A DNA stretch of 64,000 nt from Alphaproteobacteria bacterium (GCA_964291285.2 OZ219785.1:128001-192000), one strand, 5' to 3'; positions 1 to 64,000 are shown, counted from the stretch's first letter. Program-made: numbers and translations. The notes: generated from the letters alone by a model not told the origin.

Positions 1-366
1 CGTCGCCGCGTTCGGATGTGCGATAACCCAGTCCAGCATGGGTTCATGGTGCCGCGCGCCCCTCGCCCGGTCAAGCCGCATTTCCGAAGGGCGGAGGGGC
101 CGTCGGGAGGTGTCATGGACGGTTGAGCGGCTCCCTGCACCGCGGCCCTCTCCGCCCGCCCCGCCGGGCGCGGGGACCGGTATGGATGCCCGGCAGGAGA
201 ACCCTCGGGCTCCCATGTATCTGCCGCCAGAAAACGGCTCCCTGCGTACGGGACAAGGACATTGCCGCGATCTCAGTTCGCCCACTCGACAGATTGAGCT
301 TCCGAATATGACCCGAGCATGTGAGTCAAACCATTCCGTTCCAACTACAGCAAGACCGTGCTTGCT

Positions 367-1587
367 TCACTTGGCAATGGGTACGGTCTCCAGATGCTTT
401 TCGACGGCACCGACTGCCATGCCGGAGAGCGGCAGATGGGCCTTTTCGGCGTTCCAGTGCTGATGGAAGAGCGCGACGGTCTCGCGGGCGGTTTCCAGCA
501 CAAGGTTGCCGGGCAGGCGCGCCTTCGCGGCGAGATGGGAAAGTTCGTCCTCGGAAAACCGGTCGAAGCGCTTTGTCCGGCTGAAATTGAGCGCCGCCCT
601 GCCGTCCGCGATATATGGAATTGTGGAAACGAAATCATAGGCGGGCGCCAGCGCCGCATGACGCTTGTCAGGATAGATCAGGGACCAGTTCTTGAGGTGC
701 ATGTCGGCATTGCCGATCAGGACGCTGTAGGTGAGCCGCCGGATGAATTCGGCAATGTCCGCATCGCTTCCTTCGGTCCCGATGACATAGGCGATGTTTC
801 CGGCGCTGGCCCTTTCGTACTTGTTCTCCGGATAGACGCCGAACATCTGGGCGAAGTCCTCGATATGAACGGGGGTTCCGTCTGCAAGCCGGTCGAAGCG
901 TTCGATGGCAAGAGCCTGTCCGTTCAGGGCGCCGATCCCTTCGGGCAGGTTCCCGACGGCGTCCGGATCGATGAGCCGGAGCGCCGGCACATCCATGCCG
1001 ATCATCCGGGCGAGCGTCATCATTGCGAATTCGTTTTCGGGCACATTCTCGAATTCGCGTGAAGGCAGCTTGACGATCCACGAGCCGCCCACGCCGCGGG
1101 CCGGGATCGTCAGCCCGCCCCTCGCCGCCTCGACCGCGGAAAATTTCAACTGGACGCCGGCCAGCGAGAACCGCAGCGCATTCCCGGGTCCATGCCGGCC
1201 CGGCCCGTCGCGGTCGTCGACATCGAGGGGCCGGACGTCGCCGTTCGCCGGCATGACGGTGACGGCTCCGGGCAGGTCGCTGCCCAGCGCCCGCAGCAGG
1301 AAGAATTCGCGCCTCTCGTTCACGCCGGCGCGTTCGGCCAGATAGCTGCGCATGCGTCCCTCGGGCAGCAGGTTCGAAAAGAACGGCAACAGCCTTGTCC
1401 GGGTCGGCCTGAATGAAGTGATGAGTTCCCCGAACCGGTCCTTGAAGGAGAGCCCGAGGACCGGCCTGCGTTCGTCCGCCGCATAGTCCTCGGCGAACGC
1501 GAACAGCGTGCGGTCCCCCGGCACATGCGTCAGCGTGCCGACGGGCGCGCCATGCAGCAGGACATCGAGGACGCGGACCTCAGCCAT
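367..1587 (-). CDS. hipA: HipA-family kinase toxin
   Basis: N-terminal coupling domain (LLPFFSNLLPEG), FSLAGVQLKFS, WIVKLP, ENE, HIEDFAQ, GNADMHLKNWS, LAPAYDFVST. Likely start MAEVRV at 1587, overlapping the upstream HTH gene. Confidence 0.93.
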   Translation of the reverse strand: MAEVRVLDVLLHGAPVGTLTHVPGDRTLFAFAEDYAADERRPVLGLSFKDRFGELITSFRPTRTRLLPFFSNLLPEGRMRSYLAERAGVNERREFFLLRALGSDLPGAVTVMPANGDVRPLDVDDRDGPGRHGPGNALRFSLAGVQLKFSAVEAARGGLTIPARGVGGSWIVKLPSREFENVPENEFAMMTLARMIGMDVPALRLIDPDAVGNLPEGIGALNGQALAIERFDRLADGTPVHIEDFAQMFGVYPENKYERASAGNIAYVIGTEGSDADIAEFIRRLTYSVLIGNADMHLKNWSLIYPDKRHAALAPAYDFVSTIPYIADGRAALNFSRTKRFDRFSEDELSHLAAKARLPGNLVLETARETVALFHQHWNAEKAHLPLSGMAVGAVEKHLETVPIAK

Positions 1588-1876
1588 CGTCGTCGTCATC
1601 CAGGCTGTAGGCGGGCCGCACCGTTTCGGCGTCATCGCTGCCGGCTATTGCATGCACGGCCGGGAGGGCTTTGCGGGCCACGAGTTCAAGTTCCAGGTCC
1701 AGGACGCGGGCCAGCTCGACCAGGCTCGAAACCCGGAGATCGACAGCGCCCTTCTCGATCTTCGAGATGTGGCTCTGCGGCATCCCGGCCCTGGCGCCAA
1801 GCGCGCGCTGGCTCAACCCCCGGGCTTCGCGGGCGCGTCTCAGCGTGCGGGCGATATGCTCGGTCGCATAGGTCAT
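1580..1876 (-). CDS. hipB: XRE-family HTH antitoxin (HipB-like)
   Basis: LRRAREARGLSQRALGARAGMPQSHISKIEKG HTH; overlaps the hipA start. Confidence 0.85.
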   Translation of the reverse strand: MTYATEHIARTLRRAREARGLSQRALGARAGMPQSHISKIEKGAVDLRVSSLVELARVLDLELELVARKALPAVHAIAGSDDAETVRPAYSLDDDDDG

Positions 1877-1904
1877 TCGATCTGCTTTTCTATATCCAAT
1901 AGCG

Positions 1905-1932
1905 GGTTCGATATGGTTTTATATATCGAACC
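1905..1932. promoter_or_regulatory. Palindromic operator upstream of hipBA
   Basis: GGTTCGATAT-N8-ATATCGAACC in the AT-rich region just upstream of hipB. Confidence 0.55.
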
Positions 1933-2058
1933 GAAAGGGTATCGTCAAGAAACGATATTCCAAAATATATCATCTTCCCTTAATGATCCGGCTTAACAGA
2001 TCAACGGCAAATTCGGCAGGATCGCCGTCCCCTTCGACAGGCCCAAGACAGGCATTTT

Positions 2059-2086
2059 CGTCATCCCGGACTCGATCCGGGGGCCA
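2059..2086. repeat. Single REP-like palindrome
   Basis: GTCATCCCGGACTCGATCCGGG hairpin resembling alphaproteobacterial REP elements; intergenic. Confidence 0.4.
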
Positions 2087-2960
2087 TCCCTGACAGTCTG
2101 CGCTTGCCGTCGCCGGTGGAGAGTAGGTCAACCGCCGAGGCAGCCGTGTGGAGCGCGGTAGTTGGTTGTATCGACCAAGATAACAGGTTTACCCGTCGGT
2201 CCGGTTCTTCACATCCCGGATGAACTCGCCCAGACTCCAGAGCCAGGCCTGCTGCCCGGCCGTGTAGCTTTCCTGGATCGACCGGGGGACCACCAATTGC
2301 AGGTTCGACGCATCCATCTGCACCGTCTGCGCCTCGGATATACCCGGCTCAAGCGTCAGAAGGTGTTTTCTCGGTATCTTGGCCGCTTCGGCCAGAACCT
2401 GCCGCCAACGGTCCTTGCATGTCGATTTGGCTCCGAGCATGGTGAGGTGCGGAGAGCCTGTGACGGGCGCGGCCCTGTAGGCTTCGACGCTGGGGAAAAG
2501 AAAGTCCGGCCGCTGGTTGTTTTCCGTCACCATGCCCCGGACATAAGCAATGTCCAACGCCCGGAATACCGCCTCCAGATGGTGCTCCAGCGAGTAGCCC
2601 ATTCGTGACTTCCGTCTGTTCTGGACGCTGAGGGAAAACCGGATGAAACCGTCCACGTCGGTTCCGTCTTCGCCGGTGAATCCTTTCTCCAGACGGGCCG
2701 AGACGACCCGCCTCTCAAGCCGGCGGAACAGTGCCTCCTCGTGGGTCAGCCAAGCAATCAGGGCCGCATCGGGATCGTCCTCCGCACGCACTTGGGGAAG
2801 GGTAAGACGGGCAATGTCCGAGAATTCGGCCGTGCGCGGAAAATCCGTCCCGAACCTCTCGATGATCCCGTCGAGCCTGTCAGCGTCCGGTTCCTCGAAC
2901 TGTTAGCGACGGTTACAGAGCGCGCCTATTCGCTGACATTTTTCGGCCGGTTGCGGTTTT

Positions 2961-3833
2961 TCAGTTGATCTGTTGGTCATCGGTTTCGATTGGTTCGCCG
3001 GCTCGGTCGCGGATGAGCATGTCGTTCCAGTCCCGGTTGTCGAGTGCGGGTCGCAGCCGGACGATTCTGGTGTCGTTGCGGGCGAGGCGCCTTGCGGCGT
3101 GATCGCCGTTTGTGGTGGCGTCGTATGCACAGAAGATGAGGCGCGGGTTCCATGCCTCGATCCATTTGGGGACTTTGGTGGCGACGGCGCCGGTGGAGAC
3201 GGTGGCGCATTCGGTGCGTTTTACCGGGCCGAGGTGGAGGGAGAGGATGGAGAGTGCGTCGAGGGCGTTGCCGGCCAGGATGACGGCGTGTGGCCATTCG
3301 GTCTCCCAGGACATCCAGAAGCCGCCGCCCGCGGTCGTTTTGCGGTCAGCGGTGACGGTTTCGATGCCGGTAGCCTCGCCGGCGGCGTTTCGGCGGACGA
3401 ACACGGGGTTGCCGTGAGGGTCGGCATGGACCAGGCCGAGGTCGCGGCACAGGGTGACGAGCGCGTCCGCGAGGCCGCGCCGCTCGACGAGGTATCGCCG
3501 GAGGTTGGGCCAGCGGGGGTCCTTGGCCGGCGCCTGCCGGCGGCCGCCTGGGGGCATTGAGAGGTCGGACAGTTCGGCGAGGAAGTCGATGGCGTCCGGC
3601 GGGGTGCATCCGAGCGCATGGACCGCCAGTTCGATAGCCCCGGCTCCCTCCTCTGCGCGCAGATGGTCGTAGAACATGAAGCGGTTGATGGAGAGGACCG
3701 ATCCTGGCCGTCTCCAGCGCACGGCATTGTCGGGATCGCTGCGGTAGCCGAGGGCTCGGGCGACGGGTTCGAGGGGATAGCCCCGCAGGCTCTCGGCCCG
3801 CACCCGCCGCTCGCGGGGGCGGGAGGGATGCAT
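2961..3833 (-). CDS. DUF3991/Toprim-like protein (IS passenger)
   Basis: GAGAIELAVH, YLVERRGL, ALDALS, CAYDA, RLRP..DWND motifs; ATG lies 2 bp after the istB stop. Confidence 0.7.
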   Translation of the reverse strand: MHPSRPRERRVRAESLRGYPLEPVARALGYRSDPDNAVRWRRPGSVLSINRFMFYDHLRAEEGAGAIELAVHALGCTPPDAIDFLAELSDLSMPPGGRRQAPAKDPRWPNLRRYLVERRGLADALVTLCRDLGLVHADPHGNPVFVRRNAAGEATGIETVTADRKTTAGGGFWMSWETEWPHAVILAGNALDALSILSLHLGPVKRTECATVSTGAVATKVPKWIEAWNPRLIFCAYDATTNGDHAARRLARNDTRIVRLRPALDNRDWNDMLIRDRAGEPIETDDQQIN

Positions 3834-3835
3834 GG

Positions 3836-4630
3836 CTATGGCGACGGGACCGGGTTCGCCTTTCCAGTGCTTTGCCCGGCTTTCGGTCCGCGCCGGCGGC
3901 GGCGTTCGGCGCTGCGCTGCTTCTGACGTTCCTCGGCTTCCTTGCGGCGCCAGGAGTCGCCGTCGATGGCGACGATCTCGGCGTTGTGGACGAGCCGGTC
4001 GACGAGGGCGACCAGGCAGGCGGCGTTTGGGAAGGCCTCGCTCCACTCGGCGAAGGGGCGGTTCGTGGTGATTATGGTTGAGTTCTGCTGGCTGCGGCTT
4101 GAGACGATGTTGAACAGCAGGTCGGCGTGGCGGTTGGAGTAGGAGAGATATCCGACTTCGTCGATGACCAGCAGGTGCTGTCGGGCGTAGAAGCGCAGCC
4201 TGCGCTGGAGCAGGGTGTCGGAGTCGATGGCGGCGAGTTCGCCGAGCAGGCTGGCGGCGGTTGCGAAGCGCACGATGTGGCCTTCGAGGACGGCGCGGTG
4301 GGCGATATTGGCGGCGATGGTGGACTTTCCGACGCCGTTGGGTCCGACCAGTACGAGGTTTGCGGCCTCCTTGAGGAAGTCGAGGGTCATGAGGTCCTCG
4401 ACGGCCATGCGGTCGCAGCGCCTTGGCCAGTCCCAGTCGAAGTCTGCGAGCGGCTTGAACTGTCCGAGGCGGGCGTCGGCGAGGCGGCGTTTGAGGCTTC
4501 GGGCGCGCTTCTCATCTTCTTCCCACGCGATCAGGGAGGCGAGCCAGTCGCGCTCCGCGACTTCGCCCCAATGGGCGAGGAGGCCGTGCAGGCCCAGCGC
4601 GCGGGCGCGGTTCATGAGGGTGTCGGTCAT
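3836..4630 (-). CDS. istB: IS21 helper ATPase IstB
   Basis: GPNGVGKS Walker A, LLVIDEVGY Walker B, ITTN, DRLVHN. Confidence 0.95.
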   Translation of the reverse strand: MTDTLMNRARALGLHGLLAHWGEVAERDWLASLIAWEEDEKRARSLKRRLADARLGQFKPLADFDWDWPRRCDRMAVEDLMTLDFLKEAANLVLVGPNGVGKSTIAANIAHRAVLEGHIVRFATAASLLGELAAIDSDTLLQRRLRFYARQHLLVIDEVGYLSYSNRHADLLFNIVSSRSQQNSTIITTNRPFAEWSEAFPNAACLVALVDRLVHNAEIVAIDGDSWRRKEAEERQKQRSAERRRRRGPKAGQSTGKANPVPSP

Positions 4631-6132
4631 TCTTCGCTGTCCTTTTCATGGTAGCCGGCCAGCCCGTCGTATCCGCCGAGATCGTGATCGCGCACGGCGA
4701 TGTCGCGCACGCGCGGGTCCCTGGGCAGGTCGATGGGGATCGGCGGCGGCCTGTCCTGCAGTTCGCGCCGCCGTGTGAGGCTGAGGCGCACGGCATTGGG
4801 ATGGGGGACGCCGCGTTCGAGGGCCTCGTCGATGGCGGCTTCGAGCTCGGCGGCGCCGTATTGGTCGAGCAGGCGCAGCAGGGCGGCGACGGTGGCGCCG
4901 ATATAAGCGCCGCGGGGGGCGGCCTCGGCGATCAGGCGCTCGCTGTTGGGCGCGGCCTGGAGCAGCCGGCTCTGCCCGCGCAGGCTGCGGGCGTGACGCT
5001 TGCGCCTGACCAGCTCCTCAATGTGTTCGGGGTTCTCGATGCGGGCCGCCTTGTCGAAGCTGCGCGGATGGCGGGCGATGACCTCCATGCCGTCGAGGAT
5101 GCGCACCTCTTCCAGCGTCGCGGCCACGGTGAGGGTGCGCCGGACATGGGTATGCGGGACGCTGTAGTCATTGAGGTCGAACCTGGCATAGGGGGTCTTG
5201 GCGATCCTGACCTCGACCCTCTCGTCGACGGGGGGACGGTCGTCGGGCAGCGCCATCAGGGAGCCGCGCTCGCGCTCGAAGGCCTCGCTCACGGTGAGGG
5301 AGCGGTCGTCCGGCCAGGGGCGGTCGGCGGCGACGCCCTCGCACCACTCCCGGGCCTGGGCGTTGAGATCGTCGAGGTCACGCCAGGCGCGGGCGGCGAA
5401 GAAGCTGTCGCGCACATAGCGTATGGCCCGCTCGACGCGGCCCTTCTCGTTGCCTCGGGCGACCGCGACCGGCTTCGGCAGGAAGCGGTAGGCGCCTGCG
5501 AAGTCGAGAAGCCGGGGATTGAAGCGGATGGCGTCGCCGCGCCGCTCCAGCACGACGCTCTTCAGATTGTCGTACCAGAGCTCGCGGGGCACGCCCTGCC
5601 AAGCCTCGAAGGCCTCGACATGGCCGCGCAGGAAGTTGTCCATCCCGGCGTTGAGGTAGAAGCGCAGGAAGAGGCGGCGCGAGTGGCCGAGCACCATCAC
5701 GAAGGCCATCAGCGGGCGCTCCGCACGCCCGATCCTCACCTTGCCGAAGTGGGCCCAGTCGACCTGGGCCTGCTCGCCGGGCAGGGCCTTGAGGCGCAGA
5801 TAGGCCTCGGCCACCGGCCGCGGACGCCCGGGCGCGATCATGCGCCGGAAGTGGCTCTCGCACCCCCGGTAACCGCGCTCGACCGCCATCCGGTAGAGCC
5901 GGCTGGAGGGCAACTTCGGCCAGACCGCCAGGGTCTGGCGGACGAAGGGCAGGAACGGATCGATCATCGAAGATCTGCGCCGCTTCTCAGGCGTGGGCGC
6001 CCCGGCGGCCGCCACCGCGCGCTCGACCGTGCCGTGGTGGACGCCGAGCTGGCGCGCGATCGTGCCGATCCGCCACTTCTCGGCAAAATACAGCCGCAGG
6101 ATCTCGGCCCGGGTCTGCTGGTCGATCGCCAT
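4627..6132 (-). CDS. istA: IS21 transposase IstA
   Basis: N-terminal HTH, PGEQAQVDW, YDNLKS, KGRVER; ATGA overlap with istB. Confidence 0.95.
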   Translation of the reverse strand: MAIDQQTRAEILRLYFAEKWRIGTIARQLGVHHGTVERAVAAAGAPTPEKRRRSSMIDPFLPFVRQTLAVWPKLPSSRLYRMAVERGYRGCESHFRRMIAPGRPRPVAEAYLRLKALPGEQAQVDWAHFGKVRIGRAERPLMAFVMVLGHSRRLFLRFYLNAGMDNFLRGHVEAFEAWQGVPRELWYDNLKSVVLERRGDAIRFNPRLLDFAGAYRFLPKPVAVARGNEKGRVERAIRYVRDSFFAARAWRDLDDLNAQAREWCEGVAADRPWPDDRSLTVSEAFERERGSLMALPDDRPPVDERVEVRIAKTPYARFDLNDYSVPHTHVRRTLTVAATLEEVRILDGMEVIARHPRSFDKAARIENPEHIEELVRRKRHARSLRGQSRLLQAAPNSERLIAEAAPRGAYIGATVAALLRLLDQYGAAELEAAIDEALERGVPHPNAVRLSLTRRRELQDRPPPIPIDLPRDPRVRDIAVRDHDLGGYDGLAGYHEKDSEE

Positions 6133-6133
6133 C

Positions 6134-6568
6134 TCACTCCCTTCGCGCCGGGCGCAGGCCCGGATAGACCGCCCGGGCGCAGAACCGCCCGCAGTGATCG
6201 CAGCGGAACACTCCGGCGGGACGGTCGGGTCCGAAGGGCCTCCTTCCCGAGCGCCCCGCCGGCATGCCCGCCACAACAGGACGGCGCGGTGAACGGGTCA
6301 AAGGGTGATGCGTCACTTTCTGCGCACGGCGCCCCTCCTCAGGCGCACGGACGCGACGGCGCTCGCGGTAGCGCCGCTGGCGTTCGGCATGCTTGTGACG
6401 GCCCCGCCGGCTGTTCTGGTAGCGACGCCCGGCAAGGCGCAGCGAGCGCCGCCGCGCCCGGCCGCTGCACGGACGCGAGCAGTAGATGTTGCCGTGGTCG
6501 CACCGCCGGCACAGCACAACCTGGCGATGGCACGAAGCGCAGGTGAACAGGCGGGCGGCGTTCCTCAT
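6134..6568 (-). CDS. Small Cys-rich basic protein (IS passenger)
   Basis: CASC, CRRC, YCSRPC and C-terminal CDHC; stop 1 bp before the istA ATG. Confidence 0.65.
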   Translation of the reverse strand: MRNAARLFTCASCHRQVVLCRRCDHGNIYCSRPCSGRARRRSLRLAGRRYQNSRRGRHKHAERQRRYRERRRVRAPEEGRRAQKVTHHPLTRSPRRPVVAGMPAGRSGRRPFGPDRPAGVFRCDHCGRFCARAVYPGLRPARRE

Positions 6569-7442
6569 CGCAAAGACCGATGAGAACGGGGTGGACCCAC
6601 GCCCGAACGCCTACGATACTGCGCATACGGGCCGTGCCTTGCATGGCTCGGGGGGTGCGGCGCCGGTCGTTGCCACCTAGCAAACGGGGCCGGCGCCGCA
6701 TCGTTCTCAGCAGCCCCAGTCTACCCCCTCGCGCAGCCCGGCGACCCCCGCCGACAGCGCCAGGACACCCTCCCCTCGGCAGGCGAAAATATCAACGCGA
6801 CGGGGGCCGGCGACTCCAGTCGGGCTACGCCCTCCTTCCGTCCCAGGCCCCCGTCACAAACACCGCCGCACCACAATCACTGCGATCATCACGCCCCGCA
6901 AAAACGCGCAACGCCAGCAAATAAGCGCCTTTTACGACCGTCACCTACACTCGAACTCGATGCCAAGCTCGTCCAGTATGTAACGCGCCGCGAAATCCAG
7001 CTCGGGTCCGTCGTCGGGAAACTCCCTCGATATGAACCTGTCGCCAGCGGGCTGTACACCGAACAGCCATGACAATTGCTGCTCGCTGGTGGAGCCGCCG
7101 GGCGCGACGATGAAATAGAGAATATCCTCGCCAGTCATGGCTAGGAACAGCGCATCCCCCTCCCGCATAGCCTCTGTGACCGGATTGGACGGATAATACA
7201 GCCGCCATTCTTTTCTCGGCGCCTTCCGCTCGCGCGCGTCATAGTGGGTCGCGGTTCCCTCGATAGTAATGCCGTCTTGCTCCCCACCGAGCCAGATATA
7301 GACCGTCCGGTAGCGCCGGTGTTGCTCCTCGCCAAGGAACCGCATTCGCATGACCTAGGTCGTGCCGATCTCGTGCTGATTCGACCTTTCGGGGTTGGCG
7401 TCGACAGCCGACAGGCGCTTGACGCCCGCTCCCTTGAAACAG

Positions 7443-7916
7443 TCACGCAGTTGTCCGCGTCTCATCGCCTGCGATCTCCAGTTCTGTGCTCTCGGATTCA
7501 AGCCAAGCCGCGCAGCGATCAGCGATCATGCCGACCGGTAATCGCGTTCGGCCTTTCAGTGCACATTCGCGAATTATCGCCACGCGCCAAGCCGCCTCGC
7601 GCAGGGCCAGGACCTGCTTGCGGTCGCGCGCGACATTCGAGGCGATTTTATCCCGCCAGAACTCCTCCCGGGTCTTCGGCCACTTGAAAAGGTGGCAGTT
7701 ATGTCCATGCCAGAAGCACCCGTGAACAAAAATTACCGCCCTGTACTTCGGCAAAACAAGATCGGGCTTGCCGGGTAGATCCTTGCGATGCAGGCGAAAC
7801 CGGAAACCTCGGTGATGCAGGGCGGACCGTATAGCCAATTCCGGTTTTGTGTTTCGGCTCCGGATGCCGGCCATCATCCGGCTGCGGACCTTGGGCGAGA
7901 CGATATCGGCGGACAC
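7443..7916 (-). CDS. vsr: Very-short-patch repair endonuclease
   Basis: RSRMMAGIRSRNTKPE, LPGKPDLV, FVHGCFWHGH. Confidence 0.95.
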   Translation of the reverse strand: MSADIVSPKVRSRMMAGIRSRNTKPELAIRSALHHRGFRFRLHRKDLPGKPDLVLPKYRAVIFVHGCFWHGHNCHLFKWPKTREEFWRDKIASNVARDRKQVLALREAAWRVAIIRECALKGRTRLPVGMIADRCAAWLESESTELEIAGDETRTTA

Positions 7917-7919
7917 GAG

Positions 7920-8587
7920 TCAGCTGGCGAGAGCAGGCTCGGCGAACAGGAATTCCTCCTGCCGCGCAGAGGGCAGGACCCGTCCCTCCCTCGCGAGCAG
8001 TTCCGCGATATGCGGCTTCATGAGTCGCGCTACGGCGCGGACGACGGGGACGACCACAGCGTTACCGAATTGGCGGTAGGCTTGGGTATCGGATACCGGA
8101 ATCCGGAATGTCGTCTCGCCGGGTTTCTCGAAGCCCATAAGGCGCGCGCATTCGCGTGGAGTCAGGCGCCGGGGACGCCGTCCCTCCTGGCGGATGAGAA
8201 TTTCCGAGCCGTCCTTGTAGTAACGGGCAGAGAGCGTGCGGGTGACGTCTTCCGGGCCGAACAGGGAATAGCCGAATCCGTTTCCTGCCCTTCTGTGCCG
8301 TTCCTTGTAGTCCCTCAGATATTTCCAGAGATGCGTGGTGAGCGTGTATTTGTCTGGAACATCCGTGTCGAGCACGGTCCCGAGGACAGGTCCGGGTCCT
8401 GCCGGGACCGCCAGCCGGTCGAAATCGAAATCCGTTTCCTGCCGCAAGCCCACGATGAATATCCGCTCACGCTTCTGCGGAACCCAGGGAGAGGAATCGA
8501 TGACCCGTGTGCTGACGCTGTAGCCGAGGTCTTCCCTGAGAACGTGCATGATCGTCGCGAACGTCCGGCCGCCGTCATGGCGCTCTA
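7920..8587 (-). pseudogene. dcm: Dcm-like C5 cytosine methyltransferase, 3' half only
   Basis: PQKRERIFIVG, TLSARYYKDGSEIL, RRLTPRECARLMGF, YRQFGNAVVVPV. Motifs I-VI (FxGxG, PCQ, ENV) are absent; cut at CTAG by IS5. Confidence 0.9.
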
Positions 8588-9439
8588 GGCAGAATCGACA
8601 TTCATCGCATCCAGAGGATAGCAGAAGCGATGTGTATGAAGGCGAGGAAGTATATTGCTTTTCGGTCGTATCGGGTTGCGATGCGGCGGAAGTGTTTGAT
8701 CTTGTTGAAGTAGCGCTCGATGCGGTTTCGGTGTTTGTAGATTTCGGCGTCATAGCCGATGAGACGCTTTCGCGTTGGATTGCAGGGGATGACGGCCTCG
8801 GCCTCGATGTCGGCGATGCGGTTGCGGATGGCATTGGCGTCGTAAGCAGCGTCGGCGAGCACATGGCGGGGCCGAAACCCCTCCATCAACGCCAGGGCCT
8901 TTGGCGCGTCGCCGGCCTGTCCGGGCGAGAGGATCACGCGGAGCGGTCGTCCGAGAGTGTCGCAGGCGATGTGTATTTTGGTCGTCAGTCCGCCTCTGGA
9001 ACGCCCCAGAGCCTGATCCCGGCCCCCCCTTTTCCGGTCGCCGCCTGTTGATGCGCGCGCACGATGGTGCTGTCGAGCATGAGATAGCCATTGTCGCGAT
9101 CCGCCGTCAGGGTATCGAACACCCTCTCCCACACGCCCACTTTGGCCCAGCGTGTGAAACGCTTGTGCACCGACTTCCACTTCCCATAGCGCGGCGGCAG
9201 GTCGTGCCAGTGGGCGCCCGAACGAAGCACCCACAGAACCGCGTTGACGAACAACCGGTTGTCTGCTCCCGAACGCCCCGGATCGCCCGGCTTGCCCAGA
9301 AGCAGACCTTCGATGCGGACCCACTGCGCATCCGTCAGCTCATAGCGCTTCACCATACGCCCAACTCCAACCGAAAATCAGTTGGAGCGTCATGAATCAC
9401 ATAATGTCTTCCCAGGGAATCCTGTATGTCGATTGAACC
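8588..9439 (-). mobile_element. IS5-family element (two-ORF, frameshift type)
   Basis: IRs GGCAGAATCGACAT / GGTTCAATCGACAT, TA flanks. orfA 9356-8985 and orfB to 8602 (GRSRGGLTTKIH, ADAAYD, RRIATRYDR), with an A4G7 slip site. Confidence 0.9.
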
Positions 9440-9441
9440 TA

Positions 9442-10218
9442 GGCCCTGTGGACGTATTGACTCAGGAGCGTGTTCAGGGATTCCCGTGCGAGGATTTGTC
9501 TGAATCATGAGGCGTCGGCGATTCGGGGGTTTCTTTGATGTCGACGAAGATGACGAATGGAGACTGGGAGGTTGCGCTGGAGGTTTTCCGGCTTTGCCTT
9601 CCGAGGCGGGGTGCGAAGGCGAAGGACGACCGTCTGTTTCTGGAGGCGCTGCACTTCTTTGCGGTTCACAACATCACCTGGCGGGCGCTGCCGGAGCGGT
9701 TCGGGCACTGGAATACGGTATGGCGGCGTTTTCACCGTCTGAGCCGTTCAGGGGTGTTCGAGGACTTTTTCGCCACGCTGGCGGATTTGAGCAGCACGGC
9801 GCACCTGGTTCAGATGTTCGATTCGACCGTGACCCGCGCGCATGTATCGGCGGCCGGCGCAAAAGGGGGCAGCAGGGTCAGGCGCTTGGACGCTCGCGGG
9901 GCGGTTTCAGCACCAAAATCCACCTGAAGACCGATTTCGACGGCCTGCCGATCGCCTTCGACCTGACCGGCGGCGAGGCAGCCGACAGTCCGCATTTCGA
10001 GACCCTGATGGACATCGGCCCCGATGTCCGGCCCCGCGCCATCGTCGCCGACAAGGGCTATGACAGCGCCGGAAACCGCCAACTCGCCCGGAAAAGAGGC
10101 GCCCTGACCGTCATTCCCTACCGGAAGAACATCAAAAACAGGCCAAAGCGCTTCGCAAGCGCGCTCTACAGAGGACGGGCGCGCATCGAACAGGCCGTCG
10201 GCAAGCTCAAACGTTTCA
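9442..10218 (+). mobile_element. IS5-family element, left part (interrupted by the integrative element)
   Basis: IRL GGCCCTGTGGACG; orfA 9535-9927, A4G5 slip site, orfB (GRSRGGFSTKIH, ADKGYD) breaks off at GKLKRF. Confidence 0.88.
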
Positions 10219-10391
10219 GTATTCCACCGTACGCCTGTCTGTTCCTGGCAACTGATGTCAAAGGAAATCGTTGTGTATCAATGAAGTATTGGTTTTCCCG
10301 GTGGACAAGGCGCGCCAGGACTACGCCCCGGTTGACTTTCATGTGTTGACCTGTATGGTGATATTCAGGGCTGTTTCGAAGGAATATCACT

Positions 10392-11660
10392 ATGTCAACA
10401 CAGACCGGCAAGCGCACTGCAAACCTCAAGCTCACCCTCAACAAGCGAAACGTCGAAGCCCTCAAGCCCCGGCACAAACCCTTCATCGCATGGGACGACC
10501 GCCTCACCGGATTCGGCATCCGCGTCCAGCCCTCGGGCATGCGCTCCTACATCGTCAACTACCGCGCCGGCGACGGCGGGCGCAAGGCCGCCAACCGGCG
10601 CCTCGTCCTCGGCCGCCACGGCCGCATCACCCCCGAACAGGCCAGGCGCCTCGCCCGGGAGACGCTGGGCCGCGTCGCCGCCGGCGAGGACCCCGCCGCC
10701 GGGCGCACCCGCGCCCGCGCCATGCCGACGGTGCGGGACGCCTTCGAGGACTATCTCGCCGCCGGGCCGGCGCGCAAGGACAGTACCGTTGCGGTATACC
10801 GCAGCACCGTCCACAAGGACCTCGGTGACTGGCTCGACCGCCCTCTCGACACCATCGGGCGCCGCGATGTCGAGCAGCGCTTCCGGCGCCTGAGCGAGAA
10901 TGCCGGGTGGGTGCAGGCCAACAATGCGATGAAGATGCTGCGCGCCCTCTACCGCCGCCAGTGCCTCGACCATGAGGGGCTGCACAATCCGGTGGACCAG
11001 TGGCGCGTCGCGGGCGGGCGGCCCCATCGCCCGAAACGGCGCATCATCCAGCCGCCGGCCGAGGTGCTGCCGCGCTGGCACCGCGGCATCGAGGCGGCGG
11101 TGCGTAACCCGGTCGCCCGCGACGCCTTGCACTTCGGCCTCTATACCGGCATGCGCCGGGCCGAAGTATTCGGCCTCGCATGGGCGCGGGTGGACAGGGC
11201 GGCGATGGTGTTCCGGGTCGAGGACACCAAGACCGGCGCGCCGTTGGCGCTTCCCGTCACCCGGCAGCTCGCGGCCATTCTCGAACGCCGCCTGGCCGAA
11301 CGCGACCGTGTCCCCGAGGCGAACCGGGGCTGGGTGTTCCCGTCCGAAACCAGCAGGTCCGGGCGTCTCACCGGCATGCAGCACATGAATGCGCGCATCG
11401 GCGAGGCGGGCGGCGCGAAATTCTGGTTCCATGCCCTGCGCAACTGCTTCATCACCGTCGCCGACCGCGACCTGATGCTGCCGGCCAGCCTGACCAAGCG
11501 GCTGGTCAACCACGCCCGGCCCCGGGACGTGACCGAGGGCTATGCCGCCGACTGGACCATGGAGCAACTCCGCGACGCCGCCCAGCGCATCTCTGACAGG
11601 ATCGACGCATTGATCCGCGAAGGCATTCCCGCGCCACCGGCCTTGCCGCCGACAGCATGA
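10392..11660 (+). CDS. Tyrosine integrase with arm-binding N-terminal domain
   Basis: WDDRLTGFGIRV arm domain; catalytic TGMRRAE, TKTG, HALR, VNH and TEGY all intact. Confidence 0.93.
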   Translation: MSTQTGKRTANLKLTLNKRNVEALKPRHKPFIAWDDRLTGFGIRVQPSGMRSYIVNYRAGDGGRKAANRRLVLGRHGRITPEQARRLARETLGRVAAGEDPAAGRTRARAMPTVRDAFEDYLAAGPARKDSTVAVYRSTVHKDLGDWLDRPLDTIGRRDVEQRFRRLSENAGWVQANNAMKMLRALYRRQCLDHEGLHNPVDQWRVAGGRPHRPKRRIIQPPAEVLPRWHRGIEAAVRNPVARDALHFGLYTGMRRAEVFGLAWARVDRAAMVFRVEDTKTGAPLALPVTRQLAAILERRLAERDRVPEANRGWVFPSETSRSGRLTGMQHMNARIGEAGGAKFWFHALRNCFITVADRDLMLPASLTKRLVNHARPRDVTEGYAADWTMEQLRDAAQRISDRIDALIREGIPAPPALPPTA

Positions 11661-11970
11661 CGCGTGGACCTTTTCCGGGCCCTCGACATGGGTGCGGGTG
11701 GTGATGCGCTTGCCGTGCTTCTCGATGGTGGCCTCTTGCAGGAGGTCGAGGTCGCGGATCAGGTCGTGCCATTCGATGCTGACGCCAGCGGCGGCGCATC
11801 GGTCGGCCAGTTCCTTCTGGAGGACCAGCGCGAGGAAGGAGCAGAAGACGTGGCCGCGGATCGCGGCGTTGCAGGAGTGGTAGATCGGTCGGGTGCGCAA
11901 CTGGGCCTTCGCCCGGCGGAACAGGTCTTCCACCGTGAGCAGCTCCCGGTAGCGGAGCACGGCGTTGAGC
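11661..11970 (-). pseudogene. IS1634-family transposase C-terminal remnant
   Basis: YRELLTVEDLFRRAK..LRTRPIYH...IRGHVFCSFLAL; no N-terminal part present. Confidence 0.7.
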
Positions 11971-12343
11971 GGCGTCATGCCGGCGTTGGTGCGCCGGCCT
12001 ATCTGGGGATATACCGGTGCGAGCCTCGCAAGGCGACGATGTAGAGGTCCATCGGGTCGCGGGTGCGGGAGACCGGGCGGCGGATGGCGTCGTGGCCGTG
12101 AGCCTCCCGCTCACCGGCGGCCTTGTCCGGTGCCGGCCAGCACGCCGTCGACCCGGGCGCGCGAGAGGCGGAACCGGCCCGAAGCTGTCCCCGTAGACAG
12201 CGCGTCGCGTCGACCCGGGCGCGCGAGACGCGGAACTCCCGCGCGATCGCCGCCGGCTGCGGCGCGACAATCAACTTGAGACTTCCGCGTCAATCAGGAT
12301 GAGACGAGGGAAGGCGGCGGCCCGGAACGGAGGGAGGGCGTAG

Positions 12344-14793
<2,450 letters not shown>

Positions 14794-14912
14794 CCCGAGG
14801 CCACCAGCTCGGCCGAACTGCCCTCACACTCACGGCCCGCGGGGATCGCCTCCGCGGGCCGCTTCATCTCCGGCCCACCGGACCGCCGCGACAATCAACC
14901 TAAATCCGGCAG

Positions 14913-16851
14913 GAGGCGTGTGCGCTGTTTGGAAGTGCTTTCTGAGCAAGGCATTGCGGAGGGTCTGGATTTTTCTTACCCCGTCAGGATGGCTGATTTC
15001 CGGGGTTTTTGCGGTTTGAAGGGAAAGGTTTTGTGGATTTCCACCCCATGGCCGTGCGCGGGCTGGTTTTCGGGCGCGTCGCGTTGAGGCGCGGGACTGA
15101 GTAGAAGGTGTCGCCATCGGGCCTGCGGCCCTTGTTCCATCCACCGGCGCTGGTTGGGAGAACGTGATGGCGACAGCGGAGAAGTTAGCCTTTTCGTGGT
15201 GGTCTGTGGAGGGCCTTGCGGACCTTGAGCGTCTGCGTGTGGTGCTCGACACGCTTCCCGACGAGAAGGTTGTGGCTGCGCTTGAGGCGGGTCGAGGCCG
15301 GGGTCGCAACGACTACCCGGTGCGGGCGATGTGGCGGGCTCTGATCGCGGGGATCGTGTTCCAGCATGCCTCGATGCAGTCGCTGCTGCGTGAGCTGGGC
15401 CGCAACCCGGCATTGCTTGAGATTTGCGGGTTCGAGGCGCTGCCCTTGCAGGGTGCGCCGGTGGTGGCGCTTTGCGCAGGGCGCGCGGTGAGGCGTCCGG
15501 CGCCGTTGCGCTCGACGGTGCCGGGCGCCTGGAACTTCTCGCGGTTCCTGGGGCGCGTGGTGCGCCTTGAGGACGAGCGCGGCCTTGTGTCGGGGATGAT
15601 CGGGCGTCTGCGCGCCTCGCTGTTCGAGGAGTTGCCGGACTTCGGTCGCCATCTCGGCTACGACGGCAAGGCGGTGGCGAGCCACTCGACGGGCCGGGTT
15701 GCCGGGGCCAGGGGGCAGACCTCGGACCCCGATGCGGACTGGGGCAGGCACGAGACGGGCGGGGTGAACGCGAAGACCGGCGCGGTGTGGAAGAAGGTGA
15801 AGTCGTGGTTCGGCTACGGGCTGCACCTGATCGCCGACACGGACCACGAGGTTCCTGTGGCCTTCGAGGTGACGCGGGCGTCGGCATCGGAACCCGGGGT
15901 GCTGTCCGGGATGCTGGAGGAGTTGTTCGCCGAGGCGCCGGAGATGGCCGGGCGCTGCGCCGATTTCAGCGCCGACCGCGGTCTCGACAACGCCCGCCTG
16001 AAGGCGCGGCTGTGGGACAGGTGGCATATCCGCCCGCTGATCGACACGCGCCTGATGTGGCGGGCGGAGAAGAAGGAGCCGGGCCATGACCCGGCCCGGC
16101 CGATCACGCGACCGCTGTTCCCCGGGCGCGCCGACGTCATCGTTCATGACGAACGCGGCCGGGTGTCCTGCGTGTGCCCGCAGACCGGCGAGGTCCGCGC
16201 CATGGCCTTCCAGGGGTTCGAGGCCGGGCGCGGCGTCTGCGGCACGCTCAAATACCGCTGCCCCGCAGCCGCCTTCGGCTTCGAGTGCAAGGGACGCCGG
16301 GCCTGCCATCGGGCGGGTGGGGTGAAGTCCGGCGAATACGGCCGCATCCTGCGCGTCGACCTCGACAGCCATGACCGGCGTATCTTCACGCCCACGCCCT
16401 GGGGCAGCCCGTCATGGCGGCGCGGATACAACCGGCGCACCGCCATGGAGCGGATCAACGCCCGCCTCGACCGCAGCTTCAACTTCGAGACCCATTACAT
16501 CCGCGGACGCGCGAAGATGAAGACCCGCATCGGGCTGGCCCTGGCGGTCATGATGGCCATGGCGCTTGCACAGGCCCGCGCCGGACGCGTCGCACGCATG
16601 CGCTCCTTGGTCGGCCCGGCGCCATACCTCGATACCGGCTGACCCCTCAGCCGACTGCCGACAACGCTGACCCAACCCGCCGGACCCCGGCATACGGACA
16701 AACGCGACCGAAGGCCGGCGATGCTGCCGGGCTGGGCCGCTCAAGTTCGAAAAGCAACCGCGGCGACCGCCTCGAACGCCGGAACAAACAACATCAACAC
16801 CCGGACCCAACGTCCCATCCGACCGGAAAAACCCCACAGCGCAAATTTCTC
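14913..16851 (+). mobile_element. DDE insertion sequence (IS1182/IS5-like; family uncertain)
   Basis: IRs GAGGCGTGTGCGCTGT / GAGAAATTTGCGCTGT; 5-bp TSD GGCAG (14908-14912, 16852-16856). Confidence 0.8.
15167..16642 (+). CDS. DDE transposase
   Basis: GRGRNDYP, YDGK, SDPDADWG, WFGYGLHL, ADRGLD, YNRRTAMERIN. Confidence 0.88.
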   Translation: MATAEKLAFSWWSVEGLADLERLRVVLDTLPDEKVVAALEAGRGRGRNDYPVRAMWRALIAGIVFQHASMQSLLRELGRNPALLEICGFEALPLQGAPVVALCAGRAVRRPAPLRSTVPGAWNFSRFLGRVVRLEDERGLVSGMIGRLRASLFEELPDFGRHLGYDGKAVASHSTGRVAGARGQTSDPDADWGRHETGGVNAKTGAVWKKVKSWFGYGLHLIADTDHEVPVAFEVTRASASEPGVLSGMLEELFAEAPEMAGRCADFSADRGLDNARLKARLWDRWHIRPLIDTRLMWRAEKKEPGHDPARPITRPLFPGRADVIVHDERGRVSCVCPQTGEVRAMAFQGFEAGRGVCGTLKYRCPAAAFGFECKGRRACHRAGGVKSGEYGRILRVDLDSHDRRIFTPTPWGSPSWRRGYNRRTAMERINARLDRSFNFETHYIRGRAKMKTRIGLALAVMMAMALAQARAGRVARMRSLVGPAPYLDTG

Positions 16852-16914
16852 GGCAGTTGACAGGCTTGATCGCTGTCTCGGGGTAGTGTGAACGGTCGGA
16901 TTTGGGCGTGGATT

Positions 16915-18480
16915 TCAGCCTGTCGGCGCGGTCCTGGGTGGCGGCAGCCAGGGTTGACGCCCCGGTTCGCGGCCATGGAGGTATTTCCTGAGCGCCTCGG
17001 CGAGGATCCGGCGCCAGCGATCCCCGGCGCTCAACTGCTCCGCAGTTTGCGTCAGCGACCGGAAGAAGCCGGCGATCCGGCGCAGCGCCGCCATCACCGT
17101 CTTGCGACGCCCGTGATGGGAGGTCACCGTCAGCCGGGTCTGGCCGGCGTGGTGGGTCTGGCGGGCAACCCCGTGCAGGAGCAGCGGCCGGCTGGTGATC
17201 GCCTCGCGGTGATGGTCGGGGTCGGCGAGGCGCACGAACAGGCTCCACCAGTTGTAGATGAGCGCGACCAGCCGGGCCATGTGCCGGCAGCGCGTCAGGT
17301 CGCGCGTGGTGAAGCCGCCCCAACCCCACTGGTTCTTCAACTCGTCGAAGCCGTTCTCCGCGTCCGCCCGGTCGCGGTAGAGCTGGGCCAGCGAGCGTAT
17401 CTCCAGGTCCAGCGAGGTCGCCAGCACCGCGAACTCCCACACCCCGGTGCCGGGCTGCGCCCCGGTCCAGAACAGCTCGCCCCGGGCCTTGTCGCCACGC
17501 GTCAGCGCCAGCATCGCAGGAAGCCGCCGGCGCAGCACCACAACCCGGCGCGTCCGGCTCCAGCCCTGCAGACGCAGATCGGCCCCGATCCCCGACCAAC
17601 CCTGGCCCGCATCCTCCCAGCCGTCCCGCGCCATCAGCCGCCCGGCAAGCCGGCGCGCCCCCTTCGTCAGGCGCAGCTTGAACAGATAGTCCGGACCCGC
17701 AGCCTCGCACGACGCCATGTTGGCCTCGCTGCCCCAGTCCTTGTCGCCCCGCACCAGACGCGGCCAGCGATCCCGCCCAAGACGGTCGAGCAACGCCCAC
17801 AAGGACGGCGCCGCGCGCCTCGAATGGTGATGGTTGCCCGGCGCCACCTCGACATCCAGAACAAGCCGCGTGCCCGCCATCAGGAACGCATGGCAGGCAT
17901 GCGAGGGGCGGCTCGGCTTCTTCGGGTTGTAGCTCACAACCGCTCCCTCCTGACGACCGTAAAGCGCCTTGATCGTCGTGTCGCAGTCCAGAACCCACGG
18001 CTCCCTCAGCAGCGGACGGACCACCTCGTCCAGATGGCCCTGAAGCCACGATGTGCCGACATCCGCACCGATCCGCTCCAGACCGCGCCGCACCGAATCC
18101 TCGCTCGCAACCTTGTCCATACCCAGCAGCGCAGGGTTCACTCCGTCGCCGCGCAGCGACGTGATGTGCGCATACCGCGATTGCCCCGCCAGAACCGACA
18201 GAAGAACCGTCCCCAGGACATCCCGCTTCGACGGCGCGTTCGGGCTCGTGTAGTGCAGCGGGCAGTCCGCAACCAAAGCGTCAAAGCGACCGCTTACCTT
18301 CAGGTATTCCGAGAAAAACGCCAGATGCCCCAGCGGCGTCACCGCCGCATCAGGGTCCCATTCCACATGAACCGCGCCGCCGAAGGTGTCCACCTTCACC
18401 GACGCTCGGGCGACATCCCGCACAGCGCCAGGATAATCACCCAAAGGGTGAGCCTCTTCGGCCCCTGAAAAGCCGCTCAT
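16915..18480 (-). CDS. IS1380-family transposase
   Basis: LDCDTT, YNPKKPSRPSH, VRGD, YRDRADAENGFDELKNQWG. Confidence 0.88.
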   Translation of the reverse strand: MSGFSGAEEAHPLGDYPGAVRDVARASVKVDTFGGAVHVEWDPDAAVTPLGHLAFFSEYLKVSGRFDALVADCPLHYTSPNAPSKRDVLGTVLLSVLAGQSRYAHITSLRGDGVNPALLGMDKVASEDSVRRGLERIGADVGTSWLQGHLDEVVRPLLREPWVLDCDTTIKALYGRQEGAVVSYNPKKPSRPSHACHAFLMAGTRLVLDVEVAPGNHHHSRRAAPSLWALLDRLGRDRWPRLVRGDKDWGSEANMASCEAAGPDYLFKLRLTKGARRLAGRLMARDGWEDAGQGWSGIGADLRLQGWSRTRRVVVLRRRLPAMLALTRGDKARGELFWTGAQPGTGVWEFAVLATSLDLEIRSLAQLYRDRADAENGFDELKNQWGWGGFTTRDLTRCRHMARLVALIYNWWSLFVRLADPDHHREAITSRPLLLHGVARQTHHAGQTRLTVTSHHGRRKTVMAALRRIAGFFRSLTQTAEQLSAGDRWRRILAEALRKYLHGREPGRQPWLPPPRTAPTG

Positions 18481-18690
18481 ACCCGCAGACTACAAGGGAT
18501 TCGGCAAGGCCAAGCCATCCTCAACTGCCGGATTTAGGATCAAAAATCCTCGGAACCTGTCGCGCCGCGACAATCAAAACCAAAAACCGCTTGCAATCCC
18601 CGCCGCGCGACACAATCCTCTCCCTCGTCGCTGCCGCCGGGAATCTCATCCTGATTGACGCGCGGCTCTCATCCAGATTGTCGCGCTATA

Positions 18691-18963
18691 GCCGGCCTGA
18701 GGCCGGCCTCGAAGGCGGCGAGGATCGGCCTTTTCCTGCCCCTGCGTCACCGGCCTGGCGCGCGCCCTTCCTCCGGATGTCTTGCCGGCCTGCCGCCCGC
18801 GCCTGCGGGCCTCGGCTGTCGCCGCTTCGACCGGCCGGTCGAGGTCCGCGTCGTCGAGATGGCGGAGCAAACGGTCGAGGCTCCCGCCGCGCTTTCCCGT
18901 CCCGCCACCCGAGCGCGCCGTCCTTCCTGCGCGTTGCCCCGTTTTCGTGGTCCTTCCTGTCAC
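18691..18963 (-). pseudogene. Small HTH protein interrupted by IS21 (continues at ~12257-12110)
   Basis: ILAAFEAGLRPA|AIAREFRVSRARV reads across the GCCGGC TSD; also frameshifted upstream. Confidence 0.55.
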
Positions 18964-19214
18964 CTACAACCGGTGAGCGCATCGCGTGTGCGCTGGTCGA
19001 TTGCAGCCCGAACGTGCCGGTGTGGCCATGGCCAGGGTGCTCTCCAGCTACCGGTCACCCGTGCCGCCGGCCCGCCGCCCGCCGTCGGGAACGCCGCCTC
19101 CCCCGCTCCGCGCCGGCAGGAGGGAAGGTCTGGCCGTGAGCGGGGCGGCGGTCGGCGCTTCGGAGAGCGGGGCGCTGCCGCCGGGTTCCACCACGGCACG
19201 ATGGAGACGGCAGC

Positions 19215-19547
19215 ATGACGGCAGCAACGATGGCGATGCCCGGCAATACGGCAAGCACGTTCCTGGTCCACTATTTCGGCGGCGGCCTCGACGGCGACGA
19301 CCGCTTCGTGGTCGAGCGGTTCCGCGCCCTGGCCTGCGGCGACATTCGTCCGGTCCGGGACGGTGAGGAGAACGCGAAGGGACGGCGCAAGGTCAGGCGC
19401 ACCGTGGTCTCGCGCAAGGAGGCCGAGGCGATGCGCCCGGAGCGCACCGAGATCATCGTGTGCACCGGCCTTCGCACCCGCGGCGGGAAACAGGCCTGGG
19501 GTTCGGTTGCGGCGGGCCTCCTGTGCGACCGCAAGCAGCGCGGCTGA
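19215..19547 (+). CDS. Hypothetical protein; paralogue at 63404-63718
   Basis: FLVHYFGGGLDGDDRFVVERF..GDIR matches FLVHVFGRGLQDDHYVVERY..GDIR. Confidence 0.75.
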   Translation: MTAATMAMPGNTASTFLVHYFGGGLDGDDRFVVERFRALACGDIRPVRDGEENAKGRRKVRRTVVSRKEAEAMRPERTEIIVCTGLRTRGGKQAWGSVAAGLLCDRKQRG

Positions 19548-19634
19548 GCGCTTTCCCGAGGGACGTCCCGCCGGCCCGGCCGGGTCGGCCGGGCGTCCCT
19601 CTTCCGTTTTCCCCACGGCAAGGAGAATGCTCCC

Positions 19635-20657
19635 ATGTGCGAGCAGCAGGACATCGGGGCCCGGCGCGCGCGGAACCTGGAGCGCTGGCGTCGTCGGGTT
19701 GCCGACCGGCGCGCGCGCGGCAAGTGCATCGGGTGCGGCAAGCGCGAACCCGAGCCCGCGCGGACCCTGTGCGCGCCCTGCGCCGAGAAGCGGAACCGGG
19801 CGAGCCGGGCCAGGGACGCAAGGCTGCGCACCGCCGGCCTCCCCCGGAGAGACCCCGACAAGGCCCGCGCCCAGGAGCGCGACCGGTCCCGCCGCGAGGC
19901 TGAAATGCGCCGCGACGCCGGGCTCTGCATCCGGTGCGGCAAGCAGCCGGCCGCCGATGGCCGTGCGTCCTGCGAGCCGTGCCTGGAGAAGCGCCGGGCA
20001 GCCGACCGCGCGAAATACGCCGCCGGGAAAGCCGCCGGCCTCAAGTATGGCGGGGCCGATGCCGAAGCCAAAAGGCGCGCCGCCCGGGCGAAGAGCAAGC
20101 GCCGCCAGAAAGTCCGGATCGAGGCGGGACTCTGTATCCGCTGCGGCAGGCAGCCCCCTGCCGGGGGCGGAACCACCTGCCAGCACTGCCGGGACAGGAG
20201 GCAGGCGGCGGAACGCCGGAAATACCGGGACCGGCGCCAGGCCGGGCTCTGCACCCGGTGCGGCGCCGCCGTCCATGACGGTCTGTCGCGCTGCGCTGCG
20301 TGTGCCGCCATCGAGGAGGCCAGCCACAACCCGGAGCGCAAGAACGCACGCTCGCGGCAGTTGTACGCCCGGCGCCGGGCCGCCGGCCTGTGCACGGCCT
20401 GCGGGGCGCCGTCACAGGGGGCGGCGCGCTGTGCGCCCTGTGCCGAGAAGTCGTATCAAGGCTCGGCGCATTTCAGGGGCATCCCGGTCCACGAGCCGGT
20501 CTGGACCGTGATCGAACTGGAGACCGGCCGCGAGCACGGTCCGTTCGACGATCCGGCCGATGTCGCCCTCTGCCTCGCCTTCGGGAAGCTCGACCGCAAC
20601 CGCGTCGAGATCGTCGCCGACGCCCCCGTCACCGCCTCCTTCACCGCCTGGACCTGA
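19635..20657 (+). CDS. Protein with five tandem CxxC-x(8-10)-CxxC repeats and a conserved C-terminal domain
   Basis: CIGC/CAPC, CIRC/CEPC, CIRC/CQHC, CTRC/CAAC, CTAC/CAPC with Arg-rich linkers; AGGAGA RBS upstream. Confidence 0.8.
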   Translation: MCEQQDIGARRARNLERWRRRVADRRARGKCIGCGKREPEPARTLCAPCAEKRNRASRARDARLRTAGLPRRDPDKARAQERDRSRREAEMRRDAGLCIRCGKQPAADGRASCEPCLEKRRAADRAKYAAGKAAGLKYGGADAEAKRRAARAKSKRRQKVRIEAGLCIRCGRQPPAGGGTTCQHCRDRRQAAERRKYRDRRQAGLCTRCGAAVHDGLSRCAACAAIEEASHNPERKNARSRQLYARRRAAGLCTACGAPSQGAARCAPCAEKSYQGSAHFRGIPVHEPVWTVIELETGREHGPFDDPADVALCLAFGKLDRNRVEIVADAPVTASFTAWT

Positions 20658-20847
20658 CATGCTGTCCCGGGCGGCGATGGCGGCGCTCGCCTGGCCGCGG
20701 TCCGCCGCGCCGTCCCTGTGTCGTGGAGAGGAGTAAAGCGCCTGCCGGGCGAGTGTCCGGCAGGGCGGAGGAGAGGACTCCCCGCCGATGCCGGATCGAT
20801 GTCCGGCACAGGTCGCCGGGCAGGACAACGGCAGAGGAGTTCCCGCC

Positions 20848-21054
20848 ATGTTTCATCCCGATACATCCCTCGACCTCCCGACCGGCTGCGACCTGCTCGC
20901 CGAACTCGGCGTCGACCGTCGCACCGTCCGCGAGATCGCCGAGGACGAGCGCGCCATCCGCTGTCCCGACCGGGGCGCGGCCTGTCCGGTGCACGGCTTC
21001 GCGAGCCTCTTCCCGGAACCGGCGTCGTCGTTCTCTCCGGGCGGTCAGGGGTAG
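20848..21054 (+). CDS. Small hypothetical protein
   Basis: GAGGAG RBS, GC3-biased codons. Confidence 0.5.
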   Translation: MFHPDTSLDLPTGCDLLAELGVDRRTVREIAEDERAIRCPDRGAACPVHGFASLFPEPASSFSPGGQG

Positions 21055-21158
21055 AGGAGGGCCTGAAGAGATTGAACGGGCAGGGGTTCGGGGGAGTGAC
21101 CCCGGCCCCGGTCGTTCGCAACCCATCGTCATCAACACGAACCTGAAGGAGTATCGCA

Positions 21159-21587
21159 ATGAGCTTCGGATTGAACAAGGTGCAGATCATCGGCCGCCTC
21201 GGCGCGGACGTCACCATCAACCACCTGCAGAACGGCGGCCGCGTGGCCAATCTGAGCGTTGCCACCGACGAGAGCTACATCGACCGGAACGGCAGCGGCG
21301 AGCGGATCGACAGGACCGAGTGGCACCGGGTCGTGACCTTCCAGGACGGGCTGATCGACATGCTCGCCAGGCACGCCACGAAGGGCCGGCTGGTCTACAT
21401 CGACGGCAAGCTCCAGACCCGGCGCTGGAAGAAGCCGGGCGAGGACTCCGACCGCTTCTCGACCGAGATCCTGCTGGTCCCGGGTGGGCGCGTCCAGTTC
21501 CTCGACAAGGCGAACGGCAACGCCGCGCAGCCCGGCCCGGACGCGGCGGGCGGCGACCCGATGGATGGGGATCAGATCCCGTTCTAG
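21159..21587 (+). CDS. ssb: Single-stranded DNA-binding protein
   Basis: LNKVQIIGRLGAD, TEWHRVV, GKLQTRRW, acidic DQIPF tail. Confidence 0.95.
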   Translation: MSFGLNKVQIIGRLGADVTINHLQNGGRVANLSVATDESYIDRNGSGERIDRTEWHRVVTFQDGLIDMLARHATKGRLVYIDGKLQTRRWKKPGEDSDRFSTEILLVPGGRVQFLDKANGNAAQPGPDAAGGDPMDGDQIPF

Positions 21588-21773
21588 AGCTTCCCGTTCT
21601 TCCCCCCCCCCCCACAGGGCCGGCGCCTCGCGCGTCGGCCCTTTTCTCATGCGGGCAGGTTCAAGTCTCGCCGCGGCGCATACGGGAGTGGGAGCGAGGC
21701 TGGAAAGCGGGTGAACCGCGCGAGGAGGAGAGGGAGCCCGCTCGCGCACCCGTCACGCTACCCGGAGAACCCG

Positions 21774-22001
21774 ATGAGCACCATCTCCTTCCGCCGCATC
21801 GCCCCCGACGAATCCCGCATCTACCGGGACGGCGACCATGTCGGCGACGTCCACGCCTTCGACGACAGCATCCGGCCGGGGCGCAGGGTGTTCGCCATAC
21901 ATCTCGACGAGGACCCGCGCGGGCCCGTCTATCTCCACGACCGCACCCGCATCCGCGAGGTCGCCGGGCGCCTGGTCCTCTCCCATCCCCTGTGGGGTTG
22001 A
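21774..22001 (+). CDS. Small hypothetical protein
   Basis: GGAGA RBS, GC3-biased codons (MSTISFRRIAPDESRIY...). Confidence 0.6.
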   Translation: MSTISFRRIAPDESRIYRDGDHVGDVHAFDDSIRPGRRVFAIHLDEDPRGPVYLHDRTRIREVAGRLVLSHPLWG

Positions 22002-22373
22002 CGCAAGGGCGGGCAACGGCGCCTCCCGCTCCGGCGCCGTGCCGGCCGAACCGACGATGGGGTCCGTGCAGGGCGAGAGAAATACGCCACCCCGCTGTGA
22101 TCTCCAATCGTGTCACACGGGCTCGCGACAGCAACCCCTGCGGGGTCCTCCGGTCGCTCCGCTCCCTGCGGCCCGGCCAAGAAGCTCCAGGGGCGGACCG
22201 TGAAAGTCGACGACCGTGAAGATCGCAGGGCGATCTTCCGCACCACTCGCCGACTTTCCGCACCACTCCGCCCAGGAGCTTCTACGCCCGGGTGCTTCTG
22301 CTGCGCGCGCGTGCCCCGACAGGACATCACAACGGGGATCGGCCCCGAACGTGAAAACCGAAAGGAAAACGAC

Positions 22374-23300
22374 ATGACCTTCCATACCGATACCACCGAA
22401 ACCGCAGCACAGTCCGCAACCGCGATCGTCTGCGACAACGCCGCTCTCTTCGGCGCAACCCCCGAGCGCGACGAGTTCGATACCCGCGAGATCTGGGACC
22501 AGGACGAGGCCATCACCGCCGTCACCGAAGCCTTCCGCATCCTCAGCCGGGGCGTCGCGCCCGACGGATACCAGATGGCAGACGAACGCGAGAGCCTGCT
22601 CTGGGGCTTCGTCAACATGCTCCACGCCCAGACACAGCGCCTCGACCGCAGCGTCGACAAGCTCACCCCCGAACTCCAGGACCTCCAGCGCACACAGGAC
22701 GGCTCCGAGATCAGGTCCCTGGAACTGGAACTCGTGACCGACCGCGCACAGTGCCTCACCGCACGCCGCGACGCCTTCGAGACATTGCGCAACGAGGCCG
22801 CCGAAGCCTACCGCGCAGACACCGGCGACACATGGCGGCCCCGGCGCGGCAGCCACGCCAGCCAGACCGGACATCTGACCTCCGCTGCCATCGACGCCCG
22901 CGACTTCGTCCGCGCCCGAAAGGACCGCAAGACACAGGCCCACCTGCCCCAGGGAACCCTCGTCGCCATCGCCGGCGGAAAGGACATCGCAAACCCGGCA
23001 GCCGTCATCGAGCGCCTCGACAAGGTCCGCGCCAGGTATGCCGACCTCGTCCTCGTGCATGGCGGCGGTCCCGGCGTCGAGAAGATCGCGGCGCGCTGGG
23101 CCGAGCGCAACGGTGTCCACCAGGTCGTCTGCAAGCCCGACTGGGACCGCCACGGTCGCGCCGCACCCTTCCGCCGCAACGACGAACTGCTCAACCTCCT
23201 GCCGAAGGGCGTCATCGCCTTCCCCGGCTCCGGCATCACCGAGAACCTCGTCGACAAGGCCCGCAGCCTCGGCATCCCGGTGATGAAGGTAGCAGCCTGA
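22374..23300 (+). CDS. DUF2493 / YspA-type SLOG domain protein
   Basis: C-terminal VAIAGG, LVHGGGPGVEKIAARWA, AAPFRRND, IAFPGSG; helical N-terminal half. Confidence 0.82.
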   Translation: MTFHTDTTETAAQSATAIVCDNAALFGATPERDEFDTREIWDQDEAITAVTEAFRILSRGVAPDGYQMADERESLLWGFVNMLHAQTQRLDRSVDKLTPELQDLQRTQDGSEIRSLELELVTDRAQCLTARRDAFETLRNEAAEAYRADTGDTWRPRRGSHASQTGHLTSAAIDARDFVRARKDRKTQAHLPQGTLVAIAGGKDIANPAAVIERLDKVRARYADLVLVHGGGPGVEKIAARWAERNGVHQVVCKPDWDRHGRAAPFRRNDELLNLLPKGVIAFPGSGITENLVDKARSLGIPVMKVAA

Positions 23301-24203
23301 CCGCAACGCATCGCGGGCCGTGTCGTCGCTCCGGCGGCGGCACGGTCCGTTTCCTCTTTCGCACATCGATGACGCGGCAACGCCAACCTCGCGCGCTTCG
23401 CGCCGCACTCGTGCTCCGGCTTCGCCGATCGCGCTTGCGTTCCGCGTCCGCGTCACGCGCCGCTGCACCATGCTTCGCCCGGGTGCATCGCCGTCCGCGC
23501 CGATCCCGGCGCACCGCCCGCCGCACTTCCGCCAGCGTGACTGTCGACGGCACTGCCGGCGCTGCCGCCCGTCCGCTCGGCACGGTGCTTCGCACCAGTG
23601 CCCGCGCTCGCGCCGGCGAGGCCGTCCGCTCACACGCCGCGGCGGCTCCCCTCCGCCGGGTTCCCCGGCGTCGATTTCCCCATCGTGTATGCTATCCCTT
23701 CCGGCTCTGTCTCGACGGCGGAGCCGCTATTTCGTCACACCGGAACGCAGCAGGCTGCGGGGCCGCGGCACAGATTGACAGGCGCTGCCAAGCGCCGCCA
23801 GAAGGCAACAATCGAGACGGAATTGCCTTGGTCACAACGCGGACCGAGAGCAACCATTCTGGCTGCACCGAATTATCGCACTGCCGCGCAGTCCTGTCGG
23901 CCCATGCCGCGCAGAGCAATCGGACTGACTGCTCCGGCTTGCCCTTCGTATGACGACGTAATACTCTTTACGGGCAGGATGTATGCTCTTGACGTACAGG
24001 GAAACACGCCCATTCGAGGCCCGTATCCGCGGTGCGGTCGGGCGTGTCGTGACCTTCGCAACAACCCCGGCAGCGCGGCTGAGACCGACCTCACCGGCCT
24101 CGTCGAGTCACGGTTTCGACCGGGAGAGGGCCGGTGGCAGGCAATTTCGTGCAAGAAACTGCACGAAACCCTCCCGCAGAGTGACCGGGAGAAGGCAGGA
24201 GAG

Positions 24204-24590
24204 ATGGCGGGAAGCGATCGGGACAATCACCGAAGCGGGCGCAAGCGCAACGACGACCGGAGCGATGCACGCCGTCCGCGCTCGATCCGCTTCGCCGATT
24301 CCGAGTGGAGTTTGATCGAGCGAGTCGCCGCGCGGCATGGCATTTCGGCCGGCGAACTCATCCGTTCGGGCGCGCTCGCCGCCGCCGAGGGACGGCTCGG
24401 CGAGCCTCCCCCTGCTACCGTGTCGCCCGGACACCTCGCGCTCATCGAGACCACCTGGCGCATGGTCTATGTACTCGCCACCCTCAACCGGGACCGGATG
24501 CTCGACGCCGGGCGCGGCGAGGAACTCGACGACCTCGTCGCCGCAGCCCGCAGGACGATGATCGAAGCGATGAACAAAGGCCCGGCGTGA
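24204..24590 (+). CDS. Ribbon-helix-helix protein (relaxosome accessory-like)
   Basis: PRSIRFADSEWSLIERVAARHGISAGELIR. Confidence 0.7.
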   Translation: MAGSDRDNHRSGRKRNDDRSDARRPRSIRFADSEWSLIERVAARHGISAGELIRSGALAAAEGRLGEPPPATVSPGHLALIETTWRMVYVLATLNRDRMLDAGRGEELDDLVAAARRTMIEAMNKGPA

Positions 24591-24725
24591 GGTGATTTCA
24601 GGGGCGGAACATGCGCACCGCCTATCGTTGCAGGCTGATTTCTCTGCTGGTCCCGAGCTGCTCACTGATGAACCACACCATCGTTATGGCGCGGCAGCGG
24701 CATCATCGTGAGGTCGTGAGAAGCG

Positions 24726-24846
24726 AAAAGCCCCCGCTTTGAGGCGGGGGCTTGAGACACCGGTGGATGATCCTGGGACACCGAGCCCGCACGAAGGATC
24801 GATTTGCTGCGAAAAGGAAACCGACCGCTTCTCGATTTGCTACGGG
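24726..24846 (-). ncRNA. tracrRNA
   Basis: Anti-repeat 24806-24843 (GUAGCAAAUCGAGAAGCGGUCG...CGCAGC) complementary to the crRNA repeat; extended -10 TGCTAACAT at 24851-24859; terminator hairpin 24726-24753. Ends are approximate. Confidence 0.85.
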
Positions 24847-24884
24847 CACGATGTTAGCATGCGGCGCGAGTAAAGCAATGGGGA

Positions 24885-27800
24885 ATGACCTGCATGCCGC
24901 TCGTATTCGGCCTCGACATCGGCACCACCTCGGTCGGGTTCGCCGTGATCGAACACGATGCCGCGCTCGCCACGGGAACAATACACCGTCTCGGCGTCCG
25001 GATCTTTCCCGAGGCGCGCGATCCGAAAGGCGTGCCGTTTAACCAGGAACGCCGTCAGGCACGCCTTCGTCGCCGTCAACTGCGCCGCCGGCGAGAGCGC
25101 CGACGGTTGCTCGGCGATCAACTGTGCACGGCCGGATTGCTCCCATTGCGCAACTCGCCCGACTGGGGTCGGGCAATGAAGCGTGATCCCTACGAGCTAC
25201 GGAGGCGCGCTTTCGAAGGGGAGGCCCTGTCTCCGCATGAAATCGGCCGCGCCATATATCATCTTGCGCAGCGCCGCCACTTCAGGGGCCGCGACATCGA
25301 CGAGGTTTCCGACACTGCCGACGATGCAGCCGACGACGCGGACGAGAAGACCGCGACATCGGCGCGAGAGCAAACAGTTCAGGCATTGAAGCGCGAGGGC
25401 AAGACGCTAGGCGCCTGGCTCGCCGCGCGTGGACCGCATGAACGCAAGCGAGGCGAGCATGCCACGCGCGATATCGTCGAGGACGAGTTCGACGCGGTGT
25501 GGATGCCGCTCGTTCCGGAGCCATTCCGCTCCTCGGTGCGGGACGCGATCTTCGTCCAGCGGCCCGTCTTCTGGCGGCTGAACACGCTTGGCAAGTGCCG
25601 GTTCGTCCCCGACGCGCGTCTTTGTCCGAAGGGATCCTGGCTCTCGCAGCAGCGGCGCATGCTCGAGAAGCTGAACAACCTTGCGCTTGTCGGCGGCAAT
25701 CAGCGTCCTCTCGACCCCGAAGAGCGCCAGGCGATCCTCTCCAGACTGCAAACGCAGGCCTCGATGACGTGGAGAGGCGTTCAGAGGGCGCTCGCACCAC
25801 TTTATCGGGCTCGAGGCGAGCCCGGCGAAGAGAGGGCGCTCAAGTTCAACCTGCAGGAAGGCGGAGAGAAGAAACTGCTCGGCAATCCGGTCGAAGCGAA
25901 GCTGGCGGATATCTTCGGCGACGACTGGCCAAAGCATCCACGCAAGCAGGAAGTCCGGGATTCACTTCCCCAACGGATTTGGCAGGCCGACTACGAACAA
26001 GTGGGCGAGGAGCGCGTGGTAATTCTTCCCAGGGCCGAGCGTGCGGCTCGCAGGGCGGAGCTCATGCAGAATTTCGTCTCGGAATTCGGCCTGTCGGACG
26101 ATCAGGCGACCAAGATCGAGACATTGAAGCTCCCGTCAGGCTGGGAGCCCTACTCCGTTGAGGCGCTGCAGGCAATGTTGCCGCATCTCGAGGACGGGGT
26201 CAGGTTCGGAGAACTGGTCATCGGTCCGGATTGGGAGGGCTGGCGCGCCGAGACATTTCCCGGTCGGGATCAGCCAACCGGAGAAGTGTTCGACCGCCTT
26301 CCGAGTCCGGCCGAACGCGAAGAAAGGCAACACGTCGCCAGCCTGCGCAATCCGACGGTCGCACGGACGCGCAACGAGTTGCGCAAGGTGGTCAACAACC
26401 TGATCGACCTGTACGGCAAGCCCGACCTGATTCACGTCGAAGTCGCGCGCGACGTTGGCAACTCCAAGCGCCAGCGCGAAGAAAAGGCGTCCGGCATTCG
26501 CCGCCAGGAACGGCGCCGGAAGGCGGCCCGCGAAGCGCTCCAGCAAAACGGGATTGCGGAACCAGCGCGCGCGGATGTCGAAAAGTGGATGCTCTGGGAG
26601 GAGTGCGGCCACCGCTGTCCGTACACCGGGGACACGATTTCATTCGACGCCCTGTTCCGCACCGGGGACTTCGAGGTGGAGCACATCTGGCCGAGATCCC
26701 GCTCGCTCGACAACAGCTTCAGGAACAAGACCCTCTGCCGCAAGGACGTGAACCTCCGAAAGGGCAACCAGACCCCTTACGAGCTCTTCCGAAGCAACGA
26801 GGAAGAGTGGGATGCGCTTGCGAACCGGCTGGCCGGCATGAAGGCCGCCAGGGGCGGAACGGGCATGTCTCCCGGCAAGATCAGGCGGTTCCTGGCACCG
26901 TCCATCCCCGAGGATTTCGCCTCCCGGCAGTTGAACGACACCGGTTATGCCGCCCGCGATGCGGTCGCCTATCTCAAGAAGCTGTGGCCGGACCAGGGAC
27001 CGGAAGCGCCGGTGAAGGTCTTCGCCGTATCAGGACGGGTAACGGGCCACCTTCGCCGGTTGTGGCGCCTGAACAACATCCTGGCTGATGACGGCGAGAA
27101 GACCCGCGCCGATCACCGCCATCACGCGATCGATGCGCTGACGGTCGCCTGCTGCCACCCGGGGATGACGCAAAAGCTCTCGCGTTATTGGCAGGAAGAG
27201 GACGATCCCCGCGCGCCGCAGCCGCACCTTCCTCCGCCCTGGAAAACGATCCGAAGCGACGCCGAGAGGGCGGTTGCGGCCATCGTCGTGTCCCATCGCG
27301 TCCGCAGGAAGGTCTCCGGACAGCTCCACAAGGAGACGATCTACCGCGATACCGGCGAGGAAATCGCCGGCGCGCGCGGAACGACCTACCGCTATTTCGT
27401 CCGCCGCAAGGCCGTCGAAGAACTGAAGAACTCGGAGTCCGAGCGCTTCAACGGGACCAGAATCATCGACATCGTCGATGACGGCGTGCGTGACATCGTC
27501 CGCGGCTGGGTCGACAAGCATGGTGGAGATCCCAGCGCGGCGTTCGTGCACGGCTATCCCAAACGGGGCAGGAAAGGCCCGGAAATCCGCAAGGTCCGTC
27601 TGCGCGTAAAGCGGCAGATCGAACTGATGACGAAAGCCTCCACGTGCTATGCCGACCTGGGCAACAATCATCACATCGCGATCTACCAGCTGGCCGATGG
27701 AACCGTCGATTACGATGTGGTCAGCCTGCTGGAGGCATCGCGGCGCAAGGCGCGGCGCGAGCCCGTCGTCAGGAGAGATCGCGGCGACGACACGCAGTTC

Positions 27801-28025
27801 GTGATGTCGCTGGCTCCCGGCGACACATTGCAACTCACCAGGAGCGGAGAAACCGGGCTGAAGATTGTCGAAAGCGTATGGTCGGCAGGCCCGGTTGTCA
27901 TGGTCGACCATGACGATGCCGAGGGCGCGACGGTGTTTCGTCCCGGCGCCAAGACGATCGTCTCGAGCGGCGGCAAGAAGGTCTCTGTCGATCCGATCGG
28001 TCGAATCCGTCCGGCGAACGACTGA
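24885..28025 (+). CDS. cas9: Type II-C Cas9, 1046 aa
   Basis: RuvC-I GLDIGTTSVG, Arg bridge helix, RNPTV, RuvC-II IHVEVARD, HNH EVEHIWP..N..N, RuvC-III HHAIDA; catalytic residues intact. Confidence 0.97.
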   Translation: MTCMPLVFGLDIGTTSVGFAVIEHDAALATGTIHRLGVRIFPEARDPKGVPFNQERRQARLRRRQLRRRRERRRLLGDQLCTAGLLPLRNSPDWGRAMKRDPYELRRRAFEGEALSPHEIGRAIYHLAQRRHFRGRDIDEVSDTADDAADDADEKTATSAREQTVQALKREGKTLGAWLAARGPHERKRGEHATRDIVEDEFDAVWMPLVPEPFRSSVRDAIFVQRPVFWRLNTLGKCRFVPDARLCPKGSWLSQQRRMLEKLNNLALVGGNQRPLDPEERQAILSRLQTQASMTWRGVQRALAPLYRARGEPGEERALKFNLQEGGEKKLLGNPVEAKLADIFGDDWPKHPRKQEVRDSLPQRIWQADYEQVGEERVVILPRAERAARRAELMQNFVSEFGLSDDQATKIETLKLPSGWEPYSVEALQAMLPHLEDGVRFGELVIGPDWEGWRAETFPGRDQPTGEVFDRLPSPAEREERQHVASLRNPTVARTRNELRKVVNNLIDLYGKPDLIHVEVARDVGNSKRQREEKASGIRRQERRRKAAREALQQNGIAEPARADVEKWMLWEECGHRCPYTGDTISFDALFRTGDFEVEHIWPRSRSLDNSFRNKTLCRKDVNLRKGNQTPYELFRSNEEEWDALANRLAGMKAARGGTGMSPGKIRRFLAPSIPEDFASRQLNDTGYAARDAVAYLKKLWPDQGPEAPVKVFAVSGRVTGHLRRLWRLNNILADDGEKTRADHRHHAIDALTVACCHPGMTQKLSRYWQEEDDPRAPQPHLPPPWKTIRSDAERAVAAIVVSHRVRRKVSGQLHKETIYRDTGEEIAGARGTTYRYFVRRKAVEELKNSESERFNGTRIIDIVDDGVRDIVRGWVDKHGGDPSAAFVHGYPKRGRKGPEIRKVRLRVKRQIELMTKASTCYADLGNNHHIAIYQLADGTVDYDVVSLLEASRRKARREPVVRRDRGDDTQFVMSLAPGDTLQLTRSGETGLKIVESVWSAGPVVMVDHDDAEGATVFRPGAKTIVSSGGKKVSVDPIGRIRPAND

Positions 28026-28037
28026 GCTCGCCCGGCG

Positions 28038-28973
28038 ATGATCCGCAAGACCATCGAGTTTTCGACGCCCGGCACCCGCCTCTCGGTTGCACACCGGCAG
28101 CTCGTGGTCGAGCGGCCCGACCTGCCGAAGGCGACCCTTCCGATCGAGGATCTCGGCGTGGTCATCGTGGACGACACTCGGGCGACCTACACGCAGTCCG
28201 TCTTTCTGTCGCTTCTGGAAGCCGGTGCAACCGTGCTGGTCACCGGCCGCGATCATCTCCCCGCCGGAATGATGCTTCCGCTCGACGCGCATCACGTTCA
28301 GACGGAACGTCACCGGGCCCAGGTCGAGACCAGCGCGCCGGTCCGCAAGCGCGCCTGGCAGACGATCGTGCGGGCCAAGATCGTTCAGCAGGCCACCGTG
28401 CTCTCCCATTTCACCGGAAATCACGGCGGCCTCGTTCCAATGGCTCGCCGGGTTCGCTCGGGCGATCCCGACAATCTTGAGGCCCAGGCTGCGCAGAGAT
28501 ACTGGCCGCGCCTGTTCGGCAAGACCTTCCGCCGCGACCGCGAAGCCGAGGGTGTCAACGCGCTCCTGAACTACGGCTATGCCGTCGTCCGGGCGGCGGT
28601 GGCCCGTGCGGTGGTCGCGGCCGGCTTGATTCCCTCTCTCGGAGTTCACCATCGGCATCGCAACAATCCGTTCTGTCTTGCGGATGATCTGTTGGAGCCG
28701 TACCGCCCCTACGTCGACTGGCGGGTCCGTCAAATGGCCGGCGACCATGCCGAGGCCGCGCCCGATCTGTCCGAACGGAAGACCCGCGCCGAACTTCTCT
28801 CCTTGCTCAACGAAACCGTGCACGTCGGCGGGCGCCGCGAACCCTTGATGCTCGCTTTCCATGCCAGTGCAGCCTCTCTGTGCCGAACGCTCACTGGCGG
28901 CGACCGCACTCTGGCGCTTCCGGAAGGACTCCCGGTGGAGCCCGATCTGGTCGACACCGCCGAGATCGGTTGA
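28038..28973 (+). CDS. cas1: Cas1 (type II)
   Basis: SGDPDNLEAQAAQRYW, NALLNYGYAV, GVHH, LADDLLEPYRP. Confidence 0.96.
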   Translation: MIRKTIEFSTPGTRLSVAHRQLVVERPDLPKATLPIEDLGVVIVDDTRATYTQSVFLSLLEAGATVLVTGRDHLPAGMMLPLDAHHVQTERHRAQVETSAPVRKRAWQTIVRAKIVQQATVLSHFTGNHGGLVPMARRVRSGDPDNLEAQAAQRYWPRLFGKTFRRDREAEGVNALLNYGYAVVRAAVARAVVAAGLIPSLGVHHRHRNNPFCLADDLLEPYRPYVDWRVRQMAGDHAEAAPDLSERKTRAELLSLLNETVHVGGRREPLMLAFHASAASLCRTLTGGDRTLALPEGLPVEPDLVDTAEIG

Positions 28974-29023
28974 GCCCGCTGCGGGGGGGGGGGGTGAAAG
29001 CAATTCCATGGGGCTGGCGCACG

Positions 29024-29329
29024 ATGTGGGTAATCGCGATGTTTGACCTGCCCACCGACACGCCGAAGGCGCGCAGGGCCTATACGAGATTCCGCAAGGG
29101 TCTGCTCAACGACGGCTTCACGATGATGCAGTACTCGGTTTACATTCGGCACTGTGCATCGATCGAGAACGCCAAAGTTCACGCGACCAGAATGGGTCGT
29201 CGGGTGCCCTCGGCCGGAGAGGTCCGGTTCCTGACGATCACCGACAAGCAGTTCGGCCGCATGGAAACCTATGTCGGGAAAACCCGCGAGGCACCACCGA
29301 ATCCGCCCGCCCAGCTGGAATTTTTCTGA
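29024..29329 (+). CDS. cas2: Cas2 (start may be TTG 28970 or GTG 28994)
   Basis: MFDLPT, FRKGLLNDGFTMMQYSVY, ITDKQF; no csn2 or cas4 follows, consistent with II-C. Confidence 0.95.
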   Translation: MWVIAMFDLPTDTPKARRAYTRFRKGLLNDGFTMMQYSVYIRHCASIENAKVHATRMGRRVPSAGEVRFLTITDKQFGRMETYVGKTREAPPNPPAQLEFF

Positions 29330-29379
29330 CCAGTGGGCGGACGAAAACGACGTTCATTCAATGCCCTACGTCGAGGGAA

Positions 29380-30006
29380 ACTGTAGCAAATCGAGAAGCG
29401 GCCGCAATCCGCAGCCTGGAGATCAGGGAACAGGGCAGCATGTTACTGTAGCAAATCGAGAAGCGGCCGCAATCCGCAGCGTGAAGTCGTTGTCGCGCCA
29501 TTGAGGCTGCACTGTAGCAAATCGAGAAGCGGCCGCAATCCGCAGCGAGCGGCACGTCGGTGAATGCGCTGTGCCAACTGTAGCAAATCGAGAAGCGGCC
29601 GCAATCCGCAGCCGCAGCCACCTCCATTCCGCGTTCGAGCGACTGTAGCAAATCGAGAAGCGGCCGCAATCCGCAGCCAGCAGGGAACCGGATTGCGGAG
29701 GGCAAAACTGTAGCAAATCGAGAAGCGGCCGCAATCCGCAGCCAGAATGCGACAGATACCGATCTTGCCGGTACTGTAGCAAATCGAGAAGCGGCCGCAA
29801 TCCGCAGCGCGCGCTGGTGAAGCGTGTCGCGCGGCGTCACTGTAGCAAATCGAGAAGCGGCCGCAATCCGCAGCGGGATGGTGGGGCGCCCGAAGACGAC
29901 GGCCACTGTAGCAAATCGAGAAGCGGCCGCAATCCGCAGCTCAAGGAGGGCGGCTCTTCGTCTTCCGTATACTGTAGCAAATCGAGAAGCGGCCGCAATC
30001 CGCAGC
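29380..30006 (-). CRISPR. CRISPR array: 10 identical 36-bp repeats, 9 spacers of 29-30 bp
   Basis: + strand repeat ACTGTAGCAAATCGAGAAGCGGCCGCAATCCGCAGC at 29380, 29445, 29511, 29577, 29642, 29707, 29773, 29839, 29905, 29971. Orientation inferred from tracrRNA complementarity. Confidence 0.98.
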
Positions 30007-30043
30007 GGAAGCACTGGCATGAATTGGCCAAGACGCCACCATT

Positions 30044-33016
30044 CTACAGCCCCATGTCCATCTCGATACGCTTGCCGCGGGCGGGAGGTTCGGGTGCCCT
30101 GTCCCGCGACGGGGACGGTCCGACTTCCCGTTCCGGCGTGGGCGGCGCGGATGCTTCCGGACCCCGCCGTTCGACACTGGTCAGCGCTTCCCCGTTCTTC
30201 CCGTGCCCGCGTTCCGTTTGGACACTTTCCCCGATGCCTTCGAGCGCGGAGATGCGCTCACCGGTCACGGCTTCGAGGCGTTCCCTGAGCGCCCGGGCGT
30301 CGTCGGTGACGAGTTCCGCGCGGTCGCGGGCGCGGCTGATCTCGACATAGAACGCCTTGGCGGTAGTCAGGAGCGGGTGCTTCGCCTCCATTGCGGCGAT
30401 CACATTATCGACCGTGCGCCCCTGGAAGGCATGTACGGTCGAGGCCCAGGCGCGGTCGAGATGGCGCAACTGCGCATCGCCCGGGGTGAGGGCAAGCTTG
30501 CGGCCCTCCTCCAGCAGGAAAGTCGCCCGCCCGTTGCGCACGCCCAGCACCTCGGCCGTGCCGCTGTTGACGACGCCCAGCCCCTTGTCGTTGCGGGTCC
30601 AGCGGATGCGGTCGCCGGCGCGCAACTCGACGGTCTCGGCCCGGTAGACCTCGCTTCCACCCCGCCACCCGCCGATCTCCGACGGTTTCCAGGCCACGGT
30701 CCCGCCGTTCGGGCCTTCCAGATGCACGGTCCGGTTTGCGTGATCGACACGCTCGACACGCCGTTCGTCCCCCTTCTCCACGCCGATGCGCCTGTAGGAC
30801 CGGTGGAAGGCCACGACATCGCCGGGCGCATAGTTTGCCGCCAGTGCCTTCTCCGCCCCGGTATAGCCCTTCGAGACGAGCCGCTGCGTTTGCAGGGCCG
30901 GCCCTGCAATGTGGCCCTCGCGGGCGAGACGCTCGCGGATATGGGCGTTGATCCTCTCGCGCAGCGCATGGCTCGGCGCCATCACCCCGGTGCGCTCGCG
31001 CTCCTCCGGCGAGAGCTTCAGCCAGCGCGCCGCGACCGCGCCGGCGATGTTGTCGGGCTTGACCTCGGCGACATTGGCGCCGAGCTTGTCGAATGCCCTG
31101 CCGATCTCGCCCGCCAGGCTGGCCTCGACAGCGGCCTTCAGGTCGGGGTCGCGCTGGCGCATGATCTCGCCCATCACGGCGGTCTTCATGCCCGCGGCCT
31201 GGAGCTGGGCGAAGGGCTTGCCGGCATCGACGGCATCAAGCTGCTTCGCATCGCCCACCAGCACCAGCCTGGGGATGCGCAACTCGCCTGCGATCCGCAG
31301 CAGGTCGCGGGCCTGGACGGTGGAGGCCAGCGAGCCTTCGTCGACCACCAGGATCGTCCTGGCGAAGGCGGCGCGCAGTTCCTTCGCACCCTTCTTCGTC
31401 AGCCTGCCCTCGGCGATGCCGGCATTGCGGGCGAGGAAGCGTTGCAGGGTTTCGCTCTCGATGCCGGATTCGGCGGCCAATGTCCGAACCGCCGAAGCCG
31501 ACGGCGCCAGGCCCGCCAGGCGCCAGCCCTTCTTCTCCGCCAACGCCCGCGCGCGGTTCAGCATCCGCGTCTTGCCCGTCCCGGCATAGCCCTGCACCCC
31601 CACCGTGCGGTCCTTCCCGGACAGGACCAGCTTCACCGCCTCTCGCTGTCCGGCCGTGAGCGGTCCCTCGCGCAGATGCCGGTCCACCGTCCAGCCGCGC
31701 ATCGGCGCGCTTCCCCGGCCTTCGCCGCGCCGCATCAGCGCGACCGTCTCGCGCTCGTCGGCCACCGCCCTGTCGGTGGTCAGCCCCCCGCCGCCCTCGA
31801 ACGCCAGCGCATCGTGCAGCCGCCCCTCGCGCCTGAGCCCGTCCACGGCCCGCTCGATCTCTCCAATGGAGGCGGAACCCGGACTGTAGGCCAGCGCGGC
31901 GGCCAGCAGGTCGGTCTTCGCGAACACTGCGTCGCGCTCCGAGATATGGGCCAGCGCCCAGGCCACCGCCTCCCGCGCCGGGTTGGACCACGCGGCGTGC
32001 TCGAACAGGTCGGCCTGAGGCGGCGCCGCAGACGGTTCATCCTTGCCGGTGTCGATGCCGTCATGTTGCTTGCCGTCCCCGCCGATGCTTCGCTCCCTCG
32101 CCCTGGCCACAAGTGCCCTGGCATCGAAGCCGAGGTCGGCGGCCTGCCTGGCCCAGGTCTCGCGCAGCGCCTCACGGTCGACATCGCGCTTGGCCGCCCG
32201 CGTCATCAGCGCCGCGCGGCGGGCCAAGTGCTGGTTCTCCGCCGTGCCGCCGAGACCCCGGCCCGCCAGCGCCGCCTCGATCTCGGCCCGGCGGGTGGAG
32301 AAGGCCGCCACGATCTCGCGCGATACGCCCGCGATCTCGAACCGCCCGTCCGCATGGGTCTTCTGGATGCCGTAGCCGAACCTGGCGAGTTCCCCGGCAA
32401 GCTCGCTTCTGTACAAGGCGCCCAGCAGCATCTTCGAGGCATACAGGCTTTCGTTGGCCATGGTCCGCCACTTGCCGTCCGGCCCGAGCAGCATGTTGGC
32501 GACCACCGAATGGGTGTGCAGCGCCGGGTCGAGGTTGCGGGACGTTTCGTGCCGGAAGGTGGCGACCACCGTCTTCTGACCCCCGGTCCGCACCATGCGC
32601 CCGGTCTCCCCGTCCTGCATCCGGGTCTTGGCGGCATTCCGCTCGAACCAGTCGAGGGTGCGCCCGACCGCCCGGTCATGGGCATCGACGATGCGGCCGT
32701 CGCCGCCGACGAGTGCGGCCAGAGAGACGGATTTCGGGGCGCTGAAGGTCAGGTCGCGGCCGGGACGGTGGCGGATTTCGCCATCGCCGAGCCTTCGGCC
32801 CAAGCGTTTCCCCGAACCGTCCGGAACCTCGCCTTCCAGCACTGACCGGAAGGTGTCCGGGTCTACCGGCCCTTCGAGGCCGAGCGCCTCGGCGCCCTTG
32901 CCAGTCCACGCACTGGCTGCCCGGTGCTCAGGGGAGTCCCTGGCGTAGTAGCCGTCCCTCTCATAGTAGCCAGCACCCTGGGACGGGCTTGCCACCGCGC
33001 CGACCGAGGCAACCAT
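30044..33016 (-). CDS. MOBF (TrwC/TraI-like) relaxase-helicase
   Basis: GYYERDGYY tyrosines, DLTFSAPKSVS, HETSRNLDPALHTH (HUH), GYAGTGKT, VVDEGS, STVHAFQGRT. Confidence 0.95.
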   Translation of the reverse strand: MVASVGAVASPSQGAGYYERDGYYARDSPEHRAASAWTGKGAEALGLEGPVDPDTFRSVLEGEVPDGSGKRLGRRLGDGEIRHRPGRDLTFSAPKSVSLAALVGGDGRIVDAHDRAVGRTLDWFERNAAKTRMQDGETGRMVRTGGQKTVVATFRHETSRNLDPALHTHSVVANMLLGPDGKWRTMANESLYASKMLLGALYRSELAGELARFGYGIQKTHADGRFEIAGVSREIVAAFSTRRAEIEAALAGRGLGGTAENQHLARRAALMTRAAKRDVDREALRETWARQAADLGFDARALVARARERSIGGDGKQHDGIDTGKDEPSAAPPQADLFEHAAWSNPAREAVAWALAHISERDAVFAKTDLLAAALAYSPGSASIGEIERAVDGLRREGRLHDALAFEGGGGLTTDRAVADERETVALMRRGEGRGSAPMRGWTVDRHLREGPLTAGQREAVKLVLSGKDRTVGVQGYAGTGKTRMLNRARALAEKKGWRLAGLAPSASAVRTLAAESGIESETLQRFLARNAGIAEGRLTKKGAKELRAAFARTILVVDEGSLASTVQARDLLRIAGELRIPRLVLVGDAKQLDAVDAGKPFAQLQAAGMKTAVMGEIMRQRDPDLKAAVEASLAGEIGRAFDKLGANVAEVKPDNIAGAVAARWLKLSPEERERTGVMAPSHALRERINAHIRERLAREGHIAGPALQTQRLVSKGYTGAEKALAANYAPGDVVAFHRSYRRIGVEKGDERRVERVDHANRTVHLEGPNGGTVAWKPSEIGGWRGGSEVYRAETVELRAGDRIRWTRNDKGLGVVNSGTAEVLGVRNGRATFLLEEGRKLALTPGDAQLRHLDRAWASTVHAFQGRTVDNVIAAMEAKHPLLTTAKAFYVEISRARDRAELVTDDARALRERLEAVTGERISALEGIGESVQTERGHGKNGEALTSVERRGPEASAPPTPEREVGPSPSRDRAPEPPARGKRIEMDMGL

Positions 33017-33723
33017 CAGACCCAGCACCCATGATCGCGCCTGCGCCGTGTGCGGCCGGCAGGGGTTGAACCAGCGGGTTCGCCGCGCCGCGCGACAGCG
33101 GCATCCGGCTTGCCGGGAGGAGATGCGGCGGGTCCGGGCGCAGCGATTGCCGATGCAAAATCCCGCACGGCCGATGACGACGCGGCACCATGTGCAACAG
33201 TATCTGGCGCCGATACCGGCCTCTCTCTCGGCAAGGACAATCGCTCCTGCTCTTCAGACCACTGTGCGAACGCCCGCTCGTGGGCGGGGCGTTGTTGGGT
33301 TCGGCCCCCACCCCTCCGCCGCCCAATCAGCACGAGGCACAGCAGCGCGCCGCCCGACCCCGACAGGGCGCCCAGCGTTGCACCGTTCCAAGCCGCCGCC
33401 AGAATATCCTCCCGCGCCCAGCGCGCCTCCAGGGTGACCGTGAGGCCGTAACGACTGACCGTCTCGACCGTACCGTTCGCCCTGCGGTATTCCACCGGCG
33501 TGTCCTCGCCGAACCCGGCGGCGATCAGAAGGCCCGCGACCGTGACCTTGGCCGCCGCGTACCAGTCATGCCCCGAGGTGTCCCGCGCCAGAACGACCGC
33601 GCCGCCGAGAATCGCCATGGAGACCGCGGCCATCGCCGCGGCGACGAACCCTTGCCGCCACAACTCGCCGTCGAAGACGGGCCGCCATCCGGTGCGGCGC
33701 CCGTGATGTGCGCGGTTTGCCAA
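33016..33723 (-). CDS. Membrane protein resembling a coupling-protein N-terminus without the ATPase domain
   Basis: Two hydrophobic segments and a low-complexity tail; TGATG coupling to the relaxase; no Walker A. Confidence 0.5.
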   Translation of the reverse strand: MANRAHHGRRTGWRPVFDGELWRQGFVAAAMAAVSMAILGGAVVLARDTSGHDWYAAAKVTVAGLLIAAGFGEDTPVEYRRANGTVETVSRYGLTVTLEARWAREDILAAAWNGATLGALSGSGGALLCLVLIGRRRGGGRTQQRPAHERAFAQWSEEQERLSLPRERPVSAPDTVAHGAASSSAVRDFASAIAAPGPAASPPGKPDAAVARRGEPAGSTPAGRTRRRRDHGCWV

Positions 33724-34067
33724 TGGATCGTCCTCCCTGCCGCGGCCGTTGCCGGATCACGGGCGTGGTTTCCGGGGACGGCACTGCGGGCGCCCCGGTC
33801 GCCGCCACTGCAGAAACATGATGGGAACCCGTGGTCTTCTCAACCGGATCAGTTGAGTATTACCAATGGATTGACGACACAGATGCGTAACCCTGCGCGT
33901 GGCTACGGTCTTTTTTCCCGAACGATCAGGCCCGCAAACGCACGACAGCCATGGACGGCGCAGAGATGTGAAAGAAATTCTCGACTGCGATATAATGGGG
34001 AGCAGGTTCCCCGCCGCCTGCGGGTGCCGGGGGGCCTGGCCGAAACCAACCGGGTTGGCAAACCGAC

Positions 34068-37000
34068 ATGGACACGAGCGAACGGTTCTTCGACCAGCCG
34101 GTTCTCAATTCGCCATACGAGGTTCCCGCGCGGCACTGGGAGCTTGACGAAAGCGGCCAGCCCACCGACCGCCTCCTCGAGCGGCGGCGCGAGGTCTCCT
34201 TCCTTACGCCGATCCCCAGGCCCCGGAAGGGCAAGAGCGCGCAACAGACGCTGATCTTCGACGAGGCGGCGCAGCGGGCCTCGACCGACGGCCAGCAATA
34301 CGAGTTGGCCCAGACCATCAACAGCGTGCGCAACGAGGTCGGCCGCTGGCGCGCGCTGCCGGACCCGGCGCAGTGGAGGGTCACGCCGGAGACGGCGCGG
34401 CTGCTGCGCCACTGGCGCCACCACAGGTTCAACGACATCCGCCCGTTCTTCTGCCAGGTCGAGGCCGTGGAGACGGCGATCTGGCTGACCGAGGTCGCCC
34501 CGAGTTACGGCAACGCCGGGCGACGGTTCCTCGAACATCTGGAAGGGGCCAGCGAGGAGGCGAACCCCGGTCTTGCCCGGCTCGCCCTGAAGCTCGCCAC
34601 GGGCGCCGGCAAGACGACCGTCATGGCCATGCTGATCGCCTGGCAGACCGTCAACGCGGTCCGCCGCCCGAACAGCCGGCGGTTCACCCGGGGGTTCCTC
34701 GTCGTCACCCCCGGCATCACGATCAGGGACCGGCTCCGCGTCCTTCAGCCCAACGACCCTGACAGCTACTACAAGAGCCGGGAACTGGTGCCGGGCGACA
34801 TGCTGGCCGACCTCGGCCGGGCCAGGATCGTCATCACCAACTTCCATGCCTTCAAGCGCCGCGAGACGATGGAGGTCTCGAAGGGCGGCCGCGCCCTCCT
34901 CCAGGGCCGCGGCCCCGACCTGCGCTCGCTGGAGAGCGAAGGCCGGATGCTCCAACGGGTCATGCCCGAACTCATGGGCATGAGGAATGTGCTCGCGCTG
35001 AACGACGAGGCGCACCACTGCTACAGGGAAAAGCCGGGGGAGGGCGACGAAGGCAGGTTCACGGGCGACGACCGCAAGGAGGCCGAGAAGAACCGCGAGG
35101 CCGCGCGGCTCTGGATCTCCGGGCTGGAGGCGGTGGAGCGCAAGCTCGGCCTCGCCCGGGTGATCGACCTCTCCGCAACGCCGTTCTTCCTGAGCGGTTC
35201 CGGCTACGCGGAAGGCACGCTCTTCCCCTGGACGATGAGCGACTTCTCGCTGATGGACGCGATCGAGTGCGGCATCGTCAAGCTGCCGCGGGTGCCGGTG
35301 GCCGACAACATTGCCGGCGGCGACATGCCGAAATTCCGCAACCTGTGGGAGCATATCCGCCAGGACATGCCGAAGAAGGGCCGCGGCAAGGCCGCCAGCC
35401 TCGATCCCCTGCAGATTCCGGTGCCCCTGCAAACGGCCCTGCACGCCCTCTATGGCCACTACGAGAAGACCTTCGAATTGTGGCGGGAGGCGGGGATCGA
35501 GGTGCCGCCCTGCTTCATCGTCGTCTGCAACAACACTTCGACCTCGAAGCTGATTCACGACTACATCGCCGGCTTCCGGCGCGAGAACCGGGACGGCTCC
35601 ACGGTGCCTGAAAACGGCCGCCTCGAACTGTTCCGCAACTTCGACGAGCACGGCAACCCGCTGGCGCAACCGCGCACCCTGCTGATCGACAGCGAGCAGC
35701 TGGAGTCCGGCGAGGCGCTCGACCGGAACTTCCGCACGGTGGCCGCCGACGAGATCGACCGCTTCCGCCGTGAGATCGTCGAACGCACCGGCGACCGGAA
35801 GCGCGCTGAAAACCTGTCCGACCAGGAGCTGTTGCGCGAGGCGATGAACACCGTCGGCAAGGAAGGCCGGCTCGGCGGCGCCACGCGCTGCGTCGTCTCG
35901 GTCTCCATGCTGACCGAAGGCTGGGACGCCAACACCGTCACCCATGTGCTCGGGGTGCGCGCCTTCGGAACCCAGCTTCTGTGCGAACAGGCGGTCGGCC
36001 GTGCGCTGCGCCGTCAGTCATACGCACTCAGTGACGAGGGCGTCCTGCCCGTCGAATATGCCGATGTGCTCGGCATCCCGTTCGACTTCACGGCCAAACC
36101 CGTGGTCGCCCCGCCGCAGACGCCGCGCAAGACGGTGCAGGTCATGGCCATGCGTCCGGAGCGCGATGCCTGCGAGATCCGCTTCCCGCGGGTCGCCGGC
36201 TACCGTATCGCGTTGCCGGAGGAGCGTTTGCAGGCAACGTTCGACGCCGATTCGACTCTCGAGTTGACCCCCGACCTGGTCGGCCCATCCGTCACCCGCA
36301 ACGAGGGGATCATCGGCGAAGGTGTGGACCTGAGTCTGGTGCACACTCGCGATCTTCGGCACTCGACCCTCCTGTTTCACCTCACCAAGCGTCTGCTGGA
36401 AACCAAGTGGCGCGACCCTGACGGGGAACCCAGGCTGTACCTGTTCGGCCAGCTCAAGCGCATCGCGCGCCAGTGGCTCGACGATCACCTGGTCTGCAAG
36501 GCCGGCACCTGTCCCGCGCAACTCATGTATATGGCGCTCGCCGACATGGCCTGCGAGCGCATCACCCGCGGCATCGTCGCGCGCCATGTCGGCGAGCGGC
36601 CTGTCGAGGCCGTTCTCGACCCCTACAACCCGGCGGGGTCGACCGCCCATGTGCGCTTCGCCACATCGAAGCAGACGCTGTGGAAGACCGATGCCCGCCG
36701 CTGCCACATCAACTATGTCGTCTGCGACAGCGATTGGGAAGCCGAGTTCTGCCGCGTCGCAGAGGGCCATCCCCGGGTCCGCGCCTATGTCAAGAACCAC
36801 GGGCTCGGTCTGGAGGTGCCCTATCGCCAGGGTGCCGAGGCGCGAACCTACATCCCCGACTTCATCGTGCTGGTGGACGACGGGCGGGGCGCGGACGACC
36901 CGCTGCAGCTGGTCGTCGAGATCAAGGGCCGTCGCGGGGAGGACGCCAAGGCCAAGAAGGCGGCGATGGACACCTATTGGGTGCCGGGCGTCAATGCGCT

Positions 37001-37154
37001 CGACACCTTCGGCCGCTGGGCCTTCACCGAGTTCGCCGCTGTCCACGAGATCGAATCCGAGTTCCGCAGCTTGCTCGATGGCCTTCTGTCGCCTGCCAGC
37101 GGCATCGCTGCCACGATGCCGCTGGCCCAACACGCCGCCCCGATACACGGATAG
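34068..37154 (+). CDS. res: Type III restriction Res subunit (SF2 helicase + PD-(D/E)XK)
   Basis: LKLATGAGKT, NDEAHH, SATP, MLTEGWD, QAVGRALR, YIPDF...VEIKG. Confidence 0.92.
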   Translation: MDTSERFFDQPVLNSPYEVPARHWELDESGQPTDRLLERRREVSFLTPIPRPRKGKSAQQTLIFDEAAQRASTDGQQYELAQTINSVRNEVGRWRALPDPAQWRVTPETARLLRHWRHHRFNDIRPFFCQVEAVETAIWLTEVAPSYGNAGRRFLEHLEGASEEANPGLARLALKLATGAGKTTVMAMLIAWQTVNAVRRPNSRRFTRGFLVVTPGITIRDRLRVLQPNDPDSYYKSRELVPGDMLADLGRARIVITNFHAFKRRETMEVSKGGRALLQGRGPDLRSLESEGRMLQRVMPELMGMRNVLALNDEAHHCYREKPGEGDEGRFTGDDRKEAEKNREAARLWISGLEAVERKLGLARVIDLSATPFFLSGSGYAEGTLFPWTMSDFSLMDAIECGIVKLPRVPVADNIAGGDMPKFRNLWEHIRQDMPKKGRGKAASLDPLQIPVPLQTALHALYGHYEKTFELWREAGIEVPPCFIVVCNNTSTSKLIHDYIAGFRRENRDGSTVPENGRLELFRNFDEHGNPLAQPRTLLIDSEQLESGEALDRNFRTVAADEIDRFRREIVERTGDRKRAENLSDQELLREAMNTVGKEGRLGGATRCVVSVSMLTEGWDANTVTHVLGVRAFGTQLLCEQAVGRALRRQSYALSDEGVLPVEYADVLGIPFDFTAKPVVAPPQTPRKTVQVMAMRPERDACEIRFPRVAGYRIALPEERLQATFDADSTLELTPDLVGPSVTRNEGIIGEGVDLSLVHTRDLRHSTLLFHLTKRLLETKWRDPDGEPRLYLFGQLKRIARQWLDDHLVCKAGTCPAQLMYMALADMACERITRGIVARHVGERPVEAVLDPYNPAGSTAHVRFATSKQTLWKTDARRCHINYVVCDSDWEAEFCRVAEGHPRVRAYVKNHGLGLEVPYRQGAEARTYIPDFIVLVDDGRGADDPLQLVVEIKGRRGEDAKAKKAAMDTYWVPGVNALDTFGRWAFTEFAAVHEIESEFRSLLDGLLSPASGIAATMPLAQHAAPIHG

Positions 37155-37174
37155 GGCGCGGGACGGTTTTGAAG

Positions 37175-37651
37175 ATGAGCACCAGGCTCTACTCCGGGAC
37201 GGAGTTGGACGCGCTGCGGGCGATGCCCAAACGGATTGCCAACCCCCGCGCGCGCTGGCTGGAAAAGCCCAAGGGCCGACCCACCCACCGGCAATGCAGC
37301 TTTCAAGCCTCCGGAGACGGCGGCACCGAGGAGCGTTTTCTGATATATCAGCGGCAGAACCTGCAAGATGAACAGGACTTCTCCTGCGGAATCGCCCACC
37401 TGCCTCGCGGTGCGCCGCCGCTGACGCTGGCGCGCTACAATGGGCCGAGCCACGAGCACGGGGACATAGCCTACCGCCCGCACATTCACCGCGCTTCGGA
37501 GAAGACTATAGCGGCCGGCCTGAAGCCGGAGTCCGGTGCGGAAGAAACCGAACGGTTCGAGACGTTGGAAGGCGCGCTTGCCTGTCTGGTAAACGATTTC
37601 AATGTAACCGGCATCAGCGTTCAGCACGATAACGAACCGAGGTTCCTTTGA
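37175..37651 (+). CDS. Hypothetical protein with conserved-looking His motif
   Basis: LARYNGPSHEH...PHIH; stop overlaps the next start. Confidence 0.7.
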   Translation: MSTRLYSGTELDALRAMPKRIANPRARWLEKPKGRPTHRQCSFQASGDGGTEERFLIYQRQNLQDEQDFSCGIAHLPRGAPPLTLARYNGPSHEHGDIAYRPHIHRASEKTIAAGLKPESGAEETERFETLEGALACLVNDFNVTGISVQHDNEPRFL

Positions 37652-38439
37652 TGGCTATCGACCCGGCCTCCCTTCAAAATCTGCTGTGCGAGCGCCTTTG
37701 CGAAGAGGTGAGGATCGACCGTCGGCCCGACGGCGCGTTGATGCTCCGGGCGCATTTCGAATTTCCCGACGGCGACCGCTATCCGATCCACCTCTCGGCG
37801 GCGGCATCGGGAGGGCTTCGCCTGTCGGACCGCGGACACACGCTGATGCATCTCAGCTATGAGCATGAGATCGACTCCTTCATGGACGGGACCCGGGGCA
37901 TGCTCCTCGAACGCATCATGGGCGAAACCGGACTCGGCTGGGACGGGGACAGCGGGGCGCTTTGCCTCGATACGGCCCCCGAGAACCTGCCGCAGGCCCT
38001 GTTCGTCTTCGGGCAGGCGCTGACGAGGGTGTACGACCTGACCCTGCTTTCGCGCTCGAATGTCGGTTCCACTTTCTACGACGACCTTGCCGATCTCCTG
38101 TTCAGCTTTGTGGACGAGGTCAGGATCGAACAGAACTTCCAGCCGGATGTTCCGAACGCCGACGCCTACCCCGTGGATTATCGCATCGACGGGAAGGGCG
38201 ATGTTCCGCTTTTCGTCTATGGTGTGCCCAACCGCGACAAGGCGCGTCTGGCCACCATCATGCTGTCGCACTTCCACCGGCACGCGCTGCGCTTCGAATC
38301 CATCATCGTCTTCGAACGCCAGGCCGAGATTCCGAGGGCGGATCTCGCACGTCTGTCGGATGTCGGCGGCGACATGATCTCGTCGCTCGCGTCGCATGAG
38401 GATTTCAACCGAAAGCTCTTGCAGCGTGTCGCGGCATGA
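37651..38439 (+). CDS. DUF1828-like protein
   Basis: FEFPDGD, LRLSDRGHTL N-domain; C-terminal YPVDYRI nuclease-like fold. Confidence 0.7.
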   Translation: MAIDPASLQNLLCERLCEEVRIDRRPDGALMLRAHFEFPDGDRYPIHLSAAASGGLRLSDRGHTLMHLSYEHEIDSFMDGTRGMLLERIMGETGLGWDGDSGALCLDTAPENLPQALFVFGQALTRVYDLTLLSRSNVGSTFYDDLADLLFSFVDEVRIEQNFQPDVPNADAYPVDYRIDGKGDVPLFVYGVPNRDKARLATIMLSHFHRHALRFESIIVFERQAEIPRADLARLSDVGGDMISSLASHEDFNRKLLQRVAA

Positions 38440-38466
38440 CGCGCCGTAGCCGATGAGGGAATGGGA

Positions 38467-38682
38467 ATGAAGCTGCATTATTATCCCGAGACGGACAGCC
38501 TCCATGTCGAGTTCAAGGCCGGGCCGGGCACCGAGACGCGGGAGGTGGCGGACGGTCTGAATCTCGATCTTGACGGTGATGGCAGCGTCGTGGGCTTCGA
38601 CATCGACCGGGCCTCGCGGCGTGTCGGTCTCTCGACACTGGAGGCCGAGGCGCTGCCGCCGCGCACGACCAGGGTGGCCTGA
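38467..38682 (+). CDS. DUF2283 protein
   Basis: YYPETDSLHVEF, DLDGDGSVVGFDI. Confidence 0.8.
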   Translation: MKLHYYPETDSLHVEFKAGPGTETREVADGLNLDLDGDGSVVGFDIDRASRRVGLSTLEAEALPPRTTRVA

Positions 38683-38685
38683 TCC

Positions 38686-41415
38686 ATGGCGCGCGGGACG
38701 AAAACAGGGCCCAAATCCGTCGAAACCCTGACGCACGGCGAGGCGTCCAGGCGGAACATTCCGACGGCGGAATACCATCCCGTCCTGTCGGAGGAGGACA
38801 AGGCACCGGTCCGCGTGGCCTGGGAGCGCCGCAACCGCGATCTCGACCCGCAGCTCGTCTGGCGCGGCAAGGACGAGCAGGACGCCGCCGACCTCGTCGT
38901 CCAGGCGCCGCCACTCTATATCCAGGAGAAGGTGCACCCCAAGGCGCTGGTGGACGACCTGCTGCGGCAGACGAAGGAGCGCCGCGACGAGGGGGCAGAA
39001 GCGGCGCCGGACCTGTTCGCCGATTTCAACGGCCTGCCGAGCGAGGATGCGCGCACCGAGTTCTACCGCCACGACGCCAACTGGTCGAACCGCATGATCC
39101 TGGGCGACAGCCTGCAGGTCATGGCGAGTCTTGCCGAGCGCGAAGGCCTGCGCGGCAGGGTGCAGTGCATCTATATCGACCCGCCCTACGGCATCAGGTT
39201 CAACTCCAACTTCCAGTGGTCCACCACCAGCCGCGACGTGAAGGACGGCAACGCCGCCCACATCACCCGCGAACCGGAGCAGGTGAAGGCCTTCCGCGAC
39301 ACCTGGCGCGACGGCATCCACTCCTACCTCACCTATCTCCGCGACCGGCTGACCGTGGCGCGGGAACTGCTGACGGAGAGCGGCTCGGTCTTCGTGCAGA
39401 TCGGGGACGAGAATGTTCACCGTGTCCGGGCAGTGATGGATGAGGTGTTTGGTGAGGGGAACTTTATTAGCCTGATAAGCTATTCCACGACCACCGGTAG
39501 AACATCTTCGTTTGTTCCGAATGTTAACGATTACCTTCTTTGGTTTGCGAAGAATGTGAGCAGAACAAAATACAGGAAAGTGTTTGTTAATTCAATTAAC
39601 GGAGAGCAATCTGAGATAGAGCACGCAGGGACATTTGAAACTAGAGACCTGACGTCTCAGGGAGCGGCTAGTCAAAAACAACCGTTCTTTTTTCAAAATG
39701 AGGTATTTTTCCCAGCTGTTGCACGCCATTGGAGTAATGATCATATTACAGGCATGCCCCGACTTGCTAAATCTGGAAGAATAGTTAAGGTTAGCAAGAC
39801 ACAAATTCGTGCAAAAATTTACAAAAATGAGCAGACGGCTACTTTACTTACCAATCGATGGCTAGATACTCAATTTGGTGCATTTGCAAGGGATAAAATT
39901 TATGTTGTGCAAACCGCTACACGGGTCATTCAACGCTGCATCCTGATGACCACCGACCCCGGCGATCTGGTGCTGGACCCGACCTGCGGCTCCGGCACTG
40001 CGGCCCATGTCGCCGAGCAGTGGGGGCGGCGGTGGGTCGCCATCGACACTTCCCGCGTCGCCCTCGCGCTGGCCCGCGCCCGCATCATGGGCGCGCGCTA
40101 TCCCTGGTATCTCCTCGCCGACAGCCCGGAAGGGCGGCGCAAGGAAGCGGAGATCGCCCGCCAGTCGCCCCCGGAGACGCCGACGGGCAGCGACATCCGC
40201 CAGGGCTTCGTCTATGAGCGGGTGCCGCACATCACCCTCAAATCCATCGCCAACAACGCCGAAATCGACGTGATCTGGGAGAAGTGGCAGCAGACCCTGG
40301 AGCCGCTCCGCGCCCGGCTCAACGCGGCCCTCGGCAGGCAGTGGGAAGAATGGGAAATCCCGCGCACTGCGGGCGAGAGCTGGCCTAGCGCTGCCGCCGC
40401 CGCACATGCCGCATGGTGGGAGGCGCGCATCGCCCGGCAGAAGGAAATCGACGCCGCCATCGCCGCCAGGGCCGAGCATGAATATCTCTACGACAAACCC
40501 TATGTCGACAATTCCCGCATCCGCGTCGCCGGCCCCTTCACCGTCGAGAGCCTGGCGCCGCACCGGATGCTGGCGGTGGACGAGAATGACGAACCCTTCA
40601 CCGGGCTTTCCGACCGGAAGCTCGGCTATGGCGAGGCGCCGAACTTCACCGACATGATCCTGGAGAATCTCAGGACGGCCGGCGTCCAGCAGGCGCATAA
40701 GGAGGACCGCATCGCCTTCGCCGCGCTCACGCCCTGGCCCGGCCGCTATGTCTGCGCCGAGGGCCGCTATGTGGAAGGCGGCGGCGAGAACGGCGCCACA
40801 CGGCGCGCCGGCGTCTTCATCGGCCCCGAATTCGGCACCGTGGCGCGGCCGGACCTTGTCGCCGCCGCGCGCGAGGCCGCCGACGCCGGGTTCGATGTGC
40901 TGGTTGCCTGCGCCTTCAGCTACGACGCCCATGCCGCCGAGTTCGAGAAGCTCGGGCGCATCCCGGTGCTCAAGGCGCGCATGAACGCTGACCTGCACAT
41001 GGCCGGCGATCTCAAGAACACCGGCAAGGGCAACCTCTTTGTCATCTTCGGCGAGCCCGATATCGATATCCTGGACGACGGGGACGAGAATATCCGGGTG
41101 CGCATCAACGGCGTCGATGTCTTCCACCCCAACACCGGCGAGGTGCGCAGCGACGGCCCCGACGGCATCGCCTGCTGGTTCGTCGATACCGACTACAACG
41201 AGGAGAGCTTCTTCGTCCGCCACGCCTATTTCCTCGGCGCCAACGATCCCTACAAGGCGCTCAAGACAACGCTCAAGGCCGAGATCGACCCCGACGCCTG
41301 GGCCACCCTCAACAGCGACACCTCCCGCCCGTTCCCCAAACCCGCCTCCGGCCGCATCGCCGTCAAGGTCATCAACCACCTCGGCGACGAGGCGATGAAG
41401 GTTTTCCGGGTGTGA
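38686..41415 (+). CDS. mod: Type III Mod adenine methyltransferase
   Basis: IYIDPPYG motif IV, VLDPTCGSGT motif I, variable TRD between them. Confidence 0.93.
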   Translation: MARGTKTGPKSVETLTHGEASRRNIPTAEYHPVLSEEDKAPVRVAWERRNRDLDPQLVWRGKDEQDAADLVVQAPPLYIQEKVHPKALVDDLLRQTKERRDEGAEAAPDLFADFNGLPSEDARTEFYRHDANWSNRMILGDSLQVMASLAEREGLRGRVQCIYIDPPYGIRFNSNFQWSTTSRDVKDGNAAHITREPEQVKAFRDTWRDGIHSYLTYLRDRLTVARELLTESGSVFVQIGDENVHRVRAVMDEVFGEGNFISLISYSTTTGRTSSFVPNVNDYLLWFAKNVSRTKYRKVFVNSINGEQSEIEHAGTFETRDLTSQGAASQKQPFFFQNEVFFPAVARHWSNDHITGMPRLAKSGRIVKVSKTQIRAKIYKNEQTATLLTNRWLDTQFGAFARDKIYVVQTATRVIQRCILMTTDPGDLVLDPTCGSGTAAHVAEQWGRRWVAIDTSRVALALARARIMGARYPWYLLADSPEGRRKEAEIARQSPPETPTGSDIRQGFVYERVPHITLKSIANNAEIDVIWEKWQQTLEPLRARLNAALGRQWEEWEIPRTAGESWPSAAAAAHAAWWEARIARQKEIDAAIAARAEHEYLYDKPYVDNSRIRVAGPFTVESLAPHRMLAVDENDEPFTGLSDRKLGYGEAPNFTDMILENLRTAGVQQAHKEDRIAFAALTPWPGRYVCAEGRYVEGGGENGATRRAGVFIGPEFGTVARPDLVAAAREAADAGFDVLVACAFSYDAHAAEFEKLGRIPVLKARMNADLHMAGDLKNTGKGNLFVIFGEPDIDILDDGDENIRVRINGVDVFHPNTGEVRSDGPDGIACWFVDTDYNEESFFVRHAYFLGANDPYKALKTTLKAEIDPDAWATLNSDTSRPFPKPASGRIAVKVINHLGDEAMKVFRV

Positions 41416-41472
41416 CATGGGCCGCAGAGCGAGGAATATCCGCGCGGGAACGTTATTGGAGAATACCGGGAA

Positions 41473-42987
41473 ATGACTGACCGAACCGTGGACGAGTCCC
41501 TTGAACTCGAGGTGAACGATTTCGGGCCGATCGTTGAGGCGAAAGTAGACCTGCGCCCGCTGACGGTGTTCGTGGGCCCGAGCAATACGGGTAAATCTTA
41601 TCTGGCGATTCTCATATACGGACTGCATCGAGTGTTCGGCGGCGACTCATTTCTCGCGAGAAGAAAATTCCATAGAATATCCCGGTTTTTATTGGGACAA
41701 GGTGGTCGGGAATTGTCGGAAAGGAATGTTGAAGCTCTGCTTGATCTGGCAAATTTTTTCTCTGAATATCAAAAATCTAAGAACGACGAAAGTATTGCAT
41801 TGTCTCCATTAGCCGGCGAAGCTCTTCGCTCTGTATTCGGTGAGCTGGCAGACGAATTTTCCGATGAAATCGGTCGATGTTTCGGAGTCGGAGAAGCTTA
41901 TTCACTGATCCGACGAGGCCCAAAAAGGGAATCGCGCATTGTAATGAGGAGAAGCATATTCGGTCAATCTGATCTTGCAGAACATACAATTTCCCTCGCC
42001 CGGAATTCTGAATTCAAAGCTATGGTTCCTGATAAAATTCCAATCCCGATTGATTTCGAGAATCGGGGAAATATGAGCCGATTTTTGCGTGCGTTAACAT
42101 ATCATCTTGAAAAAGAAACAACTCGTGAATCTCGTCGCGAACTTGCGGCTTTGGAGATTTTGCCATTAGTCAGCAACCTAGTACTTTCATCGTTGATCGG
42201 TCCCTTGCGCTTGCCAGCATTTTATCTGCCCGCCGACCGGACCGGCATCATGCACGCCCACAGCGTGGTGGTTAGCGCTCTGATTGCAAGTGCGCCTGCT
42301 GCGGGGTTGCGGCCTGCCACCGGCACACCGATGCTGTCCGGGGTGCTGGCGGATTTCCTTGGACAGTTGATCGAAACTGCCCAATCTGCGCGTCTCCATC
42401 AAAAACAGAAACAGGATCTTGGCAAGGGTATCGAGAACGCCATTCTGGACGGTTCGGTTCGCATCGACCGCTTGGCTCCTGTCGATTATCCACGCTTTGC
42501 CTACCGGCCGCGCGGCTGGAAGGCCGACCTGCCATTAGCCAACGCATCATCCATGGTTTCGGAACTTGCGCCCGTGGTATTGTATCTTCGCCATGTGATC
42601 GAGCCGGGCAATATCCTGATCATTGAGGAACCGGAATCGCACCTGCACCCGGCGATGCAGGTCGTGTTCACCCGCCAACTTGCTGCGCTCATTGAGGTGG
42701 GAGTCCGGGTGATCGTCACCACCCACAGCGAATGGCTGCTGGAAGAGCTGGCGAATATTGTGCGGCGGTCGAAGCTCTCCAAGGCAGACCGCGGCGATAA
42801 CATCGCACTGCGTCCCGACCAAGTGGGTGTATGGCTGTTCAAGCCGAAGACAAGGCCCAAGGGTTCGGTGGTCAAGGAGATACGCTTGGAAGACTCCGGC
42901 CTGTATCCCTCCGGCTTCGATGATGTTGCAAGCGCCCTGCACAATGATTGGGCCGACACGGAAAGTCGCATTGAGGCCGGCTCGTGA
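41473..42987 (+). CDS. ABC-type ATPase (AAA_15/AAA_21-like)
   Basis: GPSNTGKS, SSMVSE signature, IIEEPESHLHP, VTTHS. Confidence 0.88.
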   Translation: MTDRTVDESLELEVNDFGPIVEAKVDLRPLTVFVGPSNTGKSYLAILIYGLHRVFGGDSFLARRKFHRISRFLLGQGGRELSERNVEALLDLANFFSEYQKSKNDESIALSPLAGEALRSVFGELADEFSDEIGRCFGVGEAYSLIRRGPKRESRIVMRRSIFGQSDLAEHTISLARNSEFKAMVPDKIPIPIDFENRGNMSRFLRALTYHLEKETTRESRRELAALEILPLVSNLVLSSLIGPLRLPAFYLPADRTGIMHAHSVVVSALIASAPAAGLRPATGTPMLSGVLADFLGQLIETAQSARLHQKQKQDLGKGIENAILDGSVRIDRLAPVDYPRFAYRPRGWKADLPLANASSMVSELAPVVLYLRHVIEPGNILIIEEPESHLHPAMQVVFTRQLAALIEVGVRVIVTTHSEWLLEELANIVRRSKLSKADRGDNIALRPDQVGVWLFKPKTRPKGSVVKEIRLEDSGLYPSGFDDVASALHNDWADTESRIEAGS

Positions 42988-43445
42988 CGGCGCTATTGGA
43001 CGACATCCGCAGGAAGATCGGGGAAAGTTGTTTTGTAAAGAAGTTGAGCAAGGACGGATGCCGGGTTGTGATGTCTGACGCGCCCACTCCCAGACTGGTC
43101 GTCGATTTCGATAAACCTGAATCGCCGCTAGCGGCGGATGAAATGCGCTGCGATTACCTATTGGTTGCCGAAGGTAAAGATACGCAGGGGTGGGTTATGG
43201 TTCTTGAGTTGAAGCGGGGACAGTTGCACGCGGATCAGGTCGCCAGCCAATTGCAGGCAGGTGCGTCTGCTGCCGAGAAGCTCATGTCTTCAGGCCATGC
43301 AATCCGGTTTCGCCCGATCGCCGTCTCTGGCAGAACGTCCATACATGAACGAAAACAGCTGAGAAAAAAAATCAGGTTCCACAAACACAGGGAACCCATC
43401 GTAAGGATGTCGTGTGGAGCCAAGCTGACAACAGCACTTCGCTAA
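42984..43445 (+). CDS. Small putative PD-(D/E)XK-like protein coupled to the ATPase
   Basis: GTGA overlap; RCDYLL...VLELKRG...QL. Confidence 0.6.
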   Translation: MTALLDDIRRKIGESCFVKKLSKDGCRVVMSDAPTPRLVVDFDKPESPLAADEMRCDYLLVAEGKDTQGWVMVLELKRGQLHADQVASQLQAGASAAEKLMSSGHAIRFRPIAVSGRTSIHERKQLRKKIRFHKHREPIVRMSCGAKLTTALR

Positions 43446-43499
43446 TGAAGCATATAGGAGACTATCGATGTCGCTCTACCGCTTGCAGCATCAATACGG

Positions 43500-43816
43500 T
43501 GTCAGCGGCCGCTCGCCTCTTACCTGTTATCTCCCGAAAACCATCTTCGATCCGACATTTCGTGGTCGGACGGGAAGTTGCCATGCGGCTTCAGACGATC
43601 CGCGAATCCTTCGGCAACGCGGAAGAGATTGATGAATCGCCCGACCGAGCACCTTCGAAGCGCATCGAGGGTCTGTACCCCGGATACCCAAAACCGCTCC
43701 TGGGGACTCTGGGCGCTCTCGAAATCGGTCTGCCGGGAATTCGTGCGGCGTGTCCGCATTTCTCCAGCTGGGTAAGCCGTCTGGAGGATCTGCCGGCGAC
43801 CCTTGGAGCGGAGTAA
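43500..43816 (+). pseudogene. DUF4276-like C-terminal remnant
   Basis: EEIDESPDRAPSKRI..YPK..GLPGIRAACPHFSSW; no coherent N-terminus. Left boundary approximate. Confidence 0.55.
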
Positions 43817-43827
43817 TTTCGATCCCG

Positions 43828-45915
43828 ATGGAATTCCGCATCGCCGATACCTTCACAGCGAGCCTCGCCAAGTTGACCGGGGACGAGCAGAAGGCCGCGA
43901 AGACCACGGCCTTCGACCTGCAGGTGGACCCGTCGGCGCCGGGCCTCTCGTTTCACCGGATCGACCGCGCCAGGGACCGAAACTTCTGGTCGGTCCGGGT
44001 CAGCCGGGACATCCGGCTGATCGTGCATCGCACCGCATCGAGCGTCATGCTCGTCCATGTCGGCCGTCACGATGCCGCGTATCGCTGGGCGGAGCGGCGG
44101 CGGATCGAGCGGCATCCCAGGACCGGCGCGGCCCAGATCGTCGAGATTCGCGAGACCGTGCGCGAGATCGAGCTTGCGCGCTCCGTCGTCGCCGAAGCGC
44201 CGGACGGCGCGCGGTCCGCGACCAGGCCCGCGCTCTTCGCCGACATGGCCGACGATCAACTGTTGGGATACGGCGTACCCGAAGCCTGGCTGGACGACGT
44301 GCGCAGCGCGGACGAGGACACTCTGCTCGACCTCGCCGATCACCTGCCGGCGGAGGCGGCCGAAGCGCTGCTGGAGATTGCCACCGGCGGCACGCCGGAA
44401 CGGCCGGTACATGCGGCCGCCGACACCGACCCTTTCGCCCACCCGGATGCGCAGCGCCGTTTCCGGCTGGTGGAGAATATCGCCGAACTGGAGCGCGCTC
44501 TCGAATATCCGTGGGAGAAGTGGACAGTCTTTCTGCATCCGGCGCAACGCCGCATCGTCGAAAACGAATACGGCGGCCCGGCCCGCGTCTCCGGTTCGGC
44601 CGGCACCGGGAAAACCATCGTCGCCCTTCACCGCGCCGTTCATCTGGCCGGGGCCTACCCGGATGCCCGCATTCTTCTCGCCACCTTTTCCGAGACGCTC
44701 GCGGACGCGCTTCGCGTGAGGCTGCGGTGCCTGGTGCACAACCGGCCGAGTATCGCGGAGCGCTTGGAAGTGCAGTCGATGGGCGGCATCGGCCGGCACC
44801 TCCACGAAGCCAATTTCGGCCCGCCTCGCCTCGCTGACGACGAAGAGATACGCCTCCTCGTCGCCCAGGCCGCCGCGGGAAAGGAGCACGGATTAAGCCC
44901 GCATTTCCTGTGGACCGAGTGGAGCCGGGTGGTGGATGCATGGCAACTGGAAAGCTGGGAAGACTATCGGGACGTGATGCGGCTCGGCCGCAAGACCCGT
45001 CTCGCGGAGGCCCGGCGCAAGGCGCTCTGGCCGATTTTCTCGGCGGTGCGTCAGAGCCTCGACGAGCGCGGGCTGCTCACCGAACCCCGCATGTTCCGGC
45101 GCCTGGAACGGCACTTCGCCGGGGCAGCGCATTCGCCGTTCGAGTTCTGCGTGATCGACGAGGCCCAGGACATCGACGTTGCGGCGCTGCGTTTCCTCTC
45201 CGCCATCGGCGGCGGTCGACGCAACAGCCTCTTCTTCGCCGGCGATCTCGGCCAGCGCATTTTCCGTACCCCCTTCTCCTGGCGAGCGCTGGGAGTGGAC
45301 GTGCGCGGACGTTCCCACACGCTCCGTGTCAATTACCGGACATCCCATCAGATTCGCCGGCAGGCCGATCTCCTGCTGCCGTCCGAGATCGCCGACGTGG
45401 ACGGGATCACGGAAGAGCGGGCCAGCACGGTCTCCGCGTTCAACGGGCCGGAACCGCGCATCAGGGTTTTCGGATCGCCGGACGAAGAAGCTGCGGCCGT
45501 CGCCGACTGGCTTGCCGCGCGACGGCAGGACGGCTGCGTATCTCGCGAAATGGCCGTGTTCGTCAGATCCGGGGCGGAGGTGCCGCGGGCACGGGAAGCC
45601 GTCCGGCTCGCGGGCTTGCCGACCGTGGAATTGAGCTGGCGCTCGGACGGCACACCCGACGGGGTCACGGTGGGAACGATGCACCTCGCCAAGGGCCTGG
45701 AGTTCCGCACGGTAGCCGTCGTCGCTTGTGACGATGACATTCTGCCTCTCCAGTCGCGCATCGAGAGCGTCGCCGACCCGGCCGATCTGGAGGACGCCTA
45801 CGGCACGGAACGGCACCTGCTCTATGTCGCCTGCACTCGCGCCCGCGACCACCTCTTGGTGACAGGCGTCAGCCCGGCGTCCGAGTTCCTCGACGATCTG
45901 CGGTGCAACACATGA
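43828..45915 (+). CDS. UvrD-like SF1 helicase with RelE/ParE-like N-terminal domain
   Basis: FRIADTF...PGLSFHRI...WSVRVSRDIRLIV; GSAGTGKT, IDEAQD, GDLGQRIF, NYRT, TMHLAKGLEF, LYVACTRARD. Confidence 0.88.
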   Translation: MEFRIADTFTASLAKLTGDEQKAAKTTAFDLQVDPSAPGLSFHRIDRARDRNFWSVRVSRDIRLIVHRTASSVMLVHVGRHDAAYRWAERRRIERHPRTGAAQIVEIRETVREIELARSVVAEAPDGARSATRPALFADMADDQLLGYGVPEAWLDDVRSADEDTLLDLADHLPAEAAEALLEIATGGTPERPVHAAADTDPFAHPDAQRRFRLVENIAELERALEYPWEKWTVFLHPAQRRIVENEYGGPARVSGSAGTGKTIVALHRAVHLAGAYPDARILLATFSETLADALRVRLRCLVHNRPSIAERLEVQSMGGIGRHLHEANFGPPRLADDEEIRLLVAQAAAGKEHGLSPHFLWTEWSRVVDAWQLESWEDYRDVMRLGRKTRLAEARRKALWPIFSAVRQSLDERGLLTEPRMFRRLERHFAGAAHSPFEFCVIDEAQDIDVAALRFLSAIGGGRRNSLFFAGDLGQRIFRTPFSWRALGVDVRGRSHTLRVNYRTSHQIRRQADLLLPSEIADVDGITEERASTVSAFNGPEPRIRVFGSPDEEAAAVADWLAARRQDGCVSREMAVFVRSGAEVPRAREAVRLAGLPTVELSWRSDGTPDGVTVGTMHLAKGLEFRTVAVVACDDDILPLQSRIESVADPADLEDAYGTERHLLYVACTRARDHLLVTGVSPASEFLDDLRCNT

Positions 45916-46093
45916 CGCCGCCTCTCGGAGCGGCAGCAGAGGCGGTGCGCGGTCCTCACGGCTCGCTTGCCGCGACGATCCGGCTGTCGTGCTGATATAG
46001 TGTTGATACGTTTCTGGAAATATCCTGTGTTCTCACTGTAATGGATTGTAATTGCTGTATTAATTCAGACCATTATCCGTCATGCCATTCAAA

Positions 46094-46203
46094 TCAAACG
46101 CTTCAAACGCATCGCCCTGCGCTGCGAAAAGACCGCCACAAACTTCAGCTCCTTCGTCGCACTCGCCGCTGCCTTCATCTTGATCAAATCCGTCCACAGG
46201 ACC
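46094..46203 (+). mobile_element. IS5-family element, right part
   Basis: KRFKRIALRCEKTATNFSSFVALAA...VHRT*; IRR reverse-complements to GGTCCTGTGGACG, matching the IRL at 9442; followed by TA. Confidence 0.88.
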
Positions 46204-46347
46204 TAGTGCGGTATCGAACTTGCCGTTCATCACCATCACCCGCGCATGCACGACGGTGGGATCGGACGAGAGAGGCGATTGGGCATCCGCGGTTGCCGGC
46301 AACAGCACGGCCAGCATGAGGAGAAGCGCGCGGAGGAGAGTCTTCAT
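46204..46347 (-). pseudogene. Secreted protein N-terminus truncated by IS5 (probably Slam, by synteny)
   Basis: Signal peptide MKTLLRALLLMLAVLLPATADA; mirrors the position of the slam gene in the opposite operon. Confidence 0.45.
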
Positions 46348-46480
46348 GAGGCCTGGCCAGCCGTTGGGAAAGCAGCAAATGGAAAAAAGAAGGGCAGCCG
46401 TGCTACGGCTGCCCTCGCTGCCCGCCATGGCCCTGCCGAACATGGTTCGGCAGGGCCGGGGAGGCAGAGCCGTCGAACGA

Positions 46481-48397
46481 CTATTCGGCCGCTTCCTTGT
46501 GGGTGACGAACGCGCCGCCCATGGTCAGCGAGTAGTTGTCCTCATTGTCGCGCTCGGTGGTCAGACCGAACGTGCCGGCAGCGGAGCCTGGCTGTACGGA
46601 CCCGTCGGCGTCCGTGGCAGGACCGTAGAACTGACCGTTCCAGTAGCCCGTCAGGCCGTGACCGTTGGCGTGACCGCTGGCGCCGGCATTGAACCGAAGG
46701 GTCGAACCGTCAATCACCTGCGGTGGGTCATCGTCATTCATCCCCATAGCAAGCGCTGCCGACTCGAAGTTGACGGACCAGTCTTCAGCCTGCCCGTTGG
46801 CGACGAAGTTGCTCAGATCGCCCTGGATCGAACCCGCCGCATCAGCGGCGCCGAAGTCCGCCGTCAACGCTGCGTCTGCGGTGAAGCGGCCGGTCTCCTT
46901 GTGCTCGCCATGCGCTTCGGCATAGCGGCCGAAGGCCTCGCCCGCATAGCTCGCCGTGCCTGTCAGCCCGTTAGCGGCAGTCGCATCGGCCGGCTGGTAG
47001 GGCATGTTGCCGAACACGAACGCACCGATCGCATAGTCGCCTTCCGGATCGTCGGGAGTGGTGAGCCACACGCCCGCGGTGATCCAGTCTGTGTCGGGCG
47101 TATAGACATCCGGCTTGAACACGAGCGTGTCCGAATCCTCCGACGGCGACAACTCGCCGGCTGTATGCTGGTTGACCCGGCAAATGTCGCCTTCGTTGTC
47201 GGTTGTGCCATTCTCGCAGGTGAAGGTGCCTCGGACGCCCATATAGGAGCCCTTGACTCCAGCTGAGGGGATGTCGACTTCCATGCCGTGGCCGACCGTG
47301 ATGCCGTCGAAGGACACCATGTCGGCATCGACCGGAACCTTGGCGGGGGTGCGATCATCAGACGGCCCCCTCGCGATAGCCATCCCGGTGACCGTCCCCG
47401 TATTGTTGGGGTCGAAGTCGGAACGCAGGTCGAGATGGAGGGTCCGACCGCCGGCCAGGGTCTGCTGCAGCTGGAAGTAGCTGAGCCAGATATCGTCCTC
47501 GTCGGCATCCATGTTCTGGGTCGCGCCCATCAGCGCCGGGTCCGTCATCCACTCGGCGGCAGGGTTGAGATCCCAGTCGGCCGTAGCGACGAAGTTCGCG
47601 GTACGGGTAGTGATGACATTACCCTCGTCATCGACCAGAACCGGGTTCATGATCTCCCAAGGATCCCTGAGCTGGTCGAAACCGCCCGGCGGGTTGTCCT
47701 CATCGCCGTTCTCGTCGTTGCTCGTATCGAGGTCCACCACCTGGACTTCCTTGCTGGCATGGTCCTCGCTGGCGCGCACCTCCGAAGGATCGACGCTCAC
47801 GAAGATGTCGCTGACGCCGGTGAGAGGATCGGCATCACCCTGGCTCCCCGGCTCCTCATGCGTCGTGAGGGACGAGGTGACGCCGCCGCCATTGTCCTCG
47901 GCTTCCACCGGCGGTGTAGCAGTAGAATCTGCAGCTACATCGGCCTCATCGTGATAGAGGTTCGACATCAGGTCGCCCCTCTGGGCGGCAGCGAGCAAAG
48001 CGCCCGAGAGGTTCGCGAACGACTGGTAGCCGGTCGCATCGAGCGCGGCGACCGTAGGTTCGGCGCCGGACCACTCGGCGCTGACAGCGCCCTCCTCGTC
48101 GACCGAAACGGTCACCGTGCAGCCGCTGTCGCCTGCCGGGCAGGAGAAGCGGACGCCGGCGACCTTGTAGGTCATGCCTGCCTCAATCTCATGCATACCG
48201 GCTTCCGTGATGCCGTGCCCGCTGGGCAACGTCACCATATTGGCCGTTTCTTGCGTCGCAGGCGGCGGGTCGTCGTTTCCGCCGCCAGGGGAGCCGGAGA
48301 GGCTGGTCTGGCTGCTGCCGCCGCCTCCCCCGCACCCTGCAAGAGCCAGAGCCGAAGCGGCGATTGCCGCGAAGGCCCAATGTTTCATGGTTCTCAT
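46481..48397 (-). CDS. Surface lipoprotein with TbpB-like C-terminal barrel
   Basis: Lipobox LAGC plus Gly/Ser linker; GTASYAGEAFG, FTADAALTADF, WNGQFYG, AAGTF. Confidence 0.85.
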   Translation of the reverse strand: MRTMKHWAFAAIAASALALAGCGGGGGSSQTSLSGSPGGGNDDPPPATQETANMVTLPSGHGITEAGMHEIEAGMTYKVAGVRFSCPAGDSGCTVTVSVDEEGAVSAEWSGAEPTVAALDATGYQSFANLSGALLAAAQRGDLMSNLYHDEADVAADSTATPPVEAEDNGGGVTSSLTTHEEPGSQGDADPLTGVSDIFVSVDPSEVRASEDHASKEVQVVDLDTSNDENGDEDNPPGGFDQLRDPWEIMNPVLVDDEGNVITTRTANFVATADWDLNPAAEWMTDPALMGATQNMDADEDDIWLSYFQLQQTLAGGRTLHLDLRSDFDPNNTGTVTGMAIARGPSDDRTPAKVPVDADMVSFDGITVGHGMEVDIPSAGVKGSYMGVRGTFTCENGTTDNEGDICRVNQHTAGELSPSEDSDTLVFKPDVYTPDTDWITAGVWLTTPDDPEGDYAIGAFVFGNMPYQPADATAANGLTGTASYAGEAFGRYAEAHGEHKETGRFTADAALTADFGAADAAGSIQGDLSNFVANGQAEDWSVNFESAALAMGMNDDDPPQVIDGSTLRFNAGASGHANGHGLTGYWNGQFYGPATDADGSVQPGSAAGTFGLTTERDNEDNYSLTMGGAFVTHKEAAE

Positions 48398-48485
48398 GGA
48401 ACCTTTCTCCTTTCGACCCGGACCGGCTGCGCCGGCCGGGTAAACCGTTTGGACTGTTCCTCCGTTTCGTGGATGTCCGCGCCGA

Positions 48486-49856
48486 TCAGAAGTTGAGCGT
48501 GATGCCGGTCACGAAGGCGGTGCCCGAGACCCCGTCCTGCTCGCCGGTCATAAGCGTGGACCGCGATGCGACGCCCGGCGCCAGCGTGTAGCTCATGGAG
48601 AGCATGGTCGCGCTGACACTGGAGCCGTCATCGGCGTCGGCCATCATGTGGGCGAGGCTCACCGACATCGGGCCTTCCGAATACATCACGCCGGCGCTCG
48701 CCACCTCGTAGTCGGCGGCGGTGTTCTTCACCAGGACCGTCCGCGCGGTGTCGTTCGACGGGTCGTTGTTGTCGGCGGTCTCCCCGACAGCAGCGGTGTC
48801 AGCGTCGCCGTCATGATCCCAGGTATGGCCGTCCTCGACATTCATGATCGGGCTCTTTGCGACCATGTATTTGCCGCCGTCATGCTGGAGGTAGGCGGCA
48901 CTGAAACCGAACGATCCCATGCCGACCCGGATGCCGAAGTTGGTGAAGACATGGTCGTCGGCCTTCGAGGCCATGGTGTCGAGGGCACCCTTGTTCGAGG
49001 CCGCCGCCGCCGCTGCGTCGTTCGCCAGCACGGCGAGATCGCCGTCGGTGCCGCCGGCAACCGCCTTGTCGTAGGCTTCGATCGCCGCAACGTTTTCCAT
49101 GTAGGTGCCGACGGTGATGGCGTCATCGTTCGTGCCCGACTTGAGCATCTCCGACGCGCCGACCTGGCTGCGCTGGTAGTGGCCGATGGAGAGCGCAACG
49201 CTGGCGTCACCCATGTCGCCCTGGTAGTTCAGGCCGAGCGCCACCGCGTCATTGTCGTTGTTCACCGGCTTGCCGGCGCCGCTGTCCTCGACCGACTCCG
49301 GGCTGTAGGACAGGCCGAGCTGCACACCGCTCATGCGCGGCGTGTAGTAGGCGATCTTCTGGCTGTCGCCGGCGATGATCCACCCGGCGGTGCCGAGGCC
49401 CTTGCCGCCGCTTCTGGCGCAGGTGGTCAGGCCGTTGATGAACGAGGGATCGCCGCAGGCGAGGCCGACGCCGACATCCTGCACCGAATAGTGCATGAGC
49501 GCCGCCGGGTCGTCCTCGGACCCGAGCACGATCTGGCCGAACGAACCGCTGATCGTCGCCTGCGACTCGTCGATCACGTCAGCATGGGTGTTGCCCTCGA
49601 GCTCGAACTTGACCGAGAACCTCAGGCCGTTGTCCGCCTCCAGCGCGCCCCTGACGTAGAATTCGCTGTCCGAATACTGGCTGACGCCGCCGCTGCCGGC
49701 AGCATTGTTGTCCAGGTCGGACACGCCGATCCATTGCTGCATGTGGCCGCCCAGGCCCACGCTGAGCATGTCCGCAGCCGAAGCCGGCCCTGCGGCCATG
49801 ACTCCGGCGCATGCAAGCGCGCCGGCAGCCGCGGTCGTCGTGAGGAAATTTCTCAT
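48486..49856 (-). CDS. Alphaproteobacterial porin
   Basis: Signal peptide, DSEFYVRG..DNGL, YYTPRMSGVQLGLSY, C-terminal Phe. Confidence 0.88.
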   Translation of the reverse strand: MRNFLTTTAAAGALACAGVMAAGPASAADMLSVGLGGHMQQWIGVSDLDNNAAGSGGVSQYSDSEFYVRGALEADNGLRFSVKFELEGNTHADVIDESQATISGSFGQIVLGSEDDPAALMHYSVQDVGVGLACGDPSFINGLTTCARSGGKGLGTAGWIIAGDSQKIAYYTPRMSGVQLGLSYSPESVEDSGAGKPVNNDNDAVALGLNYQGDMGDASVALSIGHYQRSQVGASEMLKSGTNDDAITVGTYMENVAAIEAYDKAVAGGTDGDLAVLANDAAAAAASNKGALDTMASKADDHVFTNFGIRVGMGSFGFSAAYLQHDGGKYMVAKSPIMNVEDGHTWDHDGDADTAAVGETADNNDPSNDTARTVLVKNTAADYEVASAGVMYSEGPMSVSLAHMMADADDGSSVSATMLSMSYTLAPGVASRSTLMTGEQDGVSGTAFVTGITLNF

Positions 49857-49985
49857 AATCCCCGTTCTGCGACATTGCGGGCCGGCCGGACTGTGGCGTA
49901 AGCGCCCGGAACAGCGGGCGAAGGCATGCCGGTATGACCTTCTGCAATGCGTCAGCGGGAACGGATCGGCATATCCGGTTTCATG

Positions 49986-50015
49986 GCCTGCTGTTGCATT
50001 CGTGCAACAGCAGGC
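49986..50015. promoter_or_regulatory. Perfect 13-bp inverted repeat between the divergent porins
   Basis: GCCTGCTGTTGCA-TTCG-TGCAACAGCAGGC. Confidence 0.6.
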
Positions 50016-50139
50016 GGGTTTTTCCGCTGCTATGGAAACAGGGGTTGTGCGTCCGAGAACCTTGTCTATGCTCCCGAATCGGCTCCGCTATCGGGGCTAA
50101 TGAGACTGTGTTGCAACACACGGAAGGGAAACGGGGATT

Positions 50140-51213
50140 ATGAGAAAAGCCCTTATGACATCCGCCGCGCTTGCCTTCGCAGGCGCGATGGCTGCCGGCT
50201 CGGCTTCGGCGGCCGACAAACTCAATGTCGGCGTCGGCGGCTACATGCAGCAATGGTTCGGCATGTCCGATGTTGACGACCCGGCGAAGCCGGAGGTTGA
50301 GGGCGGCATCGCCCAGCAGTCCGACAGCGAAATCTTCATCAAGGGCAAGCTCGCGGCGGACAACGGCCTGACCTTCTCCGTCAAGGTCGAGATCGAAGGC
50401 AATTCCAACAAGATCGACGGGGCGAAGGACACGAAGCAAAGCACCGGCGTGATCGACGAATCGCAGGTCACGGTCAGCGGCGACTTCGGCTCGATCACGC
50501 TCGGCGCCGAGGACGGCGCGTCCACGCTCACCCATCACGGCAACCGGGACGTCGGCGTCTCCATGTATTGCGGCGATGTCGGGAAATGGATCAACGGCGT
50601 CGGCGGCTGCCCGTCGAAGAGCAAACAGGGCTTCGGCACCGGCGGCCACGCCATCGACGGGGACGACAACAAGATCAGCTATTTCTCGCCCCGCTTCAAC
50701 GGCGTGCAGTTCGGCGTTTCCTACACCCCGAACACCGGGCAGGAAGGCGGAGCGGAAGCGCTGAACAACAACGATGCGGACTCCTGGTCGATCGGCGGCA
50801 ACTATGTGGGCGATTTCGGCGGCGCCAGTGTCGCAATCTCCCTCGGCCACTACTCGGCGAGCACGGACACGGAGGACGACCACACCTTCTCGAATTTCGG
50901 CCTCCAGGTCGATCTGCCGAGCGGCATCGGCTTCGATCTCGCCGTTGCCGAGAATGACGATGGTGACGAGGCGAGCGACGCGGGTGACTACATGACCGCG
51001 AGCGCCGGCGTGAACTACACGGACGGCCCGATGGCGATAAGCCTCGGCCACTCGCTGACCGATGCCGACAGCGGCGTCGAGTCGGGTGTGACCATGCTCT
51101 CCCTGCAATACATGCTGGCGCCGGGCGTCACGTCGAGGACCTCCCTCTTCGCCGCCGAACAGGGCGATGTGGAAGGCACGGCCTTTGTGACCGGCTTCGT
51201 ACTCGGCTTCTGA
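50140..51213 (+). CDS. Porin, paralogue of 48486-49856
   Basis: GGYMQQWFG, DSEIFIKG..DNGL, YFSPRFNGVQFGVSY, C-terminal Phe. Confidence 0.88.
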   Translation: MRKALMTSAALAFAGAMAAGSASAADKLNVGVGGYMQQWFGMSDVDDPAKPEVEGGIAQQSDSEIFIKGKLAADNGLTFSVKVEIEGNSNKIDGAKDTKQSTGVIDESQVTVSGDFGSITLGAEDGASTLTHHGNRDVGVSMYCGDVGKWINGVGGCPSKSKQGFGTGGHAIDGDDNKISYFSPRFNGVQFGVSYTPNTGQEGGAEALNNNDADSWSIGGNYVGDFGGASVAISLGHYSASTDTEDDHTFSNFGLQVDLPSGIGFDLAVAENDDGDEASDAGDYMTASAGVNYTDGPMAISLGHSLTDADSGVESGVTMLSLQYMLAPGVTSRTSLFAAEQGDVEGTAFVTGFVLGF

Positions 51214-51301
51214 TCCGCGCGGCAATCCACACCACGGAGGAACGATCCAAACGGTTTGCCCGGCCGGCGCGGCCGGTCCGGGTTGAAAGGAGAAAGGTTC
51301 G

Positions 51302-54300
51302 ATGAGAACCATGAAACATTGGGCTCTGGCGGCAGCCGCCGCTGCGGCCTTGGGACTCGCAGGCTGCGGAGGGGGTGGAAGCTCGCCACAGGCGACAGGC
51401 CCGACCATGGAGCAGCAGCAGCAGATGGCTGCCGACGAGGCTATCAAGATGGCCATGGAGGCGGTTGACGAGCTCAACACGTCTTCGAGTGCTGAGGAGG
51501 TGGCGGCCGCCGATCAGGCGGTTATGGCCGCGAAGGACGCCGTCACGGCCGGCGCCGACCTTTCCGAAGAGGCCGTGACCGCGCTCAACATGCGCATCGC
51601 CGACATCGAGGGCGATCTGGCTCAGGTCAAGGCTGACCTGAAGGCCGTTGCCGACGGGAAGGCCGCGCAGGAGGAGCTGAGAAGGGCCGAGGAAGAAAAG
51701 CGCATGGCCGAAGAGGCGGCGGCGCGTGCCGCCATGGCCGCAAAGGGCAAGGCGCTCTACGGGAAACTTAGCCCGACTTCCGCAACTCGGCTTGAGAATC
51801 GACTGATTTGACGGTTTTCCGGCGCGAGAAGTGTCGGATTTCGGTGCAGTACCTCTCGGGACCGGCTTGTAGTGCCGACCTACCCCCTTGATCGGGCTGG
51901 CGAAGATCCGGACGCTGCGCTGATGTTCGTGCGCTGCAAGAGACGCTTCAAGGACGGCAAGGAGCACCGCTACTGGAGCGTTGTGGAGAACGTCCGGGTC
52001 CACGGCGGTCGGGTTGTTCAGCGTCAGGTGCTCTATCTCGGGGAGATCAACGACAGCCAGCGAGCGGCGTGGTGCCGCTCGATCGAGGTGGTGGAGGGCA
52101 AGTCGCGATCACGGCAGATGGCGCTGTTTCCCGAGGACCGGGAGGCGCCGGCGCTGACTTGCGAAGTGGTGAAGATCGACCTCTCGCAGGTGGCGCTTCA
52201 CGACCCGCGCCAGTGGGGGGCGTGCTGGCTGGCGCTGTCCTTGTGGGACCGCCTGGACCTGGACCGCTTCTGGGAAGAGCGGCTGCCGGCGAGCCGGCAA
52301 GGCACGCGGTGGCTGGACATCCTGAAGATCCAGGTCTGCTACCGGCTGATCGACCCGGGCAGCGAGTGGCGCCTTCACCGTCACTGGTATGAGCACAGCG
52401 CGCTTCGCGATCTTCTGGGTGGCGAGCGGGCGATCGCCGACGACACACTCTATCGCTGTCTCGACAAGCTGCTGGCGCACAAGCAGGGCTTCTTCTCGTT
52501 TCTGCGCGACCGCTGGGCGACGCTGTTCGAGGCGCGCTTCGACGTGCTGCTCTACGACCTGACCTCGACCTACTTCGAGAGCGATCCGCCGTTCGATGAC
52601 AAGCGCCGCTTCGGCTACAGCCGGGACAAGCGGCCCGACTGCGTGCAGGTGGTGATCGCCCTGATCGTTACGCCGCAGGGCTTTCCGCTGGCCTATGAGG
52701 TGATGCCGGGCAACACCTCCGACGACACCACGCTGGCGGCGTTCCTCAAGAAGATCGAGGATCAGTATGGCCGCTCCGAGCGGGTGTGGATCATGGACCG
52801 CGGCATCCCCACCGAGGAGACGCTGGCCGCGATGCGCGAGGGCGAGGCGCCGGTGCGCTACCTGGTGGGCACGCCCAAGGGCCGGCTGACGCGGCTCGAG
52901 AAGGTGTTCCTGGGCCTGCCCTGGCAGGAGGTGCGCCAGTCCGTGACTGTCAAGCTTCTGGTCGAGGATGGCGAGCTCTACGTCCTGGTGCGCAGCGAGG
53001 GGCGGCAGGTGAAGGAACGCGGCATGCGCCGGCGCCGGCTGAAGAGGCTGTGGCGTCGATTGGCCGAGTTGCAAGGGCAGTCGAACAGCCGGGATCAGTT
53101 GTTGCTCAAGCTCGGCGCCGCCAGGAAGGAGGCCGGCCGGGCCTGGAGCCTGGTCGACATCACCGTGCCCGGGACCGACAGCGAACTCGCCGCCAACGGC
53201 TTCTCATTCCGCCTGCAGCGCGACCGGCTGCGCCAGGTCCGCCGCCGCGAGGGCCGTTACCTGCTGCGATCCAACATGGTCGCCGAAGACCCCGCCACGC
53301 TGTGGCATCTGTACATGCAGCTCGTCGAGATCGAGCAGGCGTTCAAGGAACTCAAGCACGACCTCGCGATCCGCCCCATCTTCCATCAGCGCCAAGAGCG
53401 CATCGAGGCGCATATCTTCGTCTCGTTCATCGCCTACTGCCTGCTGGTGACCCTGAAGAACCTCGCCCGGCCGCGCGCCCCGGGCCTCACCCCACGCGCC
53501 ATCCTTGAGGCCTTCGCCACCATCCAGATGGTGGACGTCCATCTGCCAACCACCGACGGCCGGCACCTCGTCCTGCCGCGCCACACCCGGCCGAACAAGG
53601 AGCACGAGCTACTGCTGCAACAGCTCGGCATGACCTGGCCGCAGCAACCCGCACCCCGGATCTCCGCCTGACGGCACACGGCGCCGCCTCTCCGTTCGCC
53701 GCCTTGTAGTGCCGACCCTCGGGGAGACGATCAAGGCTATTCAATGAGTTAGCATCCTCATGACCCCCGAGTTGCGGAAGTCGGGTTAGTCGTGCCGGCT
53801 CGTTCAAGGTGGCCGACATAATGGCCGACGGCAAGATCAGCATTGAAGGAACGCTCTCGCCCGCTTTGGAAGGCTCCGACACCAGCCTGACCGATCTCAA
53901 AAAGCAGGATGCCGCCGTTGCCGCCATCGGCGGTTGGAGCGGCGCGGACTATATGAAGACCACCGGGTCGGGCCATAACAAGGTCACGGCAACGGCGCGG
54001 GTCTATTCAAACGCGGGAAGCGCCACGTCAAAACCGTTCACGCACAAGGACAATCCCTCCGGCCTGAATGTGCCTGCATCGGGGAACGCCTATGGCGGAT
54101 CGAGCGGAAGCAATGGTATCGAGCTTACCAACACGGCGGCGGCCGAGCACATTGATGGCGCTTCATTTCCGGAAGGGGGCCTGATGAGCTATCCCGAGGG
54201 CGAACGCAAATTCGCGGGCACCTACAAGGGAGCCTCCGGCACCTATATGTGTTCGGGCGCTACCTGCACGGCTGCGCCGGTAAACAGCGGCGGCTTTACC

Positions 54301-54981
54301 CTCGTCGGTGCTTGGACCTTCACCCCGGCGGCGGACGCGATGGTGCAGCAGGAGGACACGACATATCTGTACTTCGGATGGTGGCTGCGCGAAGACGATC
54401 ACGGTCCGACCCACGCCGGCGTGTCCTATCGGATGATCGCCCCTTCAACGGCGCCGGTCCCCGTGACCGATGTCACCACCCTTACGGGAACCGCAGACTA
54501 CGCGGGCAAGGCAGTCGGCAAATTCGCCATCAACAATCCGCTCGGCAGCGACAGCGATGCGGGCCATTTCACTGCCGATGCCATGTTGAAAGCCACGTTC
54601 GGGCCGACCTCAACGGACGACAACAAGATCGGCCTCACCGGAAGGATTGATGGCTTCCGGCTGAACGATGGCGACGTCGATCCGGGCTGGAGCCTGGACT
54701 TGAAAAGGGCCAGAGCTACTGCCGCCGGATACAGTCTTAACGGCGGGAGTGCCACCCACGACTCCGCCAGAGATGACTCTCAAATCAAAGGCACAGCCGT
54801 TGAATGGTCCATCGGCGGAACGGCGTCACCAGGGCAAACCGGAGCATGGCAAGCCCATCTGTATGACGACAACGCCAAGGACAACAGCACTGTGCCGACC
54901 GTCGCCGGCGGCAGCTTCATGGCCGGTTTCGGCGGGACTCACGAAATGGTCGGAGCCTTCGGCGCAGAGAAGCAGGACTAA
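51302..54981 (+). pseudogene. TbpB-like surface lipoprotein interrupted by IS1634
   Basis: LAGC lipobox; YGKL|SRAGSFKVADI rejoins in frame across the TTAG TSD; YLYFGWW, GTADYAGKAVGK, MVGAFGA. Confidence 0.88.
51772..53785 (+). mobile_element. IS1634-family element
   Basis: 19-bp IRs CCCGACTTCCGCAACTCGG; TSD TTAG; transposase ending 53671 (YDLTSTYFE, GYSRDKRPD, MDRG). Confidence 0.93.
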
Positions 54982-55118
54982 CGCCTGACGGAACGGGCGG
55001 TTGCGGAAACCACGGGTCGTAATCCCGGCCCTCCTTTCGCCGCAGCCGCCCTGCCCCGGTCTCCCAGCCGGGGCTCGGGGTCGGCGTCAGTGTTGCCAGT
55101 GGCACCGCCCCACTCTCA

Positions 55119-55150
55119 CCCGGCGGGGTCCGCCCCGCCGGGTTTTCTTT
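55119..55150 (+). terminator. Rho-independent terminator
   Basis: CCCGGCGGGG-TCCG-CCCCGCCGGG followed by TTTTCTTT. Confidence 0.75.
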
Positions 55151-55176
55151 ACCTGCCGCAGAAAGAAATCGGGACC

Positions 55177-55344
55177 ATGGATGAACACGAAAGAGAGGCC
55201 TGGGATCGGTTTGCGGCCCATGCCGTCGCCGGCATTCTGGCTGGCCGCCCTCTGGGGTTCGAGGTGCCCGAACAGCAGATTGCCAACAGGGCGGCGGTGA
55301 TTGCCGACGCCCTCCTGGAGGAGCGCCGGGAGCGCTCGCAATAA
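55177..55344 (+). CDS. Small hypothetical protein
   Basis: 55 aa, WDRFAAHAVAG...ADALLEER; sits directly before slam. Confidence 0.6.
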   Translation: MDEHEREAWDRFAAHAVAGILAGRPLGFEVPEQQIANRAAVIADALLEERRERSQ

Positions 55345-55354
55345 GGGGAGCGCC

Positions 55355-56650
55355 GTGACCCGCCTGCTCTACTCCGTGCTCATCCTCGGCGCGGCCCTGC
55401 TCGTCTTCGCTACCGTCGCTCACGGGCAGGCCGCTCGTAACGATGGCGCCGCGCCGAATGCCGCAAACGACGACATCGCCGCCCGCTTCGAGGCCGGCAT
55501 GGCCGCCATGACGGACGGCGCACGCCTGCCGGAGGCCGAGCGCGAGGCGAAGCTGGACGGGGCGATCGCGCTGTTCCGCTCGATCCTGGTGGACGACCCC
55601 GCGCTGGTGCGCGTGCGGCTGGAGCTGGCCCGCGCGTTCTTCCTGAAGGGCGAGGACACGCTTGCCCGCCGACATTTCCGCCTTGTGCTGGCCGGCAAGC
55701 CGCCCGAGGCCGTCGCCGCCAACATCGCCCGCTTCCTGCGCATCATGCGCGCGCGCCGGCGCTGGAGCGCGTATTTCGGTGCGGCGCTCGCGCCCGACAG
55801 CAACCTCAACGCCGCCTCGGGCACGCGGACCATCTGGCTCGACTTCGCGGGGCAGCGCCTGCCCTTCCAGCGCCAGGGCGACATCGGGGCCCGGTCCGGC
55901 GTCGGCGTTTCGGCCTGGGGCGGCGGCGAATACCAGTATCCGCTTTCGCCGGTCCTTCGCCTTCGCGCCGGGGCGGGGGCCTCGGTCCGCGAATACAAGG
56001 GCCGGGATTTCGACCGGCGGTCCGCCCATGCCCATATCGGCCCGCGCCGGCTGCTCGGCCCGCGCAGCGAAGCGAGCCTGCTGGCCACGGTCAGCCGGCA
56101 ATGGAGCGCCGGTGTGCCCGACACGGACGAATTCGGCGTCCGCCTCGAAGGCGAACACCGGCTGACGCCGCGCCTGGCGCTCGACGGCCGCGCGGGACTG
56201 CGCCGGCGCAATGTGCGGGACCGCGACTGGCTGGACGGCCCGGTAGGCGAGGTCGGGATCGGCGCGTCCTGGGTGGCGCTCTCGGTGCTGCGGCTGGACG
56301 CGCGGGCCGAACACCACTGGAGCCGGGCGAACAGCGAGCACTGGCGCACGCGCGGCCCGAGCGCGAGCCTCGGCGCGAGCCTGGCGCTGCCGGCGGGCTT
56401 CACCCTGGGTGCGCGCGCGGCCATGCAGTGGACGGACTATGGCGGCAGCGGCGCCGCTCACCACACCATCGACGGCGAGCCGCGCGAGGACCGCACGACG
56501 ACGCTCTCGCTCTCGGTCCACAACCGCGCGGTGACGGTGCTCGGGTTCAGCCCGCGCCTGTCGCTGGTCCGCGAGGAGCGCAAGACCAACGCCCAGACCC
56601 TCGACTACGACCGCAACCGCGCGGAGCTCAGCTTCGTAAGGCAGTTTTGA
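55355..56650 (+). CDS. Slam (surface lipoprotein assembly modifier)
   Basis: Signal peptide, TPR (RVRLELARAFF), DSNLN, beta-barrel ending RQF. Confidence 0.88.
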   Translation: MTRLLYSVLILGAALLVFATVAHGQAARNDGAAPNAANDDIAARFEAGMAAMTDGARLPEAEREAKLDGAIALFRSILVDDPALVRVRLELARAFFLKGEDTLARRHFRLVLAGKPPEAVAANIARFLRIMRARRRWSAYFGAALAPDSNLNAASGTRTIWLDFAGQRLPFQRQGDIGARSGVGVSAWGGGEYQYPLSPVLRLRAGAGASVREYKGRDFDRRSAHAHIGPRRLLGPRSEASLLATVSRQWSAGVPDTDEFGVRLEGEHRLTPRLALDGRAGLRRRNVRDRDWLDGPVGEVGIGASWVALSVLRLDARAEHHWSRANSEHWRTRGPSASLGASLALPAGFTLGARAAMQWTDYGGSGAAHHTIDGEPREDRTTTLSLSVHNRAVTVLGFSPRLSLVREERKTNAQTLDYDRNRAELSFVRQF

Positions 56651-56667
56651 GAGGAGGTCCTGGCGAC

Positions 56668-58173
56668 ATGCACGCATGCAGAAACCTGATGGTCATCTGG
56701 ACGGCGGTTCTGGTTCTGGGACTGGCGGCCTGCGGCGGCGGCGGCGGCAGCTCGCCGTCGCCGGCGGCAAAGGCTGCTGCCAAGCAACAGGCGGAGGTCA
56801 GCCGGGCTATCCAGGACGCGACGAAGGCGGTCCTGGAGCTGGGCGACAGCGCGACCGAAGCGGACTTCGAGGCCGCCGGGGCCGCAATCGAGACGGCGAG
56901 GAAGGCGCTGGAAGGTGCCGACGCCCTGTCCGACTCCGTAAAGGACGAGCTGTCCGCCGAGATTTCGTTGCTCGAAACGAACCTCGCGAGTGCGAAGAGG
57001 CGCGTTGAGGATGCCCGCCGGGAGCGGCGGCGGCGGACTGCGGAAGAGGCCAGGAAGCTGACGGCGGCGATGTCCGGGACCCGGATAACCGGAATCGGGG
57101 CCGTGCTGGCGTACGGCGAGGCCCCGCGCATGTCGGGAACGATGCCGGGCAGCCCGGCGACAGCGGTCACAGGGTTGGAAACCGCAGCTGCCGGCGGCGC
57201 ATCGACGGTGAGCGGCTGGAAGCGGGGCCGCTACACGGCGACCGGGGAAACGACTGCGGACACGGTAACGCTCTACACCAACATTGCCCCTCCGGGCAGC
57301 CGCCCGTTCAGCGGCGAGAACGGTAAATACAGTGCCGACAACGGGCTGGACGACGAAGGCAACCTGCCGATTGGGGAAAGCACTGACACGACGCTGATCG
57401 TCTCTTCCGGGTTCCCCGACGGGCCGGGGCTGCGGCCCCATGAGCCCGGTGCGGGTGGAACGGTGCTGGTGCCGGGCAGCTTCGACGGCGCGCCGGGCAC
57501 CTTTGTCTGCGCGCCGGCACAGGGAAGCACCTGCACGTCCTCGATTAGGGATGGCGGGGGCTACACCTTGACCGGCGGCGACTGGAAGTTCGTGCCGGCG
57601 GACGGTGCCCGGGTTCCGGAACCGGACGGGGAATACCAGTATTTCGGGTGGTGGCTTCGGGAGGCGGCCGGCGTCTATGCCCTCGGCGCCTTCCATGCCG
57701 GCGCGGGCGGTGCGGTAGACGAATTTGCCGATCTCGCGGAGCTGCAGGGCACGGCGACCTATCGCGGCCCTGCGGTCGGCAAATTCGCAATCCAGCGGCC
57801 GCTCGGCGAGGTGGAGGCAGGCGACTTCACCGCCACGGCAACACTGGAAGTGGATTTCGGGGACAGCGCCGCTCCCGGCACCGTCGAGGGCGAGGTCGGC
57901 GACTTCATGGTCGGCGGCGTGGCGCAGGACTGGTCGGTCGAGCTCGGGTCGGCGGCGATCAGCACGCATGGTGCGATCTTCTCGAACCAGACCGACACGG
58001 CGCTCACCCGATGGACCATGGCGGGAACGGAGGCCGAGACGACAGCGACATGGAGCGGCCAGTTCCACGACACCGACCTGGACAAGACCCCGGTTGTCGC
58101 AACCGGCAGGTTTGACGCCGTGCACGGCACCATCGGCCGCATGACCGGCGCCTTCGGAACCACCAAGCGGTAA
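56668..58173 (+). CDS. TbpB-like surface lipoprotein
   Basis: LAAC lipobox, YQYFGWW, GTATYRGPAVGK, MTGAFG. Confidence 0.87.
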   Translation: MHACRNLMVIWTAVLVLGLAACGGGGGSSPSPAAKAAAKQQAEVSRAIQDATKAVLELGDSATEADFEAAGAAIETARKALEGADALSDSVKDELSAEISLLETNLASAKRRVEDARRERRRRTAEEARKLTAAMSGTRITGIGAVLAYGEAPRMSGTMPGSPATAVTGLETAAAGGASTVSGWKRGRYTATGETTADTVTLYTNIAPPGSRPFSGENGKYSADNGLDDEGNLPIGESTDTTLIVSSGFPDGPGLRPHEPGAGGTVLVPGSFDGAPGTFVCAPAQGSTCTSSIRDGGGYTLTGGDWKFVPADGARVPEPDGEYQYFGWWLREAAGVYALGAFHAGAGGAVDEFADLAELQGTATYRGPAVGKFAIQRPLGEVEAGDFTATATLEVDFGDSAAPGTVEGEVGDFMVGGVAQDWSVELGSAAISTHGAIFSNQTDTALTRWTMAGTEAETTATWSGQFHDTDLDKTPVVATGRFDAVHGTIGRMTGAFGTTKR

Positions 58174-58304
58174 ACGGAGCGTGATCGCGCGGCAGGGCGG
58201 CAATCGTCCGGCAGCAGTGCCGGCGACGGCTCGGGCATGGCCGCTCCCGCCCGGCAAAGGTGCAGCCAGCCAGCCGGAAGACCGAAGGACCTGGCAAGAG
58301 GCAG

Positions 58305-59458
58305 TCAGGGAAAGGCTGTATCCATGACCCGCGACATCACGGTACCGACGCGCTCCGCAGCGGCCTCGATGTCGCGGTCCGCCAGATGGGCATCGCGCAG
58401 CGTCATCCGCACATTGGAGTGGCCAAGCAGGCGGGAGACGACCGGCACCGGAACGCCGTTCATGACCGCGTGGCTGGCGACCCCGTGTCGAAGATCGTGG
58501 AGGCGGACGTCCCCGATTCCGGCCTCCCGGCGAACCCGATACCAAAGTCCAAGTTCAGCATTGCGCGGCCTGGCGGGATCGGACGGCGAAGGAAACACGA
58601 AGGGGCTGTGGCTGCGGGGCTGGCGTTCGAGAATACGGCGGGCCTGGCTGTTGATGGGAACCTTTCTCGGACCCGTCTTGCTGTCGCCCAGGGCCAGCAT
58701 GTCGTCCTGTATCTCGGTCCAGCGCAGATTGACGATCTCACCCCTGCGGCAACCGGTGAGCAGAAGCAGCCGGATGATGTCGGCCTGTTGCTTGTCGCTC
58801 TCGCGGGTCTGCCTGTCGAGAGCCTCGTGCAGGCGGGCAATTTCCCCCCGCGACAGGAACCGGGTGAGCGCCGGGCGGCGGTTCCGTTTGAGGCCCTTGG
58901 TGGGATTGCTCTTTGCGTGACCGCAGGCTACGGCGAAATTCATGATCTGCCGCAGCATCTCAAGCGTGCGATTGGCCCCGCCCGGAGCGGTTCGGCTGTA
59001 CCGCTCGAACCAGCGCCTTACCTCTGCCGAGGTTATGCGGTCCAGAGGTTTCGTTCCGAACGCCGGAAGCAGCCGGGTGTTGAGACGGTAGGAGGCGGAA
59101 CGCCGGGTTGACGGCTTGTAGCAGTCGAAATGGGTTTCCTTCCAGGGTCCAGCGACGAAGTCCCGGAGAAGAGGAACTACGGGCGCCGGTGCCGCGGTTT
59201 CCTCCGGCTCCAGCGTCGCCCGGCGGGATTGCATTCCCGGCGGGCCTCGTCGACGGTTTTCGTGGAGACCGGGCCGAGCGACATGCGCTTCGAACGTCTG
59301 CCGGAGTCCTGCAGCAGAACCCAGCTTTGCCCGCCGGAAGGCCGGACCCGGACCCCGAGGCCGGGCACGCGGCTGTCCCAGACGGTATATTCCCGCTCGC
59401 GGGGACGGAGACGGACGATAGCGGCGTCGGTGAGATTCATGCGTTCCCTGGCGGCCAT
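58305..59458 (-). pseudogene. Tyrosine integrase, frameshifted, catalytic Tyr lost
   Basis: Arm domain (WDSRVPGLGVRV) is out of frame with the core near 59225; TGCR, SKTG, HDLRH, LGH, then MTLRDAH instead of RYAH. Confidence 0.85.
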
Positions 59459-59461
59459 GGG

Positions 59462-59690
59462 TCAGCTTCCTCCCAGCACGGCGCCGACCGTCTCGGCGGC
59501 GTCCCGGATCATGGCGTCAGCGGCATGCGTGTATTTCAGCGTCGTTTCCGGCTTTCGATGGCCGAGCAGCCTGCCGATAGCGAGCACTGTCTCACCCTGC
59601 CGGAGCGCCAGGCTCGCATGCGTGTGACGCAGGTCATGGAGGTGGACGTCCTTGATGTCGGCTCTTCACCTCCGCATTCGATACCAGAGC
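59462..59690 (-). pseudogene. C-terminal remnant of a tandem upstream integrase
   Basis: LHDLRHTHAS...LLGHRKPETTLKYTH. Confidence 0.8.
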
Positions 59691-60065
59691 GACAGTTCCG
59701 GACTGCGCGGTCGAAACGGATCCCGTGGTGAGGAATGGCCATCACCGATTGCGAAATCCCGATAGAGATGGCATCTTGACGCTCCGCAGGACGCTGCCAT
59801 GCCAATACCACTAGGTGCATAACACGTACACATGCTCCGTTTCTATCCACCCTCACGGCCATGCTGCTCCTCCCTGTCATGGAGTAGAGAGACTGGTATC
59901 CAGCCGCTTCAGGACTCACGACCCATTTGCAAGGCCCATCCTACCCTTAGCCAAGTCTCTAGCTATCTTTAGGAGCCAACCCAACAAGTCCCCCACACTG
60001 CCGCGCAAACCTCACTGACCTGACATCCCATGCGTTCTTGCTGGCCCTTGCTTCTGGTTTTTTTT

Positions 60066-60394
60066 CTAGGCCGTGGACTCATAAGCGCGTAGCCAGAGCC
60101 TGACAGTAGCGATCTTGATCATGGCGAGGAAGTTGGCCGCGAGCTTTTCGTATCGGGTGGCGATGCGGCGGAACTGCTTGAGTTTGTTGAAGGCGCGTTC
60201 GATCCGGTTTCGCAATTTATACAAGGGTTTGGAGAAAGCGTGCCTGGTCTTCGCGCCTTCGCGGTCGGGGATGATCGGGACGGCATCGTGTTGCTCGATC
60301 AGGTCACGGATCCATTTGGCGTCATAGGCCTTGTCGGCGATGAGGAAACTGTCGGGCGGCAGGGTCGCCAGCATGGCACCGGCGGCCGTGGTGT
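60066..60394 (-). pseudogene. IS5-family transposase 3' remnant
   Basis: ADKAYD, RNRIER, FRRIATRYEK; ends at CTAG. Confidence 0.85.
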
Positions 60395-60775
60395 AACACG
60401 AAGCAACCAATTTTGACGATTGTTTCATGTTTTGGGAAGCGCCGTCCTTCTCTCGTGTACGGCAACGGATACAGGGGCTTGGAGCACATGTCAAGGGGGT
60501 TGCCGGAAAGCCATACGAAGCAATCGTGGATGTGGCGGGAGCCCGTTGGTTGAATCCGGGGAACTGAAACTGCATTGCAGAATCCGTGGATACGCGCGTG
60601 GATCGCTGCCGGAACATGCTGGTCCGTAGAGATATCCGGGATAGGCATGGCGATCCGCCGAATCATGGCAAATGACGATGCCTGTTGTCTACCAGGGGTA
60701 TTCTGTCTGGAAATACGGAATGATTGTTAGGCAATTCGGGGGCGCCCGGGGCGCCAGACGGGAAGCGCCCGCGCC

Positions 60776-61383
60776 TCACCGGCTCCATGGCGGCGGTCCC
60801 TCGGCGCTCCAGTGCGGCGCGGGGTCGGTCGGCCATTTCTCCCAGGGCGGACAGAGGTATGCGGCGGTGACGTCCTGCGTGTCGGGCACGGGACAGTCGG
60901 GGCCGTCGGTGAGGAACGGGACCTGGCATGTGAAGGAACTGCTCGTCTTGCGCGCCTCGTTGATGCACCAGATGACGGCGCCGCCATACTTGTTCCAGAC
61001 ATGGGCGCGCCAGGGCCACACGCGGCTGAACAGCTCGTCCTGCATACGGGTCGGGGAGACGTATGCGCCGGTGACGAGGACGGCGATGGCAAGCGTGACG
61101 GCCGCCGCCCATGTGAGGTTGATCCTGATGCGGGTCCGGGAGCGTTCGCGGCGGCGGGCGGTTTCCTGGAGGAGGTATGCCCGGTCCACGCTCAAGGGCT
61201 GCCGGCGGGCCGGCGGCGCTTGCCCGGACCCGGCTGCCGGCCGGTTCGCGGGCGTCGGCTTCACCGGCGGCGGTGCGGCGGCCGGGGCCGGAGGGGATTC
61301 GGGAGCCGGGGCGGGGGATCGTTCCGGCGGGCCAGATCGGCCCTGAGGCGGTCGAGGGCGGTTTCGGGCGGTCTGTCGGTCAC
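60776..61383 (-). CDS. Putative single-pass membrane protein (start uncertain, possibly frameshifted)
   Basis: Pro-rich region, TM segment WAAAVTLAIAVLVTGA, Cys-containing C-terminus. Confidence 0.4.
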
Positions 61384-61447
61384 GGGCTGTCCCCCTGCGG
61401 CGGCGCGGCCGCGACCATACAGGCGATGGCGGGAGAGGACGAAGCTC

Positions 61448-61777
61448 ATGACGAGGGACAGGGAGGACCGGCGGCGCCAGCGCGCGGTCACGTTGACCGA
61501 CAGCGAGTGGCGCCGGCTGAAGGCGCGGGCGGACGAAGCGGGCATGCCGGTGTCGCGCTTCATCGTCCACCGGCTTGCGGAGGAGGACCCGGGTCCGCCG
61601 CCGGACCGGGGGCCGGGCGGGCTGCCGGCGGTGGTCTGGGGGCGGGTGGCGCGCGAGGTGCTGCTGCTCGGCCGGCTGGAGGAGGAGAGGCTGGCGGCCG
61701 CGCGCCTCTCGGAGGAGCGCGGCGCGCTCGCCGCCGAAGTGGAGACATGGCTCGCCCGGCAGGAGGAACTGGCGTGA
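61448..61777 (+). CDS. RHH/MobC-like protein 1
   Basis: AVTLTDSEWRRLKARADEAGMPVSRFI. Confidence 0.7.
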   Translation: MTRDREDRRRQRAVTLTDSEWRRLKARADEAGMPVSRFIVHRLAEEDPGPPPDRGPGGLPAVVWGRVAREVLLLGRLEEERLAAARLSEERGALAAEVETWLARQEELA

Positions 61778-61802
61778 GCGCGCCATACCGGGGGAGGTTG
61801 TC

Positions 61803-62123
61803 ATGAAGCAGGCGAAGTCGCGCTGCCTCTATCCGACGCCGGCGCAGTGGTCGCGTATCCAGGCGCGGGCGAAGGCGGCGGGCATGAAGGTCTCGCCGTT
61901 CCTGGTGGCGTGCGCGCTGAAGCGCGAGGCCGGGGGGCGGGCGGGCGAGCCTCTGGTGCTGACGGCGGAGGAACAGCGGGAGCTGTTCGACCGGGTGGCG
62001 CGGCTCGACCTTTGCAGCCGGACCATGCTGGCGCCGCTGCCGGGCATGGACATGGCGGCGTTCGAGGCGGTTGCGTTGCTCTGCCGGCTGTTCGCGCCCG
62101 AAGACCCGGGAGAGGCGCCGTGA
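61803..62123 (+). CDS. RHH/MobC-like protein 2
   Basis: QWSRIQARAKAAGMKVSPFL. Confidence 0.7.
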   Translation: MKQAKSRCLYPTPAQWSRIQARAKAAGMKVSPFLVACALKREAGGRAGEPLVLTAEEQRELFDRVARLDLCSRTMLAPLPGMDMAAFEAVALLCRLFAPEDPGEAP

Positions 62124-62566
62124 GGCGCCCGCGCTCCGGGGTGAAGAAGATCGTGCGGTCCTTTTCCTGCACGGACCTGCAGCGCGACGAGATCGCCACG
62201 CGCGCGGCCGCGGCCGGCATGAACCTCTCGCCCTACGTGATCGAGTGCGGCCTGACGGTCGAACTCGACGCTGCCGAAGACGGGGCCGGCCCGTTGCCGT
62301 CGCTTGCCCTCGGCCGGGAGGAACAGCGCCGGCTGCACGACCGCGTCGCCGGGATCGCGGAACGCTGGCTGGGTCCGTCCGCGCCCGATCCGGCGGGCAT
62401 GGCGGACCTGCCGGCGGTGCTCGGCGTGCTGCTCGAACGGCTCATGACCGACATGGTCGAGATGGGGCATGAAGAGCGGATGCGCCGCCTGCTGCTGGAT
62501 GCCTTCGGCGAGGCCCGGGGCTCGGAGCTAGCCCGCCGGTATGCGGACAAGGCGCGCCGCCGCTGA
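62120..62566 (+). CDS. RHH/MobC-like protein 3
   Basis: SFSCTDLQRDEIATRAAAAGMNLSPYV; GTGA overlap with the previous gene. Confidence 0.7.
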   Translation: MRRPRSGVKKIVRSFSCTDLQRDEIATRAAAAGMNLSPYVIECGLTVELDAAEDGAGPLPSLALGREEQRRLHDRVAGIAERWLGPSAPDPAGMADLPAVLGVLLERLMTDMVEMGHEERMRRLLLDAFGEARGSELARRYADKARRR

Positions 62567-62766
62567 GCCTCGCACGGACATGCGAAAGGAAGGCGGCGGA
62601 CGGGAAACGGGACGGCGCCCGGCGCGGATTTCCCCGCAATTAAGACAGGCGCGGGACCGGGTACAAGAATAAACGCCCCGGACCGGAGTCGGGGCGACGT
62701 GCTGAACGTACAAAGGAAAAGCCCCGGAACCCGCAGGCCCCGGGGCGTAGTGGCGATGACGATGCC

Positions 62767-63186
62767 TCAGGCGGCGAGGTCCATCTCGTATGCTTCCGGG
62801 GGCGGCGCCGGCGGCCGGTTGTCGTTGGCCGCCCCGTCCGGCCTGGGGTCGAGGAAGTTGATGGAGCCGCGCGGGCCGACCAGGATCTCGGTGGTATGGC
62901 GGTCGTTGCCGTCGCGGTCCTTCCACTTCCGGGTGCGCAGCTTGCCGGTGACGTGCGCCTGGCGGCCCTTGGCGGCGTGCTTGCGCAGCATGGCCACCAG
63001 GCCCTCCTGGAAGACGGTGACCCGGTGCCACTCGGTCTGCTGCCTGTATTCGCCGGACTGGCGATCGCGGTAGCCTTCGTTGGTGGCGATGCTGAAATTG
63101 GCGACTTCGCCGCCGCCGGGGAGGCTGCGGAACTCGGGGTCCGCGCCCAGATTGCCGATCAGGTCGACGCGATTGAGGCCGTTCAT
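62767..63186 (-). CDS. ssb: Single-stranded DNA-binding protein (second copy)
   Basis: LNRVDLIGNLGADPE, TEWHRVT; lacks the DIPF tail. Confidence 0.92.
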   Translation of the reverse strand: MNGLNRVDLIGNLGADPEFRSLPGGGEVANFSIATNEGYRDRQSGEYRQQTEWHRVTVFQEGLVAMLRKHAAKGRQAHVTGKLRTRKWKDRDGNDRHTTEILVGPRGSINFLDPRPDGAANDNRPPAPPPEAYEMDLAA

Positions 63187-63403
63187 GATGATTTCTCCTT
63201 GCGAGAGGTTGTTTGCGAGTCGTTGCAACTCACCCCGAAAAGCCCTTTCCCGACCTTGCGGCGTCGATGCCAGCGCAGGCCGGGACAGGGTAGGCGGGGA
63301 TCGGGATGCCGGGCGAAGGACGCTGCGGAACTCACCCGGCGGGCGGGGCGAAGGGGGCGCGGACGGAGCGATGCCGCCCGCACCCGGGTCCCCGCCATTG
63401 CCG

Positions 63404-63718
63404 TCAGCGGGGGAACCGGCTCCGCTCCAGCATATGGCCCCAGATTGCGGAACTGCCCCAATATTGCACCCCCGAGTCGGCGGTCTTCTCGCCCTTGCAG
63501 ATGAGGATCTCGTTGCGCGCGGGGCGCAGCTCGCGGACGGTCTCCAGCGACAGGGTCAGCGGACGGCCCTTGCCGCCCGGCAGCCGGCGGATGTCACCGT
63601 CGATGCCGGTGCGGTACCGCTCGACCACATAGTGGTCGTCCTGCAGGCCGCGTCCGAACACGTGGACCAGAAAGCTGTTCGCACCGGGGCGGAAGGCGGA
63701 CGCATTGGTGGCGGGCAT
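63404..63718 (-). CDS. Hypothetical protein; paralogue of 19215-19547
   Basis: Shared FLVH..G.GL...VVER motif; GGAGA RBS. Confidence 0.72.
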   Translation of the reverse strand: MPATNASAFRPGANSFLVHVFGRGLQDDHYVVERYRTGIDGDIRRLPGGKGRPLTLSLETVRELRPARNEILICKGEKTADSGVQYWGSSAIWGHMLERSRFPR

Positions 63719-63851
63719 GTCGATAATCTCCTGTTGGAGGAAGGGGAGCGGGAGCCGGCCGCCCGGCCACCCGCAGGGATCGCATCGAAAACCCTTTCCC
63801 CACCTTCTTCCGGCGTCGATACCGCCAGGGCCGGGAGAGGGGAAACGGACG

Positions 63852-64000
63852 TCAGCGGCCGGCAAAGACGGCCGGGCCGGCGTCGGTCACGATCTCGACG
63901 TCGTCGAGCGTGAGCTTGGCGAAGGCCAGCGCGGCGGCGACCTCCATCGGAGTCTCCCAGGTGCCGTGGTCTGCGCCGTCGGCGATCCCGATCACGGTGT
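63852..64000 (-). CDS. Partial gene; C-terminus paralogous to the 19635-20657 zinc-finger protein
   Basis: TVIGIADGADHGTWETPMEVAAALAFAKLTLDDVEIVTDA vs TVIELETGREHGPFDDPADVALCLAFGKLDRNRVEIVADA. Confidence 0.72.
   Translation of the reverse strand, partial: TVIGIADGADHGTWETPMEVAAALAFAKLTLDDVEIVTDAGPAVFAGR

Follow-up and report, generated by a model that had tools for sequence, protein, structure and literature searches.

Junctions of a Cas9-carrying mobilizable element at a single site of a multicopy IS5-family insertion sequence point to IS-specific integration

The typical targets of P4-type integrases are tRNA genes, and in streptococci some integrative mobilizable elements (IMEs) nest in ICEs. 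For integration into a gene of an insertion sequence (IS), one printed precedent was found, in the part of PMC10111431 that was available: a single sentence places the PICI EcCIDi14 in an IS110 transposase gene. Here we analysed a 64,000-nt stretch of DNA (the window), in which a 35,887-bp insert with a Cas9 system lies inside the transposase gene of an IS (Table 1). The target is an 875-bp IS split into parts of 777 and 98 bp, with TA on both sides. It belongs to the IS5 family, as shown by its transposase domains (DDE_Tnp_1, PF01609, on 9507-10349; DUF4096, PF13340, on 9535-9927), its 13-bp inverted repeats with one mismatch, its short target duplication (TA flanks at all copies) and its multicopy state, and its overlapping OrfA/OrfB frames would fit a programmed frameshift. 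The insert is bounded by TCAAACG(T/C)TTCA, so that attL and attR share a 12-bp core with one mismatch, of which 7 bp (TCAAACG) are perfect. When the 777 and 98 bp were rejoined, the resulting 875 bp were collinear with 17 full-length uninterrupted copies of the same genome, as an earlier note on this DNA had proposed for removal of the insert. What that note had read from the sequence (the split IS, the shared core, the integrase at the left edge, the AT-rich inner ends and the Cas9 and restriction-modification content) also held throughout. Outside the left edge of the IS lies another IS5-family IS (8587-9439, 9 genome copies) and not host DNA, so continuity of the outer flank is not demonstrable at this locus.

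Table 1 Features of the split IS and of the element inside it (positions counted from the first letter of the window).
Feature	Coordinates	Strand	Remarks
TA flank (target duplication), left of IS	9440..9441	.	Common to abutting neighbour IS
Left 777 bp of split IS	9442..10218	+	Left end GGCCCTGTGGACG, directly after TA; left inverted repeat, OrfA/DUF4096, frameshifted OrfB/DDE_Tnp_1 with reading frame broken after GKLKRF
attL core TCAAACGTTTCA	10207..10218	+	Inferred 7-bp overlap TCAAACG 10207-10213; T at 10214, assigned to attP
Left inner arm of attP (P' arm)	10219..10391	+	GTTGAC...GTGTTGAC block in 9/9 aligned homologous elements
Tyrosine integrase, 422 aa	10392..11660	+	Arm-DNA-bind_3 + Phage_integrase; 7 genome copies, 100% aa identity
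IS21-family IS inside element	12258..14898	+	istB 13954-14793; ORF 12452-13957 without Pfam match; missing from sibling elements
Second secondary IS	14913..16851	+	DDE_Tnp_1/DUF772 transposase 15164-16642; multicopy in genome
Third secondary IS	16851..18542	-	DDE_Tnp_1_4 transposase 16915-18480; multicopy in genome
Conserved backbone module	18691..23749	+	orf19215, zinc-ribbon protein 19635-20657, orf20788, SSB 21159-21587, orf21711, YspA/SLOG protein 22110-23300
Candidate tracrRNA anti-repeat	24811..24846	.	26/36 positions complementary to CRISPR repeat
cas9, cas1, cas2	24885..29329	+	cas9 24885-28025, cas1 28038-28973, cas2 within 28880-29329; type II-C layout; single genome copy
CRISPR array	29380..30006	.	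10 repeats of 36 nt, 9 spacers of 29-30 nt
TrwC-type relaxase-helicase (MOBF-like)	30044..33028	-	Sibling versions 65-79% aa identity
Type III restriction-modification	34068..41415	+	Res 34068-37154, DUF1828 protein 37648-38439, Mod 38686-41415
Defence-like trio	41473..45915	+	AAA_15 ATPase (PD-T4-4_A-like) 41473-42987, small ORF 42984-43445, UvrD-like helicase (GajB/NERD-UvrD-like) 43750-45915
Right inner arm of attP (P arm)	45960..46093	+	AT-rich
attR core TCAAACGCTTCA	46094..46105	+	C assigned to the IS
Right 98 bp of split IS	46106..46203	+	KRIALRCEKTA...VHRT; right inverted repeat, right end (reverse complement) GGTCCTGTGGACG
TA flank right of IS	46204..46205	.

The integrase combines an N-terminal arm domain (Arm-DNA-bind_3, PF13356, E = 2.6e-15, residues 16-107) with a C-terminal catalytic domain (Phage_integrase, PF00589, E = 1.2e-11, residues 244-355). 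The motifs TGMRR, EDTKTG, FHALR, NHA and EGY, which we take to be the catalytic R, K, HxxR, H and Y residues, are kept across an alignment of this integrase with 12 homologues. Judged by the domain pair, these residues and the identity block at the junctions, the protein is predicted to be a P4-type island tyrosine integrase; its target lies inside an IS transposase gene, not in a tRNA/tmRNA or housekeeping gene. The GC content is 48.6% in the left inner arm and 37.3% in the 110 bp directly preceding the right core, versus 66.2% for the whole element. The conserved GTTGAC...GTGTTGAC block of the left arm may represent an arm-type site and/or the int promoter, and the GTGTTGAY arm motif by itself was not enriched (5 matches against 2.24 expected, with 6 of 100 shuffles reaching 5). 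No excisionase was recognised. A search for the circle junction, suggested in the earlier note, was negative: neither attP (the excised circle) nor a tandem junction occurs in the assembly, and no attP junction was present among the loose ends listed from short-read contigs of three runs. The element is presumed to be active in integration and excision.

With an integration module of its own and a relaxase (TrwC, PF08751, E = 2.3e-83, with an AAA_30 helicase), and without a full conjugation apparatus, the insert is best classed, by its gene content, as a putative integrative mobilizable element. A Pfam scan of 29 element ORFs detected neither a T4SS nor a coupling protein, although small or unscanned ORFs could hide parts; further TrwC-like genes (43-46% identity) lie elsewhere in the same genome. 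The backbone module is 95-99% identical at the nucleotide level to six sibling integrase-linked copies and occurs at about 20 places in the genome. Cas9 (HNH_4, RuvC_III and Cas9_a domains), cas1 and cas2, the adjacent array, the lack of csn2 and cas4 and the candidate tracrRNA mark a predicted type II-C CRISPR-Cas system. An Rfam search for the tracrRNA gave no match, and the spacers match nothing elsewhere in the genome. The Cas9, restriction-modification and ATPase/UvrD genes were found in this copy alone, and the cargo of the siblings differs.

The same IS site is occupied repeatedly across the genome. Left-junction contexts number 25 (18 uninterrupted and 7 attL) and right-junction contexts 27 (18 uninterrupted and 9 attR), and at all 16 junctions, in different IS copies, the breakpoint is the same nucleotide of the IS. 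Each of the 7 integrase genes, identical to one another in amino acid sequence, lies about 190 bp from an attL, and no junction of this element type was found outside the IS in the genome assembly. The 12-bp core occurs 28 times in the 6.1-Mb genome, always inside this IS or a diverged relative, so the identity between the junctions is more than chance. The mismatch position of the core holds T in 7/7 attL and C in 9/9 attR, and likewise C in all 17 full-length uninterrupted IS copies and in the 18th, 5'-truncated, site; this pattern would place the strand exchange in the 7-bp TCAAACG. These results support the earlier suggestion of a multicopy IS site serving as attB rather than a one-off event. 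That suggestion had been framed around a K-x-F-(R/K)-RIA motif of IS5 elements generally; what stands is a landing pad in this particular IS, through its 12-bp core, and the general motif does not hold, as two other IS5-family copies in the window (KHFRRI and KQFRRI) differ in DNA sequence and are unoccupied. Outer flanks differ at all copies except for one pair of attR flanks. Three attL and five attR are orphan junctions, which indicates a heavily rearranged genome in which some pairings are uncertain.

Relatives of the integrase place this specificity in time. The earlier note would have counted homologues at unrelated or tRNA sites against its claim, and taken literally that is what was observed: of the 25 foreign homologues whose flank could be read (58-93% identity), none lies in an IS, and the target IS was beside the integrase at 0 of 41 foreign loci. 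The claim is nevertheless not overturned; foreign homologues at other sites mean that the IS specificity is young. The integrase of this genome pairs as sister (support 95/91) with one of 86% identity located directly at the 5' end of ssb, within a clade of 12 of which 6 adjoin ssb 5' ends. In one relative (G007), the targeted ssb sits in an SSB-orf21711-YspA module, the same as in the element's own backbone. The aligned junction cores of IS-targeting and ssb-targeting elements are alike, and more distant homologues (61-63% identity) adjoin tRNA-Met-like halves. Taken together, these sequence comparisons show an apparently young IS specificity that is so far confined to the integrase of this genome. 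The support for IS specificity comes from one genome. The attB core is retained in related IS copies of five other species of the genus, and at least four of these IS copies are 86-91% identical in nucleotide sequence.

We consider it probable that integration is site-specific for this IS and recently derived from ssb targeting. In such a mechanism, the P4-type integrase would act on attP and on a specific site towards the 3' end of the transposase gene in one particular IS5-family IS of 875 bp. Strands would be exchanged inside the 7-bp TCAAACG, and the mismatch just to its right would carry T from attP into attL and C from attB into attR, while the AT-rich inner ends with conserved GTTGAC-type repeats would serve as arm regions to which the N-terminal arm domain binds. 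Several diverged elements of this family would have entered near-identical IS copies in independent events, and an excised element could be transferred through its TrwC relaxase by a helper conjugation system. The specificity itself would be a recent shift from ancestors that targeted the 5' end of ssb in the backbone of sister elements; an ancestry on the ssb of sister elements combined with an IS target would mean that this integrase lineage resides in sequences that belong to other mobile DNA.

The repeated junctions could also be identical by descent: after a single ancestral integration, the whole IS-element-IS unit would have multiplied, either because IS transposase acted in trans on its outer inverted repeats or because it was duplicated and recombined homologously. 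In keeping with this, every copy has intact outer inverted repeats and TA flanks, transposase could come from the 17 full-length uninterrupted IS copies, and IS-mediated rearrangements abound in this genome; among the nine attR arms, six show 96-100% mutual identity, and the integrase with the first 2 kb is 99.5-100% identical among all 7 copies. However, copying of whole units predicts even divergence across a junction, and the divergence is uneven. The attR arms sort into three groups with no more than roughly the last 130 bp in common (of which the last 100 bp are 90-95% identical to this element), and relaxase identity is 65-79%. The IS halves, by contrast, match one another and uninterrupted copies at 100% or at least 99.5%, and the 107 bp made up of the core end and the right IS part do not differ at all among the 9 attR copies. 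Moreover, the IS halves at the 7 attL comprise four haplotypes, two of which (GACGAT and TGCGTT) also occur in uninterrupted copies. Near-identical IS halves next to differing cargo, right arms and IS haplotypes thus point to several independent integrations, although the IS halves could in principle have been made alike by gene conversion among the roughly 25 IS copies. Movement of the whole unit by IS transposase in trans is not needed to explain the copies, and multiplication of whole units leaves unexplained why the first event struck a core resembling that of ssb-targeting relatives. We regard such multiplication as unlikely for the set of junctions, and it may lie behind some of the copies.

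That the insertion is a one-off at a secondary (pseudo-attB) site, with the real attB in ssb or a tRNA gene, might be supposed from the closest foreign integrases at ssb 5' ends, the more distant ones at tRNA-Met-like halves and the similarity of the IS core to the ssb-type core. It is contradicted by the copy number: the 7 integrase copies and 16 junctions of this genome lie without exception in the IS, a search with the element's SSB yielded roughly 30 ssb-like copies of which none adjoins any of these integrase copies, and no junction of the element type lies elsewhere, which leaves this explanation very improbable. Mis-joined repeats could in turn mimic an element inside an IS, given how near-identical repeats abound here (about 25 copies of the target IS, 9 of the neighbour IS and many of three other ISs). 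Such an artefact would hardly produce the same break nucleotide 16 times, a T/C pattern that fits recombination chemistry and outer flanks that vary between copies. In addition, independent short-read contigs of two runs, possibly of the same strain, extend across the attL junction by 31 letters or more in both directions. We therefore give an assembly artefact scarcely any credence.

Under IS-specific integration, a multicopy and dispensable docking site would allow one genome to hold many related elements that differ in defence cargo, with the last 32 codons of one transposase copy cut off at each integration. More tentatively, a lineage of defence-carrying mobilizable islands may have shifted its docking from the ssb of sister elements to a multicopy IS, gaining a dispensable attB of which a genome holds dozens of copies on several replicons and whose core is conserved in other species of the genus. 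If this is true, a single cell could accumulate many cargo variants, among them a complete Cas9 system, whole replicons could be reshuffled when attL and attR of different copies recombine, and the intact outer IS ends could give the 36-kb unit a second, transposase-driven mobility.

The outward-facing IS inverted repeats at both ends of the cargo and the TA flanks recall composite transposons. That assignment was rejected, as the two flanking parts are a single 875-bp IS split at the 12-bp core and not two complete copies, and no evidence was found for transposition of the whole IS-element-IS unit. Genomic islands and IMEs with P4-type (Arm-DNA-bind_3/DUF4102) integrases share the domain pair and catalytic residues seen here, an int gene at the edge reading inward, a short identity block at both junctions and AT-rich arms; the present element differs in that it targets a site within an IS transposase gene of about 27 copies and in that it does not restore the interrupted reading frame. 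It resembles IMEs that have a relaxase and lack a mating apparatus (PMC5704250) in its integrase and TrwC, its variable cargo and the lack of a detected T4SS or coupling protein, whereas an IS as specific attB is not mentioned in the available part of that source. Among the systems compared, the helper-embedded PICIs, as described in the available part of PMC10111431, also have an integrase clade that repeatedly targets and disrupts genes of other mobile elements without a replacement sequence. Those PICIs are phage satellites in late genes of enterobacterial prophages, whereas the element described here is a relaxase-bearing IME in an alphaproteobacterium-like genome, where an IS is used many times per genome (16 junctions) and sister integrases target the ssb of sibling elements.

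At the left end of the interrupted IS, GGCCCTGTGGACG begins at 9442 with TA immediately before it, and the transposase frame runs to GKLKRF at 10218, its last IS-encoded residues, beyond which the sequence is unrelated. The frame is taken up again at 46106 (KRIALRCEKTA...VHRT), and the inverted repeat ends at 46203, followed by TA. A 12-bp core lies at each junction, TCAAACGTTTCA at 10207-10218 and TCAAACGCTTCA at 46094-46105. Joined, the IS parts measure 875 bp (777 + 98), and the insert comprises 35,887 bp with one core included. The split IS encodes OrfA with DUF4096 and OrfB with DDE_Tnp_1, their frames overlapping, and was therefore assigned to the IS5 family. On re-reading, both junctions matched their description in the earlier note nearly to the base. 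The left IS-element junction, attL, was also spanned by two contigs from public runs (contig-level data).

The split IS abuts a second IS5-family IS (8587-9439, ~853 bp; 9 copies with 99-100% identity), the TA at 9440-41 being common to both, and outer-flank continuity is therefore uncheckable at the window locus. The right IS end cuts a minus-strand gene start (46204-46347) with a 48-aa signal-peptide-like N-terminus, of which no continuation was found across the IS on the other side; a reading of the 27 bp preceding the IS as the continuation of this truncated secreted-protein gene was rejected, since they are the end of the neighbouring IS. That neighbouring IS cuts short the Dcm-type methylase gene (7920-8864) in an EcoRII-Vsr-Dcm cluster. 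Ends of the same IS type are also abutted by split-IS copies at C3:109607 (attL) and C3:1427651 (attR, the right junction) on contig C3 of the source genome, which suggests insertion beside IS ends. The left flank of the window (367-8586) is a mosaic of genes and IS, and the right flank (46481-61804) includes two porins.

Annotated features in the flanks of the split IS
Feature	Coordinates	Position
HipA-like kinase	367-1635	left flank
EcoRII-C endonuclease	2189-2791	left flank
IS21-type pair	3836-6276	left flank
Vsr	7443-7916	left flank
IS4-like transposase	51872-53671	right flank
Slam-type protein	55301-56650	right flank
309-aa integrase	58305-59234	right flank
IS5-type remnant	60066-60617	right flank

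The junctions were surveyed throughout the source genome (6.1 Mb, 5 contigs; the window is C1:128001-192000) with IS sequence just outside them as anchors. The data revealed 25 left contexts, 18 uninterrupted and 7 attL, and 27 right contexts, 18 uninterrupted and 9 attR. The break point is the identical nucleotide in all interrupted IS copies, with the same inner sequence beyond it. Seven integrase genes with 100% amino acid identity were detected by tblastn, one per attL, and all 28 genomic occurrences of the 12-bp core fall within this IS or one diverged relative. Beyond the window copy, the genome holds three correctly oriented attL/attR pairs, with spacings of 34, 39 and 59 kb; the remaining three attL and five attR have no partner. 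A one-off insertion at a secondary site is contradicted by seven attL and nine attR at one IS position and by the seven identical integrases, and is therefore ruled out with near certainty. The idea that the IS site serves as the attB of this integrase thus held up, with 18 sites still empty.

The copies could also stem from one ancestral integration if transposase supplied in trans then moved the IS-element-IS unit as a whole, and attR arms that are 96-100% alike in six copies would fit such copying. Across all nine attR, the core end and the right part of the IS (107 bp) are 100% identical, but the adjoining element arms form three groups with only about the last 130 bp in common; relative to the window copy they are 90-95% identical in the last 100 bp and 69-99% in the next, and the step in divergence falls exactly on the junction. 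The TrwC proteins of sibling elements are just 65-79% identical, and Cas9, Cas1, Res, Mod, the ATPase and the UvrD-like gene are confined to the window copy, the siblings carrying instead AIPR with a RecD2-like helicase, subtilases, a NACHT-like protein and a PLD-SNF2 protein. The seven attL-linked IS halves comprise four haplotypes at six variable sites, two of which are found in uninterrupted IS copies too, although gene conversion among IS copies could blur both the haplotype and the identity evidence. With these three observations against it, whole-unit movement by transposase in trans appears an improbable main route. Some element copies may have arisen by routes other than independent integration.

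The attR-bearing IS halves at C3:2199431 and C2:1420487 share the same outer flanks (30 bp shown), which, together with the orphan junctions, points to inter-contig duplication or rearrangement among element copies. Tandem head-to-tail IS pairs with TA alone between them occur at C2:371644-373297 of the source genome, at C2:2735748-2737401 of the related genome G010 and as two more pairs; in the source genome an element sits in the second IS of the pair (attL at C2:373278), and G010 holds three occurrences of related-IS tandem pairs.

The mismatch position of the core is T in 7/7 attL, C in 9/9 attR and C in 18/18 uninterrupted sites (17 of them full-length copies). If attP, the site of the element, has T and the IS has C, the right side of attL comes from attP and that of attR from the IS, and the exchange would therefore lie left of the mismatch. 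Identity left of this position extends over exactly 7 bp, TCAAACG, bounded on the far side by a C/A difference; this matches the length of the overlap region in tyrosine recombinases. The assembly was searched for an attP and for a tandem junction, and neither was found. Three public runs under the same organism label were compared over 9300-11700 as Logan contigs, in which rare variants are dropped; among the contigs listed, the loose end at 10218 continued only as uninterrupted IS and no circle junction appeared, and contigs of this kind cannot reveal rare circles. Four metagenome runs contained just 5-11% of the sequence words. The left inner arm gave 0 matches in the metagenome scan. GTGTTGAY is conserved in the alignment of junction arms, shows no window-wide enrichment as an arm-site motif, and was treated only as a hint. 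From the sequence we infer an element that would be active, controlled in its directionality and mobilized.

The element genes were annotated by Pfam, PADLOC and repeat searches. The 422-aa tyrosine integrase at the left edge contains an Arm-DNA-bind_3 domain and retains catalytic residues common to 12 homologues. Three secondary IS insertions (12258-18542), none present in sibling copies, precede a conserved backbone (18691-23749) including SSB and a YspA/SLOG protein. The backbone is followed by a type II-C CRISPR-Cas locus with cas9, cas1, cas2 and ten 36-nt repeats, and a candidate anti-repeat lies directly upstream of cas9; no self-targeting spacers were found, and Rfam gave no match over 9000-47000. 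A TrwC relaxase-helicase is encoded on the minus strand. Further cargo comprises the type III pair Res/Mod, accompanied by a DUF1828 gene, and a trio of AAA_15 ATPase, small ORF and UvrD-like helicase that was likened to known defence ATPase/helicase pairs. Since neither a T4SS nor a coupling protein was found in the 29 element ORFs scanned, the insert agrees with the definition of an integrative mobilizable element as far as this can be tested, with presumed mobilization. No excisionase was recognised by Pfam and PHROGs among small conserved ORFs.

The backbone module (orf19215, zinc-ribbon, orf20788, SSB, orf21711 and YspA) occurs at ~20 places in the source genome (e.g., C2:227265-231472, C4:256599-260707 and C5:327247-332989) versus seven integrase copies, and the genome must therefore contain a far more numerous set of related elements whose integration modules are different. 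Many adjacent tyrosine-recombinase gene pairs, 27-30% identical to the query integrase, are present on all contigs (e.g., C4:515708-517977, C3:1478791-1481176 and C2:1395679-1397948) and resemble multicopy elements built of recombinase pairs or trios.

In other species of the genus, related IS with 86-91% nucleotide identity along most or the whole of the 777-bp query were found in the genomes G010, G014, G015 and G011, and G016 has a short match; 16 of the 37 genomes of the family, the source genome counted, have some IS match. AAGCTCAAACGCTTCAA is retained at the IS sites of G010, G011, G014 and G016, and G015 has two differences; all of these sites are empty in these representative genomes. 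On PLSDB plasmids (16 records) no close relative of the IS was found, identity being 72-76% in the long matches and 85% in one match of 68 bp. The window's two other IS5-family copies (equivalent sites at 8671-8706 and 60153-60188) carry the same protein motif in different DNA and are empty, so the target is the DNA site of one IS lineage, and the conserved IS5 coding motif proposed as the target in the earlier note has to be abandoned.

Integrase homologues were collected from 40 related genomes (6/40 with a match at E <= 1e-60), a species-representative genome collection (11 loci) and metagenome contigs (14 loci, with a usable upstream flank in 3). At 41 foreign loci, neither the split-IS type nor its transposase was found beside the integrase. 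Six homologues with 77-86% identity (L002, L003, L021, L030, L035 and L036) abut the 5' end of ssb. In G007, homologues of orf21711 and YspA come after the target ssb, which therefore lies in a sister-element backbone and not in the host ssb locus. G011 contains a 72-codon ssb fragment between two diverging integrases (L033/L034, C1:4343335-4346397), one 82% identical at the 5' end and one 58% identical mid-gene, a layout suggesting that one ssb gene was entered by two different elements; the integrase of L037 (61%) also lies mid-ssb. Five homologues (61-63%) abut what sequence reading identifies as tRNA-Met-like 3' halves, a description kept in place of tRNA genes since ARAGORN called no complete tRNA beside them. 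The integrase of L010 is placed after another integrase gene, and 11 of 25 readable flanks have no assigned target (L004, L012, L020 and all eight of L022-L029). Among these, L028 (OZ220465.1:2100661-2107653) holds the closest foreign integrase, truncated and 93% identical over residues 1-330. Its inner left arm is the same as that of the element, and it lies near or after the end of a large gene, neither IS nor ssb, so that it may be a remnant or mark a third target.

In a maximum-likelihood tree of 24 integrases, the enzyme of the source genome is sister to the ssb-targeting L002 (support 95/91), both within a fully supported 12-row clade; the ssb 5' users make up six rows. The cores of IS and ssb users are related in the aligned junctions. 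We infer a recent target switch from ssb to IS within the genus, in a lineage that would live on other mobile DNA. Homologues at unrelated or tRNA sites had been named in the earlier note as evidence against its claim, and 0/25 foreign homologues with a readable flank lie inside an IS; the claim nevertheless stands, for an IS specificity that is young and so far limited to the integrase of this genome.

Site-specific integrases are usually viewed as tied to single-copy conserved host genes. An integrase tied to a selfish, multicopy and dispensable sequence changes the rules of target choice: each integration disables one transposase gene copy, and with no rivalry for a single site many related islands can therefore live side by side, as the 7 integrase copies and 16 junctions of the genome show. 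The repeated att sites and backbones provide many substrates for large rearrangements. Integrases that are 86% identical, with different targets (IS here, ssb in the sister species) and related cores, form a compact natural system for specificity shifts of tyrosine integrases. Carriage on mobilizable islands also offers a concrete route for the spread of a complete Cas9 system and of other defence systems.

In the open full-text literature, subscription journals and supplements being outside our scope, no account came to light of a tyrosine integrase that is dedicated to an IS site and uses it many times per genome, and term searches of PMC10083194 and PMC5704250 returned none in the text searched. 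The nearest published idea found, in excerpts from PMC10111431, is an integrase clade repeatedly targeting prophage late genes; the sole published exception found for integration at an IS site is one sentence in the same excerpts, on the PICI EcCIDi14 in an IS110 transposase gene. Compared with P4-type island integrases, the enzyme described here is ordinary in its domains and residues and departs from them only in lacking the usual kind of target.
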